A stretch of 64,000 nucleotides of DNA from Promethearchaeota archaeon (GTDB lineage Archaea; Asgardarchaeota; Lokiarchaeia; Sigyniarchaeales; SOKP01): assembly GCA_019058245.1 (NCBI GenBank), contig JAHPZJ010000010.1:64001-128000 (forward strand), in the 5' to 3' direction. Both the position numbers and the translations under genes were made by a program. Positions 1 to 64,000 of the stretch are shown here, in pieces. Each line of letters opens with the position of its first letter. The stretch's first letter is position 1. The notes beneath the pieces were generated by a model. The model had not been told where the DNA came from, made no database searches, and saw only the letters and a list, made by a program, of their open reading frames with translations.

Positions 1-255
1 TTCGTCTAGCAATGAAATTTTAAAGTATTCAGGCTTTTTAGAATATTCTTTTAGGGTTTCTTGTACTTTATTATGAAGTAGAGTTGTTAATTCTAATATA
101 TCAATCAGAGAGGGTGCTACAAGTTCGAATATCCACTTATTAGTTGTACTAAAGATCAGAAAGATATTAAAGAGGGGATGAGATTCTAATGGTTTTTTAT
201 CTTCCCTTTTTATTTTATAAAAATTCTTATCAATTATTAAATTTCGATTTATCAT
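1..255 (-). CDS. hypothetical protein, 5' part only (runs off the window edge)
   Basis: Open frame from ATG at 255 (MINRNLIIDKNFYKIKREDKKPLESHPLF...) to the window edge; no recognisable motif. Confidence 0.45.
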   Translation of the reverse strand, partial: MINRNLIIDKNFYKIKREDKKPLESHPLFNIFLIFSTTNKWIFELVAPSLIDILELTTLLHNKVQETLKEYSKKPEYFKISLLDE

Positions 256-601
256 AATATCTAACCATTTTTTTGTATATCTTTATATTTATAAAAACCA
301 TTTGTGGTAAATTATCTGCTATTTGGATCTCAAAATGCTCTAATGGTACAAATTACTAAATGTTGATGTATAAAAATAATCTTCATATTTATATTTTTGT
401 GACAAAAATGTAAAATAACTCAAAAATATAACTGGTTTTTGTCAAAATTGTAAAATTGTTCAAAAAAAAAAATCAGTTTTTGTCCCAAATATATTTGGGG
501 ATAAAAAGGCGACAATATATATTATCAGAAAGCTTCCACTAATTAATTTAGAAAAAATAAAAGATTTTAAAAATTTGAATTTTCTATGCCATTAAAACTT
601 C

Positions 602-1666
602 TTAAGTCTTCCAAAATCCTTTTTTCCTCAAATAACGCCCTAAATACACAATCGAAAGCATGACTGGTACTTCCCAGAAGAGCCCCATTGTTGTACCTAA
701 AGCCGCAATTGAACCAATTCCGTATATAGCAATAGCAGTAGCAATAGCAATTTCAAAATGACTTGAAGAACCAATTATTACTGTAATAATTGCTTCCCTA
801 TATTTCAATTTAAATATTTTTGTTACAAGAATGTTATATCCAACAACAATAACAAATCCAAGTAATAACGGAATCGACACTAAAAGTAAAAGATCTGGAT
901 TATTTATTAAAACCTCACCATTCATAGAAAATAGAACTACCAATGTTGTAAGTAGAGCAACTATAGATATTTTTCCAACTATTGGTCTATATCTATTGTT
1001 AAACCAATCCTCACCCTTCGAAGATATGAGAATTCTTTTACTAATAACCCCGAATAGAAGTGGAAGTCCAATGAAAATTAAAATTGAAACCAATAATAAA
1101 ACCCAATCAACAGGTATATTTTGAATTCCAGTTAGTAATGTCACCATAGGGGCATAGCCAAATATTATAGTAATAGTATTAAGACTTGTATTCACTACAT
1201 TCTGTTCTTGATTCCCCCTTGCCATCCATCCCCATACTAAAACCATCGCTGTACAAGGACTTGAGCTTAATAAAATAATTGCAACTATTAATTGTTCATA
1301 CCCTGGTACAAATATACGAGCCATGAGTAAACCAACAAATGGAGCAATTAACCAATTTGAAATAATTGTTAAAATTATTGGTTTAGGATTTTTACCTAAT
1401 TTTTTTAATTCAGAGACTTGTAGGTTCAGCATTGCTGGATACATCATTAGGAATAAGCAGATGCCAATTGGTAATGATATTTGCCCTATACTTAAAGCAT
1501 TTATAGCTTGACTTATTCCAGGAATAACCTGAGATAATATAATCCCAAAAAAGATACATATTGCAACCCAGAGGGTAAGATATTTTTCAAAAAATCCAAG
1601 TTCTTTAGAATCTGTTTCCTTTTTTATAGATATTTCCTCTGTTTCTGAAATACTCATTTTTAACAT
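602..1666 (-). CDS. acr3: ACR3-family arsenite efflux transporter
   Basis: FFEKYLTLWV, MMYP, NWLIAP, PCTAMVLVW, SHFEIAIA and EVPVML motifs; multi-TM; divergent from ArsR. Confidence 0.95.
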   Translation of the reverse strand: MLKMSISETEEISIKKETDSKELGFFEKYLTLWVAICIFFGIILSQVIPGISQAINALSIGQISLPIGICLFLMMYPAMLNLQVSELKKLGKNPKPIILTIISNWLIAPFVGLLMARIFVPGYEQLIVAIILLSSSPCTAMVLVWGWMARGNQEQNVVNTSLNTITIIFGYAPMVTLLTGIQNIPVDWVLLLVSILIFIGLPLLFGVISKRILISSKGEDWFNNRYRPIVGKISIVALLTTLVVLFSMNGEVLINNPDLLLLVSIPLLLGFVIVVGYNILVTKIFKLKYREAIITVIIGSSSHFEIAIATAIAIYGIGSIAALGTTMGLFWEVPVMLSIVYLGRYLRKKGFWKT

Positions 1667-1862
1667 CCAAATTTTTCATGCTATTTTTAAAATTCAAATT
1701 TAATATATTAATTTTAATTTATGATATTTGAACTATTTATGAAATGGATCAAATAAAAATATTTGGATTTAAAGAAATTAGGAAAATATTTATATAAATA
1801 TATGTGTATTATATATAAAAGCATGATAAATTGTAAATATTTAAATAAAGATCCAAGTATAG

Positions 1863-2303
1863 GTGAATAAGATCAATAGAAAACGTACTAATGAGATAGT
1901 AAATTCCCTTGAAAGCTGTATTGATTTGCAGACAATTGATGTCAATACTTATTTTAAAGATTTACAAGAATTAGGGAATAAATTAGAATATAATAATAAA
2001 TTTAAGCATTTAGTAGATTTTTGTGATACGTTTGGAAATAAAGAGCGTTTAAAAATAGTTATGATATTAAGAAATGATGACCATTGCGTTTGTGAATTAG
2101 AAGCAATCTTAGATAAATCACAACCATCAATATCTCATCATCTTCGGATTCTTGAGAGTACTGGACTTATAAGAAGTTTTAAAAAAGGAAAATTTACGCA
2201 TTATGAATTAGTAAGAGAAAAATTAACGGAATATATTAGGTTATTTTCTGAGATATTTGATTTAGGTTTTATAAAAGAATCTTATTCTATCCTAAAAAAA
2301 TGA
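1863..2303 (+). CDS. arsR: ArsR/SmtB-family transcriptional regulator
   Basis: HCVCELEAIL..SQPSISHHLRILESTGLI HTH with CVC metal box; divergent from acr3. Confidence 0.9.
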   Translation: MNKINRKRTNEIVNSLESCIDLQTIDVNTYFKDLQELGNKLEYNNKFKHLVDFCDTFGNKERLKIVMILRNDDHCVCELEAILDKSQPSISHHLRILESTGLIRSFKKGKFTHYELVREKLTEYIRLFSEIFDLGFIKESYSILKK

Positions 2304-2404
2304 ATTAAAACAGACTTGTCATATAATAAATCATAAATGTAAAAAAGTATAATCAGCAAATTCAATTGAGGATTTAAATTTAAAAAAATTCACTTTTCAA
2401 CATT

Positions 2405-3466
2405 TTAAATCGATATTTTCTCCATTTTTACTTTCTGAATAACTTCATAAGTTCTATGTAATAATTCATATCCGACTTCAGGGGGGGTCCAACCTGACAA
2501 TCCACAATCAGGACCAATAAACTTTAACCTGTCTCCGTAATGATTAAGAGCAGTAAGTAAATTTTTTCGTATTTTTTCCTTTGGATCGATTAAATTCATT
2601 GTACCTTCAAAAGTTTTTATTTCCTCATAGGTTTTTCCTGAATCTAGTATTTCAGCGATAATACTATCAATATTTGTCCGTACAATTCCAACTCGAATAT
2701 ATTTATCGTTTTTTTCTAAATCTTTCTTAGGAAGCTTATTATTTGGATCAGAGGCATATTCACATGTAAGTACATCAATATTTTTTGATTTCATGCAAAT
2801 ATTGGCTTGAAGTAAGCTATGAAGGTGAATTTGAACAGTAGCATTGATGTTTTCTAAAGTTTTATCAAAAATAGTTACAATCTCATCGTCAGAAGTGTTA
2901 ATTAGGTCAATATATCCAAAAGAGGGTTCATCAATGGATATAACAGGTGTCATTATATATTTAGTGTTGTATAGAGAATTTTTAAGAAACGAATTGATTG
3001 ATTTGGCAATATTTAATGCAATATCTAAATAAACTGTAAAACTATGTTTTTTCACATATAATTCAATAGGACCAGTAACACATAATTTTATGTTTAAGGG
3101 TGTACTGGTTCTTTCGTAATACTCTTTAGCATACTTTTTAATTACAAACATTTCTGGTATAATTGCTTTACTTGAGTCAATTAAATCGGGTTGAGTTTCA
3201 TATTCAGAAATAGGTTTTAAAAATTGATTATACATATCCATAAGTTGTGGGTAATTTATGATTTCTACTCCCGCGTTAAGCTTTTGCTGAAAGGATTGCA
3301 AAATAGGATGTTGAAAATAATTTATAATTCCTCTATTTTCGAAAATGTTTTCATTTCTAGTTAAACTATTATAGGCAATCCAATAGAATTTATTGAAGAC
3401 TTCTCTTTCGATATATTCTGGTAAAGGAAAACTTCCTACATCATCATATTGTGGAAAATCTTTCAC
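2405..3466 (-). CDS. MetE C-terminal-like (core methionine synthase family) protein
   Basis: DDVGSFP, VTGPIEL, SIDEPS, IHLH and PDCGLSGW Zn-ligand motifs. Confidence 0.75.
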   Translation of the reverse strand: MKDFPQYDDVGSFPLPEYIEREVFNKFYWIAYNSLTRNENIFENRGIINYFQHPILQSFQQKLNAGVEIINYPQLMDMYNQFLKPISEYETQPDLIDSSKAIIPEMFVIKKYAKEYYERTSTPLNIKLCVTGPIELYVKKHSFTVYLDIALNIAKSINSFLKNSLYNTKYIMTPVISIDEPSFGYIDLINTSDDEIVTIFDKTLENINATVQIHLHSLLQANICMKSKNIDVLTCEYASDPNNKLPKKDLEKNDKYIRVGIVRTNIDSIIAEILDSGKTYEEIKTFEGTMNLIDPKEKIRKNLLTALNHYGDRLKFIGPDCGLSGWTPPEVGYELLHRTYEVIQKVKMEKISI

Positions 3467-3719
3467 TTGATATGCCTCTGATATTTATTAGCTCTTATTA
3501 CAGAATTTATTTCAAAAATTGAATAAATTAATTTAACCAAAATTATAATAATTATTACTTTTTTCATTGATATCTTTTATTTTATTCATATAATATATAT
3601 ACACCCAAATTTGCTCTTTTTTAACTAAAATAATCAAATCTAACTTAATTGATATTAACTCTTATATGTGCTTATGTTTGAATAAATAACTATATCTCTA
3701 AATATAGTAAAATGGTTTT

Positions 3720-4334
3720 TTAATAGTCAATACCTTTTCGTGCTATTATGCCCTTATTATATGGATGATTAATGGAATTGAAACTTATAACATAGTCAGC
3801 AACATCTCTCAATTTTTTATAAAACATCATTCCTGTAAAAATCAATTCTACATTGTTAGGTTTATTTTTGATTAAATTAATTAAATCATTCAATTCAATC
3901 AAGTGCATTGAGACAGCAGTAACTACTTCATCTAAAGCAACTAAATCATATTTTCCTGAATTGACTGTGTCAATAGCGAACTTAAATCCTTTTCTTATAG
4001 ATTCAATTTCTTTTGTGTTTTTATGCATATTTCCAGTTAAAAATGATCCAGTTCCAAATTGTCTAATTTCAATAAATCGTTTAAGAAAGTGAATTTCACC
4101 CATAAAAAATCCATGCTTTTTATCTTCTTTTACATGTCGCTTTAGAAATTGAATTAAAATGGGATTTAAATTATGCCCCAGTGCTCTAATTATCAATCCA
4201 ATTAGTGTAGTAGTTTTACCCTTTCCATCTCCACAATAATAATGCGTTAATCCTATTTTTAAATGAGATCTATTTGAAAACATTGATTTATAATTTCTTT
4301 TACTAATGGGGTTTTTTTCTATTTCCATAATCAT
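3720..4334 (-). CDS. cobO: cob(I)yrinic acid a,c-diamide adenosyltransferase
   Basis: YCGDGKGKTT, IQFLK, YDLVALDEV, ELIFTG, HPY..GI.ARKGIDY. Confidence 0.92.
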   Translation of the reverse strand: MIMEIEKNPISKRNYKSMFSNRSHLKIGLTHYYCGDGKGKTTTLIGLIIRALGHNLNPILIQFLKRHVKEDKKHGFFMGEIHFLKRFIEIRQFGTGSFLTGNMHKNTKEIESIRKGFKFAIDTVNSGKYDLVALDEVVTAVSMHLIELNDLINLIKNKPNNVELIFTGMMFYKKLRDVADYVISFNSINHPYNKGIIARKGIDY

Positions 4335-4352
4335 TATTTTTTTATTTTTAAT

Positions 4353-4655
4353 TCAAATAAAAGCGAAAATTCTACCAGGACAAATATATTTTCCTTTATT
4401 ATTGATATAATCCGACTTTCTTAACTTATAACACTCACAGCAATAAAACTCAATACAATCATTCTGCCATAGATTAATCATATATTCAATTTTGTCTTCA
4501 TTATGCTGAGAACAATAATCCCAGAAATCTAATTTTTTTTGACAATCCCAGCATACTCTTAATTTAATAGAATTTATGGATAAATTATATTTTTTAAAAT
4601 AATCCAATACGGATTTTCTTGGAATATAAATATTTTTTATTAGTTCAATATTCAT
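4353..4655 (-). CDS. small Cys-rich hypothetical protein (putative Zn finger)
   Basis: CWDC ... FYCCEC motifs; co-oriented with thyX and cobO. Confidence 0.6.
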   Translation of the reverse strand: MNIELIKNIYIPRKSVLDYFKKYNLSINSIKLRVCWDCQKKLDFWDYCSQHNEDKIEYMINLWQNDCIEFYCCECYKLRKSDYINNKGKYICPGRIFAFI

Positions 4656-4680
4656 AATTTAAGTTTTTATGATAATTTGT

Positions 4681-5304
4681 TTATAGATTTTTCATTTTAA
4701 CAATTTGATTTATTTCATCAATTTCCATATCCTGAAAAACAATAGGAACTTCTTTTTTAAGAATCTCAAGAATTTTAATAGTCAAATTACGTATTTCCCA
4801 TTGGGCTGATTTTTCACCCCTTAGTTTAATGATATGTCTTAATTCACGAAAGTTAGCTGTCATTATTATTTCACTTTCTATTGCATTTGGTAATATATAA
4901 CGTGCATCCTCCTTTTTTATTCCTAATTTTCGTAAACACATGTACTTCTTCTGAATCTCAAATATAAGATCTAAAAATATTTTGTGTGTTGTATAATTAC
5001 TTCTAATATCACTGGGTTCAATAAAATTAAAATTCTCTTGATTTACATATCTCTGGGATTCTTGAGTAAAAGAACAAAGTCGATGTCGCACTAATTGGTG
5101 TGTTAATGCCCGAGATACACCTGAAATTTTAAAAGATGCTGTTGCATGCTCTAATACAGACTCATGACCTCGTTTTATAAGCATTTTAATAAAAGGTTTA
5201 TAACTTCTATCTGTTTGCTTCTCAAAAGATTGATATGAAGTTCTTGCTGCATTTTCAATATGTCTTTCGGCATTTGGTGTAATGGAAAGTAGTTCAATTT
5301 TCAT
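4681..5304 (-). CDS. thyX: FAD-dependent thymidylate synthase
   Basis: GHESVLEH, SRALTHQLVRHR..SFTQESQRY, AQWEIR. Confidence 0.96.
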   Translation of the reverse strand: MKIELLSITPNAERHIENAARTSYQSFEKQTDRSYKPFIKMLIKRGHESVLEHATASFKISGVSRALTHQLVRHRLCSFTQESQRYVNQENFNFIEPSDIRSNYTTHKIFLDLIFEIQKKYMCLRKLGIKKEDARYILPNAIESEIIMTANFRELRHIIKLRGEKSAQWEIRNLTIKILEILKKEVPIVFQDMEIDEINQIVKMKNL

Positions 5305-5349
5305 TTTAAAGTCATCTCTAATTGTTCCATTAAATAATTTTCATACTTT

Positions 5350-5646
5350 TTAATTATTAATATATTCTGTAGACAAATATTCATCCAATTCTTTTTTTAG
5401 GTAATTCAATTTTAGAGTAAATTCTCTCAGTTTAAGATTTTCACCACTCAAAAATAGATTTTTGAATTTTTGGGTATATTGACTTACATTTTTTATAATC
5501 TCTATTATTTCTAATTGTTTATTAAATGGACGTTGAAGTTTTTCAAAAATAAGTTCATTAAAGAATAAATTAACGTTTTTAAATTCAATATTTTCACAGA
5601 TTTCAAAGAAATGGGCTAGGATTTGAGTTATCTTATCTCCTTTCAA
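5350..5646 (-). CDS. hypothetical protein
   Basis: 98-aa ORF co-oriented upstream of thyX; no motif. Confidence 0.5.
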   Translation of the reverse strand: MKGDKITQILAHFFEICENIEFKNVNLFFNELIFEKLQRPFNKQLEIIEIIKNVSQYTQKFKNLFLSGENLKLREFTLKLNYLKKELDEYLSTEYINN

Positions 5647-6056
5647 TTTAAACTCACATTATTCTATTTTAAAATGTTATATATTTATAGGATAAGTTTC
5701 CTATAAAATTTAATTATTTGCAAAATTCATCTAAAATTATTTTTAAATCAAGTTCAGACTGAAGATATCTAAGAATTATCAAAATTAATAATAATTTTTT
5801 GTTTAGAAAAACCATGTCATTAACTTATTATTTTTAGTAGTCAAATTATTTTTGATGTTATTCTCCCAAAATAAAATTATATAAATTTTAGGGTTTATGT
5901 CGGAGACCTAATTCTCGCTAACTATGATTACCGCTAAATATTTATATGTGTTAATTTATGTAAATTTTGTTTAAGCAATTTTTTAACAAAACTTTATATA
6001 CTTCAAAATCATTCCAAAGCGATTTTTAATAAAAGAAAATTTATGGAAGATCATCA

Positions 6057-7307
6057 ATGAAAGAATTAAACAATATTCCAGAATTTTTAAAGTATTTTCA
6101 GATAACTTCCCCTTCAGAATTTAATATTAATAAAGAAAATATTTTTTATCGGGATAAATATAATGATATTATTAATTTTATTAAAGCTATGATAACCAAT
6201 CATAACGATCCTAAGTTAAAAAGTTATATTGAACCAAAAGGAGCTATTTTAATTAATGTTAATCCTGGAACGGATATTCTAGATTATTTACAACTAATTT
6301 CAAAAAATTATTACTTAGATCTAATTGAAATTAATGAAGAGGAAATCAATAAAGATCCAAATAATTTTTTAGAAGGTCTTATACAAATTATAGATGCTTT
6401 TGGAAAAGATATTATAAAAGAAAATGACAAGAAAGTTGGTAGTATAGAATCTGATAAAAATAGTGAAAAAAAAATATTATTGATTAATCAGCAAAAGATA
6501 TTTAAAAAGAAATTAGAAGGGAAAAATCTTCTGGAAGAATTTTTGAATAGTAGAAAAAAGAAGAGAGATAATTTTAGTTTTATCAATGGAAATTTAATTC
6601 TAATATGGATAAATTATGATATCCAAGATATTAGCAATTTATCAGACAAGCTATATTCTACATTTGATCTTTTTATTAAAATCCCATTAATAAATAAAAT
6701 AGAACGAGAAACAGTATTGAAGGATTTTTTAGAAAAAAATAGTAAGATTGTCTTTGATATTAATGAGATTGTAAATTACACTGAAAATTGGGAAGTTAAA
6801 GATATACAACAACTATTGAAGGTTGGAATATTTAAACACTTCTTGAATTCAGAATTAAATGAAACAAGTAATGAAATTACGGATATCTTAACTGATTTAA
6901 TAATCTCTGGTGAATACTTACCTAATGTTGTTCCTCCTGATTCAAAAAATAGCCTAAAAGTAGAATTAAATGAAGAAAAAATTCAAAATACACAATCTCT
7001 TGCCTCCCAGATGTCTTTAGATGTTGAAAATTACAAAGATGTAAGCGGATTTGTTAAGGATATTCGTGAATCAAATATTTCAGAATTTATACTAAATCAA
7101 CTATATGAAAATGCTGCTTCGAAAAACTATACTGAACTTGTGTTAATAATTGATAAATTGGCTAAAAAAGAACCTTTGGAAGAAGGTGAAATGAAAATGA
7201 TTGCAAATTATTCATTCATCCTAAACGATTCTCCAAACAGGGCTCAAATAAACTTAGAGAAGGCGAAAAAACGAGTAGATCTTATAAAGCAAGCATTTGG
7301 TAAATGA
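6057..7307 (+). CDS. degenerate AAA+ ATPase-like protein (Walker motifs lost)
   Basis: PKGAILINVNPGTD at Walker A position, ILLINQ at Walker B position, FDLFIKIPL...ER..LK and YTENWEVKDIQQL resemble classic-clade AAA lid. Confidence 0.6.
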   Translation: MKELNNIPEFLKYFQITSPSEFNINKENIFYRDKYNDIINFIKAMITNHNDPKLKSYIEPKGAILINVNPGTDILDYLQLISKNYYLDLIEINEEEINKDPNNFLEGLIQIIDAFGKDIIKENDKKVGSIESDKNSEKKILLINQQKIFKKKLEGKNLLEEFLNSRKKKRDNFSFINGNLILIWINYDIQDISNLSDKLYSTFDLFIKIPLINKIERETVLKDFLEKNSKIVFDINEIVNYTENWEVKDIQQLLKVGIFKHFLNSELNETSNEITDILTDLIISGEYLPNVVPPDSKNSLKVELNEEKIQNTQSLASQMSLDVENYKDVSGFVKDIRESNISEFILNQLYENAASKNYTELVLIIDKLAKKEPLEEGEMKMIANYSFILNDSPNRAQINLEKAKKRVDLIKQAFGK

Positions 7308-7329
7308 TTGATTATAGGAGGACATAAAT

Positions 7330-10300
7330 TTGGCATCTCGAACCCATTCAAATATGAATAAGAATAATATTGCTTCATCAAAAGAAACAAAAATATTTAT
7401 CAGTAAAGTAATTTTGGAAAATTTTCTTTCTTTCCAGAAAGATGAAGTTGATTTCGGAAAATCTAAATTCGTAATTATCGTAGGGCCAAATTGGAGTGGC
7501 AAAACCTCAATATTTCAAGCGATAAAGTTTGTTTTGGGCAGTAATGAACGAGACGAACGATATAAAAAATGGGCAGATTTTATCAGAAATGGACAAAATC
7601 ATGCTATGGTAGAAATTCATATCCAAAATGAAGATGAATTAGTTAAGTTAAGAAGGTATGTTATCAGAGGACAATCACCATACTTTTTACTTAAGAGAAA
7701 AGACGATGTAGAATTTAAAAGAAAAACAGTTCAAGAAATTCAAAAGCTAATTTCTGATTTTAATATTAATCCAGACAATCAATTTGCATTCGTAAGTCAG
7801 GGAAAAATTGATTCAATTAAAAATTTAAAACCGACGCAATTAAGTTCCTTTCTTGAGGAAGGTATCGGTTTAAAGGGTTTGAGAGAAGAGATTTTACAAC
7901 AGAAAAATAATGTTTATGAATTGAATAACGATCTTCATTCATTAAAAAGTAGGAAAAATACATTAAATATTAGTTTGGAACTCTTAAATCCTAAATTAGA
8001 ACGCTTAGAACAAAAAAATAAATTATTAGATGTTAAAAAGAAATTTAATGATGAATTACTATGGGCAAATAAAGATAAACTAGAGAAAGAGATCATCGAT
8101 ATCGAAGAAAAAGTTGAGAATGTTAAATTAAATTTAGAAAGAGTAAAGAAAGTAAAAGAAGGTTCTGATAGAGAAATAAAGGCTCTATTTAGTAAAATCT
8201 TGGATAAAGAACAAGCTATAAATGAGCTTTCAAAACAATTGGGCGAGTTGAATTATAAAAAGCAAGATTTAATTCAAAAAATTCAAAATTGGCAAAAAGA
8301 TAAAGTCCAAGCCAAACAAGAGTTAGACACATTATCAAATAGGATTAATGAAATTCAAGGAATTATCAATAATTTCGAGAACCAGAAGCTTAGTTTGGAT
8401 AATGAAATAAAAATAATAAAAGCTGAAAGTAAAAGTAAAGGATTACAGATAGATAAATTGATATCAAAACAAAATCAATTAATAAAGAAAATAGAGCAAA
8501 ATAAGATTTTACTAGAAAAGTATGATCTAATAAATTCTAAGAAAAAAGAAAGCTTAAACATAATTCAAGAGCATAATAAAGCAATTAAAGCTTATAATAA
8601 TGAAATTAGTCAATTATTTCAAAGTTTTAAAGATATTGAACATAAACTCGAAAAAAATAAATGGTTCTTAGAAAATCCAAGTAAGGATCTGCAAATTCAG
8701 CTTGATAGAGAACTTAGTAAGATATCAACAAAAATTTATGAACTTGACTCTGAATTAAAAAAAACTGAATTTGAAGTCTCAAAAAAATTTAAAAAGTTAA
8801 AATTATTGCAGGCTTCACTTAGAGAACGTCGTGTAATTCTTCCTTCAAATATTACAGTTCTCAAGGACGAGATAAAGAAAAGAGGTTTAAAAGTAAAAGG
8901 TCCAATTATCAATTATTTAAAATATGATGACGATTTGAGCTATGCTATTGAATCTGTTCTTGGTGAGAAATTACTCTATAGTTTTATTGCTGAAGATTGG
9001 GATACGCTAAACTTGTTAAAAAGATTGAAAGATAAGTTTGGTGCGTTTTGTAATATCTACCTTCCTAAAAATATCAATATTAAACCAATGATCAAAATAT
9101 CTGCGAATGGCATCCTGGGTTATTTAGCAGAATTAATTGAAATTGTTAATAAAGATATTGATATTAAAAAGGTTATTTACTCAAAAGTTAAGAATTGTAT
9201 TGTGGCTACTGATTACCATTCTGGAAGAAAGTTTTATAGTACACATGATTTCAAAGGAAAGTGTGTGACCTTAAAAGGAGAACAGATAATTTCTTATAAT
9301 TATGTTTATGAAACACCTTATCTTAAAAGATTAAAAGGATTATTAAGTGCTGGAACACAAAAAGAACAATCGGATGTCTTAGAGTTTGAAATTAAAACAT
9401 TAAATGAAAAAATTTCAGAAATGAGAGTTGAACTAGCACAATTAGACTTAACTCAAAAAGAAATATTTCAAAAGAAGGAATCTTTCAATGATCTTCTCTA
9501 TAATTTTAACCAAAAACAAAGAATTACGACAAAAAAGAATCAATTATATGATCAAATGCATGAATTAGAAAAATCTAATTCAAATATTAAAAATAAGATT
9601 AAAGAATTGGATTTACAAATTAATTCTTTAAAAGTCCAGACTGATCCAGAATTTTTTAAGTGGAATGATAAGTTGACTGAGATTCCGAATGAGTTAGCCT
9701 TTTTAAATGAAGAAAAGAAAAAATGGGATAAAAAATTAAGCGAAAACATTGATCTTGTAAAAGCAGTGAGAGACGAAATAAATAAGCAATCTAATGATAA
9801 AAATCTACTTCAAAAGGATTTCCAATCAAAGAAGGATGTATTTCAAAAAGCTGATAAAACTGCTTTTAATATATATCGCCAATTAGAGAATGTTGAAGAT
9901 AATCTTGAGACTACTGAAAAAGAAATTTCAGAGTTAAAAAGGGAGATATTAGGATTTCAAAATAAAAAAAGTGAATTAGAAAAGAAATCTATTCAAATTA
10001 CATTAAATTTTGAACAAGAGAATATTAAATTAAATTCTTATAATCAAGATCTCGAATCAAAAAAAAATGATTTAATCAGAATTCATTCTGAAATAGGTCC
10101 TTTAATTTCGAAAGAAATTATTAAAATTCGCCCTATTGAAGATATTAAGGGAGATATTTCTGATATAGACAAAGATCTGCTTAGATATTTAGATGTTGAT
10201 GATTCAATTTTAATTGAAAAGGACCAAATTTTGAATTCTCTGAAAGAAATTACTAAAAATCAAACAGACTTAGAAAAAGATATTAAAGCAGCTATTAGAG

Positions 10301-10797
10301 CAGAAAATAAAATGGAAGCAACTTATTACAATAAGTTTAGTACTGTAATTGAAAATCTTCAAGAGAAAGTTAACCAAAAATTTAAGGATTCACAAATTAA
10401 ATCTTATTGTTCTCTTGAATTAACTGGAAATTTTGAAGATTTAGGAGTTAAGATTAAAGCTGCTACTTCAAAAGATCAATTAAAATCTTTTACTGCTCTT
10501 AGTGGTGGTCAAGTTTCACTAGTATCAATCTGCTTAATATTATCTCTTCAGGAGATTAAGCCTTCAGCACTCTCAATGCTTGATGAACCAGGGATGTTTT
10601 TGGATGAAAAGAATTCGGAAGTGGTATATCAATTAATTAAATCAACTTTAGAGAAAAATCCAATCCAATTATTCATGTTTTTACCAAAATCTTCTAATTC
10701 ATTATTTTTATTAGCTGAAAAACTGATTGGAATAGCTAGAGTAGGAAAGAGGGAAATCTCTTCTGTATTTAACCCAAAAATTGTGAAGAAAGAATAA
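7330..10797 (+). CDS. smc: SMC-family ATPase, SMC5/6-like
   Basis: LENFLSF, GPNWSGKTS Walker A, FVSQG Q-loop, long coiled coils around a hinge (VKGPI..YL), LSGGQ signature, LDE..FLD Walker B/D-loop. Confidence 0.93.
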   Translation: MASRTHSNMNKNNIASSKETKIFISKVILENFLSFQKDEVDFGKSKFVIIVGPNWSGKTSIFQAIKFVLGSNERDERYKKWADFIRNGQNHAMVEIHIQNEDELVKLRRYVIRGQSPYFLLKRKDDVEFKRKTVQEIQKLISDFNINPDNQFAFVSQGKIDSIKNLKPTQLSSFLEEGIGLKGLREEILQQKNNVYELNNDLHSLKSRKNTLNISLELLNPKLERLEQKNKLLDVKKKFNDELLWANKDKLEKEIIDIEEKVENVKLNLERVKKVKEGSDREIKALFSKILDKEQAINELSKQLGELNYKKQDLIQKIQNWQKDKVQAKQELDTLSNRINEIQGIINNFENQKLSLDNEIKIIKAESKSKGLQIDKLISKQNQLIKKIEQNKILLEKYDLINSKKKESLNIIQEHNKAIKAYNNEISQLFQSFKDIEHKLEKNKWFLENPSKDLQIQLDRELSKISTKIYELDSELKKTEFEVSKKFKKLKLLQASLRERRVILPSNITVLKDEIKKRGLKVKGPIINYLKYDDDLSYAIESVLGEKLLYSFIAEDWDTLNLLKRLKDKFGAFCNIYLPKNINIKPMIKISANGILGYLAELIEIVNKDIDIKKVIYSKVKNCIVATDYHSGRKFYSTHDFKGKCVTLKGEQIISYNYVYETPYLKRLKGLLSAGTQKEQSDVLEFEIKTLNEKISEMRVELAQLDLTQKEIFQKKESFNDLLYNFNQKQRITTKKNQLYDQMHELEKSNSNIKNKIKELDLQINSLKVQTDPEFFKWNDKLTEIPNELAFLNEEKKKWDKKLSENIDLVKAVRDEINKQSNDKNLLQKDFQSKKDVFQKADKTAFNIYRQLENVEDNLETTEKEISELKREILGFQNKKSELEKKSIQITLNFEQENIKLNSYNQDLESKKNDLIRIHSEIGPLISKEIIKIRPIEDIKGDISDIDKDLLRYLDVDDSILIEKDQILNSLKEITKNQTDLEKDIKAAIRAENKMEATYYNKFSTVIENLQEKVNQKFKDSQIKSYCSLELTGNFEDLGVKIKAATSKDQLKSFTALSGGQVSLVSICLILSLQEIKPSALSMLDEPGMFLDEKNSEVVYQLIKSTLEKNPIQLFMFLPKSSNSLFLLAEKLIGIARVGKREISSVFNPKIVKKE

Positions 10798-10810
10798 ATT
10801 GTGAAGGAGA

Positions 10811-11458
10811 ATGGAATATAAAGACTTTTCTGAAGAAATAAATAATAAGATTGAACTTATTAAAAATAAAGTTCTCTCTGGTGAAATCTCTCTTTTAGAT
10901 ATAGAATTAGCATCGATATTTGAGAATTTAAAAGATTCTCTCACGATTTATAATATCAATAGATATTCAAATACTTATGAAAATGCATTTCAACTACTAA
11001 GTCAAAAATTTGAAGAATTGAAAATCTTCCTGAGTTATTTGGATAATCAAGATAAGTTTTTAAAGTTCTTAAAATCAAATCCAAAAGATCTCGAAATTTA
11101 TCAAGTTTTTGAGGATTGTTGGAGGGAACCTTTTATTATTGATACTCTTTCTTTACAGTTCCTAGAATATTCTAAAGAACGATTAATAAATAATAAATTA
11201 GAATCCTTAAAGATAGAGCCTATTGAAAAAATTAAGTTCAAAGACACTTTTTTATTAGAAATACCAGAAAAAAAATTTACTGACAAGATGATGGCTTTTT
11301 TTAATAATATTAAAAACAAATTACCTTGTTTATATGAACTAATTTTTGAAAAAGAGCTTGATCAAATGAAGATTTTTGAAAATTTTGTATATCTCTTACA
11401 TTTACTTCAATTAGGAAAAATAAAATATGAAAAAAACACTAATACTCTATATTTGTAG
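10811..11458 (+). CDS. putative kleisin (ScpA/Nse4-like)
   Basis: Directly after smc; C-terminal FVYLLHLLQLGKI matches the kleisin winged-helix cap pattern. Confidence 0.7.
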   Translation: MEYKDFSEEINNKIELIKNKVLSGEISLLDIELASIFENLKDSLTIYNINRYSNTYENAFQLLSQKFEELKIFLSYLDNQDKFLKFLKSNPKDLEIYQVFEDCWREPFIIDTLSLQFLEYSKERLINNKLESLKIEPIEKIKFKDTFLLEIPEKKFTDKMMAFFNNIKNKLPCLYELIFEKELDQMKIFENFVYLLHLLQLGKIKYEKNTNTLYL

Positions 11459-11475
11459 GAAGAAGTGAAAAAAAA

Positions 11476-11991
11476 ATGAATGAAATAACAGTTTTGATGC
11501 ATTTATTAAGTAAAAGAGCAAGTATTTACCAAATTGGAGCTACTAAAGAAGTTATTCTTAAAAATTTAAATATTAAAGATAAGAATAAAGCGATTTACTT
11601 TCAAAATTTAATTAAAAATCTTTCAAATTATCTTGAACCTTTAGGACTTCAAGTCAGATTTAATCCTTTGAATTCTTGTTGGTACATTTCCTTTGATCCA
11701 GAAACAACTGAAATTATTTCAGCAAATCCCTTTGAAGGAAACCCTAGATTAGCTGCTACACTGTATTGTACCATGATATGTTGCTTTAATAGCGCGGGAG
11801 AAACTACTATTCAAAAAATAAAGGAATTACGTAAAAAGAAGGGTGTTTTAGAAGATATTAAAGAATTAGAAAAAAAGGGATTTGTTATAATTGAAAAAGA
11901 TTTGAATAAAATTAGCTTAACTCCTTTAATTGGATATTTACTCAATTTAGAGAAATTATTTTTGAAAATTGCTTTAAAATTAAAAAATTGA
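11476..11991 (+). CDS. putative KITE subunit (ScpB/Nse1-like tandem winged helix)
   Basis: Last gene of the smc operon; LSNYLEPLGLQVRF..WY and IKELEKKGFV...LTP winged-helix patterns. Confidence 0.65.
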   Translation: MNEITVLMHLLSKRASIYQIGATKEVILKNLNIKDKNKAIYFQNLIKNLSNYLEPLGLQVRFNPLNSCWYISFDPETTEIISANPFEGNPRLAATLYCTMICCFNSAGETTIQKIKELRKKKGVLEDIKELEKKGFVIIEKDLNKISLTPLIGYLLNLEKLFLKIALKLKN

Positions 11992-12033
11992 AATATGATA
12001 GTATTAAATATCTTAAAATAAGAGAAAAAGAAA

Positions 12034-12669
12034 TTAATTCTTAGTAGTAATTTCTAGAATCATTTCTGCAACCTGGTTATTATAAGTTTCCACATCTTCA
12101 AATCCTTCTATTGTCTCACCACATGTTATAAATGTATCATTGATGACTATTTTTCGAGCTTCAAAAAATTCATTTATTTTCTTTTTCACTTCTGTAAGTT
12201 TTTTCTCTTTATCTCCCTCAACCAAGTCGATTTTGTTTATACAGACATAAATTTTATCTGGGAAAAATCTAACATCATTAAAAAATTCAAATTGAGGCTT
12301 AAGGTCTCTATCAAGAGAAAAAACAGCTATGATTTGAGTTGCGATACGAGAAATCGTAATTATTCCCATTTTCACTACTGCACGTGCTCTATCTCCTCCT
12401 GGTGCAAAAATGGTATGTGCTTTATTTGTTGCATCCTCCCTAAATACAATTCTATTTGGATGGATTGTTTTTGTTTCTTTCTCATTTAGAGCATCTTCTT
12501 TTTCTCCTCCTGGAACCGTCGCTTCTCCAGAAAAATCTGCTTTAACAACAGAGCATTTAGTTCCGCCTTTAACCTTTTCAATGTCTCCTTTTTTTAAATA
12601 TCTTACAAATAATCGAAGAATACTAGTTTTACCTACACTAACGTCACCTAAAAGTCCGATGTTTACCAT
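12034..12669 (-). CDS. small GTPase (Ras superfamily / MglA-like)
   Basis: GDVSVGKTS P-loop, KTI switch I, IFAPGG variant G3, INKID G4. Confidence 0.8.
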   Translation of the reverse strand: MVNIGLLGDVSVGKTSILRLFVRYLKKGDIEKVKGGTKCSVVKADFSGEATVPGGEKEDALNEKETKTIHPNRIVFREDATNKAHTIFAPGGDRARAVVKMGIITISRIATQIIAVFSLDRDLKPQFEFFNDVRFFPDKIYVCINKIDLVEGDKEKKLTEVKKKINEFFEARKIVINDTFITCGETIEGFEDVETYNNQVAEMILEITTKN

Positions 12670-12672
12670 TTT

Positions 12673-13485
12673 TTATGCTTCACCCTCTAATAATTTATTT
12701 AATAGTAATTCGTAATCAGGAATCAAGAATTGTTCGAGTAAAGCGTTATTATGCGCATTTATAAGTGCTATTAAGATTTCTTTAACATTTTTTGCCTTTT
12801 GAGAATATTTTATTAAATTTTCTGCCGTAGGATCTTCATTAAATTCTCTTGCATGTTCCTCAAATCCAAATTTACTAAGTTCAGGAAGTGCATTAAAAAA
12901 ACCAAAAGCAGAGTATCCCTGATATTGGTAAAAAACAAAAAATCTTGTTTTAATATTCTTAATAATCTGAGATAAATATGCAGAGGGGTAAATTTCTCCT
13001 AATGTAAGTTCATCATCCTGTTTAATTATAAAATAAGGAGAAATTGGAGATACTTGTGATCCATACATTTCTTTTGGAGGCAATGAAATGAATGGTAATT
13101 TTTCTGAGACTATCGTCCAGAGGTCTTCTCTTTTTTTTTCTAATAAAATATCCTTAATTTCATCATACGCAAAATAAAAATCTGTTTGAAGTGCTAATAA
13201 TGAACTTAAATATACGGATAATGAAGCAAAAGTGGCCTCTAATACAGGCCTTCTCCCACCATTAGCTTCTGATGGCTTAACAGCCCCTTTCCATGCTCTC
13301 AATCCAGAATAAGCGAAAGATTTTACGTCAAAAAAAGCACCTGAAATGAATAAAAACGAGGGGGCTTCACCTTTCTCACCAGTCAAAAATTCTAAAGATT
13401 TTTCAATTAATACACTCTCTAACTTTTCATCATGAAACTTCGAGTGGATTATAGGCATTTGTAGCCAAGTCTTTTTCTTTGCCAA
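12673..13485 (-). CDS. hypothetical protein, operonic with small GTPase
   Basis: 270-aa ORF ending 3 nt before the GTPase start; GGAGTG upstream of TTG. Confidence 0.75.
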   Translation of the reverse strand: MAKKKTWLQMPIIHSKFHDEKLESVLIEKSLEFLTGEKGEAPSFLFISGAFFDVKSFAYSGLRAWKGAVKPSEANGGRRPVLEATFASLSVYLSSLLALQTDFYFAYDEIKDILLEKKREDLWTIVSEKLPFISLPPKEMYGSQVSPISPYFIIKQDDELTLGEIYPSAYLSQIIKNIKTRFFVFYQYQGYSAFGFFNALPELSKFGFEEHAREFNEDPTAENLIKYSQKAKNVKEILIALINAHNNALLEQFLIPDYELLLNKLLEGEA

Positions 13486-13656
13486 AATTAAAACACTCCT
13501 TATGATTATGTCGATAACAATTATAAGAATTGGTGTATAATTAATTTTTCTTATTTTAATAAAACAATATATTATCTCAATATAATTTTATGCTTATTAA
13601 TTTAAATTAATCGAAATTAATTCTTCTCGATAATTTTTTAATTTAATTTACAAAAT

Positions 13657-14286
13657 CTAAGTAGTAGAAGTGATTTCTTTAACAAAAAGTTCTCTCATTT
13701 TAGAGGTAATAATATCATACTCATTTATCGTTCTTAATTTATTAATAATAATTTGCTCGATAAATTCGGTATTTTTATAGAGCTCACATTTTAAAGTTAG
13801 CTCTGGATTATTTTCTTTAATCTTAATAAGACCTTCTTTTAAAAAAATATGTATAAAATCTTCAGAAGTTTCTTTTATCGCTCTTTTAATAGGATCAATT
13901 ATTTTTATCTTTACTCTATTGAGATCATAGCAATTTAAGATACATAATAATTCATCATCTTTTCCATTTCTTTTAGAAAAAATCTTTCTTTTTATATTTG
14001 TTCCTTCAACTTTCTTTTTAGGAATTTCTTCTACAAAATATTGGTCTTCATCAGAAATATTTGTTTTTTCGAGAATTTCTTTTGAGTATAGCTCATCTGC
14101 TCTTTGAAATGATTTTCCAGAGATTAGAGACCCTAAGAAATTTATAACTTCTCTTAATTCATTTATTTCCAATTCTAATTCTGTAAGTTGCTCTTTTTTT
14201 TTATAATAGATCTCTTGTAATTTACTAAGCATCTGTGATAATTTCTCAATTTCATTTTCACTGTCTTTAGTAACCATTGATTTCAT
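13657..14286 (-). CDS. hypothetical protein with N-terminal coiled coil
   Basis: 209-aa ORF, heptad-like N-terminus. Confidence 0.7.
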   Translation of the reverse strand: MKSMVTKDSENEIEKLSQMLSKLQEIYYKKKEQLTELELEINELREVINFLGSLISGKSFQRADELYSKEILEKTNISDEDQYFVEEIPKKKVEGTNIKRKIFSKRNGKDDELLCILNCYDLNRVKIKIIDPIKRAIKETSEDFIHIFLKEGLIKIKENNPELTLKCELYKNTEFIEQIIINKLRTINEYDIITSKMRELFVKEITSTT

Positions 14287-14367
14287 ATATGTTTTATAAG
14301 AACTTAAATTTATTTAAAAATTAGTGCTATAGAATAATTAAGTAATTTATTTTTATGTGAAATTAAA

Positions 14368-15240
14368 ATGGAAGTAATGATAATAAGTCCTAATTCAAAG
14401 GATCCTGAAGTTCAAATTCTTTCTAATGAATTTAAAAATCGTGGATATGAAGTTCGCTTTTTTATTCCATCAACAATTAAAGTCGGGATTGGATTCCAAC
14501 CTAAATTTTCCGAACAGTTTGATCTTCTTGAGCCAAGAGCGGGATTAGTAAGAGGCTTTGGTGCTGCAGCTACTCAGAAAATATTTTCTAGACTTGATAT
14601 TTTAAGGGCTATTGAAGAATATGATGTTAAATTAATTAATTCCAGAGAATCATTAGAGATTGCAAGTGATAAATTTTTAAGTTCTATATTTTTGGAAAAA
14701 TATCAAATTCCAACACCAAAAACAATGATTTGTGAAGATTCCCATCAAGCTTTAAAAGCTTTTGATGAATTAGGGGGAGATTGTGTTTTAAAACCCCTAT
14801 ATGGCTCAAAAGGGATTGGTATAACTAGGTTGAATGATAGAGCTTTTGCCGAGAACGTGTTATATTCTCTAGATCAATTAAACCATGTTTTTTATTTACA
14901 AGAATTTATTGAGCATCAAAATCGAGACATTAGGATCTTAGTATTAGGAGATAAGGTTATTGCTGGTATGTATCGAGTAAGTGATAGTTGGAAGTCAAAT
15001 ATTTATGCGGGTGCTAAAGCAGAACCTATTGAATTAACTAATGAATTAAAAAACCTTGCTATCAAAGCAGCAAAAGTAACAAAAACAAAAATAGCAGGTG
15101 TAGATATACTAGAAAGTGAAAAAGGTTTTTCTGTAATTGAAGTAAATTCAATTCCCGGTTTTACAGCTTTACAAAAAGTATCAGATATAAATATTGCTGA
15201 AGAGATAATAAATTTCTTTCTTAATGATGCTAAATCTTGA
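14368..15240 (+). CDS. RimK-family ATP-grasp alpha-L-glutamate ligase (MptN/CofF-like)
   Basis: DKF, IPTPKT, VLKPLYGSKGIG, YLQEFI, DIRILV, AGVDILE, EVNSIPG. Confidence 0.9.
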   Translation: MEVMIISPNSKDPEVQILSNEFKNRGYEVRFFIPSTIKVGIGFQPKFSEQFDLLEPRAGLVRGFGAAATQKIFSRLDILRAIEEYDVKLINSRESLEIASDKFLSSIFLEKYQIPTPKTMICEDSHQALKAFDELGGDCVLKPLYGSKGIGITRLNDRAFAENVLYSLDQLNHVFYLQEFIEHQNRDIRILVLGDKVIAGMYRVSDSWKSNIYAGAKAEPIELTNELKNLAIKAAKVTKTKIAGVDILESEKGFSVIEVNSIPGFTALQKVSDINIAEEIINFFLNDAKS

Positions 15241-15285
15241 TGTTTTTAATTTAAAAATAAAAAAAAGATATTTTAATGTAGATGT

Positions 15286-15630
15286 TTATAGCTCTTCTAT
15301 TAATGCAACTAAAAACGCAATAACCAATAGGACACATGCCCAAATTCCTGCTCCAAATACTATAAGCAAAATTGCTAAAATGAGAAATGTAAGCCAATGA
15401 AAGGGGATTGGATCATTTGGTCTAAATCCTGTTATAAAGGTTATTATTACAATAACTAAACCAATAATGAAAATAAGGACTCTTTCTAAAGCTACTAAAG
15501 GCGCAACAAATCCATAATCTCGATACCCTGGAAATCCTGCTAGATATAAAATTAGGAATACTAATCCTATGAATGCGCCGAGTATTACCAATATTTGTAT
15601 TAAATTTTCATTTTTGTACTTCCTTGTCAT
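15286..15630 (-). CDS. small membrane protein
   Basis: 3-4 hydrophobic segments. Confidence 0.7.
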   Translation of the reverse strand: MTRKYKNENLIQILVILGAFIGLVFLILYLAGFPGYRDYGFVAPLVALERVLIFIIGLVIVIITFITGFRPNDPIPFHWLTFLILAILLIVFGAGIWACVLLVIAFLVALIEEL

Positions 15631-15774
15631 ATTCTATCATCTTTTTTTTAATGAATATTTTTTATTAAGATTCTAAATAATAAAAGCATTTAATATTTTC
15701 TTTTCTGAAATATTGAAAAGTATTATAAATGGGATTATAAATCTTTATTTAACATTTAAGCCAATTTAATAATT

Positions 15775-16719
15775 ATGAGCTTAAAGTACAATCAAACAAA
15801 AAATAAAATTATTGCCCATACATATTCTATTGTTGCCAGAGACCCTAAAACAGGCGAAATGGGTGTTGGAGTACAGAGTCACTGGTTTTCGGTGGGGAGT
15901 GTTGTCTCTTGGGGAGAGGCAGGAATTGGAGTTGTCGCAACACAATCACTTACGAATAAGTCTTTTGGATTACGAGGGCTTGATCTTCTAAAAGAAGGAA
16001 AATCTCCTCAAGAAGCTATAGATATACTACTCTCAGATGATGAAGGGAGAGATGTAAGGCAAGTTTCTATTCTGGATACTAAAGGAAGGGTAGCTACCCA
16101 TACAGGATCAAAGTGTATTAAGCATGCTGGTCACAAATTAGGAAATAATTTTTCTGTTCAAGCAAATTTAATGCTTTCTGACAAGGTATGGCCAGTTATG
16201 GCTGAAGTATATGAAAAAAGTGAGAATCTATCATTACCAGAGCGAATTGTTAAAAGTCTAGAAGCGGCAGAATCAGTTGGAGGAGATATAAGAGGAAAGC
16301 AGTCTGCCGCTTTATTGATTGTTGCTGGTGAATCAACAGAAAATAAATGGGAAGACCTTCTTATCGATCTTAGAGTAGAGGATCATATAGAACCATTAAA
16401 AGAGTTAAACAGATTACTAAAAGTTTATCGCGCATATGAGCATATGAACAATGGGGATCTTGCTATAGAAAAAGGTGATATAGATATTGCATTTAAAGAA
16501 TATGAAACTGCTCAGAAAATGCTCCCAGAAATCCTAGAAATAAAATTTTGGGTAGCTGTCTCTTTAGCTAATCAGAAAAGGATGAATAAGGCGACTGAGT
16601 TGTTTAAAGAAGTTTTCAAGAAAGATAAAAATTGGCGTATTCTTACAGAAAGACTCCCGCATTCAGAATTATTAAATCTAAGTGATGATGATCTAAAAAA
16701 AATTTTATCATTAAAATAG
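15775..16719 (+). CDS. DUF1028-family Ntn-hydrolase-like protein with TPR-like tail
   Basis: HTYSIVARD, GVVATQ, GGDIRGKQSAAL, DLRVEDH..PLKEL.RL. Confidence 0.88.
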   Translation: MSLKYNQTKNKIIAHTYSIVARDPKTGEMGVGVQSHWFSVGSVVSWGEAGIGVVATQSLTNKSFGLRGLDLLKEGKSPQEAIDILLSDDEGRDVRQVSILDTKGRVATHTGSKCIKHAGHKLGNNFSVQANLMLSDKVWPVMAEVYEKSENLSLPERIVKSLEAAESVGGDIRGKQSAALLIVAGESTENKWEDLLIDLRVEDHIEPLKELNRLLKVYRAYEHMNNGDLAIEKGDIDIAFKEYETAQKMLPEILEIKFWVAVSLANQKRMNKATELFKEVFKKDKNWRILTERLPHSELLNLSDDDLKKILSLK

Positions 16720-16802
16720 CATTACTGAGGGTTAATCCTTAATTCATTGATATTATCACGATATTTTTTAGTTTTAAATAATATCGTTATTGAAAGAAAA
16801 AT

Positions 16803-16967
16803 GTGATTGAAGAAAAAATTGCACGTTATAAAAATGGAATTATTACTGCAAAAGAGCTATCTAAAGGAAGATATGCTGATCGAACTTACTATGATAATTT
16901 AATTTCTAAATTTGAAAGGATATTAAGGTTCTACGAAGATTTAAAAACTTGGAAAGAATTCACATAA
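16803..16967 (+). CDS. small hypothetical protein (54 aa, not in ORF track)
   Basis: GTG start, MIEEKIARYKNGIITAKELSKGRYADRTYYDNLISKFERILRFYEDLKTWKEFT*. Confidence 0.5.
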   Translation: MIEEKIARYKNGIITAKELSKGRYADRTYYDNLISKFERILRFYEDLKTWKEFT

Positions 16968-17092
16968 GTTTAAGTATATAATTATTTCTCAAATCCTTAA
17001 TATTAATCGAATCTATATTATATATAGAATGTAATGTTCATACATCTCTTAGAGTTAAGTTTTCTATTTTTACATTGATTTATTTACTCATA

Positions 17093-17701
17093 TTAAAATA
17101 AATGTAGTCCAAATTCTTTTTTTAAAATTTGATAAATTTTGTGCATAGGTAAACCTAATACATTTGAAGTAGAACCAATTATCTTACTTATAAACAAGTT
17201 TGCTTTATCCATTATTGAATAGGCTCCAGCTCTTCCCTTCCATTCATTAGTTTTGATATATTGCCATATTTCTTCATCAGTGAGTTCAAGGAATTCGACA
17301 ATTGTGGTATCAGTATCAAAGATAATTTTAGAAGTTTGAATATCAGTAATTGCGATTCCTGTAATTAGTTTATGAGATTTTCCTACTAATCTTTTAAGAA
17401 TACTAAATGCTTGTTCCTCATTATGAGCTTTTCCAATAATTTCTCCATTAAGTAATACAATAGTATCTGCAGCAATAATAATTCCGTCTATTTTCTTTTT
17501 TATTAATTCATTTTTTGCATATAACATTTTTGCTTTAGCGAGTTCTTTCACAAGTTCAATTGCATTTGGAAATTTTGTTTTGTATTTCTCTTCTTTAATA
17601 TTAGTGACAAATATTTCAAATGGAATTAGCGCGCGTTTGAGGATTTCACTTCGATCACTTGATTTTGAAGCGAGGATAATTCTTTTCAAAATTATTATCA
17701 C
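17093..17701 (-). CDS. maf: Maf-family nucleotide pyrophosphatase
   Basis: IILASKS..R, AADTIV, GKA, GRAGAY, NVLGLP. Confidence 0.92.
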   Translation of the reverse strand: MIIILKRIILASKSSDRSEILKRALIPFEIFVTNIKEEKYKTKFPNAIELVKELAKAKMLYAKNELIKKKIDGIIIAADTIVLLNGEIIGKAHNEEQAFSILKRLVGKSHKLITGIAITDIQTSKIIFDTDTTIVEFLELTDEEIWQYIKTNEWKGRAGAYSIMDKANLFISKIIGSTSNVLGLPMHKIYQILKKEFGLHLF

Positions 17702-17865
17702 ATTCTTGAAATTTGATATTTGTCTTAGAAAAAGTTCATTATTTTAGTAAATTTTTGTATTTAGTATTATTTAAAATAAACAATTTCATTTGTCTTAGAA
17801 ATAAATTTATTTGACTAATTTTTATACCCAAATATCAACTAATTATTAATTAAATCAATCTAATT

Positions 17866-18969
17866 ATGGAATACTTTTGGATTTGTTATTTATTAATTTT
17901 ATTTTCTTTTTTTTTTATTCTTTTTAGTTATTTGCATTTTGCTTATAAACCAAACGTTCTAAATAACTTACTTGGATTTGGGGCTACCTTTTTTGTTTTT
18001 TTTAATATAGCTATGATGTTGGTATTAATGAATCAGGATCTCGCACTTCGTCCATTTTTTATACCTTTTTGGTTATTTATTTTTGGGATTCCCATACTAA
18101 CTGTAGGTATCTTAATTATTTTCAGTACTGGATTGTCTTTTTTAGCTAAAAACATATCTAATAAAGATTTATCTAAATATAAACAAAAAATAATTAGAAA
18201 AAACGCCAACTTAAGTAAATATAAAAAAGACATCCTTCGAAAGTCTAATCATGTTTTAATTTTTATTTGTTTTCTAATTGCTTGGTATATTGGTTTAGTA
18301 CTTGCCAACCATTTTACTGGAAGCTCAAAAGGAATGATCCCTGAAGAAAATAATATGCTTTTATTATATTTCAAAATTGTAAGTACCCCAAATTCAATTG
18401 CAAATGTTCTTTTTTCACTAGGATGGTTTTATTATCTATTATTTGTTATATTTTATATTTTAAATCTATTTATGCTTGCTAATGAGTTTACAAGAAAATC
18501 TCGTTTTATTTCTTTCCCTTTTAATTTTTTTTCTAAAGTTTATCTTTCAAATGAGGAACAAGAGAATTATGGGACTTATCTTTATTTTACGATTGGTCAG
18601 ATGTTTGCTTCCTTTATTTGTCCTCCAATGGTATTTCTTGCTATTTTAGGTATAAGTTCTATTGGTGATTTGATGACAAGTCAAATAGGTATAAGAATCG
18701 GAAAAAAACATATTTCTTGGAATCAAGATAAAACTTGGGAAGGCGCTCTAGCAGGAATAATTACAACTTTTATTATTAGTTTTTTTTTTATAGGTTTATT
18801 TTGGTCTATAATTTTTTGTATTATTTTTTTTGCGTTTGACATTTTAACAAACAAACCAATCAAAGTATCAGACAATCTCCTAATCCCAATTGGTCTAAGC
18901 ATATCATTTATATTCATCAGATTTTTTTGTAATTTTAATTCTTTTTCTATTATAGTTCAATGGCTTTAA
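17866..18969 (+). CDS. CTP-dependent isoprenoid/lipid kinase family membrane protein (dolichol/phytol kinase-like)
   Basis: LRK..H, GD...S.IG...GK, KTWEG and DNLLIP motifs; multi-TM. Confidence 0.78.
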   Translation: MEYFWICYLLILFSFFFILFSYLHFAYKPNVLNNLLGFGATFFVFFNIAMMLVLMNQDLALRPFFIPFWLFIFGIPILTVGILIIFSTGLSFLAKNISNKDLSKYKQKIIRKNANLSKYKKDILRKSNHVLIFICFLIAWYIGLVLANHFTGSSKGMIPEENNMLLLYFKIVSTPNSIANVLFSLGWFYYLLFVIFYILNLFMLANEFTRKSRFISFPFNFFSKVYLSNEEQENYGTYLYFTIGQMFASFICPPMVFLAILGISSIGDLMTSQIGIRIGKKHISWNQDKTWEGALAGIITTFIISFFFIGLFWSIIFCIIFFAFDILTNKPIKVSDNLLIPIGLSISFIFIRFFCNFNSFSIIVQWL

Positions 18970-19021
18970 ATCCTATAATCCTATTTTAAGGCAGTAAAAA
19001 TTTTTAAATCATTCAGCTTTA

Positions 19022-20065
19022 ATGGTTAACAGTATGTACTTTTTACCTACAAGCATAATTTTCATTGGATATTTTATTTTAACCTTAATTTATACCTTAA
19101 AAAATAGGAAGGAAAAGATCAAAAATCACTTATTTAGTAATGAACTAGTAATCGCTTCATTATTTTTATTAGCAGGAATTTTATATCCCTATATCTATAG
19201 CTTTCATTCACCAAATTTAAGTCAAAATTCATTAAATTATTTATGGTTATTTACATCCACCATTTTTCTAGTTGAAATGGGTGTTTGGTTTCTTACCTTA
19301 ATATATAATACTATTATTTCAAAAAGAAATCCTAAAATTATGGCTGAACGGGATTATAATAAATTTTGTGAAGACTTTAATAATAATTGGCAAGATAATT
19401 TAAAATCTGAAGTTGGTCGTAAATTATTACACTTATTTACATGTTTTGTGATTTTTTTTTTTTGGACATTAGGAACTATCCTTGATAATTTGGGTATTTT
19501 ATCTCAATGGGGATTAGATTATTATAGTTTTTCTTACTGGTTAATAGTCACTGTAGGATTTGGATTTGTCATAATGTTTCAAGTCGCTGACTTGACACGA
19601 TTAAATAAATTTTATATGCTCCCTAATTGGGCTAAGCGTTGGTATCGAGACATGAAACAAAGTGAACTAAATACATTTATAGCCTCTACTCCCTTAGTAT
19701 TATCTTTTATTCCATTTCTTTTTGCACCCTTTCCTATTTTCGCTTCAGTAGCATTAATCACAACAGGTGCAGATGCTGTAGCATGTTTAATCGGTAAAAA
19801 ATATGGAAAACACTATCTAAAAACAAATTCTAAAAAAACAATTGAGGGTTTTATTGCAGGAGGGTTTACTACTTTTATGATAGTAATTTTCATTTCTATA
19901 ATATATAATCCTTGGTTACAAGTAGGTTTTGAAAAAATAATTTTTATGAGCTTGATTGCTACTTCTTTATTTTTATTAGTTGATGCATTTGCCAAAAATA
20001 TATCTGATAATATTTTAAATCCATTATTAACCGGATTTGGAATGTGGATAATATTTTTGATTTAA
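19022..20065 (+). CDS. CTP-dependent isoprenoid/lipid kinase family membrane protein (second paralogue)
   Basis: GRKLLH, ADAVACLIGKKYGK, KKTIEG, DNILNP. Confidence 0.8.
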   Translation: MVNSMYFLPTSIIFIGYFILTLIYTLKNRKEKIKNHLFSNELVIASLFLLAGILYPYIYSFHSPNLSQNSLNYLWLFTSTIFLVEMGVWFLTLIYNTIISKRNPKIMAERDYNKFCEDFNNNWQDNLKSEVGRKLLHLFTCFVIFFFWTLGTILDNLGILSQWGLDYYSFSYWLIVTVGFGFVIMFQVADLTRLNKFYMLPNWAKRWYRDMKQSELNTFIASTPLVLSFIPFLFAPFPIFASVALITTGADAVACLIGKKYGKHYLKTNSKKTIEGFIAGGFTTFMIVIFISIIYNPWLQVGFEKIIFMSLIATSLFLLVDAFAKNISDNILNPLLTGFGMWIIFLI

Positions 20066-20108
20066 AATTATTAAATATTAAAAAATACCAATAAGAAGTT
20101 AATAATTT

Positions 20109-20399
20109 TTATCCTCCAAAATAAATATAAATGAAAACAACTTGATCTTCATCCTTTAGTAATGTTTCCAAGAATTTATCGTGACGATAGCTCCTCCCAT
20201 TGATAATAATTGAAAGAAGTTTGTTAAAAACACCCCTTTCTCCTTTTTCCCAGATTAAGTCAATAAATTTATTACCATATTTTTGTCCAAAGTAATCAAT
20301 TAATTCATTTAAAGTCAATTCTTTATCAAATTCAAGAACTTCGAACACATTTTTAGTAATTTCATTAAAAGGCGGAGAAAATTCGAGATTTAACTTCAT
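20109..20399 (-). CDS. MoaD/ThiS/SAMP ubiquitin-like protein
   Basis: IIINGR...LKDED pattern and C-terminal GG. Confidence 0.85.
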   Translation of the reverse strand: MKLNLEFSPPFNEITKNVFEVLEFDKELTLNELIDYFGQKYGNKFIDLIWEKGERGVFNKLLSIIINGRSYRHDKFLETLLKDEDQVVFIYIYFGG

Positions 20400-20519
20400 T
20401 TTTAATGATAATGCTTTCTTTTTATATTTTCTATAAATTAAATATTAACAACTGATTAAAAAGTTGATTATAATAAAAAATAAAAAATTTAGAGAAGAAT
20501 TTTTATATTCAATTTTGAA

Positions 20520-20720
20520 TTAATCATCTTCTTTTGCTTCTTTCATCCCTTTCTTTATCCCTTTCTTCAAGCTTCCAGATTTAACAGCTTTTTTCGCACC
20601 TTTACCAGCTGCTTCTGAACCTGTTACTCCTTCTACTAATTTTCCTAAACCTTTTGCGAAACCTTTCTTTATTTTCTTTCCCATTTTACTTTTCTTCTTT
20701 TTTTCTTCGTCGTCACCCAT
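20520..20720 (-). CDS. small Lys/Gly-rich protein
   Basis: 66-aa ORF with GAGGT upstream of ATG; coding-like composition in AT-rich surroundings. Confidence 0.7.
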   Translation of the reverse strand: MGDDEEKKKKSKMGKKIKKGFAKGLGKLVEGVTGSEAAGKGAKKAVKSGSLKKGIKKGMKEAKEDD

Positions 20721-21012
20721 TATATTTCAACCTCTTGTCTATTTATAAGTTTATACGTCTTTTTTTTTTTCTTTAAAATCAATTCAGTTATAAAAAAAGT
20801 AAATTCATATATTAAGATAATGTCAATTCTGATATAATAAATGTTTTGAAAATCTAAAATAATGTACCTTTAAAAGAAACGATTTAAATGAATTAATAAT
20901 TCAATGAACTCAATAATTTTTTTATTAAAATTTTAACAAATATATTCTAATATTGTAAATAGTAAATATCCCTATCAATAAATAACAAATTAATAGTTTT
21001 GTACAGTTCAAA

Positions 21013-22017
21013 ATGGCTAAAGTATTTTTTATTTCAAAAAATAATGTTCGAGATGCTTGGTTGTCTGCTTTAGGTCAAATATTATATAATGGTGATGATA
21101 TTAAAACTGAGTATGATAAGCCAGAAGATCCTCCTTCTAAGGATGCTTCAGTTTTAATAGAAATAAAAGATCCTTTCAGTAGTCCTATAACACGAAAAGA
21201 TAAAACTCTAAAAATAAAATCTAAATTTGGCAACTCTTATGAAATCTATGGCAGTATAGCCGATACTTATTTAATAGGATCGATTCAAAGTGGTTATATT
21301 GAAGAGATTTTGGATGGAATAAATGATCATTATTTATTTGAGTCTGGAGCGAGTTTTCCATATTCTTATCATGATAGAATTTTCAATTATACTCCTTACG
21401 CTCTTGAGGATACTATCCACACCTATTATGATGTAGATTTTGTTGAAAGTGAATTTGTTAAAAAACATCAGAAGTTAATTAAAGCAGAAATGATAAAATT
21501 TTCAGAAGATAAGGTTATATGGAAATTAAAGAATGGTGTGGAATTTGAATTAGATAAAAATATTTCGCAGAGAATGGGAATAAAACAAATACCATTAGGT
21601 ATTCTTAATTTTCCAAGAATCAACCAAATTGAATATATTATAAATAAATTAAAAGAAAAACCATATAGTCGCCGAGCACAAGCAATAACTTGGAGACCAC
21701 TTATAGACCCCTTTCATGTAGATCCTCCTTGTTTGCAACGAATCTATATGCGAATTAAAGAAGGGAAGTTATTAATGCAGACAACATGGAGAAGTAGAGA
21801 TTTATTCAGAGCTTGGGAAGCTAATGTAAATGGAATGATTAGAATCCAAAAATATGTTGCTGAAAAATTAGATGTAGAAATTGGTCATTATTTGGATTTC
21901 AGCAATTCACTTCATATTTATGGAAGAACTATTTCTGAAGTAAAAGATATGCTAGAACGCATGAAAAGTAGAGGAGCATTACCTGAAGAAATTATTAATA
22001 AGATGGAAGGAGAATGA
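21013..22017 (+). CDS. thyA: archaeal-type thymidylate synthase (ThyA fold) with insertion
   Basis: YSYHDR, SRRAQAITW, DPPCLQ, WRSRD, SLHIY. Confidence 0.85.
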   Translation: MAKVFFISKNNVRDAWLSALGQILYNGDDIKTEYDKPEDPPSKDASVLIEIKDPFSSPITRKDKTLKIKSKFGNSYEIYGSIADTYLIGSIQSGYIEEILDGINDHYLFESGASFPYSYHDRIFNYTPYALEDTIHTYYDVDFVESEFVKKHQKLIKAEMIKFSEDKVIWKLKNGVEFELDKNISQRMGIKQIPLGILNFPRINQIEYIINKLKEKPYSRRAQAITWRPLIDPFHVDPPCLQRIYMRIKEGKLLMQTTWRSRDLFRAWEANVNGMIRIQKYVAEKLDVEIGHYLDFSNSLHIYGRTISEVKDMLERMKSRGALPEEIINKMEGE

Positions 22018-22048
22018 TATTCACAAAACACGTTTTTTAAATATAGTT

Positions 22049-22720
22049 TTAAGTTTCACGTAAATAATTCAAAGAAAAAATAACTAGGTTTGAAAGAAAA
22101 TCAATTATTTTTTCATCTGTATCAAATAATTCCATTATAGATAAATGATGATATAAAATCGCATTAATAAGATTATAAATAAAGATAAAAGTCTCAACTA
22201 ATTTTTTCTCAGGTATTTGCTTAAAGCTTTCATTTGTCATTCTTAATTCTTGTGCCATATTTTTGAAAAAAATAAAAACTTCCTTTTTCTGTGAATTAAG
22301 TAGGTTTTTATCAGATTGTATAGCAGATCTAAAAGCTATTATGTATCCTTTGTTTTCAAGATGATTCTTATATAATTCTAAAATAAAATGATTGAGGAAT
22401 TCTCTAATGTTTTTATTATTGACACTTATTAAATTAATTCTTTTAAAAAAGTGTTTCATTGATTCCTCAAAATATTTTCTTATTATATCTTCTTTTCCCT
22501 TAGGAAAATATTTATATATAGTACCTATACTAATTTTAGCTGATTTTGCTACATGATTGGTGCTTGTTTTATGATATCCCCTTTTTAAAATTAGTGTGAA
22601 AAATGTTTTATAAATCAAATCTATTTTTTCTTGTTTATTTCGTGAAAATTTTTTAGATGACATAATAATTACAATAAATGAGCAATTACTCATAAAGTTT
22701 ATAAGCGAGTAAATACTCAC
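22049..22720 (-). CDS. TetR/AcrR-family regulator
   Basis: GYHKTSTNHVAKSAKISIGTIYKYF; true start probably a downstream Met (MSSKK). Confidence 0.9.
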   Translation of the reverse strand: MSIYSLINFMSNCSFIVIIMSSKKFSRNKQEKIDLIYKTFFTLILKRGYHKTSTNHVAKSAKISIGTIYKYFPKGKEDIIRKYFEESMKHFFKRINLISVNNKNIREFLNHFILELYKNHLENKGYIIAFRSAIQSDKNLLNSQKKEVFIFFKNMAQELRMTNESFKQIPEKKLVETFIFIYNLINAILYHHLSIMELFDTDEKIIDFLSNLVIFSLNYLRET

Positions 22721-22753
22721 TTATTATAATATAATTAAAACAAATATTTAAAC

Positions 22754-23650
22754 ATGATTCAAGAAATTGTTACCGAATTTAATAAATCCAATAATCAAAA
22801 CGATGTTTCTAAAGTAGAAAGTATTATTTCTCCAATATTTTCTGGAAAAGATAAAGAGAGTAAGCAATTTCGCGAAAATATAAAGGGATTATTATTGGAT
22901 GCTATGAAAAATGCAGGAACTAATTCTTTTCAAAGAAATGCTTTTTGGTTTTATGTGAAAAAAACTATTACTAAAGGTTTAAAAAATGGAAAGCCAATAA
23001 TAGAAGTGGAAGAGAGTTTGCGAAATTTTATTAGAAAGCATGTGGATAGAGATAAAGATATTAAGTCTCAAGAATTCAAATTTGCTAAATTGAGGTTTGA
23101 AAATATTAAAAACTACATTGTAGGAGATAAAATACTCGATCTGGGTGCGGGAAATGGTCTTTTAGCTTTAGAAATTAAGAAACAGCTTAAAAAAGAGGTT
23201 TTATTGGTTGATATAATTGATTATAACTATACAGATCTTCCAATTATAATATTTAATCCTAAAGATCCTCTACCTATTGCTAATGAGGAAGTGGATACTA
23301 CTATTCTCTATTGTGTTTTGCATCATGCAAGTAATCCTGAACATTTATTGCATGAAGCAGCGAGAGTTACTAAAAGACGCTTAGTAATTAAAGAAAGCTA
23401 TATTGAGAAAGAGAATATCATGATAACTAATAGTTTTGTTGATTGGTTTTTTAATCGAGTGATTGGTGATGAAGATATAAATGTTCCACTTAATTTTCTT
23501 AAAATTAAATCATGGGAGACTCTTCTCAAATCATATGGTTTTACTGTAATTGAAACTAAATATGTTGGCACAGATGAGCCAGCAGTCCCGGAACATCATG
23601 TATTTATTATTGCTGAAAAATCTAATTCTATATATTCTAATTATCATTAA
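22754..23650 (+). CDS. class I SAM-dependent methyltransferase
   Basis: ILDLGAGNG, VLHH, L.EA.RV. Confidence 0.88.
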   Translation: MIQEIVTEFNKSNNQNDVSKVESIISPIFSGKDKESKQFRENIKGLLLDAMKNAGTNSFQRNAFWFYVKKTITKGLKNGKPIIEVEESLRNFIRKHVDRDKDIKSQEFKFAKLRFENIKNYIVGDKILDLGAGNGLLALEIKKQLKKEVLLVDIIDYNYTDLPIIIFNPKDPLPIANEEVDTTILYCVLHHASNPEHLLHEAARVTKRRLVIKESYIEKENIMITNSFVDWFFNRVIGDEDINVPLNFLKIKSWETLLKSYGFTVIETKYVGTDEPAVPEHHVFIIAEKSNSIYSNYH

Positions 23651-23678
23651 GTTGAATTTGAATATGGTTTTAAAGTTG

Positions 23679-24449
23679 TTAAAAAATTTTTGGGAAAATC
23701 TTTTGGGAATTCTTCTCTATTTGTTGTTCTAATTCTTTTGAATCAATGTTCTTTAGTTTAGAGATTGTATTTAAAACTTCTCGAATCATTGCTGGAGTGC
23801 CGATTTTTCCTGAATATTTAACAGGACCATCACTTTCAAGCAAAATAAATTCTTTTTCAACTTTTAAAACGGTATTTTTTACTGCTGGGGAATATGATAT
23901 TGCTGGAGTAATTGAGAAATAATAACCTCTGTCTATTCCCATATTTAAATATTGTTCAGGACCAGAATACCAATGAATATTTATATTAGGAATTGAATAT
24001 GATGGAAGTATATCAAATACAATTTTTTCAGCACCTTTAATATGCAAATTAACCGGTAATTCTAATTCTTGTGCTAGTGAAAGCATTTTTTCAAAAACTT
24101 CCTTTTGAAATGGATATAACTCCTTTTCTTTAATAAAGTGATGATCTAAACCAATTTCCCCTATTACACAAATTTTTTCTTTATTTTTTCTAATTATATC
24201 AATTGCTGAATCCAATTGTTTTTCTAGATCTCTATTCATTTTCACTTCTTCAGGATGGATTCCTAATGCGGGATATATAATATCATATTTATCAGAAATC
24301 TCTAAAATCCGTTCTAGACTAATTACACTCATTCCAACGGAGATTATTTTTCGAACTCCAGCATTTTTTGCTTCCTTAATAATCTCATCAATAACTAAAT
24401 AGAGATTAGCATGACAATGGATATCTATTAACATTCTATAAACCCTCAA
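23679..24449 (-). CDS. tatD: TatD-family hydrolase
   Basis: IDIHCH, GIHP, IGEIGLD, LPVNLH, LESDGP. Confidence 0.92.
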   Translation of the reverse strand: MRVYRMLIDIHCHANLYLVIDEIIKEAKNAGVRKIISVGMSVISLERILEISDKYDIIYPALGIHPEEVKMNRDLEKQLDSAIDIIRKNKEKICVIGEIGLDHHFIKEKELYPFQKEVFEKMLSLAQELELPVNLHIKGAEKIVFDILPSYSIPNINIHWYSGPEQYLNMGIDRGYYFSITPAISYSPAVKNTVLKVEKEFILLESDGPVKYSGKIGTPAMIREVLNTISKLKNIDSKELEQQIEKNSQKIFPKIF

Positions 24450-24480
24450 AAAAGCCTTGAAAACGTAAAAAGTAGGAAAG

Positions 24481-24819
24481 CTACATACTATTTACTTGCT
24501 CCCGTAGCAGAGCAATTTTTTTTACTAATTCAAATTTTCTTCTATAATTGTAATCCGCTGAATCTAAATGGTTTTGTAAAGATTCTAATTCCTTTAATAA
24601 TAGATTTTTATAGTCTAGTTTAGTAAAATGCCCTATATGTTCTGGGAGTGGTTCTATTATTGCTGCTCGTTTTGATCTTAAATCTGAAATTGCTTTTGCC
24701 ATTTGTGATTGAAATCCTTTTGCTTGAGTAGGATCTATATGTTCTAATGTATCAAATGAATCTTTCAAACCATCGATGAAAGCTTCTAAATCTTCAATAT
24801 CAATTTTATCTTTTGCCAT
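24481..24819 (-). CDS. hypothetical helical protein
   Basis: 112-aa ORF upstream of tatD. Confidence 0.7.
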   Translation of the reverse strand: MAKDKIDIEDLEAFIDGLKDSFDTLEHIDPTQAKGFQSQMAKAISDLRSKRAAIIEPLPEHIGHFTKLDYKNLLLKELESLQNHLDSADYNYRRKFELVKKIALLREQVNSM

Positions 24820-25071
24820 ATAAAATCGAGGAAAATCTTATTTTATAAAAATATAAGTTCTAGAAAGAAATTAAATATTTATTATTGTTTATTTATGTCA
24901 AAAATACAATTTGTTCCTACATAAACCAATAGTTACTAATTAAAATTAATGATAAAAATTAAAAAAGAAGATATAATCAATATGTTGATGTTTCTCTCTG
25001 AAATGAATGGTTTATATGGATTAAATAAATATTTAAAATTCTATAAAAAATACGTTAATCAAATTTAAAAT

Positions 25072-26994
25072 TTGTTAGGTGGTCTTTTGTCATATAAATC
25101 TAATCAAGATACTTCTAATTTGTTAAAGCAATATCAAGAGAAAAAGGTATCTTTAGATGATGCAATTAAAAAGTATATTAAGCCAGGTGTTCGGATTTTT
25201 ATCGATTCTGGTTGTTCTGAACCTATCGATCTTACCAAAAAATTAATTGATCTTGGAATAGAACTTCCTGATGTTGAGATATTACACTTTCTTAGTCTAA
25301 GTGATTTAGATTACTATGAAACTGCTGGTAGTATAGAAGATTTGTTCAGACATAATGCATTTTTCATTGGAAAATCATTACGTAAATATGTTGATGCTGG
25401 TCAAGCAGATTATACTCCAATGCTTCTTTCCGAGATTCCAAAATTATTTAAATCTGGAAGAATGCATTTAGATACAGCTTTAATCCAAGTAAGTCCACCA
25501 GATCGTTATGGTTTTTGTAGTTTTGGAATTAATGTTGATATTGTTAAGCCAATTGCAGAATCAGCGGATTATGTGGTGGCAGAGATCAATCCAAAAATGC
25601 CCCGCACTTTGGGTGATTCATTTATTCATATGAATGACATTGATGCATTTGTAGTGAGTAATCATGAAATAATTGAATTTAATTATGGTAAACTTGATGA
25701 TACTTCTACGAGGATTGCTAAATTTGTCGCTTCCTTAGTTGAAGATGAATCTACTATTCAGATGGGAATAGGGCAAATTCCTAATGCAGTTACTCAGCAA
25801 TTAATGGAAAAAAAAGATTTAGGTGTTCACAGTGAAGTATTTTCCGATGGAATTGTAGATTTAGTAGAAAGCGGTGTAGTTACATGTAAAAAAAAGACGT
25901 TACATAAAGATAAGATTATATGCTCATTTGTTATGGGCTCTAAGAAATTATATGATTTTGTTGACGATAACCCTATGGTGGAATTCCATCCATGTGATTA
26001 CACCAATAATCCCTCTATAATAAGTCAAAATAAAAAACAGGTAGCTATAAATGCTGCGTTAAGTGTTGATCTCACTGGACAAGTGAATTCAGATTCTATA
26101 GGTTATCGTTTTTATAGTGGAATTGGAGGTCAAGTGGATTTTATCAGAGGTGCAGGCAGATCGATAGATGGTAAACCAATTATGACTTTACCTTCTACTG
26201 TGACTTTAAAAGATGGTACTGTGGTGTCTCGAATAGTTCCTTATCTTCAACCAGGTTCAGGAGTAGTAATTACAAGAGGAGATATTCACTATGTAGTAAC
26301 AGAATGGGGTATAGCATCTCTCTATGGAAAAAGTATTAGAGAAAGAGTTCTGGAAATGATAAACATAGCACATCCTGATTTTAGGGAAGAATTACTTGAG
26401 CATGCGAAAAAATGGAAGTATATTTATTCAGACCAAAAATTGCCAATCTCGATTGATGGAAGAATAAGTATTTATCCAGAAAAATATGAAACTACTCTAA
26501 ATCTTAAAAATGGAAAAACAATTAAAATACGACCAGTAAAACCAACAGATGAAAGAATGATTCAAGAACTTCATTATTCTTTGGATGAAAAAGATAGATA
26601 TTTGAGATTTTTCACCCCTATGAAAGATTTTCGACATACAAAAATCCAACCAATGGTAAATATTGATTACTCTACAGATATGATTTTGGTATGTGAATTT
26701 AGTGAAAAGGAAGAAGAACAAATAATTGGGTTAGGTGCATTTTTTAAAACAATTAAGCCTTCTATTGCAGAGTTAGCATTTGTAATTCATAAAAATTGGA
26801 GAAGTTTAGGAATATCTAAGTTTTTATTGAATTATTTGGTACAAATTGGAAAAGAACTTAATTATAGAACATTTACAGGTTCGATTTTACTTGAAAATAA
26901 ACCAATGCTTCATATAATTAATAACTCAGGATATTTACTAAAACTTAAAAGGATTGAGGGGGGAGTTACAAATTTCGCATTTGATCTTTCTTAA
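25072..26994 (+). CDS. acetyl-CoA hydrolase/CoA-transferase fused to C-terminal GNAT domain
   Basis: IQMGIGQIP, GVHSE, DLTGQV, SGIGGQVDF, VVTEWG; then IRPVKPTD, RYLRFF, AELAFVI. Confidence 0.92.
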   Translation: MLGGLLSYKSNQDTSNLLKQYQEKKVSLDDAIKKYIKPGVRIFIDSGCSEPIDLTKKLIDLGIELPDVEILHFLSLSDLDYYETAGSIEDLFRHNAFFIGKSLRKYVDAGQADYTPMLLSEIPKLFKSGRMHLDTALIQVSPPDRYGFCSFGINVDIVKPIAESADYVVAEINPKMPRTLGDSFIHMNDIDAFVVSNHEIIEFNYGKLDDTSTRIAKFVASLVEDESTIQMGIGQIPNAVTQQLMEKKDLGVHSEVFSDGIVDLVESGVVTCKKKTLHKDKIICSFVMGSKKLYDFVDDNPMVEFHPCDYTNNPSIISQNKKQVAINAALSVDLTGQVNSDSIGYRFYSGIGGQVDFIRGAGRSIDGKPIMTLPSTVTLKDGTVVSRIVPYLQPGSGVVITRGDIHYVVTEWGIASLYGKSIRERVLEMINIAHPDFREELLEHAKKWKYIYSDQKLPISIDGRISIYPEKYETTLNLKNGKTIKIRPVKPTDERMIQELHYSLDEKDRYLRFFTPMKDFRHTKIQPMVNIDYSTDMILVCEFSEKEEEQIIGLGAFFKTIKPSIAELAFVIHKNWRSLGISKFLLNYLVQIGKELNYRTFTGSILLENKPMLHIINNSGYLLKLKRIEGGVTNFAFDLS

Positions 26995-27088
26995 TCAAAT
27001 ATTTGGAAAAGGAATTATATTATAAAATCAATAAGTTCATTTTTATATTCTTTTTATTGTTAATTACTAAGCAATTCTCCATGATTGT

Positions 27089-27970
27089 ATGTCAAAATTA
27101 AGTGAGAAAATATTTATCAATGATTTTCATAAGGTATATAAAGAAAAAGGTTTAACCTTAGAAATAATTGAATTATTCAAGAAAATTATTTATGATTATT
27201 ATAGAAATCATAAGAGAAAATTTCCTTTTAGGGAAAGAGTTACGCCTTATAATGTTCTTGTTTCTGAAATTATGCTCCAACAGACCCAAACTGGAAGAGT
27301 TGTCGAAAAATTTTTGAAATTCATACAAAAGTTTCCAGATTTTTTAACATTATCTTCAGCTTCGCTTGAAGAAGTTCTCGGAATATGGAAAGGCTTAGGT
27401 TATAATAGAAGAGCAATAGCTTTAAAAAAAATTGCAGAAATTGTTATTAATGATTTCAATGGAAAATTACCCGATTCTCTTGAAATTTTAAAATCTTTTC
27501 CACAAATAGGACATAATACAGCTTCCTCTATATTAGCATTTGCTTTTAATAAAGCTGTGTTTTTTATTGAAACAAATATAAGAAGAGTATACATTTACTT
27601 TTTTTTTCCTGATAAAAATAAAATCGAGGATAAAGAGATAATGAGTATAATAAAAAAGACAATAGACAATAATAATCCTCGTAAGTGGTATTATGCCTTA
27701 ATGGATTATGGTGTTATGTTAAAAAAAACTCATCCTGAAATAAATAAAAGAAGTGTTCTTTATAGAAAACAATCACCATTTAAAGGATCAACAAGGCAAG
27801 TCAGAGGAAAAATCCTAAAACTATTAATTAATGAGGGACCGATGGAAATTACTAAAATTCAAGAGCGTTCTAAAATTTTGGATAAAGAGAGAATAAAAAA
27901 AATACTCGTTCAATTAAAACAAGAAGGATTCATCGAGAGTAGAGATGGTATTGTAAAAATTGCTAAATAA
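27089..27970 (+). CDS. mutY: A/G-specific adenine glycosylase (cluster-less MutY-like)
   Basis: PYNVLVSEIMLQQTQ, WKGLGYNRRA, HhH IGHNTA, ALMDYG; no C-terminal Cys cluster. Confidence 0.88.
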   Translation: MSKLSEKIFINDFHKVYKEKGLTLEIIELFKKIIYDYYRNHKRKFPFRERVTPYNVLVSEIMLQQTQTGRVVEKFLKFIQKFPDFLTLSSASLEEVLGIWKGLGYNRRAIALKKIAEIVINDFNGKLPDSLEILKSFPQIGHNTASSILAFAFNKAVFFIETNIRRVYIYFFFPDKNKIEDKEIMSIIKKTIDNNNPRKWYYALMDYGVMLKKTHPEINKRSVLYRKQSPFKGSTRQVRGKILKLLINEGPMEITKIQERSKILDKERIKKILVQLKQEGFIESRDGIVKIAK

Positions 27971-27976
27971 ATAGAT

Positions 27977-29293
27977 TTATTTCAATTTCTTAGTTTTTAT
28001 ATAATTAGCTATTTTAATAGCGACACTTTCTTGTCTCTTCCAATCTCCAAATGCATTTCCTTTTGAGATAAGGGAAATGATCTCCTTTTTATAGTGATCT
28101 TTTATTCTACTAACAGATTTCTTTTCAAAGGGTGTCTGAGGTAAGGGAATAAAAGAATGAGCATGTATTCGTGCTCCCATACTTGATAATGATTTCATCA
28201 TTTCTATCGTAAGGTTCATATCTTCTTCATTTTCTCCTGGTAACCCGAAAATGAAGTCAAGATTAATCTTTAAATTATTTTTTAAAGTTAAATCTACAGC
28301 ATGATATATATCTTCTACAGTATGTCCTCTATGACATAAGTTTAAGATCTTTTGACTGCCTGATTGTACACCTATAGTTATATTATCATTATCAGCATAT
28401 TTTAAAACTAAAGCTAATGTATCATTCGTGACATGTTCTGGTCGTACTTCTGAGGGAAATGTGCCTAAAAATAATCTTCCTTTTTTACCAATTACTTTTC
28501 TTACATTAATAAGTAGAGTTTCAAGTCTCTTCAAATTTAAATTCATTCCATCAATAGAACCATATGAAAACGCATTAGGTGTAATAAATCTTATATCCGT
28601 ATTATCCCCATAATAATTTTTTAATTCTTTAACATATCTGCATATAGCATCAATACTTCTATGGCGAGGTGTGGTTCCTAAAATATAAGGTGTTTGACAG
28701 AAATAACATACATAGGGGCATCCTCTCGTGATCTCAATTGCTCCAAACCTAATATTTTTTACAGGAAATGGCGGATAATTATCTAAATTAATAAAATCTC
28801 TTTTACCTGTGAAAATATATTCCTTGTTTTCATTTAAATAAGCAATTCCCTTGATCATAGAATATTCTTCATTGTTGATAATAATTCGCATAAGTTCTAT
28901 TATAGTTTCTTCACCTTCACCAACCACAACAAAATCAAATCCCATTTTTAGAGTCCCATAGGGATCTCCTGTAGGATGAGAACCACCAGCAATAATCAAT
29001 AATCTTTTAGTAAATTTTTTTTTCAATCTTTGAACTAATTCATAGCTTTCAAAAAGTTGAATAGTAGAAAAAGAAATTGCTAACACAATTTGATCATATT
29101 TTTCAAATATTCCTTTAAGTGTCAAGAAAATCTCATTTATAGTCTGAACAAAGTAAAAATCGATACTCTCAAATATTGCATCTGTTTCAAGTGCACCAGC
29201 AATAGCATTTAAACTATAAAAATTTTGCTTATGATAATAAATTAGAAAAGCGATTTTTTTCAAAGAGGAATTACCAAAATAATATATTTCCAA
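27977..29293 (-). CDS. B12-binding-domain radical SAM protein
   Basis: GGSHPT, GEGE, EITRGCPYVCYFCQTP. Confidence 0.9.
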   Translation of the reverse strand: MEIYYFGNSSLKKIAFLIYYHKQNFYSLNAIAGALETDAIFESIDFYFVQTINEIFLTLKGIFEKYDQIVLAISFSTIQLFESYELVQRLKKKFTKRLLIIAGGSHPTGDPYGTLKMGFDFVVVGEGEETIIELMRIIINNEEYSMIKGIAYLNENKEYIFTGKRDFINLDNYPPFPVKNIRFGAIEITRGCPYVCYFCQTPYILGTTPRHRSIDAICRYVKELKNYYGDNTDIRFITPNAFSYGSIDGMNLNLKRLETLLINVRKVIGKKGRLFLGTFPSEVRPEHVTNDTLALVLKYADNDNITIGVQSGSQKILNLCHRGHTVEDIYHAVDLTLKNNLKINLDFIFGLPGENEEDMNLTIEMMKSLSSMGARIHAHSFIPLPQTPFEKKSVSRIKDHYKKEIISLISKGNAFGDWKRQESVAIKIANYIKTKKLK

Positions 29294-29461
29294 TAATTTA
29301 AAATTATATAATAAAATATTTTGTAAATTTTATGTATAATTCATTATTTTAACATTAAATGTATTTTTCACATAAAAGCTAAACTCCGATGATTATTTAA
29401 ATTCATCTTTATATTATTATTTCAAGATTAAATCAAAAAGAAAAGGTAAAGAACGATAATA

Positions 29462-29926
29462 ATGTTATTCAGTGAATTATTTGCCACGCAAATTGATGAA
29501 GTTGGAATTTCATGGTTTGATTTCTATTCTATAGGGCATATTTGTTTAGGAATTGGTCTCTTTCTATTCTGGTCCTTATTTTATACAATTCCAAAAAAAA
29601 AAGGGAGAGTACCAATTTTTTCACTTTTGTTTGTTTTTATTCTTACTGTTATATTCGCAATAATTTGGGAGATCATTGAACATGTTATATTCCTCAATCT
29701 TGGATTGAAATTTGAAGATAGACCTGATAGTTGGCAAAATATGACCACTGACGTAATATTATGCGTAGTTGGCGGTCTTGGAACTTGGCTTTTTGCTTAC
29801 TTAATATTTGAAAAAGATAAAAGTGTAATTGGCTATTACATTTTTGGGATTATTGGATTTGGTGTTTGGATTGGCATTTTCATAATTCTGAGATATTTAA
29901 CTCTACATAACTCACCAATTATATAA
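29462..29926 (+). CDS. membrane protein (DUF2238/VanZ-like H...WE...D pattern)
   Basis: 4 TM segments; D.YSIGH, WEIIE, NMTTD. Confidence 0.7.
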   Translation: MLFSELFATQIDEVGISWFDFYSIGHICLGIGLFLFWSLFYTIPKKKGRVPIFSLLFVFILTVIFAIIWEIIEHVIFLNLGLKFEDRPDSWQNMTTDVILCVVGGLGTWLFAYLIFEKDKSVIGYYIFGIIGFGVWIGIFIILRYLTLHNSPII

Positions 29927-29962
29927 TATATTTTTTATTCTATAATTTATATTCCTTATAAA

Positions 29963-30721
29963 ATGTCTGATCTTAGTGAGTTTATTGAATATCAAGAAGG
30001 TAATATACCATTAATTATCTCAGTTCCGCATGGAGGAATATTAGAATGTAATTCTATACCTAATAGAAAATCAGGAGTTTTAGGAATTGATAAAAACACT
30101 ATAGAATTTTCTAGAAATCTTATATCCCAAATCAGTCGAAGATTTAAAGAGAAAAATTTAGAAGAAAAAAATCCTTATTACATTTTTTCATTGATCAGGA
30201 GAAGTAAAATCGATTTAAACCGCTTTAAAAAAGACGCATATAATCAAGAATCATTTCTAGCTAAGGAAATCTATAATTTCTATCACTCCAAAATCAAATA
30301 TTGGGTATTAAATAATATAAAGTGGTATAAACATTCATTCTTGATAGATATTCACGGTTTTGAAAAATATAATCGTCCTCCTGGATTTCGAGATGTTGAT
30401 ATAATTTTAGGTACTAATAATTTAGAATCATTCTTTCCTGAATCAATTCCGAAAAGAAATTGGGGAAATAATATCCGCGGGAAAATTATTCAAAAATTTC
30501 TGGAATTTGACATATCGATTGCTCCAGGTCATCCAAGAAGGAGAGAATATGTTTTAACTGGAGGTTATATAACACAAACTTATGGTGCTTCTCATATTCC
30601 AAAAAGTCAGACAATTCAGATTGAAATCTCTGACAGAATAAGAATACATAATATAGAATTAAGAAAAATTGCTACTAAAATATTAGTTGATATTTTATTT
30701 GAGAATTTAAAGGATTTTTAA
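29963..30721 (+). CDS. N-formylglutamate amidohydrolase-like protein
   Basis: PLIISVPHGG, IDLNR, IDIHG, GGYIT..YG, IQIE. Confidence 0.82.
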   Translation: MSDLSEFIEYQEGNIPLIISVPHGGILECNSIPNRKSGVLGIDKNTIEFSRNLISQISRRFKEKNLEEKNPYYIFSLIRRSKIDLNRFKKDAYNQESFLAKEIYNFYHSKIKYWVLNNIKWYKHSFLIDIHGFEKYNRPPGFRDVDIILGTNNLESFFPESIPKRNWGNNIRGKIIQKFLEFDISIAPGHPRRREYVLTGGYITQTYGASHIPKSQTIQIEISDRIRIHNIELRKIATKILVDILFENLKDF

Positions 30722-30736
30722 AGCTCTTATTAAGCT

Positions 30737-31336
30737 TTAACTGTGTAGTGATATGATTCTTCTAGCAATTCGATTAATAAATTTACTCTGCTGAATTTTG
30801 CAGATATGGGCAACTTTTTTGTAATTAAAGGATTCTGCTAATGTATCTAGGTATGAGATATTATATAAAATTGAAATATTTCTATCATTTTTCATGAATA
30901 GCATATCTAATTCTTTCTTAATTACAGATTCATGAATATTTAATTTCTTTAAAATCCTTTTTTTTATTTCTCTGATAGCTTCTTCAAAATTAAGATCTCT
31001 TATGCTAGATATAATAGAATTTAATACAAGGGTGTAAATAATAACTGTGTTAATATTTTCAGCCTCCTTTACAGATTCAAATTTAAACTGAAGGTCTTGA
31101 TATATTTCTCTTACAAAATTTTCATCAATCCCTTTTATTTTTCTAAAGAGCTTAAGAAATTCCAAATATTTTCCTTCTAAAAATAAATTTAAATTTTGAT
31201 TGAATATATCCTTAAATTTCCTTATAATTTGTCCTGAGTTACTTATTTTAAGGGATATTTCGGGTGTCCTACCAGTAATGATATCTTTTCCTTTATAGAA
31301 TTGTTGATTTATAAGGTTTTCTGTTCCTTCATACAA
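30737..31336 (-). CDS. hypothetical protein
   Basis: 199-aa ORF, no motif. Confidence 0.7.
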   Translation of the reverse strand: MYEGTENLINQQFYKGKDIITGRTPEISLKISNSGQIIRKFKDIFNQNLNLFLEGKYLEFLKLFRKIKGIDENFVREIYQDLQFKFESVKEAENINTVIIYTLVLNSIISSIRDLNFEEAIREIKKRILKKLNIHESVIKKELDMLFMKNDRNISILYNISYLDTLAESFNYKKVAHICKIQQSKFINRIARRIISLHS

Positions 31337-31649
31337 TTGTTCTAAGACATTTTTTATGGTATAACACCTATACTAAAATTTGTCAATATTTATCTTAATC
31401 AAATAATAAAAACGCATAGATTTAATTCTTTTCATCATCTTATTAAATTTTTTAAAAATAAATTTTAAGTTGAAATATTATAAGAGTAATACAGTCTCTA
31501 TAAGGTTTTTACTCCACCCTTATATTAAATAACATAGGTTTTTTTAATTTAAACCAAAAAAAAGAATAATTTAAGATTGAAACTGAAAATTAATAAAAAA
31601 AAAGAAGATTTCTTTGAAAGCTTATAGGTTGTGGCTAGATGATGATTAT

Positions 31650-32096
31650 TTAAAGATCTTCTATAAGATCTTCATATGCTTCCAAAGCCAATTCGACAAT
31701 CTCTTGGAAAGCCATGGCGTCTTGAAGATTCCCTTCGACAGTAATATCTCCTGCCATATATGCTGAAGTTGCATCAACTTCTCCCATTAATATTCCAGCT
31801 CCTACTTCGAGAGAGGAAGACATCGTAAATGAAGGATTCTCCACCTCTCCCTCACCAAAATCAAGATTACCTTCTTTAACTGTTAGCCAGACTTTCTTAT
31901 CAATATCAGTTAGAATGCTTTGTATTGCTATGTCCATATCTTCAAGTTCTTCTTTAAGGTCTTCATTCTCTTTAGAGATTTGCTTAATAAATTCATACAT
32001 CTGCATAACTTCTTCAGCAGAAGCACTAGCTGCTCCAGCGTCTTGAGCTACCTTTATTTTCTTTAATAATGATTCGTCAACCATTTTAATTATCAA
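31650..32096 (-). CDS. SCP2 sterol/lipid-binding domain protein
   Basis: GEVDATSAYMAGDITVEGNL..AM. Confidence 0.88.
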   Translation of the reverse strand: MIIKMVDESLLKKIKVAQDAGAASASAEEVMQMYEFIKQISKENEDLKEELEDMDIAIQSILTDIDKKVWLTVKEGNLDFGEGEVENPSFTMSSSLEVGAGILMGEVDATSAYMAGDITVEGNLQDAMAFQEIVELALEAYEDLIEDL

Positions 32097-32405
32097 CCTT
32101 TTTATATAATTTTCCTCATTTATTTTGGAAATAGTTTATAATAATATTCTATAAATAACAATATTAAAAGGTCATAATGATATAAAAAGGTTTTATTATT
32201 TTACTATTCTAACTTTTAAGAGAATTATCTGTTTTGCTTGTTAACTAGTAAAATTAATAAAAATTTTTAGAGAATTTAATAGAATAATCAAAAATTGTTA
32301 ATTTTCGTTTTTGAAGTTATTTTACGTTGAAATCTAAAATTTTTAAAGATAATTAGATTATTTTATTCTTTAGACTTATAAGGAATGTGAAGAGTTGTTT
32401 CAAAA

Positions 32406-32545
32406 TGGCGCGGCTAGCGGGATTTGTCCTATAAAGAATAAAATTCTTTCCAATTGAACCCGCGTCGCAGGAGTGACAGTCCCGAATGCTTTCGATTAAG
32501 TAAACAGAAGTGTAATACTTAAAGACCGGGCTACACTATAGCCGC
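32406..32545 (-). tRNA. tRNA-Asp(GTC) with two introns (D-loop 32491..32522; T-loop 32424..32453), CCA encoded
   Basis: Acceptor GCGGCTA/TAGCCGC+G+CCA; anticodon arm CGGGA-CTGTCAC-TCCTG; T arm GCGGG-TTCAAAT-CCCGC after removing inserts; both inserts form BHB motifs. Confidence 0.93.
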
Positions 32546-32719
32546 AAAAAATTATAGGTATTGAATTAAAGGAATAAATGAATATATAAAAATTTTATTT
32601 TGCTTATTATTCAATACTTTTAATAGAAAGATTTATATTGTTTAAAGTTGATGTAGATTATATAAAATATTTAGGTATAACAATATAATATATTTGAATT
32701 AGGAACAGATTTATTAATT

Positions 32720-33157
32720 ATGCTTAATTCAAAGGGCTTTAGTTCTGTAATCCATGATTTAGAGAATTATAATGAAGAATTTATTGCAGTTTTTGATAAG
32801 ATCATTAAGTTTTTTGTAAAAATATTCAAGATTGCAGAAGAATTACAAGAAGAAATTGTAGAATATGACGATTTATTTCAAATTATTGTTTCGGATATAA
32901 ATTTTAATTTCTGGTTAAGTATTTCTAATGGTTCAATTGTATACAAAAAGGGAATAAACAGAAACGCATCATTAAGAATCATATTTACTAAGGATCTCTT
33001 AGTGAGAATTTTAAAACGTGAGATCTCTGGAACTGATGCTTTTATGAAAGGATTAATTAAGGCTGATGGAGATCTTTCTCAAGGTTTAAGATTTACAAAA
33101 TTATTTCGATTATTCTTGAAATATTTAAATAATGGATATATAAAACAAAATACCTAA
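32720..33157 (+). CDS. SCP2 sterol/lipid-binding domain protein
   Basis: EISGTDAFMKGLIKADGDL. Confidence 0.85.
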   Translation: MLNSKGFSSVIHDLENYNEEFIAVFDKIIKFFVKIFKIAEELQEEIVEYDDLFQIIVSDINFNFWLSISNGSIVYKKGINRNASLRIIFTKDLLVRILKREISGTDAFMKGLIKADGDLSQGLRFTKLFRLFLKYLNNGYIKQNT

Positions 33158-33286
33158 ATTATCATCTATTTATCATTAATTAGATTTAAATCATCAGTAA
33201 AATATTCGCTATCTTAATTCAATAAAATTTTTTAGAAATAATAGATAGTGAAATGTAACTTGAAATTTTATTTTATGTGTTTTATA

Positions 33287-33361
33287 GGGCTTGTAATCTA
33301 GTCTGGATAGGGTGCCCGGCTTCGGACTGGGATGTCGCAGGTTCGAATCCTGCCAGGCCCA
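33287..33361 (+). tRNA. tRNA-Arg(TCG)
   Basis: GGGCTTG/CAGGCCC acceptor; CCCGG-CTTCGGA-CTGGG anticodon arm; GCAGG-TTCGAAT-CCTGC; A20 in D-loop. Confidence 0.92.
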
Positions 33362-33607
33362 TTTTACTTTGTTAAGAAAAAAAACAATTAATCATTTTTG
33401 ATAAGAAATTAATCGATGAAAAATTATTATTCCTTTGAGGTATCAATTAAATTATTCATTTGAGTTTTTCATTAATTTTTACTGTTTAGATTTTAGTGTA
33501 AAATAAGATTTAAATATGCAAAGCCTACTAAATATGTATAAAAAAAAATATATATTTTTAAATCCGAGGGGGGAAAAATACCGGAGCTTCAGAAAAAGAC
33601 ACCAGAA

Positions 33608-34459
33608 ATGGAAAGATTTGAGAATGAAACAGGAAAAAGGGCTATATGGCGTGGAAGTATAACAGAGAGTTTTAAAAAATGGCAAAATGGAGAGGAGGAT
33701 TTCGAAGCAGATAAAGAAAGAATATCCTTGTATGTATCTAAGAATATAAAAGATGAGTGGTTAAATTTTGCTAGTAATAATGATTATTCTACCTTGTCTA
33801 AATTAATTAGAGAAGCTTTAAAGTTTTTTATTAAATATAGATCAAAAATCATAGTAAAAGATAAAAATTTAGACATCGATCTTTTATCAAGTCTATCCCA
33901 TGATTTGAAAGAACCTCTAACTTCAATTAAAGGTTATTTACAACTAATAATTGAATCACATGGAAATAAAGTTGAAGATAAAGTGATATCAATAATAAAT
34001 AATGTTCTAGGACAATGTACAATTCTTGAAAATAAGATTATTGAATATTTAGAGAAATTTGAATATGCAAAAGAAGAGCAAATTGATAGATTCATGGAAT
34101 ATGATATTCTATTAATTGAAGACGATGCTGAAACTGTGAGCTTATTAACAAGTTACTTTAAATCATTAGGGATCTCTTGTCAAGGCGTTTTAAGTGGTTT
34201 TAGAGGACTTAAAGAACTTAAGAGACATATTCCAAAACTAATATTACTTGATATCATTTTACCCGATATTAATGGCTATGAGGTTGTAAAAAGAATTAGA
34301 ACTAATAATAAGTTAAAAGAAATACCAGTATTTTTTTTAACCGCAATTCCACATGTTGAAGTTGAAAAGAAAATACAAGATTTGGGGGTAACAGGCACAA
34401 TTTTAAAACCTTTTAATTTATCTGATTTCGATGAAATCCAAGAATATTTAGATAGTTGA
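33608..34459 (+). CDS. response regulator with RHH-like and HisKA-like domains
   Basis: RISLYV...LSKLIREAL (RHH), SHDLKEPLTSIKGY (H-box), ILLIEDD..LLDIILPDINGYE..FLTA..KPF (REC); may start at ATA 33578. Confidence 0.88.
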   Translation: MERFENETGKRAIWRGSITESFKKWQNGEEDFEADKERISLYVSKNIKDEWLNFASNNDYSTLSKLIREALKFFIKYRSKIIVKDKNLDIDLLSSLSHDLKEPLTSIKGYLQLIIESHGNKVEDKVISIINNVLGQCTILENKIIEYLEKFEYAKEEQIDRFMEYDILLIEDDAETVSLLTSYFKSLGISCQGVLSGFRGLKELKRHIPKLILLDIILPDINGYEVVKRIRTNNKLKEIPVFFLTAIPHVEVEKKIQDLGVTGTILKPFNLSDFDEIQEYLDS

Positions 34460-34690
34460 TAATTCTTAAAGAATATTCTTGCTTTGACATGAAGTAAAAA
34501 ATTTAATTCTCTTTTTCTCATATAAATTTTCAAAAATTAAGAAATAAATGTCGATTAAAGGAGATTTCTTAGTTTTGGATTTTGTTATCAAAAAATGTAA
34601 TCGTGAATAAAAGAATATTTAAATAAGCAATACGTGGTTATATTATTAACACAAAAGATAATTTTTAGCACAAAAAAGTGTTGTAGTTGA

Positions 34691-35509
34691 ATGATAACCA
34701 TTAATGAAAATTACCCAGAATTATTAGACGATAGCCAGATCTTGCAATTACGAGGATTTTGCTTCTCAGAAGCAAATATTAACGGAGAGATCAAGATTAT
34801 TTTCCAAAAAGGCATTGGTATTACACTTACAAAAAAGATTATTGATTTATATAAAAATATTATATTCAAAAAAAGGCAAGGTTATATTAAAGATACAATA
34901 GGGAATCTTACTATATATATGCAATTCTTTGACTATAAGGAAAATAATAAGATGGTCCTTACCTACATTGATAAAATAGAGAATGATATGAATTACAATG
35001 AGTTATATCAACTTTCGTTAAGATTATACAATTGTATGAAAGCTAATAAAGCAAGAACGGAAATAGCGCATTTTTGTGAAAGAATTATTGAAATTCCTAA
35101 AGCAAGAGGAATAGTTGGAATTTTTGTTATTGATAAAGCGGGATTCTTATATTTTTCAAAAATTAATAAAAATCGACCGAAAATGGCAGATAATAATTTC
35201 CAAATTGCTGGATTTATCTCAGCCATATTGATTTATTCACAAGATTTCATTGCTAGAGAAGAATACGGAGAAAAGCTTGAAGATATTGACTTAGGAGGTT
35301 ATCATATGTTCTTAAAAACTAAAAATAATCTAATATTTGCTTATATTATCGATACTGATAACCATACGGGTAATCTAAAAAGATATATGCAATTGGTAAT
35401 GGAAGAATTTATAGATAAATATTATTTTTCTCACGTGGTTAAATTTAACGGAGATTTATCCCCATTCCATATTTTTGAACAAGTGATTGACCAATATTTC
35501 GAAATATGA
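34691..35509 (+). CDS. longin-like domain protein
   Basis: IFVIDKAGFLYF...IAGFISAI...F...Y...GDLSPF..F pattern typical of Asgard longin-like domains. Confidence 0.65.
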   Translation: MITINENYPELLDDSQILQLRGFCFSEANINGEIKIIFQKGIGITLTKKIIDLYKNIIFKKRQGYIKDTIGNLTIYMQFFDYKENNKMVLTYIDKIENDMNYNELYQLSLRLYNCMKANKARTEIAHFCERIIEIPKARGIVGIFVIDKAGFLYFSKINKNRPKMADNNFQIAGFISAILIYSQDFIAREEYGEKLEDIDLGGYHMFLKTKNNLIFAYIIDTDNHTGNLKRYMQLVMEEFIDKYYFSHVVKFNGDLSPFHIFEQVIDQYFEI

Positions 35510-35718
35510 ATATTAAAATTTTTGTTCAATAATAGTTTTTATTTGATAATATCACAATCTTTTTAATAAATTATCTAAATACTTTTATTTGATCAAGATT
35601 TCAAGTTAAAACAACGAGTTATATCCAAAATTATTAAATGAAAAACCCATAAATAATATCATAAAGTTTATCATAAAACTTATTAAATTTATTAATACAA
35701 AATATTATATATAAAATA

Positions 35719-36072
35719 ATGACAGCAACACTTCAACTTGACCTTGTCCTCGACAGTCTAATTAAAACATTTGGAGCTAAGGTCTATTTTATTATAATTA
35801 CATCTGAAAATGGTGCTGTAATTAAATCATATATCAATGAAGAATTCAATAAGTCCTCAATTGGGTTAAATATGTCACAATTATATGAATTAGCAGAAGA
35901 AATTACTTCTGATATTGGAGTTCATTCTCCAGATTTCAATGTAATTCATTCAGATAATTTTTATATATTATCTATTAAAATACTCGATAAAATAGTTACA
36001 GTTCTTACTGAAGATCAAATAGATTTTTCGTCTATTTTTGAGATTATAAATAAGTGTATAGTAACAAACTAA
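35719..36072 (+). CDS. roadblock/LC7-like protein
   Basis: 117 aa; helix, IIITSENGAVIKS, helix, three-strand topology. Confidence 0.65.
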   Translation: MTATLQLDLVLDSLIKTFGAKVYFIIITSENGAVIKSYINEEFNKSSIGLNMSQLYELAEEITSDIGVHSPDFNVIHSDNFYILSIKILDKIVTVLTEDQIDFSSIFEIINKCIVTN

Positions 36073-36202
36073 ATAAGACGACTTCATATGAGAAAGGATT
36101 AGCTATAAAAAACAAAAAGCTAAACATTTATAAAATCTTTAAACTAATAACTAGTGAATTCAATTATAGTAATATCTTTATAAGAAATTCGTGTGAATTA
36201 AA

Positions 36203-36688
36203 GTGAAATATGAAAAAAATCAATATTCAGAAAGATTTTCAATTTGTGCCTTAATTATTGCTGGAGCATTTTTATACTGGGGAATTAATGAATTTATCCA
36301 TTGGGGAGATGGTTCGGAGTGGTGGGGATTTATATTGACTGGAATTGGAATAGCAATCATAATCAGTCAAATATTTACAATAGCTAATAGAAGCAAACTG
36401 AGGAATGTGGTTTTATCAGAGTTTCAAGAGAATCCAGAAGCTACAATCGATGATATTAGTAAAAGTACAGGAATTTCAGCTAAAGATATTCAAGCAATAA
36501 TCTTAGATTTAAAGGCCTCAGGTCAATTACGAGGAAAATTTAACAAAATAACTGGCCAAATTACACATTTTTCAATTCTTGAAAAAGAAAGCCCACCAGA
36601 ACAACAAGCAAAATATTGTTCAAATTGTGGAACACTTACGAAAAATGAGGTTGCTAAATTTTGTTCTTATTGTGGAGCAGAAATGTAA
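36203..36688 (+). CDS. membrane protein with winged-helix and zinc-ribbon domains
   Basis: 2 TM, TIDDISKSTGIS..DI HTH, YCSNCG...FCSYCG. Confidence 0.8.
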   Translation: MKYEKNQYSERFSICALIIAGAFLYWGINEFIHWGDGSEWWGFILTGIGIAIIISQIFTIANRSKLRNVVLSEFQENPEATIDDISKSTGISAKDIQAIILDLKASGQLRGKFNKITGQITHFSILEKESPPEQQAKYCSNCGTLTKNEVAKFCSYCGAEM

Positions 36689-36802
36689 TTAATCATTCTC
36701 CATTTATTTTTGTATTGGATAATTTTGATTCTATATACTATTAGTTCCTATTATTCATTTTACTCTTTAATTATAGATTTAAAAAAAGAAAAAGTTAAAT
36801 AA

Positions 36803-38005
36803 TTATTTTTTAGTTTCTTTTAAGAAAAATGAGATTATTACAGCAATTACCAAAAAAACAGCTTGAATTAATAAAGCAGGCCAATAATCACCGTTTTTTG
36901 TAACATTTTCAAAACTAAGAATAAATAAAATCCCTCCAATTTGCCCTATCATCATTAACATTCCATTAGAACTTGCTTCTGGTACTGGTTTTGTAATATC
37001 TACTGCATATTCAAGGCCTACTGGTCCTGCTGAAAGCAAACCTAAACCTAAAAGAAATCCAAACGTATTTAACATTATGCGGTCAGATGTAAAGGTAATT
37101 ATGAATAGAGAAATTGTTGCTATTATAAGTGAAGATATCAACAGAGGTTTACGCTTTTTATATTTATCTGATAAGATAGACATTACAATACACCCCCCAA
37201 TCCCCCCTAATAACATTAAAGCACCTAATATTCCTGCAAAATTAGGATTATAACCTCGAGGTTCTACAATTCCTTCGATATATGTGGTTACTGTATTGAA
37301 AATACCAAGCCCTAAGAAAAAAAGAATAAGCAGAATGATAAACTGCTTATTCATAAATAACTTCTTCAACCCTTCAGATATTAAGACTTTCTCTTCCATA
37401 ATATCTTTTGTGGGTGGCGTTGGTGGTTTATCTTTAACAAATACAATAAAAATAACACTAATAATTAAAGATAAAATACCATATGTTAATAACATTGGGA
37501 GAAGGTCATTTGCTGGTGTTAGGATAGGAGTAATAAACAGCCCTAAAGCAATACCTATAAATTGTGAAATTAAAGCAATTCCGGTAGCTGTTGTTCTTTC
37601 ATCATCAGGAAACCAGTTTGCTGATAATTTTGTAATAGCATTAAGAATAAAAGGTTGTCCTATTCCAATTCCAATTTGGAATATTAGTACTAAAGTATAA
37701 TCATCTAATGCAACAAATCTTAATAATCCGAAAATCCCCGCGATTATTGCTCCTATTCCAGCTCCAATTTTAAAACCATATTTATCAATAATCCACGCTG
37801 ATAAAAATGCTATTGGAATATATACAATCATAAAACTCATTGCTAATAAATCTATTAAAAGAGCATCAACCCCATAGTAAGTTACAGCAACGCTTCTTAC
37901 TGGTGCAAAACTTATCCATAACATTTGTAGTATAATATTTTCTAGCATAAACAGTAAAAGAACAATCCAGCGGTATCGATAAACTTGAATCATTATTTCA
38001 TTCAT
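36803..38005 (-). CDS. MFS transporter (FLVCR-like)
   Basis: YRYRW, WISFAP, KLSANWFP..ERTTAT; about 12 TM. Confidence 0.9.
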   Translation of the reverse strand: MNEIMIQVYRYRWIVLLLFMLENIILQMLWISFAPVRSVAVTYYGVDALLIDLLAMSFMIVYIPIAFLSAWIIDKYGFKIGAGIGAIIAGIFGLLRFVALDDYTLVLIFQIGIGIGQPFILNAITKLSANWFPDDERTTATGIALISQFIGIALGLFITPILTPANDLLPMLLTYGILSLIISVIFIVFVKDKPPTPPTKDIMEEKVLISEGLKKLFMNKQFIILLILFFLGLGIFNTVTTYIEGIVEPRGYNPNFAGILGALMLLGGIGGCIVMSILSDKYKKRKPLLISSLIIATISLFIITFTSDRIMLNTFGFLLGLGLLSAGPVGLEYAVDITKPVPEASSNGMLMMIGQIGGILFILSFENVTKNGDYWPALLIQAVFLVIAVIISFFLKETKK

Positions 38006-38162
38006 TAAGTTAACACTTTTATTGTTTGATAATTAATTTTAATTAATTAAATCAATTTAGACTTTAACAAATATAAAATTTTAATTTTTAATTAGAAAAT
38101 TTGAAAGTATAAATTTATCCCAAATTTTTTAAATTGTATTTAAAAGATATAAGTGATATATT

Positions 38163-39188
38163 TTGACAAATAAATTTACTGTTGGAGTATTTGGAGCTGG
38201 TAGAATTGGAAAGATACATATTGAAAATCTATTACGTAAAATGCCTGATGTTAATTTGAAAATTGTGGTTGACATTAATATTGATGAAAAATTAAGAGAA
38301 TGGGCTGAAGAAAAAAGAGTTCCAAAACTCACCAATGATCAATTTGAAATTTTAAATGATCCTGCCATTGAAATAGTAGTAATTTGTTCACCTACGGATA
38401 CTCATACTAAAATTATTCAGGAAGCTGCCAAGATGAATAAACACATTTTTTGTGAAAAACCAATTGATTCAGACATAAAGAAGATTAGAAAAACTCTTTC
38501 AGTTGTTAAAGAAAAAAATGTAAAACTCATGATGGGATATAATCGACGTTTTGATCGTAATTTCATGAGATGCCATGAGTCAGTCACCTCTGGTCAAATC
38601 GGTGAACCTCAAATTGTTAAAATAACTTCGCGAGATCCAGCCCCTCCTCCCATCTCATATATAAAAGGTTCGGGAGGTATGTTTTTTGATATGACTATAC
38701 ATGATTGGGATATGGCAAGATACCAAGTTGGAAGTGAAGTGGAAGAAATCTATGCAACTGGAGGTGTACTTATCGATCCCGAAATTGGGAAAGCCGGAGA
38801 TATTGATACCGCTGTAGCTGTGTTGAAATTTGAAAATGGAGCAATGGGAATAATTGATAATACTCGTCAAGCAGTCTATGGATATGATCAACGTGTTGAA
38901 ATATTTGGATCCAAGGGATGTGTTGTAGCGGATAATGAAGCCACTAACACAGTCCGTATTTATACTGCTGATTGTACTAGTATCGATAAAATCCCTTATT
39001 TTTTCATGGATAGATATATAGAATCATACTCAGCTGAACTGAAATATTTCTTTGATTGCTTAGGTAAAAATTTGGAGCCTAAACCTAATGGAGAAGACGG
39101 ATTAAAAAATGTGCTAGTAGCTTTAGCTGCTCAGAAATCATATAACGAAAATCGTCCTGTAAAGATTTCAGAAGTAGAAAACTATTAA
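38163..39188 (+). CDS. iolG: inositol 2-dehydrogenase (Gfo/Idh/MocA)
   Basis: GAGRIG, CSPTDTH, FCEKP, NRRFD, ITSRDP, DMTIHD, YGYDQRVE. Confidence 0.9.
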   Translation: MTNKFTVGVFGAGRIGKIHIENLLRKMPDVNLKIVVDINIDEKLREWAEEKRVPKLTNDQFEILNDPAIEIVVICSPTDTHTKIIQEAAKMNKHIFCEKPIDSDIKKIRKTLSVVKEKNVKLMMGYNRRFDRNFMRCHESVTSGQIGEPQIVKITSRDPAPPPISYIKGSGGMFFDMTIHDWDMARYQVGSEVEEIYATGGVLIDPEIGKAGDIDTAVAVLKFENGAMGIIDNTRQAVYGYDQRVEIFGSKGCVVADNEATNTVRIYTADCTSIDKIPYFFMDRYIESYSAELKYFFDCLGKNLEPKPNGEDGLKNVLVALAAQKSYNENRPVKISEVENY

Positions 39189-39778
39189 TGTATCAAGTTA
39201 TAATGATTAATATAAAATCAAAAAGTCAACTAATTATGTCTTATGATTTAACTGCTTTTAAAGTATTGATAAAGAAACTCTTTCCACCAAAGGAATGCGT
39301 GTTTACTGTGGATACTGATGGTGACGGGAATGTAGATTCATTACAAATAAAATTCATTAATTTACTTCTGCCTTTTGTAATTCCAAAAGAAATTCAAATT
39401 GGAGATTTTAATTTGAATGATTTTAATCCTGAAGATCTTGATTTTTCTAAATATGTAAAATTTTATCTAGATAATGTTGAATTAAATTTTTCAAAAGAAA
39501 GTCTTAATTTAGATACAATAAAGAGCCGCATTTTAATTTATCACAAAGGAGATTCGTTTAATTTAAATGATATTATAGAAGGTAAATTTAGTGGCAGAAT
39601 TATTAACTTAAATGATACAATCAGTATTTTAATAAAAATAGATAAGGAATCTTTGAAGAAATTTACCGAAGGTGCTCATTATTTTAAAATTGAAAGTGAA
39701 TTGATATCTAATCTATTGATTAATTTTGAATTGAATGAAACCAATATGAATATTAGATTCAATCCAAATGATGCTTAA
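39188..39778 (+). CDS. hypothetical protein
   Basis: 196-aa ORF abutting iolG; contains DTDGDGNVD. Confidence 0.75.
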   Translation: MYQVIMINIKSKSQLIMSYDLTAFKVLIKKLFPPKECVFTVDTDGDGNVDSLQIKFINLLLPFVIPKEIQIGDFNLNDFNPEDLDFSKYVKFYLDNVELNFSKESLNLDTIKSRILIYHKGDSFNLNDIIEGKFSGRIINLNDTISILIKIDKESLKKFTEGAHYFKIESELISNLLINFELNETNMNIRFNPNDA

Positions 39779-39895
39779 TATATTATTATAAATTACTTAT
39801 TAAGACCTGTCCCCTAACTTAAATTTCATAAAATTCTTTAAGAAATAAATGGGGTTTTTATTTCTATTTTTAAATTAATTCAAGAAGGTGTTATT

Positions 39896-40405
39896 ATGGC
39901 CATTACAGAAGCTAAGAAAAATATAGATATTAGTATCGCCAGTGTTCAATTTATTTGTCCGGTCTGTAAAACTAAAAAAACTCTTGATATACCTAAATCT
40001 GTTATAGAAGAGGCAAAACAATTGACTACAATGTCAATAGCACGTGGATTGGTATGTAATCACCAATTTCAAGCTTATGTAGATAAAAATTATCAGGTTC
40101 GAGGATATCAAAAAGTAGATTTTGAATTTGAAAATACAGTTCATCAAGAAGAAGTTTTAGATTCCAACAATACCAAACAAGATGATAGTGAACTTATTGA
40201 AAATTTAATACTTGAAGGTAATTATGTTGAATATAATCCACTTAAAACCAAAATAAAAATAGGTAATAACATAAAGAATAAAGAAATCACTTCTCAAAAG
40301 AAAAAAATGACCCTCAAAGAAATATATGATGAATTTTGGGAATTAATAGATGATAATAATGAAGAATTTAAGGTCTTCCTTAGAAATGATTTGAGAAGAA
40401 ATTAA
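39896..40405 (+). CDS. hypothetical Zn-binding protein
   Basis: CPVC ... CNHQFQAYVDKNY.VRGYQKVD. Confidence 0.78.
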   Translation: MAITEAKKNIDISIASVQFICPVCKTKKTLDIPKSVIEEAKQLTTMSIARGLVCNHQFQAYVDKNYQVRGYQKVDFEFENTVHQEEVLDSNNTKQDDSELIENLILEGNYVEYNPLKTKIKIGNNIKNKEITSQKKKMTLKEIYDEFWELIDDNNEEFKVFLRNDLRRN

Positions 40406-40498
40406 AGGTTAATAGTATAAAAAACTATTTTATATAATTAGAGAAAAGCATTTGAATAAAATCTGTTTTTATAGAACTATTATGAAAAACAATCATAA

Positions 40499-40631
40499 TG
40501 CCAAGGGGGAGATTTGAACTCCCGATACCTAGATCTTCAGTTTCACCATTATCAGTAATTCTGATGATTCTAGTGCGTTCTTACCCGACATCAGGGAAAT
40601 TCTAATGTTCACCGGGCTACGCCACCTTGGC
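40499..40631 (-). tRNA. tRNA-Phe(GAA) with two introns (D-loop about 40582..40610; position 30/31 at 40542..40569)
   Basis: Acceptor GCCAAGG/CCTTGGC+A; CTAGA-CTGAAGA-TCTAG anticodon arm after excision; GGGAG-TTCAAAT-CTCCC. Confidence 0.92.
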
Positions 40632-40801
40632 TAGATTATGAATTTTTACTTTATAAAACGTTTAAGTTTTTAAAATATCAAAATTCGTAATTTAGAAAGG
40701 GAAAAATATCATATAAATTTTTTTCAAAAGAATCTTATTTAAATCAAAATTAATCAAAAAACATAATTAATTTCATTACTAACGGGAGTTTGATCTTTTT
40801 T

Positions 40802-41830
40802 TTATTTGGTAAGGTTTGTAATAATGGCTCTACCCACAAATTTTCCTTTTTTCATTTCCTCAAATACTTCATTAATTTCTGAAAGATTAGCAGTTCTCCC
40901 GACATGAGTTTTAACCTTGCCTTCTACTGCTATTTGGACTAATTCTCTCATATCTTCTACAGTACCAGTTAGGGATCCGATTATTTGTAAGTCTCTTATT
41001 ATTACTTCAAAAGGAGTTACTGATATTGTTCCCTCATCGAATGGGGGTATACCTACTCCAATTAGTGTTCCTCCAACTCTGAGTAATTTTATTCCAAGAT
41101 TATAAGCCGAAATATTTGCTGCAAATACTATACTTACTTGAACGCCCCCTAACTTTTTTTCAACGAACTTCTCAGCTTCATTAACATCTATTGCATGATC
41201 AGCACCGAGGTTCTTAACGATCTCTAATTTTTCAGATCCTTTATCAATTCCAATGATTTTATATCCAAAATTTTTTGCGATCTGTACAGCATAATGACCA
41301 AGTCCACCAGCAGCCCCAATGATGGCAATATATTTATCAGAAGGAATTTTGAGGCTCTTAAGTTTTTTGATTGCTCTATACGCTGTTAAACCCCCACATG
41401 CTAGAGAAACTTCAGTATCACTTAGTTCATCCGGGATTTTTACCAAAGATTGAGCCCACACGGAAATATATTCACTAAATATTCCGAACAAAGGTTTTCT
41501 TTCTGGACAATACATAGCTTTTCCTGAGAGACAATACTCACAGGTTCCACACCAGTATCCTAATGTTCCACCAAGACCCAATATAACTCTATCACCTACT
41601 TCTATATCAGATTCAGAATTAGGACCCAATTCCTCAACTATGCCAATTCCTTCATGTCCCAAGGGACGTGGAGTCGGCAATTTCATCCACTCTCCCATCA
41701 CAACATGTAAGTCTGTATGACAAACACCTGCGGTTGTAATTTTTACTAGGGCTTCTCCAGCTTCGGGAGAGGGTTTAGGAACATCAATAATACTTACTTT
41801 TCCAATTTCTTGAAGTATTGCAGTTCGCAT
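40802..41830 (-). CDS. zinc-dependent alcohol dehydrogenase
   Basis: GVCHTDLH, GHEG.G, CGTCEYC...C, GAAGGLG. Confidence 0.93.
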   Translation of the reverse strand: MRTAILQEIGKVSIIDVPKPSPEAGEALVKITTAGVCHTDLHVVMGEWMKLPTPRPLGHEGIGIVEELGPNSESDIEVGDRVILGLGGTLGYWCGTCEYCLSGKAMYCPERKPLFGIFSEYISVWAQSLVKIPDELSDTEVSLACGGLTAYRAIKKLKSLKIPSDKYIAIIGAAGGLGHYAVQIAKNFGYKIIGIDKGSEKLEIVKNLGADHAIDVNEAEKFVEKKLGGVQVSIVFAANISAYNLGIKLLRVGGTLIGVGIPPFDEGTISVTPFEVIIRDLQIIGSLTGTVEDMRELVQIAVEGKVKTHVGRTANLSEINEVFEEMKKGKFVGRAIITNLTK

Positions 41831-41949
41831 TTTACTTTTTTCATCTCATAAATTTCTTTGTTGAATATTAATTTGTTGTTGAATTTTAAATAGCTATTCT
41901 ATTTGATAATAATCAAATTATAATTAGACAGTTATTTTATCTAAATATT

Positions 41950-42690
41950 TTATTTCTTTAAAATTAGTTTTCTTTTTTCATTTGACAATTTTTCACTAGC
42001 ATATCTCAGAACAGGGCGAGAAAATCTCTCCTTATTACGTAATAAGTAATTATAAATTAAATCGGGATTATACTTCGAACAGGTTTTAAGAATCCATCCA
42101 ATAGCTTTCTGAATATAATCTTCAGAGTAATTTTTCATTTTTTCTACCAACTCAAATACATAATTCTCATCGAATTCCTTATTTATCATTATTATTTTAA
42201 TAAGAATTACTAATGATGCCCGTCTAACCCATAGATTTTCATTCATAGACCATTTCTCAATGGTTTTTTTCCCAAGCTTTTGATTATTTTTTTTTCCTAA
42301 AAAGGGTCCAATTACTCTTATACAACTAGAATCACAAAAAGCCCATGTATCACAGTGATTAGAGAATAGATCTTCAAACACACCAATAGTTTCTTGATTG
42401 AAATTGCTTTTAAAGTGATTAAGAAAAAATATACCAGAAAATTTCTCCTCAAGAATATTAGAACTAACTAAATTTTTACAAATATCGACAGCATCCTCAT
42501 AACTGCATTCATATTTTTTATATACATTTTTAGTAATTTTTTCTATATCAGAAATTTTATGACCATATCCAAAAAAATTAGGATTATCAGAATTCAGTAT
42601 TTTATTTCTTCGAATAATCTGTTCAGGTGTTAATTTAGGAGTAGATTTTTTTAATTCTAGTTTAATTTCCTGAGTTATTGATGTTTTTAT
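41950..42690 (-). CDS. AlkD-like DNA alkylation repair protein (probably 246 aa from an ATA start)
   Basis: W..CD, W...ENLWVRR, YIQKAIGWILK, LRYA.EK; frame stays open about 100 codons upstream of the tracked GTG (42381) with AlkD-like FFGYG..I and EEK segments. Confidence 0.85.
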   Translation of the reverse strand: MKTSITQEIKLELKKSTPKLTPEQIIRRNKILNSDNPNFFGYGHKISDIEKITKNVYKKYECSYEDAVDICKNLVSSNILEEKFSGIFFLNHFKSNFNQETIGVFEDLFSNHCDTWAFCDSSCIRVIGPFLGKKNNQKLGKKTIEKWSMNENLWVRRASLVILIKIIMINKEFDENYVFELVEKMKNYSEDYIQKAIGWILKTCSKYNPDLIYNYLLRNKERFSRPVLRYASEKLSNEKRKLILKK

Positions 42691-43853
42691 AGAAATTTCT
42701 CTAACCCCGTCTTTTTTTTTAAATCTTCTCTTTTTTCTAAGTAAGATTCAACAATTTTAATTATTTTAGGTGTAAAATTCTTTATAGTGTGTAATTCACC
42801 TCTTTTATAAACATCCAGAATCGATTCATCCAAGTTATTTAGATTTAATCCTGCCCACATTAATGTCTTATTAGTTTTCCCTGTTTTTACTGCATCTATA
42901 TATTCGCTATTTAGGAGAAATTCTGATAAAATGTAATTCCATTTCCGGAAATCTGAAGGAATCCAACGTTTTACTCGGATATTAATTTTACATTTTTGAC
43001 ATAAATCCCATAATCGAGTATTAATTCTTTTAGTATAATCTGATGGTGGATGAATTTGTCCTTTATACAAATTTAATAGAAGTTTAACAATGTGAGTATA
43101 TTTACTTTTTTTCAACTTATTGATAAAATATTGAGCTTGAGAATCTCGTAGTGTCAAACCAGGAGAAAATAAAATAAAATCTGCCCCTGCGTCTTTTGAT
43201 TTTTTTATTACATCTTCTAGATTTTCATCATTATCTTCTAGAAATGGGATAATTGGAATAAAATATGTACCAATTTGAATATTGGGGGCTTTTTTTTTAA
43301 TGGTCTTAAGAGCTTCAAGCCTTTCGGAAGGTTTCGATGAAAAAGGTTCTAAAAATTCAGCAAGTTCATCATCACTTGTACTAATAGAAAACCCAATAGT
43401 ACACCACGTATCAGCAGCAATTTTTTGAAGAATGTCAATATCTCGAGTGATTAAGTCTGATTTAGTTGCGATATTAATAGGAAATTTATATTTCGCTATT
43501 ATTCCTAAAACTTTTCTAGTATGCTCAATTTTCCTTTCTATTGGTTGATAAGCGTCATTTACTCCACCAGGGGCAATTATATCAGGTAATAAGGTTCGTG
43601 CTCTTTTAAATCTCTGATCTAATTTTTTATCAAAATTTGTCTTAATTATTACTTCATTCTCAAAGTCTTCAATATAGTATCGTTGACTACGGGCATCACA
43701 ATAAATACATGCATGAGCACATCCCGAATAAGTATTCAGGGTATAGCGAGACCAAAACCATGAATCTGGAAATTTTAATTTATTTAGAGCCGATTTAAAT
43801 TCCTTATAAATATACTTAACCATTATAATGAATGCAACTTCAGTAAAGGTCAA
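42687..43853 (-). CDS. radical SAM protein, spore photoproduct lyase-like (Rv2578c-type) family
   Basis: NTYSGCAHACIYCDAR, DAYQPIE, TKS.LI.RDID, LEP..S....RL; true start probably slightly downstream (MVKY). Confidence 0.88.
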   Translation of the reverse strand: MTFTEVAFIIMVKYIYKEFKSALNKLKFPDSWFWSRYTLNTYSGCAHACIYCDARSQRYYIEDFENEVIIKTNFDKKLDQRFKRARTLLPDIIAPGGVNDAYQPIERKIEHTRKVLGIIAKYKFPINIATKSDLITRDIDILQKIAADTWCTIGFSISTSDDELAEFLEPFSSKPSERLEALKTIKKKAPNIQIGTYFIPIIPFLEDNDENLEDVIKKSKDAGADFILFSPGLTLRDSQAQYFINKLKKSKYTHIVKLLLNLYKGQIHPPSDYTKRINTRLWDLCQKCKINIRVKRWIPSDFRKWNYILSEFLLNSEYIDAVKTGKTNKTLMWAGLNLNNLDESILDVYKRGELHTIKNFTPKIIKIVESYLEKREDLKKKTGLEKFL

Positions 43854-43910
43854 TAATAAAGGAAAAAATTTAAGATTAATTCTAAAAATCTATATCTAGT
43901 TCAAAAGATA

Positions 43911-43976
43911 TGAAAAAACGCCGTTTTTACATAAAATTTGAAGTGATCCAAAATAGTAAATAGAGGCGTTTTTTCA
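43911..43976. repeat. 12-bp perfect inverted repeat
   Basis: TGAAAAAACGCC (43911-43922) / GGCGTTTTTTCA (43965-43976). Confidence 0.7.
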
Positions 43977-44133
43977 CCAATTACATACAATTCTGTAAAT
44001 TTAACTTTTTGCTTTTTGAATTATAAATAAGAAATTAATTTCTTTTTATTTAATGAAAATATCGTGAAACCATCCTTTCACGAAGATTTTTGGATAATAA
44101 TTTACTTTCTAAATCAATCCTAATAATAAAAGA

Positions 44134-44205
44134 TGCGCGATCCGGGAATTGAACCCGGGTCATCGGCTTGGAAGGCCGAGATCCTAACCACTAGACTAAT
44201 CGCGC
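44134..44205 (-). tRNA. tRNA-Gly(TCC)
   Basis: GCGCGAT/ATCGCGC+A acceptor; TCGGC-CTTCCAA-GCCGA; CCGGG-TTCAATT-CCCGG. Confidence 0.96.
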
Positions 44206-44267
44206 TTGAAAATTTTAAAAGGCAGTGTAAGTGTAAAAATTTACCATTTCTTTTAATTTTAGTGATT

Positions 44268-44942
44268 TTAAAGAATACCATAAATAAGTTCATAGTAAGT
44301 TATAATTCTATTGGTAGCAACCCAAGCATCCAAAGAGTATTCAGAAATAGAAATTAAATTATCTGAAAGATTTTTGATATATTTCGAGAATCCACTTTTT
44401 TGAAATCCACCAATAAATGCAATGTAATTTTTATTTATATCCTTTATAAATAATTCTTCATAATCTTTAATTCTTTTACCCTTACTCGATAAGATACATA
44501 CTTCTGGATCTTTAAAATTATCTATAAGGTTTTGAAGATTACCTTCGAATGGTGTTATAAGCTTTAAAGATTCTATTTCAATTCTCCCATCTATTAACAA
44601 TTTAGCTATTAAACCTTTAAATCGATTATAATTTCTTGTTATCCTAATTTCAGGATTAAATCTGAAAATTTTATTATTAAATGTGTGGACAAATACAATT
44701 AGATTACCACTTTTATTGAGAGATGATCCTAATGCATTGAGTAAACATATATGAGTGATATCTGGTCTTCCTCTTTTTTGAAAATTTTTCAAATCTTTCA
44801 TCGCAGAAAAATGTAATGTGTTATCTAAGAGTTGAGAGGCGTAAATTCTTGGTGATAGATTCTTCTTAACTGCAGGGTGAGATCGTATTTGTTTAGGAAT
44901 TAATTCTAAACCACATTCAGTAAAGACAATAATTAATGGCAT
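44268..44942 (-). CDS. nep1: rRNA pseudouridine N1-methyltransferase Nep1/EMG1
   Basis: LELIP, LLD...H, KRGRPDI.H, RNYNRF.GL, IGGF. Confidence 0.93.
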   Translation of the reverse strand: MPLIIVFTECGLELIPKQIRSHPAVKKNLSPRIYASQLLDNTLHFSAMKDLKNFQKRGRPDITHICLLNALGSSLNKSGNLIVFVHTFNNKIFRFNPEIRITRNYNRFKGLIAKLLIDGRIEIESLKLITPFEGNLQNLIDNFKDPEVCILSSKGKRIKDYEELFIKDINKNYIAFIGGFQKSGFSKYIKNLSDNLISISEYSLDAWVATNRIITYYELIYGIL

Positions 44943-44958
44943 AACAATTATAAAATAT

Positions 44959-45315
44959 TTATTGAATATTACTTCTAATTTGGTTTGTTTTTAATTTTAT
45001 AAAGTATCTTGTCGTTTTATTACATTCAAAACAAGTTAAAGAAACATGAGAGCCTTTTCCTTTAGAGTGAATTCTAATCCGGTAATTCAATCCAGGGTAT
45101 AAAAACCTTTTGCATTTATGACAAATTCTCTTTTTCCACTCATCAGGAACTCTTATCTTGGTCCTTTGGGCATATCGTCTTGCCAAATAAGTGTATCGAT
45201 TTGCTAATTCTCGATTTTCTAGGAAAATTTCGTGAGCTTTCTGAAATAAATAAAGCATTCTGATGTTTGCAATTTTTTTTACAATATATCTCGAATTTTT
45301 ACTCCTTTTTGGCAT
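44959..45315 (-). CDS. rnp4: RNase P protein component 4 (Rpp21)
   Basis: IA..R...LF, A.RY..LAR, KRICHKC..L.PG...CFEC...RY. Confidence 0.93.
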   Translation of the reverse strand: MPKRSKNSRYIVKKIANIRMLYLFQKAHEIFLENRELANRYTYLARRYAQRTKIRVPDEWKKRICHKCKRFLYPGLNYRIRIHSKGKGSHVSLTCFECNKTTRYFIKLKTNQIRSNIQ

Positions 45316-45335
45316 TTAAATTATCTTTAATATTA

Positions 45336-45623
45336 TTATTTTAACTTATCCAACTTAACTAAGGAAAGGATGAATATTTTACCTCTAACATCTATTAAAT
45401 GAGAGGATGTTAATTGTGAAATCTTATTAGCTAATTCACTTATATTTAATTTTAGAGCAATAGATTTTAATGCCTTGACTTTAATTATCTTATATCTCTT
45501 TAATAATTTATTTACATGGTTAACAAACTCATCCGTTATCCCATTTTTTCCTATAATACAATCTGGTTGTGATATTAAAGTTTTCTTAAATTCTTTTTGG
45601 TAATCCATCGTTCTAGAACGCAA
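45336..45623 (-). CDS. YhbY/CRM-family RNA-binding protein
   Basis: IGKNGIT, IIKVK.LKS, DVRG. Confidence 0.88.
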   Translation of the reverse strand: MRSRTMDYQKEFKKTLISQPDCIIGKNGITDEFVNHVNKLLKRYKIIKVKALKSIALKLNISELANKISQLTSSHLIDVRGKIFILSLVKLDKLK

Positions 45624-45700
45624 AAAATAGGAAAAATTTTTAATTTATTCTGACTTTTTAAACGTATTATAGTTAATAAAGAAGTATACAATTAAAGATC

Positions 45701-46126
45701 ATGTCAATATATGTCGTTCAACCAGAAAGACTTGTTGAAGCAATAGCAGAAAAATTGAAAGAGTATCCAGAAATTTCACCACCTAAAGGCTCAGAATTTT
45801 GGAAAACTGCCTTTTTTAAAGAATTAGCCCCACATGACTCAGATAACTTCTGGTATATCAGATGTGCCTCTCTTCTTAGAAAAGTGAAGAAGTTTGGTCC
45901 CATTGGTGTAAATAAACTTAGAAAATTTTATGGGGGACGAAATAGAAAAGGTCCTGGTCGAAGTCACTCTGCAAAGGGAAGTGGAAAAATTATTAGAGTA
46001 GCCCTACAACAATTAGAAAATGCAAATTTACTCATGAAAGTTGAAAAAGAAGGAAGAGTAGTTTCTGCTGAAGGTACAAGTCTATTAGAACGAACGGCAT
46101 ATACAGTTTTAAGACATAAAACCTAA
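45701..46126 (+). CDS. rps19e: 30S ribosomal protein S19e
   Basis: KT..FKE..P, WYIRCASLLRK, GPIGV, GSGKIIRVALQQLE. Confidence 0.96.
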   Translation: MSIYVVQPERLVEAIAEKLKEYPEISPPKGSEFWKTAFFKELAPHDSDNFWYIRCASLLRKVKKFGPIGVNKLRKFYGGRNRKGPGRSHSAKGSGKIIRVALQQLENANLLMKVEKEGRVVSAEGTSLLERTAYTVLRHKT

Positions 46127-46151
46127 GAATTGGAAACTTTAGGGATTTAAA

Positions 46152-46493
46152 GTGAGTAATGACGAGGAATTAGATAATATCAGAAAAAGAAAGTTACAGG
46201 AACTGCAACAACAAGCGGCTCAACAACAAATAGCTGAAGCTCAACAAAAAGATTTTGAAAAAAAAAAATATCAAATTATGAGAAAGATATTAAGTCAAGA
46301 AGGAAGACAACGATTAGAAAATATTCGGATGGTTAAACCAGAATTTGCACAACAAATCGAATTACAGTTGATCCAATTATTTCAATCAGGACAACTAAGA
46401 GGAGCAATACCTCTACCAGATAAAGCATTTAAAAAACTTTTAGAGCAAATATCCTCGATGGGAAGGAAGAAAGGATTTAATATAAAAAAATAA
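46152..46493 (+). CDS. PDCD5-like DNA-binding protein
   Basis: DEEL..IR..KLQEL, IL..E.R.RL.NI..VKPE; conserved position after rps19e. Confidence 0.93.
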   Translation: MSNDEELDNIRKRKLQELQQQAAQQQIAEAQQKDFEKKKYQIMRKILSQEGRQRLENIRMVKPEFAQQIELQLIQLFQSGQLRGAIPLPDKAFKKLLEQISSMGRKKGFNIKK

Positions 46494-46531
46494 TTTAAAT
46501 TATTACAAAAATTTTAAAGAGATTGAGATCT

Positions 46532-46693
46532 ATGGCAAGAAATAAGGATTTACCTTCTAAATTACGAAGAGCAAAAAAATATAAGCAGAGTCAATCAATT
46601 CCAAGCTGGGTTACAATAAAAACAAATCGTAAAGTGAGGGATAGCCCCTACTCTTCAAGAACATGGCGAAATACAAGATTAAAACGAGATTAA
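46532..46693 (+). CDS. rpl39e: 50S ribosomal protein L39e (not in ORF track)
   Basis: MARNKDLPSKLRRAKKYKQSQSIPSWVTIKTNRKVRDSPYSSRTWRNTRLKRD; conserved position before rpl31e. Confidence 0.93.
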   Translation: MARNKDLPSKLRRAKKYKQSQSIPSWVTIKTNRKVRDSPYSSRTWRNTRLKRD

Positions 46694-46722
46694 ATAAAAT
46701 AATTTCAAAAAATTGAAGGATA

Positions 46723-47163
46723 ATGGCAAAAAAGGAAAAAGAGATCAATTTAGAGGATTTGGAAGAGGAATTAGGAGAATCTGAAGAATCAGAAGAAATT
46801 GAAGAAATAGAAGAATTCAGTTTGGATGAAATCTCAGAAGAAGAAGAAATAAGTGAGATTTTTGAAGAAGAGATTGAAGAAGAGGAAGAAGAAATAGAAG
46901 TTCCAAAAGAAGAAATAATTGATGAACGGATATATATAGTCCCTCTTGCTAAAGCACGGAATGGCCCAAGAAATAAAAGAGCTAAAAAAGCAATTAGGTT
47001 TTTAAAAGAATATATAACACGACATTTCAAGCCAGAATCTTTAGTAATTACTCAAGAAGTGAATGAACGTATTTGGTCCAAAGGAATTCAAAAACCACCA
47101 CGAAAATTAAAAGTTAGGGCAACCAAAAATATTGATGGATTAGTGGTTGTTTATTTAAGTTAA
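46723..47163 (+). CDS. rpl31e: 50S ribosomal protein L31e with acidic N-terminal extension
   Basis: ERIYIVPL, KRAKKAI, RH.K, VNE.IW..GIQKPPRK.KV. Confidence 0.95.
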   Translation: MAKKEKEINLEDLEEELGESEESEEIEEIEEFSLDEISEEEEISEIFEEEIEEEEEEIEVPKEEIIDERIYIVPLAKARNGPRNKRAKKAIRFLKEYITRHFKPESLVITQEVNERIWSKGIQKPPRKLKVRATKNIDGLVVVYLS

Positions 47164-47253
47164 AAATCACCACTTGTTATATAATTTTAAAAGTAAAATG
47201 TTCTCTTTTTAGATAAAAAATTAAAGAAATAGAATCAAATCAGTTTATCATAA

Positions 47254-47925
47254 ATGGCAATTATTAAGGCGCAAATTTTTGGTCGAAATTTAATTGGAGC
47301 GTTTCTAGCTGCTAATAATTCTTATGTACTTTATCCACCAACAATGATAAAACCGTTACTAAAAAAATTCAAAATTATTTTCGAAGAACCTTTTTATCCA
47401 CTTACAATTAATAATTCTAATTTACTGGGTATCTATTCTGCATCAAATAAATATGGAATTATTGTACCTCACATTATAAGAGAAGATGAGCTAAATAATT
47501 TAAGATCATTTGTAAATAAATCATATAATATAGGAGTTTTAAAATCAGTTGATAATGCTTTTGGAAATTTAATTCTATGTAATGATAAGGGAGCGATAAT
47601 TAGTTCATTTTTAAAAAATTATAGAACTGAGATTGAAGAAATATTAAATGTTGAGACTGTAATTTATGAATTTGCTAATTTTTTCCTTCCTGGTTCAATT
47701 TCAATAGCAAATAATAATGGTTGTTTGGTTCATCCTTTATCTACAGATGAGGAGATTGAATTTATATCATCAATTTTAAAGGTTGACGAGGTTGATGTAT
47801 CAACCATTAATCGTGGAGTACCTTATTTAAGTTCAGGAGCAATAGTAAACGATAAAAGTGGAATATTTGGTATGAATTCTACAGGTCCAGAATTAATGAG
47901 ACTTACATCAGTTCTTAAACTTTAA
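47254..47925 (+). CDS. eif6: translation initiation factor 6
   Basis: GNLILCNDKGA, ANNNGCLVHP, TINRG.PY..SG. Confidence 0.95.
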   Translation: MAIIKAQIFGRNLIGAFLAANNSYVLYPPTMIKPLLKKFKIIFEEPFYPLTINNSNLLGIYSASNKYGIIVPHIIREDELNNLRSFVNKSYNIGVLKSVDNAFGNLILCNDKGAIISSFLKNYRTEIEEILNVETVIYEFANFFLPGSISIANNNGCLVHPLSTDEEIEFISSILKVDEVDVSTINRGVPYLSSGAIVNDKSGIFGMNSTGPELMRLTSVLKL

Positions 47926-48021
47926 TTCTTATTCTTTATTAAAGCAGAAAAAAGAAAAAATTAATATTTTTTTATAAATTATCCTATTCTAAAGGTTTTG
48001 AAATTGTGGTTTTAATTAGTT

Positions 48022-48249
48022 ATGTCAGAAATAAAAATTTTTAGAATAATTGGTAGTTATAAAAAAGATCATAAAAAATATTTATTTAGAAAAGAAATTC
48101 GTTCATTGAAGGAAGAAGATGCTCTTGAAAAGGTATTAAGTCAAATTACTTCAATTGGTATATTCAGACGTCAGATTAATGTTCAAGAAATAAAGGAAAT
48201 ATCTTTAGAAGAATCTCAAGATCATCTTATTCGAGAATTATCAGAATAA
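48022..48249 (+). CDS. rpl18a: 50S ribosomal protein L18Ae/LX
   Basis: K.FRI.G, FRKEIR..KEE.ALEKV.S; conserved position between eIF6 and prefoldin. Confidence 0.88.
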   Translation: MSEIKIFRIIGSYKKDHKKYLFRKEIRSLKEEDALEKVLSQITSIGIFRRQINVQEIKEISLEESQDHLIRELSE

Positions 48250-48272
48250 ATAGAAAAGAAGTATTACTAGAA

Positions 48273-48698
48273 TTGATAAAGATGGAAGGATCTCAAAAAT
48301 ACCAAGAACAATTATTACAAATTCAATACTTTAGGGAACAGTATAGTATGATTCAAGAACAATTAGAATTAATGAATGCCTCTCTTGGAAATATTTTAAA
48401 TACTAAAATAACCATTCAAAATATTAAAGAAGGAGTAAAGGAAGGTGATGAAATTCTTGTTCCGATTGGAGGTTTAGTCAATATAAAAGCAATAATTAAA
48501 GAACCAGAGAAGTTTTTATTAAATATTCCTCAAGATGTTGTTATTGAAAAGGATTTAGATGGAACCATTGAATTTCTTGATAAAAATATTGAAAAACATA
48601 ATCAGCAAATTGAATATTTAAATAACCAACTACAAAAAGTGGAAATGACCCTTCGGCAAATTTCCGAAAATGTACAAAGGACTTATTCACAACAGTAG
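48273..48698 (+). CDS. pfdA: prefoldin alpha subunit
   Basis: Coiled coils flanking EILVPIGG and VVIEK. Confidence 0.92.
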   Translation: MIKMEGSQKYQEQLLQIQYFREQYSMIQEQLELMNASLGNILNTKITIQNIKEGVKEGDEILVPIGGLVNIKAIIKEPEKFLLNIPQDVVIEKDLDGTIEFLDKNIEKHNQQIEYLNNQLQKVEMTLRQISENVQRTYSQQ

Positions 48699-48756
48699 AA
48701 TTATTTATTTAAACTTATTTTAAATTTAACATATTTTATAATTTCTGGAGAATTTC

Positions 48757-49650
48757 ATGCTTGAAAAATTAAAAAAAACTTTTTCTTCATTTGTTAATAA
48801 AACTTTAACAGAAAAAAAATTAGAGAATACAATCAATGATTTAAAACTGCTTCTTTTAAGTAATGATGTGGCTGTTGATACGGCTGATGAAATATGTAAA
48901 AAGATTACTGAATCTTTTGAAGGAGAACAATTAGGTCGTTTGAGTTCAACGCGAAAAATATTATTTGAGACTTTAAAAGAGACCATAACTAAGATTCTAA
49001 CACCAGAAGAAGAAGTTAATTTACTTGAAGAAATTAAAAAAAAAAAAGGAAAACCTTATGTAATTGTTTTTCTTGGTGTCAATGGTACAGGAAAAACTAC
49101 TACTATGGCTAAAATCGCGAATCTTTTAAAAAATAATGGTTTTTCAATTGTAGCAGCAGCAGCAGATACATTCCGAGCAGCTGCAATTGAACAGTTAAAA
49201 TATCATATGGATAAGGTAGGAATAAGAGTTATAAAACATGAATATAAATCAGATCCTGCTTCCGTCGCCTATGATGCTATTGAACACGCAAAAGCAAAAA
49301 ATATTGATGTTGTTTTAGTGGATACAGCCGGTAGACAAGTGACAGACAAAAACTTAATGATCGAAATTCAAAAAATATGCAGAATTGCCAAACCTGATTT
49401 AATTCTTTTTATAGGTGATAGTTTAGCAGGAAACGATGCTCTTTTTCAAGCAAAAGAGTTCAATAAACATGTAGGGATTGATGCCAATATTTTGACTAAA
49501 CTTGATGCTGATGCTAAAGGTGGCGCTGCCTTATCAATTTCTTTTGAAACCAAGAAGCCAATAATTTTTTGTGGTGTGGGACAAGGTTATAATGATTTAA
49601 TTCCATTTGATCATGAGATTTTTATATCAAATATATTAGAGCAAGAATAA
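48757..49650 (+). CDS. ftsY: SRP receptor FtsY
   Basis: GVNGTGKTTT, DTFRAAA, DTAGR, TKLDADAKGG, GVGQ. Confidence 0.97.
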   Translation: MLEKLKKTFSSFVNKTLTEKKLENTINDLKLLLLSNDVAVDTADEICKKITESFEGEQLGRLSSTRKILFETLKETITKILTPEEEVNLLEEIKKKKGKPYVIVFLGVNGTGKTTTMAKIANLLKNNGFSIVAAAADTFRAAAIEQLKYHMDKVGIRVIKHEYKSDPASVAYDAIEHAKAKNIDVVLVDTAGRQVTDKNLMIEIQKICRIAKPDLILFIGDSLAGNDALFQAKEFNKHVGIDANILTKLDADAKGGAALSISFETKKPIIFCGVGQGYNDLIPFDHEIFISNILEQE

Positions 49651-49711
49651 AATGAAATAGAGCTTTGATCTCAAGAGATAAATTTTTATCTGACAGTACT
49701 TTATTTTAAGT

Positions 49712-49960
49712 GTGTCAAATTACCCGAAATATGATAAATATAATATAGCTAAGAAGAAGAAAAAGGCAGGTTATTATAATAGAATCACAACTTTTTTCCA
49801 AAATTCAAGGAGAATATTAAAAGTAGCATCTAAGCCAAGTAGAAAAGATTACTTCTTAGTTTTCAAAATATGTATCATAGGAATTGCACTTTTAGGTGTT
49901 GTTTCATATGTAATTCAATTAATCTTTTCTCTTCTTAACATTACTAAATGGGGACAATAA
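49712..49960 (+). CDS. secE: preprotein translocase SecE/Sec61-gamma
   Basis: RILKVASKPSR.DY followed by a single C-terminal TM. Confidence 0.9.
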   Translation: MSNYPKYDKYNIAKKKKKAGYYNRITTFFQNSRRILKVASKPSRKDYFLVFKICIIGIALLGVVSYVIQLIFSLLNITKWGQ

Positions 49961-49980
49961 CACTTAAGAGATAAATTCAT

Positions 49981-51165
49981 TTAGAAAAAATGGATTAATA
50001 TTTGCTCGGGAATAGTTAATTCTTCTTCTTTATTTTTACATGCAATAAATTTAATTTTCATATTTATTGAGAGAGATAGAAGTCTTTTTGTTAAAATACC
50101 ATCAATAATTAAAAACTTAGTATCTTTAAAGTCTCTAATTTTTTCAAATAGTTCACCCACAGGGATATCAAACAACTTATCAAGATTCTTATTAAATCCA
50201 ATAGCAAACCCCGCTTCAATATTCTTAGTTGATTCGATTATAATTCCATCATCCTTAATTTTGAGTTTTTTTAAGATTTTTTGAAAATTATCGGTTGATT
50301 CAACAGCTAATTTCTTATTTATTCCATTTTCTTTTGATATTTTCAGTGATTTTGCTGGCTTTTTATTTTGTAAAGCTTTTATCATTTGTTTTCTGGTTAA
50401 TTCTTCAACTTCAAATCCATCAGGAGCTCTAGTAACAGAATTAATCTTAGTCACTTGTAAAAGTTCATTAAGGATAATTGTTCCCCCCCTATCTCCATCT
50501 ACAAAAGCTGTAACTGATTTCTTTTGCTTAGCTAATTTGATTACAGATTTGGGTACATGAGTTCCTTGAACTGCTATAGTATTTTTAATACCAATTCTTA
50601 ATAAATTAAGAACATCAGCTCGACCCTCAACAATAATCAATTCTGGATTTGATTCCACTTCTGGACCTGCTGGAAGATTTTCAGGACCCCAAGAAATTAT
50701 TTCTCCAAGTTTAATATCTGTATCGATTTGTTCTTCAATTTCACTCTGATCTAATGATTTTTGATCCCATTCTTTTAAAAGTTCGGCGGCTCTTTCAATA
50801 ATTTTTTGCCTTTTAGTTTCTCTTACATCTCGAATTTCAATTAGTTTAATTTCAGCTTCGCAAGGACCAACTCGAGAAACCGTCTCTACAGTAGCGGCTA
50901 AAAGAGCAGTCTCCCTTCTGGTTAATGATGATGGAATGTTAATGGTACCTTCTGAAATTCCTTCTTTAGATTCATTTTCCACTTCAATTCTTCCAATACG
51001 TCCTGATTTCTGTAGATCTCTTAAATCTAGATCTAAAAGTAATCCTTCTGTTTGTCCAAATATTGCCCCGACAATATCTGACTTCTCTACAACTCCTTTA
51101 ATTTTGAATTTGACTTCAATAATATATTTTGTTGTAAATTCATTTTGGCTTGTAATTTTGACCAC
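49981..51165 (-). CDS. dnaG: archaeal DnaG primase-like protein
   Basis: GVVEKSDIVGAIFGQTEGL, GRIGRI, IVEGRADVLNL, FVDGDRGG. Confidence 0.96.
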   Translation of the reverse strand: MVKITSQNEFTTKYIIEVKFKIKGVVEKSDIVGAIFGQTEGLLLDLDLRDLQKSGRIGRIEVENESKEGISEGTINIPSSLTRRETALLAATVETVSRVGPCEAEIKLIEIRDVRETKRQKIIERAAELLKEWDQKSLDQSEIEEQIDTDIKLGEIISWGPENLPAGPEVESNPELIIVEGRADVLNLLRIGIKNTIAVQGTHVPKSVIKLAKQKKSVTAFVDGDRGGTIILNELLQVTKINSVTRAPDGFEVEELTRKQMIKALQNKKPAKSLKISKENGINKKLAVESTDNFQKILKKLKIKDDGIIIESTKNIEAGFAIGFNKNLDKLFDIPVGELFEKIRDFKDTKFLIIDGILTKRLLSLSINMKIKFIACKNKEEELTIPEQILIHFF

Positions 51166-51712
51166 TTCCTTTTCTATTTTAATAATTTTTTATTTGTTCA
51201 ATAAAACAGAACTTAAAGGAAGTCTTATGAAATAGAAGTAGAATCTAGCAAAATGGAATAGAAATCATTCCATTATAGTTTTATCTAATTGAATTCTATA
51301 TTATTTTATCATTTAAGATATTATTATAAATTATTATTAAACTTGAATTATAAAACTACTTCTTATTTATAATTATATTTCTTACTTGTAAGTTTGATTT
51401 ACTGAACTCTTTATTTTTTTATTTTTTTTTTATTAACTACTTAATCGTTTTAATTAATTGGTGAAAATTTTTAATTCTTTTATTTGGAAATTTAATAATA
51501 TAAATGTAATATTATGATTGGTTATTATTTTTATAATATAATAAATAATTTTGATAACATTTACTATTATATCTACTAAAAATTATTTAACCAATTTATT
51601 TTTTTGCTAATTGGAAAAAAATTATCGTGATTTGTCGATCTATTTAGTTAGTTTTTTATGTTATTTTTATTTTTGATATTATAAATTATAGGTTTCAAAC
51701 CAAGTTTAAAAT

Positions 51713-52738
51713 ATGGAGAAAATCATAGTTTTAGGAGGAAAAGGAGGAGTCGGGAAGAGTTCTATTAGTGCTGCTACAGCTGTGTTACTTTCAGATCTAC
51801 TTCCTGAGAAAAAAATTTTACTTATTTCTTTTGATATGGCCCATAACCTTAGTGATTTATTCAAATTAAAAATTGGAGATAAACTAACATTATTAAATAA
51901 AAATTTATGGGGTATTGAACCCGATGCGGATAGTTATGCTAAGAAATATACAAAGGATTTAATAGAAAAAATGAAAACCCTTACAAGACAAATGCCACTT
52001 GTAGGAATGCTACCTCAAATTGAAAAATTTATAGATAAAACATTTACTGCTGATTCCATTCCATTGGCTTTAAAAAATGCTATGTTTTTTCAACAAATAC
52101 TAGATGCTGAGGATATTAATACTCAAAATATTCAATTTGATATTATAATTGCAGATTTTCCCCCTACAGCAAACATGATTACTCTTTTTGAAATACCTGA
52201 AGATCAAGTAAAAGTAGTGCTCAAATACTCATTAAATTTCTATAATTCTATTAAAGGTGCTATTCGAAATATCTCAAAAATGTGGAGAAATATAGTTAAA
52301 CCTTTTGATGATCAAGAGGAAAGAAGAGAGTTAGGGAAAGATATTTTCAACATGATTGTTGAATTAGAAAAGCGTGGAGAACGAATCTCAGACCTAATTC
52401 ACAATATTGGATCACTTAGACTAGTAACTATAGCTGAAAAACCAAGTTTTGAAGAAATCAAAAGAGCTAGAGATTTAACACAGCGTTATATTAAATTAGA
52501 GGGTATCCATATAAATATGATTATCCCGGAACCAAAAAAATGTGATTTTTGCGAAAAAATTAGAAATCTTCAACTTAGCTATACTACCGCAATTAAAAAA
52601 GAATTTAAAAAATTAAAAATCTGGCAATCAGAAAAACTTAAAGAAGAACCGATAGGATTAGATGGTTTGAGAGCTCTTGCTTATGAAGTTTATGGAGATA
52701 ATATTAGTGCTGAGGAGATTTTAAAGCCTAAGATGTAA
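51713..52738 (+). CDS. ArsA/GET3-family ATPase
   Basis: GGKGGVGKSS, D.AHNLSD, DFPPT, CDFC, EP.G. Confidence 0.9.
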   Translation: MEKIIVLGGKGGVGKSSISAATAVLLSDLLPEKKILLISFDMAHNLSDLFKLKIGDKLTLLNKNLWGIEPDADSYAKKYTKDLIEKMKTLTRQMPLVGMLPQIEKFIDKTFTADSIPLALKNAMFFQQILDAEDINTQNIQFDIIIADFPPTANMITLFEIPEDQVKVVLKYSLNFYNSIKGAIRNISKMWRNIVKPFDDQEERRELGKDIFNMIVELEKRGERISDLIHNIGSLRLVTIAEKPSFEEIKRARDLTQRYIKLEGIHINMIIPEPKKCDFCEKIRNLQLSYTTAIKKEFKKLKIWQSEKLKEEPIGLDGLRALAYEVYGDNISAEEILKPKM

Positions 52739-52884
52739 TTTCCGACAAAGTGAGTAATTTTTTATCTTTAGTATGGATTAAGAGCTTTTATTTTTAACTT
52801 AAAATTAGTTTTCTATTTCATGTAAATCTTTTTGAAATAGAATATATTTTGTAAAACTAAAAAGTTAAGATTATTAAGCGAAAA

Positions 52885-53343
52885 GTGAGGTTAATTATGA
52901 AAATAACTGATGATATGAAGAATAATATAAAGGAACATTATGGATATACAGATGAGGAATTAGAAACTTTATTTGAAAATCCTAGAAATATTGAGGCAAT
53001 TTCAAAATCATTGGGATTATTAGATCGAACTATCGTAATTGAAGTCGTTTGCTCTCATGGTTGTACTGCGCAACATAAAATAGGAGATAAATTTTATTTT
53101 AATGGAATAGGACAATTACTTACAAGGTATTGTCCTAAAAAAATTTGTATATATGCTTTAAGTGCATTAGACCATTTAATCTTTGCTGCAAATGAATTGT
53201 ATTATGCGGGTGTTGATTCTAATGAAATGAGGTTTAAACGTGCTGACTGTAAAGCCGATGTTGGTTTAAAGTGTGGAGGATTTGGTAAAATAGTAATGGA
53301 AATTAAAGTTGAAGATAGAAAAAAAATTCAAATTGGAAAATAA
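52885..53343 (+). CDS. Cys-rich hypothetical protein (TIGR04076-like)
   Basis: GC...HKIGDKF, ICIYA, C.ADVG..CGG.G. Confidence 0.7.
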   Translation: MRLIMKITDDMKNNIKEHYGYTDEELETLFENPRNIEAISKSLGLLDRTIVIEVVCSHGCTAQHKIGDKFYFNGIGQLLTRYCPKKICIYALSALDHLIFAANELYYAGVDSNEMRFKRADCKADVGLKCGGFGKIVMEIKVEDRKKIQIGK

Positions 53344-53516
53344 ATAATTTTAAGGATTCTAGAGAAATAAAAACCTAAAATTTATTTTTTTTATGATAAG
53401 TTATGGAATAGTTTTTTTATTATTTTAGAAATAAGGGGAAGGATATAAATTTTTTAAGATCCTGATCTATTTTTTGTTGTATTGCTTGATTCTTAATTAA
53501 GAAATTCATTAATATT

Positions 53517-54671
53517 TTACTTATTCATCTTTCTTTTTCTTGCAAGTTCCATAGATTTATTTAATATACCATTAAAAAGCTCTACATTTTTAAATAAATT
53601 GATTTCCTCACCACAGCTCATCCTTAGTAGTTCTAATACAGATAAAACCTTGTATTTTTTCATTTGAATTCGATAATCAAATGCAAAAGTAGAAATACAC
53701 CCGGGGCAAGTATTAATTATATATTTGGTATTTGCTTTCTTAAATTCTCTAAATCTTTTCGTTCGGATTTTTTCCATAAGGTTTCGATTCAATAAACTAA
53801 GAGACAAACCGCAACATAACGCATTCTCACGATTATGCTCTAATTCTATTATTTCACAACCAGTTAGTTCAACAATTTTTCGAGGATAATCCAATAACTC
53901 GGGGTATTTTTTTACAACACAAGAATCATGAAAAGCGACTTTGAGATTCAATTTATTTGTTATTTTTAAATCACCTGCTTCAATTGCTTTCACAATATAT
54001 TCCCAAATTGAAATTACCTCAAAATCATTAGAAATTCTTTTATATTCAGTTTTATAAGCTTCATAACATTCATTACAAAAAAGAATTAATCGTTTAGCTC
54101 CTAAGCTAGAAAATCTAGAATATAAATGATCTTCAAAGTCAATATTCGGAAGAGGCATACACGCTCTATGATAAACTTCACCACAACAAAAATCAATACC
54201 TCCTACAAGAGTCTTTCCTTCTAATAACCCTTCAAGTGTAGGATTTTTATATAGATATTGCATAAGATACGAAATTGCGCACCCCAATACAACCAGTTCT
54301 TCAGATTTCGAAGGTGATTTCCATTCTTCCAAATTCTTTGCTTCTTCAGGACTCATCATTACTTTTTCATAAAATTTATAAACATTTGGTTTATTAAATG
54401 GGAATATAAATTTACTTGAACTTCGAATTTTGCCATTTTCCTCTAATTCTTTTATTTTTGCTAATTTCAGTTCTTTAATTAAATATGATGGAGTTAAATC
54501 ATTAGGACAATTTAAATCGCAGGTTCCACAAATTGCACATTGGTCAACAATAAAACTCGATCCATTAATAAGATTCTCAATTTCTTCCATAGCTTGATCG
54601 ATATTCAAATCTATTATAGGACAGCTTTCTAAGCATACTCCACATCTTACACACTCATTTAAATCAAACAT
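53517..54671 (-). CDS. Fe-S oxidoreductase with CCG domains (HdrD/GlpC-like)
   Basis: Two CxxCxxCxxxCP motifs, FCCG, HDSC, LCCG, CPGC. Confidence 0.9.
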   Translation of the reverse strand: MFDLNECVRCGVCLESCPIIDLNIDQAMEEIENLINGSSFIVDQCAICGTCDLNCPNDLTPSYLIKELKLAKIKELEENGKIRSSSKFIFPFNKPNVYKFYEKVMMSPEEAKNLEEWKSPSKSEELVVLGCAISYLMQYLYKNPTLEGLLEGKTLVGGIDFCCGEVYHRACMPLPNIDFEDHLYSRFSSLGAKRLILFCNECYEAYKTEYKRISNDFEVISIWEYIVKAIEAGDLKITNKLNLKVAFHDSCVVKKYPELLDYPRKIVELTGCEIIELEHNRENALCCGLSLSLLNRNLMEKIRTKRFREFKKANTKYIINTCPGCISTFAFDYRIQMKKYKVLSVLELLRMSCGEEINLFKNVELFNGILNKSMELARKRKMNK

Positions 54672-54809
54672 AATTACTTATACTATTGATTTGGTATTAT
54701 CAGTATTTTTTATTAATAAAAATATTTGATAATTCTAATAATAAAACATTTTTAAATAAATTAAAGGTAATTTTGAAAGAATAGATGAAAAATAAAAAAT
54801 ATTGACTAT

Positions 54810-54909
54810 TTATGGCCCCTCAAAAAAAACAGTGGATGTAGTTATATTGTTCCTCGGTCAGTTTATCAATCTCAACGCCCTTTGATTGCAGTTTTAGGAA
54901 TCCTATCAT
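54810..54909 (-). pseudogene. decayed copy of the ahcY 3' end
   Basis: Translates MIGFLKLQSKGVEIDKLTEEQYNYIHCF versus AhcY C-terminus MVGFLKLQSMGVEIDKLTEEQYNYIHGF; 1-nt insertion in an A-run. Confidence 0.88.
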
Positions 54910-55152
54910 AAATACATAAGAAATATTCCAATTATTTTGGAGCGTTAAGTAAAAGAGCTCTATATTCGCCAGAACTCGAAAAAATGTTGGAAAAGATCAT
55001 TAGTAGTTCATTATAGGAGAAACTGAATCAGAGAAAAAAAGATATCTCTATTTTACTTGTACTATTCTATTTTTATGAATAAATCATTAGAAAAATCTTT
55101 TTATTATAGAAGAAGTTTGAATTCATAATCCTATAAATAAGGAATTATTAAA

Positions 55153-56598
55153 ATGGTACGTTATAAGTGGACTGTATTAATAATAACGACTATTGGAGTA
55201 TTTATGTCTTCTTTAGATGCAAGTATCGTAAATATTGCGATACCTTCTCTTTCAAGAGATTTAAAAACATCATTTGAAGTTGTCCAATGGATTCCGATAA
55301 TATATTTGTTAGTTCAAGCAGTTACGCTCATCGGTTTCGGGAGATTATCGGACTTAAAAGGAAGAAAATTATTTTTTTTGTTTGGAATCTTTCTTTTTAC
55401 ATTTGCAAGTTTTTTTTCTACATTTGCAGCCTCTGGAATTATATTAGTAATTTTTAGAGCTATCCAAGGTCTTGGTAGTTCCTTTATATCAGCGAATGCT
55501 CCTTCTATGATAACAGACATTTTTCCTCGAGAAGAGACTGGTAAAGCGTTAGGTATTAATGTTGCAACTATATATTTAGGATTAATTATTGGACCCGTTT
55601 TAGGAGGAATAATTGTCCAATTTTCCACTTGGAGGCTTATATTCTTTATAAACGTTCCAATAGGATTTATACTCATAATTGTGGGATGGTTTAAGCTAAG
55701 AAAAGTAAATCCGGGAATAAAAGAAGAGAGATTTGATATTTGGGGGACACTACTCTTTATGTCATTCTTAGTTACTTTGCTTTTAGCATTGACCATCGCT
55801 AACCTAGTTGGATGGGGTTCTATTCAAGTTATTTTATTATTGATTATTTCAACATCAAGTATTATCTTATTCATTTATATAGAAAGTAAAGCAAAATATC
55901 CATTATTTAAACTAAGTTTATTTAGAAGAAATAGAGTGTTTTCATTTGCTAATTTTGCCGCTTTATTCAATTATACAGCAATATCTGGGGTTAGTTTTTT
56001 ACTTTCAATATATCTTCAATCAATATTAGGAATCTCGCCTGCTATTACGGCTTTATTTTTATTACCGACAACAATTACAATGGCCAGTATAGCCCCATTA
56101 AGTGGGAGATTTTCAGATAAATGGGGAACTAGGATTTTAACGACGTTAGGTATGGTTATTATGGCGATTGGATATGTCATTTTAAGTATATTTATAAGAT
56201 TTTTACCTATAATATATATTCTAATAACCCAATTTGTGGTTGGATTTGGGATTGGACTATTCTCTTCTCCGAATAATTCTGCTATCATGAATGCTGTAGA
56301 ACCAAAAGATCACGGGATTGCTGCTGGAACTCTTTCTACCATGCGTGTGGTTGGACAATCAATTAGCGTAGCATTATTAAGTGCAATATTAACTCTTTTC
56401 ATCCCTCTCTCCATTCTAAATCCAATATTATCAAATTCAACATTACTAACAGATCCTACTGCAAAACAAGAATTCATAATAGGTATGCAAATTTTATTAA
56501 TTGTTTCATCAATAATTTGCTTTATTGGGGCTTTCTTGTCATATATGAGAGGGAAAAAAGCTTTAAATGACAATATTGATTTTAAAAAAGCTATATAA
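55153..56598 (+). CDS. MFS drug efflux transporter, DHA2 (EmrB/QacA) type
   Basis: FM..LDASIVNIAIP, GRLSD..GRK, FRAIQGLG, GPVLGG, WR.IFFINVPIG. Confidence 0.94.
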   Translation: MVRYKWTVLIITTIGVFMSSLDASIVNIAIPSLSRDLKTSFEVVQWIPIIYLLVQAVTLIGFGRLSDLKGRKLFFLFGIFLFTFASFFSTFAASGIILVIFRAIQGLGSSFISANAPSMITDIFPREETGKALGINVATIYLGLIIGPVLGGIIVQFSTWRLIFFINVPIGFILIIVGWFKLRKVNPGIKEERFDIWGTLLFMSFLVTLLLALTIANLVGWGSIQVILLLIISTSSIILFIYIESKAKYPLFKLSLFRRNRVFSFANFAALFNYTAISGVSFLLSIYLQSILGISPAITALFLLPTTITMASIAPLSGRFSDKWGTRILTTLGMVIMAIGYVILSIFIRFLPIIYILITQFVVGFGIGLFSSPNNSAIMNAVEPKDHGIAAGTLSTMRVVGQSISVALLSAILTLFIPLSILNPILSNSTLLTDPTAKQEFIIGMQILLIVSSIICFIGAFLSYMRGKKALNDNIDFKKAI

Positions 56599-56702
56599 AT
56601 TCCAATTTAATACTCAAAATTAAAATATAATATTTCGGAAGCAGAATTTGAAATTGAAAAGATATTAAAAAAATAAAAAAAATTGCTTTCAAAAATGATT
56701 AT

Positions 56703-58003
56703 TCATGTCCCCTCAAGAAAACCGTGGATATAATTATATTGCTCTTCAGTTAGTTTATCAATCTCAACGCCCATGGATTGAAGTTTTAAAAAGCCCACCA
56801 TGTCATCTATCTCTACTGGAACATCTATCATTCCTGACTTTAATTTATCTTTATTTTTTACGATATACTCAGACATTAAAGATTGTAAGCCAAATGACAT
56901 ATCCATGACTTCAGCGGGATGCCCTTCAGAGAGCACTAAATTAGCCAAGCGTCCTTTTGCAAGTAAATATACTTTCTTACCATTAGGCATTAGCAGTTCT
57001 TCTACATTTGAACGAATAGGTTTTATCTCCTTTGCGTAATCGTAGAGCTCTTTAGTTGGAATTTATTGATTTAACACGAAATATGTGCAAAATTTTCAAT
57101 ATCAAAGTGCCCTAAATTACCCAAAATAACTCCCTCCTTCAATTTGTCGAACACTTCTTTTCTCGGAGCAATGACATGTTTACATCCTGTAGCAGTTAGA
57201 ATTATATCTGCGTCCTGTAAAGCTTTCTCAATAGGCATAACTTGATAACCTGAGAATTTAGCTTGGAGGGCCTTAATTGGATCAACTTCAGTTACAATTA
57301 CATTCGCACCAAGACCCCTTGCCCTCAAAGCCATCCCACTACTGCAATGTCCATATCCAGCAATAACTACATTCTTTCCAGCAAAAAGAACATGCATTCC
57401 ATAAATTGCAGAAACTATACCTTGACCTGTACCTAATTCATTATCAAATTGATTCTTACATCGAGCATCATTAACAGGAAATAGTGGCACTTTTAATACT
57501 CCTTGTTTATCCATTGCCCTGAATCTTTTAACTCCAGTGGTAGTTTCTTCCTGACACGCAAGAATGTTATCAGAATTTATAAGATTTTCATATTCTTGAT
57601 GAGCAGTGACTATCATATCACCGCCATCATCTATCAATATATTTGGTTTGGCGTCTAAACATTTCCTTATACACCAATAGAATTCTTCATCAGTATTACC
57701 ATGCCAAGCAAAGACATTAATTCCTTCCTTTATTAATGCTGCAGCTACATCATCCTGAGTTGATAAAGGGTTACTACCGCACAGATAGACTTCAGCACCA
57801 CCCGCTTTAAGAGTCAAAGCAAGATTACCCGTTTCTTTCGTTACATGTAAACAACCAGCTACTGTTATATCCTTTAGTGGTTTTTCTTTTTGAAATCTTT
57901 CACGAATCACCTTAGCAGTTACAGGCATTTTACTTTCTGCAATATACAGTGCTTCTTTTCCTTTTTCAGCTAGACTTTCATCAGCTACTTTATAATTGAC
58001 CAT
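56703..58003 (-). CDS. ahcY: S-adenosylhomocysteine hydrolase, two exons (58003..57095 + 57062..56703; 422 aa spliced)
   Basis: GCLHVTKET, SNPLSTQD, DDGGD, EETTTGV, K..FDN..GTG, GYG, ATG, GHFDIE|IP, GRLANL, GHPAEVMD.SF, LT.EQ..Y. Confidence 0.95.
57063..57094 (-). other. 32-nt putative BHB intron in ahcY mRNA
   Basis: ATTG-AA|A-ATTTTGCAC(ATATTTC)GTGTTAAAT-CAAT-AA|A; excision at the BHB cut sites restores the frame. Confidence 0.85.
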
Positions 58004-58122
58004 TTAAATCACTTTATTTTTTGTAAGAATATTAATTTTAATTAATTAATAAAACTTTTTTTGGTCAAGTGCAATTAATTTATATATAATATTTAACATT
58101 TAATTAATAATAAGAAAAAAAA

Positions 58123-59094
58123 TTGGATATTTGTCATAATTTGAATAATATCATAGATCAAGTAGAAGCCCAAAAATTTATAAAAAACTTAAGTGGAAAA
58201 ACCAAATTTATCATTTCAAAAATTTCACATGCGCTTGGACTCTCTAGGCAAACCTATCAAAATAAACTTGATAGTTTGAGAGTTCAAAAAATAATTAAGA
58301 ATTTTACAATAAACATTAATCCAAATATTCGTCCAAATGCCTTGAAATATGTAATGATGGAAATCAAAACCAATCCAAAAGAACCTAAGCTAGTAAAAGA
58401 ATTATTAGATATACCTCAACTAAGAATGTTGGATGGTATTATTGGAGATTTTTCATTATTTGCCTTATTTGTCTTTAAATCTCCTGAAGAATACTATCAA
58501 ATTTTAAATAATATTGATAAAATTATGGCAAAGTCATACTTTAAAAAATATCAAATTATTGACACCATAAAAGTATTTAAAACAAATGGAATTAGTCTTA
58601 AAAATTTAAAAGTGACTGAATTAGACGATATTGATTATGAAATTTTGAATATACTTCGAGATAATCAAGGACTTAAGCCAATATCCACTTATGAGATAAG
58701 AAATATATTTAAAGAAAAACTTCAGAATGAAATATCTCAATCAACGATTCATAACAGAATTAAAAAACTCGAAGAGCAAGATATTATTTTAAATTATACT
58801 ATTAATTTTTATCCAAAGAAAATTGGGTTCGAAGGAAAATATCTCCTTCGAATTAAACCAAAAGATCCATCAAAATATAGCGAACTTGCTTTCAAATTGG
58901 ATATGAACAAGAAGATTACTGATTTATTTCGAATAGGTGAGCAATATGGACTCTTTGCAATTGTGAGAGTAAAAAAAATAGAAGATTATGCTTCATTTAT
59001 AAGAGATTTATATAGTACAGAAGATATTGAAGATACTTATACAAATTTTGTATTGGATGAATTAAAACCATATTTAAATTTCTCATTGTTTTAA
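58123..59094 (+). CDS. tandem-duplicated Lrp/AsnC-family regulator
   Basis: Two HTH+RAM units; LDDIDYEIL..L, SQSTIHNRIKKLE..DII..YT; divergent from ahcY. Confidence 0.88.
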   Translation: MDICHNLNNIIDQVEAQKFIKNLSGKTKFIISKISHALGLSRQTYQNKLDSLRVQKIIKNFTININPNIRPNALKYVMMEIKTNPKEPKLVKELLDIPQLRMLDGIIGDFSLFALFVFKSPEEYYQILNNIDKIMAKSYFKKYQIIDTIKVFKTNGISLKNLKVTELDDIDYEILNILRDNQGLKPISTYEIRNIFKEKLQNEISQSTIHNRIKKLEEQDIILNYTINFYPKKIGFEGKYLLRIKPKDPSKYSELAFKLDMNKKITDLFRIGEQYGLFAIVRVKKIEDYASFIRDLYSTEDIEDTYTNFVLDELKPYLNFSLF

Positions 59095-59246
59095 ACGTAA
59101 TGATTCATAATATTGTAATAATTATAAGTCTTACAAAATATTTAGTGAAAGATTAGTTAAATTCATAAATTCTTAATAATTTTGAGAGATTTCATAATTT
59201 AAAGTTAAAAAATTTATATTACTAAATAATATTTTTTTATGAAGAT

Positions 59247-61331
59247 ATGACATATCTCTTTGAAGTTTTAGCCACTAAGATTGGTTATTCTAGAATTGGA
59301 CGAATTCTATTTTCTAAAGAACGAAAATTATATATTTCGACACCTAATTTAATTGTTCCTATAAAAAGTGCATTAATGAAACAATTGAACTTTATCCAAG
59401 AGTTTGAGGATCATAAGATTTTCACTATTTCAAAAGAATTTTTCTTAAAAATTGGATTTTTACGAGAGAAATTTATAAATAATGGATTTATTTTCACTTA
59501 TCCTGGAACAATTCAGAAATTTCAAAATATATTAGAAAAAAATACCAGAATTTTTACTGAGGATAACATAATATCAATCATTCCGTTTAATATCCCTACT
59601 ACTAGCATTAATAAAGAATTTGCTCTAACAGAGATAAAAAATTATCTTCAATATGCAGAAAAAATTGTAAAAAATTATCCCAATTTAAATTTCGGCTTAT
59701 CAATAAGAACATTTGATTTTGCTGAATTATTTGGTCTTTTTGTTGAAACTATAAATCAATTCGAAAATATTAAAATATTGAATTTAGTTGACCTTTTTGA
59801 TAATTTAAGTAACTTTAGAAATAAGCTAAAAATTATCTCGAGGATAAAGAGAGAATTAGATAATAACTTAATTTTAATGGCCTCAGGCAGGATTATTCCA
59901 AAATATTATCCATTATTAGTATATTTAGGGATAGATCTAATTGATTGTTCATATTCACTGTTTTTATCCGCTGAAAACTTCTATGATACGATAGAGTATC
60001 TATTACCTATATATAAGATAAAATATTTTCCTTGTTCTTGCATAGCTTGTAAAGACAATTTAAAAACTAAAATTAAGAATAAATATTCCTCTGAAAAAAT
60101 TGACTTATTGTGTATACACAATTTAATTACCGCCTCAAATTACATGAATAAGATTAAACAGTATTTGAATTATGAAGAGTTCCGAGGGTTTGTAGAAAAA
60201 TCTTCTATGGATGATATAAATTTAATTTCGATATTAAGAGTATTAGATAAAAAATATTATGAAGATCTTAAGTACGAAACGCCACTAATACAAAAAAATA
60301 AAATAGTAAAAAGTCTAGGTCCTTCATCATATCATAGACCAGATTTTCAATTTTTTAGAGAAAATACAATTAAATTTTTTGAATCCGAATATTGGACTAA
60401 TTTAATAATTCTATTACCTTGTTCAGCAAAAAAGCCTTATTCACAATCAAAATCACATAAAAAGTTTTACAATATTATAAGGAAATTTAGAGAATTTCCT
60501 AATTTTCAAGAGTTTATTTTAACTTCACCTTTAGGAGTAATACCAAGACAGTTGGAAAATGTATATCCTGTTAATGCTTATGATATCTCCGTTACGGGTG
60601 AATGGGATAATGAAGAAATCAATATTACATCTGAAATGCTTGTTAAATTATTGGAAAAATATGATAAAAATATCCCTATAATAAGTCATTTACAAAATGG
60701 ATATCTTGAAATTGTCAAGAGAGCATCCTCCAAATTACCTCATAAATTTTACTTTTCCGAAATTGAAGATAAAATGACTTCCAATAAATCACTTCAATCA
60801 TTAGAAGAACTGATTAAAAAGTATAAAGATTTATATCAAGTTAAAATTGAAAATCCAAATAAAGACTATTTATCAAAAACATGGAGTAGAAAGATTGTAA
60901 AAGTTTTAGATTATCAATTTGGAATTGGCTCAGGAAATAAAATTAATTCCAATGGTTTAAAACTGGATCATTTAAAAGCTAATAATAAGAGTGATATAAG
61001 AGATTTAAAAACTCAAGAAAAATTGGGTGTATTTAATTTTTCAACAGGTCAAATCATACTATCAATTAAAGGGCTTAGAAAATTAGTTCAATCTCCTCAA
61101 ACGATTAGTTCTCACTATATTGTTTTCGATGGGGACGAAATTCAAGGAAATACATTATTTCGTAAGGGTGTATCAGAATATAGTCAAGATCTTATCCCTT
61201 ACAGTCAAGTGATGATAGTTAATAAAGAAAAGAAAGAGATCATTGGGAGTGGAGAATTAATTGTTAGTTCTAATTTCATAAAAAATTCTAAAAATGGGAG
61301 AATTGCAAAAATCTATGAACCAACGCAATAA
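59247..61331 (+). CDS. arcS: archaeosine synthase subunit (TGT-like + PUA)
   Basis: SRIG..TP, LVYLGID, CSC.AC...HN, LLPCSAKKPYS.SKSH, LTSPLGVIPR.LE..YP...YDI.VTG.W, PUA tail. Confidence 0.9.
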   Translation: MTYLFEVLATKIGYSRIGRILFSKERKLYISTPNLIVPIKSALMKQLNFIQEFEDHKIFTISKEFFLKIGFLREKFINNGFIFTYPGTIQKFQNILEKNTRIFTEDNIISIIPFNIPTTSINKEFALTEIKNYLQYAEKIVKNYPNLNFGLSIRTFDFAELFGLFVETINQFENIKILNLVDLFDNLSNFRNKLKIISRIKRELDNNLILMASGRIIPKYYPLLVYLGIDLIDCSYSLFLSAENFYDTIEYLLPIYKIKYFPCSCIACKDNLKTKIKNKYSSEKIDLLCIHNLITASNYMNKIKQYLNYEEFRGFVEKSSMDDINLISILRVLDKKYYEDLKYETPLIQKNKIVKSLGPSSYHRPDFQFFRENTIKFFESEYWTNLIILLPCSAKKPYSQSKSHKKFYNIIRKFREFPNFQEFILTSPLGVIPRQLENVYPVNAYDISVTGEWDNEEINITSEMLVKLLEKYDKNIPIISHLQNGYLEIVKRASSKLPHKFYFSEIEDKMTSNKSLQSLEELIKKYKDLYQVKIENPNKDYLSKTWSRKIVKVLDYQFGIGSGNKINSNGLKLDHLKANNKSDIRDLKTQEKLGVFNFSTGQIILSIKGLRKLVQSPQTISSHYIVFDGDEIQGNTLFRKGVSEYSQDLIPYSQVMIVNKEKKEIIGSGELIVSSNFIKNSKNGRIAKIYEPTQ

Positions 61332-62415
61332 TCTTTTGGAAGAAAGAAATTCTTTAATCGAAAAAATTAATTCGATCAAGCAAGACGCTTATAGACGGAA
61401 AAATATTTACAGAAAAGAACAACTTTCACGACCAATAAGTTATTGGATAAAAAACGATAGGTTATTAAATGAAATAGGAAAGACTTTCACAATAATTTTA
61501 CGGACAAGAGGATGTAGTTGGGCATTAAGTAAGTATGGAGGATGTTCTATGTGTGGATATTATTTAGATGCCAATAACGCTGATGTACCTGTTGCTGATC
61601 TTATAGAACAATTTAATTATGCATTTGATGATAAGATTAATGAAATCAAGAAAGATACAGATAATTTTGTTTTTAAATTATTTAATTCTGGTAGTTTTTT
61701 AGATGAAAAAGAAATACCCAAAAAAGTCAGGACCTACATTTATGAAAAAATTTCAAAATTAGATAAAATTAAGGAAGTAGTTATTGAATCACGTGTGGAA
61801 TATATTACTAAAGAAAATTTAGAGGAAATTTCAGAGTATTTTGAAAAAAAGCACTTTGAAATTGCTATTGGACTTGAAACTGTAGACGATTACATTAGGA
61901 ATAATTATATAAATAAAGGGTTATTATTTAAGGATTTTAGAGATGCCTTGAAAAGATGTAAAGACATGGGCATTGGAGTGAAAGTATATTTATTGTTTAA
62001 ACCATTATTTTTAAATGAACAAGCGGCAATTGATGATTGCTCTAATTCAATACAGATATTAAAAAGTCTAGGAGTAAATTCTATTTCAATTAACCCAATG
62101 AATATTCAAAAAGGTACCCTTACAGAATATTTATGGTTTCAGAAGAGATATCGTCCACCATGGTTTTACTCCTTATTTAAATGTATTAAAAAAACCTTTG
62201 ATAAAGGAGGATTAAATAATATACGAATATTAAGTGATCCTTCGGGAGCTGGTACAAAAAGAGGAATCCATAATTGTTTAAAGAAAAAATGTGAGAATTC
62301 TGCAAAAACAAAACTTAAAAACTTTGTTTTAACACAAGATATAACTGAATTAGAACAACAAGAATATGAATGTGATTGTAAGAAAAACTATAGTTTGACA
62401 AAAGATTTTCACTAA
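61294..62415 (+). CDS. archaeosine biosynthesis radical SAM protein (RaSEA)
   Basis: ILRTRGCSW....GGCSMCGY, FNSGSFLD, IGLET, YLLFKP, YRPPW, RG.HNC; adjacent to arcS. Confidence 0.9.
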   Translation: MGELQKSMNQRNNLLEERNSLIEKINSIKQDAYRRKNIYRKEQLSRPISYWIKNDRLLNEIGKTFTIILRTRGCSWALSKYGGCSMCGYYLDANNADVPVADLIEQFNYAFDDKINEIKKDTDNFVFKLFNSGSFLDEKEIPKKVRTYIYEKISKLDKIKEVVIESRVEYITKENLEEISEYFEKKHFEIAIGLETVDDYIRNNYINKGLLFKDFRDALKRCKDMGIGVKVYLLFKPLFLNEQAAIDDCSNSIQILKSLGVNSISINPMNIQKGTLTEYLWFQKRYRPPWFYSLFKCIKKTFDKGGLNNIRILSDPSGAGTKRGIHNCLKKKCENSAKTKLKNFVLTQDITELEQQEYECDCKKNYSLTKDFH

Positions 62416-62576
62416 AAAGTTAATAATTGGTACTATATAGACTTATTAGGATATTATATTAAATTATTAAGTTATTATTAACCATTTTTGTCGAAATTCA
62501 TTTAAAAAACATTATATTTAAATATTACCTACCATCATTTACTTTAATTTTAAATTTCATCTCTCTATAAGGGTAT

Positions 62577-62834
62577 TTGTTGAAGAAGAATTGGATTAAA
62601 TTGAATTTATTCTATATTGGACAATCAACTAAGAAACATCAAATATTTAGAGCAAAGGAGTGGGATAAAAGCTTAGAAAAGATTCTAAAAAGCACAATTT
62701 ATAATGCAAAATATGAAAAAATTGGACACATTAAAGATATTTTTGGTCCAATAGAGTTTCCCTTTATATCTGTTAAAACTCTACAAACCCAATCATTTGG
62801 TTCAGATGAAAAATTCTATACTAAGATAGTTTAG
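62577..62834 (+). CDS. gar1: H/ACA RNP protein Gar1
   Basis: IG.I.DIFGP...P.ISVK; conserved position upstream of tfb. Confidence 0.85.
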   Translation: MLKKNWIKLNLFYIGQSTKKHQIFRAKEWDKSLEKILKSTIYNAKYEKIGHIKDIFGPIEFPFISVKTLQTQSFGSDEKFYTKIV

Positions 62835-62881
62835 TTTTCGTAAGAACTTCATTAATGTAAGATTATATATTTTAAAAGAAG

Positions 62882-63859
62882 GTGTCGTATATTTCTAATT
62901 GGAAAGAAGTGAAATCAGAAACAGAAGAACTCATAACTTTTGAAAATGATATATGTTCTGAATGTGGCGAAAATATATTTTTTGATGAAAACAGAGGGGT
63001 AATAGTTTGTGAAAAGTGTGGTTTAGTTCATTCAGAAAAGTATATAGATTGTGGACCAGAATGGAGAGCGTTTGATGCTGATCAGAAAAAAAAGAGAACT
63101 AGAACTGGTGCTCCAATGACATATATGATACACGATAAAGGGCTCAGTACAATGATAGATTGGAAAAATAGAGATATTTTTGGCAAAGAAATACCCGCTA
63201 AATTAAGAGGTCAAATATATAGATTGCGTAAATGGCAAAGTCGTATAAGAGTTTCTGATGCAACTGAAAGAAATCTTACATTTGCTCTAAGTGAACTTGA
63301 TAGAATGGCCTCCAATTTAGATCTTCAAAAAAATTTACGAGAATGTTCAGCCAAAATATATCGAGATGCTGTTGAAGCCCATTTAATTCGTGGTAGAAGT
63401 ATAGAGGGTGTAGCTGCTGCAAGTTTATATGCAGCTTGCAGAATGTATAAAATTCCACGAACTTTAAACGAGATTGCTGAAGTAGCTCGTGTTGATAAGA
63501 AAGAAATTGGTCGATCCTTTAGATTTATTTCAAATGAATTATCACTAGAATTAAATCCTACTAGACCTATGGATTATCTTATAAGATTTATATCAGAGTT
63601 AAAACTACCAGCAAAATGTCAAAAAACAGCGAAATTGATAATTAGAATGGCAGAAGTGCGTGGTTTAACTTCAGGAAGAGGTCCAACAGGAGTTTGTGCC
63701 GCTGCGATTTATGCTTCATGTATTTTAACCAATGAACGAAGAACTCAAAGAAAGATTGCACGAATTAGTGGTGTTACTGAAGTTACTGTGCGTAATCGGT
63801 TCAGTGAGATTGTGGAAAACCTTAATTTAGGGATATCATTAAAAAAAACACCTAAATAA
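62882..63859 (+). CDS. tfb: transcription initiation factor IIB
   Basis: Zn ribbon [43 protein letters not shown]. Confidence 0.97.
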
Positions 63860-64000
63860 TTGAAAAACTCAATTCTAATTAATTTGATGGAAGAATAATT
63901 CATCATATAATAATAGTTAATCCCTATAATATCTTCATATCATAGATTTATTGTCTAATTTTACTATGGTATATACTTTTTTTGATTGGACAATGATATT

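What the first reader, a model, noticed from the sequence alone, without database searches (positions are those of the whole stretch)
32424..57094. One family of 28-32-nt hairpin introns shared by tRNA genes and an mRNA
Seen: five inserts in this window are 28-32 nt AT-rich hairpins closed by a 4-bp helix to the upstream exon. Four have the 3' bulge AA|A and the fifth probably TA|A. The ahcY and tRNA-Asp D-loop introns have the same 1+25+4+2 layout but different sequences. Inference: a lineage with active gain of short BHB introns spilling from tRNAs into mRNAs. Other apparently frameshifted genes in this genome may be spliced, which matters for annotation and for the evolution of endonuclease-type mRNA splicing (compare HAC1/XBP1).
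Basis: inference. Interest (0 to 1): 0.75.

Follow-up and report, generated by a model that had tools for sequence, protein, structure and literature searches.

The report
tRNA-type mini-introns in Asgard mRNAs
In this Loki-type Asgard archaeon, 28-32-base hairpin introns of the kind cut out of tRNAs also interrupt the only S-adenosylhomocysteine hydrolase gene and several other protein genes, so their messenger RNAs very probably have to be spliced, which the papers I could search document for only one archaeal coding sequence.

Summary
All five inserts are real: two in tRNA-Asp (32, 30 nt), two in tRNA-Phe (31, 28 nt) and one in ahcY (32 nt). One correction: the Phe D-loop intron is 31 nt with bulge AA|G, not TA|A. 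The ahcY insert is absent from 29 congeners; removing it restores their protein collinearly. It sits at the same site in seven assemblies (three genera) with a covarying hairpin, intact exons and no second ahcY copy. Comparison with half of a sister genome gave two more such introns here (cobO, a small GTPase) and five in the sister; earlier scan notes led to two shared ones that I confirmed. The cobO intron is in 20 genomes; an intron splits single-copy RNA polymerase subunit N in 10. Two EndA paralogs and RtcB are encoded. Best reading: EndA/RtcB splicing of many mRNAs in Promethearchaeia, inferred only, because no RNA run was available. Not supported: a sequence family spilling from tRNAs (no homology found) or a recent local gain of the ahcY intron. 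The papers searched show only cbf5 and one 5' UTR. This scan has already noted the phenomenon in many other Asgard genomes.

The parts
32406..32545 (-). tRNA-Asp(GTC) gene with two introns and encoded CCA; missed by ARAGORN and Rfam
   Evidence: exons match intronless congeners
32491..32522 (-). 32-nt D-loop intron of tRNA-Asp
   Evidence: boundary fixed; covarying copy in G024
32424..32453 (-). 30-nt T-loop intron of tRNA-Asp
   Evidence: other sequences at the same site in congeners
40499..40631 (-). tRNA-Phe(GAA) gene with two introns
   Evidence: ARAGORN mis-called it Ser
40581..40611 (-). 31-nt D-loop intron of tRNA-Phe (bulges GG|U and AA|G)
   Evidence: related copy in G024
40542..40569 (-). 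28-nt intron of tRNA-Phe at position 30/31
   Evidence: identical in G024
57095..58003 (-). ahcY exon 1 (303 codons, ends at GHFDIE)
   Evidence: Pfam AdoHcyase and AdoHcyase_NAD
57063..57094 (-). 32-nt BHB-type intron in the ahcY coding sequence; shifts the frame and carries a stop
56703..57062 (-). ahcY exon 2 (119 codons plus stop, begins IPTKE)

Best explanation
The five inserts are archaeal bulge-helix-bulge introns of the relaxed type: a 4-bp helix between the end of exon 1 and the end of the intron, two 3-nt bulges, and a 7-9-bp intron hairpin; the outer exon-exon helix is weak or absent at ahcY. The two-subunit splicing endonuclease EndA cuts after the second base of each bulge and RtcB joins the exons. 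The same route serves tRNAs and a set of mRNAs, so ahcY mRNA is spliced to give a 422-residue enzyme. Shown: position, boundaries, shape, covariation, intact single-copy exons, presence of the enzyme genes. Inferred: cutting and ligation of the mRNA. The tRNA and mRNA introns share a size and shape set by the enzyme, not a sequence. The ahcY intron arose once, and its patchy spread most likely reflects exchange of alleles by recombination (weakly supported).
For: 29 of 29 congener loci lack exactly these 32 nt and read GHFDIE-[IV]PTKE without a break. Same-site intron in G075, G087, G089, G108 and two metagenome contigs. 97.8% of cells pair, 3 pairs change on both sides, versus 28-43% for slid registers. 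The two 30-nt versions contain an in-frame TAA. ahcY is single-copy in all five intron-bearing genomes, one 98% complete. Exon 2 stays open and synonymous codon changes outnumber replacements about 2-3.5 to 1. Three separate run assemblies repeat the insert. Further CDS introns: cobO in 20 genomes, 95.8% paired, 17 compensatory cells; rpo10 in 10 genomes, single-copy in four genomes 98-100% complete; small GTPase in 4; uppS, with a TAG in the G024 insert. Two EndA paralogs, the catalytic one closest to the crenarchaeal enzymes in the PDB, and RtcB.
Against: No spliced read was seen and no cleavage was tested. Folding energies are not exceptional. Several central helices have only 3 of 4 pairs (rpo10, GTPase, uppS). 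The ahcY site lacks a good outer helix. The covariation shuffles do not correct for kinship.
Confidence: 0.9

Rival explanations
1. The ribosome bypasses the insert or shifts frame (translational recoding), with no RNA splicing.
For: A hairpin and a stop codon follow the junction, as at known bypass sites (own knowledge). No RNA data exclude it.
Against: No matching take-off and landing codons keep the conserved DIEIPTK; a hop between the two ATT codons would delete two residues (sequence). Insert lengths at one site vary through all frames (cobO 29, 30, 31, 33 nt). The same geometry occurs in untranslated tRNAs.
Confidence: 0.03
2. ahcY is a pseudogene, an assembly error, or a gene split into two polypeptides.
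For: The genome is a 76%-complete MAG, and gene callers report two ORFs of 310 and 95 aa.
Against: The insert recurs in independent assemblies and genera. The 24 codons of exon 2 before its first ATG stay conserved as protein. No other copy was found. The essential genes rpo10 and uppS carry the same kind of insert in near-complete genomes.
Confidence: 0.03
3. The inserts are tiny mobile DNA elements or footprints excised at the DNA level, or one mobile family copied from tRNA introns into mRNAs.
For: A 5-bp direct repeat flanks the ahcY insert (sequence). Lengths are tightly 28-33 nt, and presence differs between sister species.
Against: The cobO and tRNA-Phe inserts have unique boundaries without repeats. 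No sequence kinship among non-orthologous introns. The same negative result is reported for Asgard tRNA introns in bioRxiv 10.64898/2026.10.13.758758. Pairing with the exon is conserved, which points to RNA-level recognition.
Confidence: 0.04

Closest known systems
cbf5 pre-mRNA intron of Desulfurococcales and Sulfolobales (Watanabe 2002; Yoshinari 2006; Yokobori 2009, PMC2738675)
   Same: Short intron in a coding sequence, relaxed BHB motif, cut sites after the second bulge base, hetero-oligomeric EndA, patchy gain and loss.
   Different: One gene there, at least five confirmed here in one genome and at least eleven genes across two sister genomes, including rpo10 and uppS. Different phylum. 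cbf5 splicing is shown by cDNA; this is not.
Non-canonical tRNA introns of Asgard archaea (bioRxiv 10.64898/2026.10.13.758758; Valentin-Alvarado 2024 as cited there)
   Same: D-arm and T-arm introns missed by annotators, BHB boundaries, rapid turnover, no cross-gene sequence families, two EndA paralogs.
   Different: That text does not mention mRNA or cbf5, and its focal classes are Jordiarchaeia and Atabeyarchaeia. The four tRNA introns here are ordinary members of this kind.
HVO_1309 5' UTR intron of Haloferax volcanii (PMC7714728)
   Same: BHB intron in an mRNA, processed by EndA.
   Different: 46 nt, in an untranslated leader, does not break a reading frame; a single case.
HAC1/XBP1 splicing (own knowledge)
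   Same: Non-spliceosomal mRNA splicing that shifts a frame; metazoan XBP1 uses RtcB.
   Different: Cut by Ire1 at stem-loops and stress-regulated. No Ire1-type sites or regulation were tested here.

Membership tests
Archaeal BHB intron | 4-bp central helix between exon 1 and the intron 3' end, with 3-nt bulges on opposite strands | tested here: met
   4/4 pairs in all five window introns; invariant in 7 ahcY copies
Archaeal BHB intron | Homology-defined boundaries fall after the second base of each bulge | tested here: met
   Unique match for the Phe D-loop and consistent for the Asp D-loop; at ahcY the predicted site lies within a 5-nt ambiguous window
Archaeal BHB intron | Intron-side helix kept by covariation | tested here: met
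   ahcY; cobO
Archaeal BHB intron | Outer exon-exon helix (strict hBHBh') | tested here: inconclusive
   No good outer helix at ahcY by inspection; 0 pairs at cobO, 3 at the GTPase and uppS. The relaxed form is also described for cbf5.
Archaeal BHB intron | EndA able to cut non-canonical sites and an RNA ligase are encoded | tested here: met
   Two PF01974 genes, one with the Tyr/His/Lys motif, closest PDB hits 3p1z and 3ajv; RtcB present. Specificity is inferred.
Archaeal pre-mRNA intron (cbf5 type) | Removal restores a conserved, otherwise broken reading frame in a gene under selection | tested here: met
Archaeal pre-mRNA intron (cbf5 type) | Spliced mRNA seen, or cleavage by EndA in vitro | not testable with these tools
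   No RNA run was listed for the locus, so no reads could be laid
Transposable tRNA intron family (Thermoproteales type) | Near-identical intron sequences in different host genes | tested here: not met
   partial census of 15 tRNA and 8 mRNA introns

The most novel reading that the evidence does not exclude
EndA/RtcB splicing of coding sequences is routine in this Promethearchaeia family. Each genome carries roughly ten or more 28-34-nt introns in protein genes, essential ones included (RNA polymerase subunit N, uppS). They turn over between sister species, possibly by allele exchange, so translation depends on non-spliceosomal splicing in close relatives of eukaryotes.
Probability: 0.8. Interest if true: 0.8.

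Novelty: new variant of a known kind. Interest (0 to 1): 0.72.

Why it matters
The papers searched know BHB splicing of an archaeal coding sequence only from cbf5. Many such introns in housekeeping genes of an Asgard lineage would mean that a prokaryote without a nucleus must splice mRNAs before productive translation. That makes questions about intron load and the coupling of transcription and translation near the origin of eukaryotes testable. In practice, Asgard genes now annotated as split or pseudo (ahcY, cobO, rpo10, mutase) are probably intact, and marker genes and tRNAs are being miscounted.

Tried and rejected
RNA evidence: no RNA holder was listed for window 55100-59100. This is no evidence either way, and read laying could not be used. 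Reference-free BHB scans of the genome were swamped by operon junctions and chance hairpins; only homology-anchored hits were kept. One scan timed out. My first register for the Phe D-loop intron (29 nt, TA|A) was rejected. The first cobO structure string was one column off and was redone. Sequence kinship between tRNA and mRNA introns was not found. A co-conversion signal beside the ahcY intron among carriers was not significant (third-position identity 0.55 versus 0.50, 11% of shuffles). Both intron-discordant sister pairs lose identity around the site, but so do 3 of 8 intronless pairs, so recombination is only suggested. Pattern hits G067, G078, G102, G125, G147 and L310 are not ahcY. The rest of G024 could not be fetched, so the homology scan covers about 2.4 of 4.5 Mb and counts are lower bounds. 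The tRNA census is partial.

Full report
Setting. The window is contig C10:64001-128000 of a 3.09-Mb, 76%-complete genome with 29% GC. Records of related genomes that share the ahcY insert are titled Promethearchaeia or Promethearchaeota (one submitter wrote Hermodarchaeota). The closest intact protein is named adenosylhomocysteinase of a Promethearchaeota archaeon. So this is a Loki-type Asgard archaeon.

Observation. ARAGORN and Rfam find only two intronless tRNAs in the window. Reading the minus strand shows two more, each with two inserts, and a split ahcY. tRNA-Asp(GTC) has a 32-nt D-loop insert (32491-32522) and a 30-nt T-loop insert (32424-32453). tRNA-Phe(GAA) has a D-loop insert and a 28-nt insert at position 30/31 (40542-40569). 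ahcY has a 32-nt insert (57063-57094). Each forms a 4-bp helix with the last bases of exon 1, two 3-nt bulges and an inner hairpin. Intronless congeners fix the boundaries independently of the motif. The Asp D-loop boundary is as predicted. Folding energy alone is not striking.

ahcY. Of 57 of 61 relatives with a match, the 29 best congener loci all read GHFDIE-[IV]PTKE with no insert, and removing 32 nt makes this gene collinear with them. A gapped pattern over 154 genomes of the order found the same-site insert in G108 (same genus), G075, G087 and G089 (two other genera), and a metagenome scan added two contigs. The copies are homologous, 30 or 32 nt long. The central helix and the 3' AA|A bulge are invariant and the stem covaries: 97.8% of cells pair and three pairs change on both sides, against 28-43% in slid registers. 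The 30-nt versions keep the frame but contain TAA. Both exons are open in all carriers, and synonymous codon differences outnumber replacements in exon 2 as in exon 1. No second ahcY was found in the five carrier genomes, one of them 98% complete. Three separate run assemblies repeat the insert letter for letter. Assembly error and pseudogene are therefore excluded in practice.

Other mRNAs. I fetched 2.38 Mb of the sister genome G024 and compared both ways. In G000 this gave ahcY, cobO (C22:46679-46708, 30 nt with a stop, splitting the GRGKGKTT motif) and a small GTPase (C4:1366-1395, 30 nt with a stop; helix 3/4). In G024 it gave methylmalonyl-CoA mutase (31 nt), a ferredoxin-domain gene (29), an AIR-synthase-like gene (29), RNA polymerase subunit N (31) and a metallo-hydrolase (30). 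Leads from earlier scan notes were then checked. uppS has a 30-nt insert in the DGNRRW motif, shared with G024, where it contains TAG. A small zinc-ribbon gene on C1 has a 29-nt insert, also shared. An ABC ATPase and cdhA fit by motif and shape only. Across the family the cobO intron is in 20 genomes of four genera, 29-33 nt long, with 95.8% pairing and 17 compensatory cells; every unspliced form stops within a few codons. The rpo10 intron is in 10 congeners, and in four genomes 98-100% complete the only rpo10 is the split one. The GTPase intron is in four genomes.

Machinery. G000 and four relatives each encode two EndA paralogs. The C28 protein keeps the Tyr/His/Lys motif and is closest to PDB 3p1z and 3ajv, while the C20 protein lacks the His, as expected of a structural subunit (subunit roles from own knowledge). 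Two-subunit enzymes are among those reported to cut non-canonical introns (abstract of PMC5829648). RtcB is present. The mechanism is thus available; its action on these mRNAs is inferred. No RNA run was listed.

Family and origin. The tRNA and mRNA introns agree in size (28-33 nt) and shape but not in sequence. Only the orthologous Phe pair aligned clearly (z 7.5); the best mRNA-tRNA pair reached z 4.2 among 120 against shuffles that do not keep hairpins. This matches the published negative result for Asgard tRNA introns. Turnover is fast: the window's intronless tRNA-Arg(TCG) has two introns in G024, and G024's tRNA-Asp has a third. For ahcY, carriers are scattered on the tree of the gene's 5' part (6 changes for 6 carriers). 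In both discordant sister pairs, third-position identity falls from 0.84-0.93 to about 0.4-0.45 around the site. That fits allele exchange better than clean insertion or clean loss, but 3 of 8 intronless pairs show the same fall, so it is only suggestive.

Literature. cbf5 is the confirmed coding-sequence case; others were only predicted (PMC2738675). A 2020 study adds one 5' UTR intron in Haloferax and calls cbf5 the only other example (PMC7714728). A 2026 preprint covers Asgard tRNA introns and does not mention mRNA. Further searches found no report of Asgard mRNA BHB introns; the library lacks most subscription papers. Earlier notes of this scan report the same phenomenon in at least 78 genomes, including ahcY in other Asgard classes. 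I treat these as leads, not support.

Verdict. The four tRNA introns are ordinary non-canonical BHB introns. The ahcY intron is very probably a spliced mRNA intron (0.9) and one of many in this family. It is a new variant of a known kind; interest 0.72.

Noticed in passing
window 33287-33361 (+) versus G024 C7: tRNA-Arg(TCG) is intronless here but carries two 29-nt introns in sister genome G024, whose tRNA-Asp also has a third, 32-nt intron.
   Followed up: partly
L289:1512-1541 (G000 C22:46679-46708): cobO intron in the GRGKGKTT motif; 20 genomes, strong covariation, and the in-frame 30- and 33-nt versions all contain a stop.
   Followed up: yes
L319 (G024 C7:997405-997435) and L313-L322: 30-31-nt intron splitting single-copy RNA polymerase subunit N in 10 congeners; G000's copy is intact.
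   Followed up: yes
G000 C29:64591-64620 (-): In-frame 30-nt insert in the uppS DGNRRW motif, with no stop in G000 but TAG in G024. Such inserts are invisible to frameshift scans.
   Followed up: partly
L343 (G000 C4:1366-1395): 30-nt intron with a stop in a small GTPase gene just after WDIAGQ; also in G093, G025 and G066 (33 nt).
   Followed up: yes
G024 C15:3033-3063, C7:426890-426918, C7:314151-314179, C20 near 10793: Further candidate mRNA introns in mutase, ferredoxin-domain, AIR-synthase-like and metallo-hydrolase genes; not traced in other genomes.
   Followed up: partly
ahcY codons about -100 to +50 from the intron (window about 56900-57400): Third-position identity between sister alleles collapses in 5 of 10 pairs, which suggests frequent recombination in the 3' half of ahcY.
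   Followed up: partly
L349:1-120: A metagenome contig holds the 3' part of an ahcY whose upstream sequence is unrelated, breaking a few codons after this intron site; may be a chimera or another insertion.
   Followed up: no
G006, G008, G036: No ahcY was found in these 90-95% complete congeners with protein or Pfam queries.
   Followed up: no
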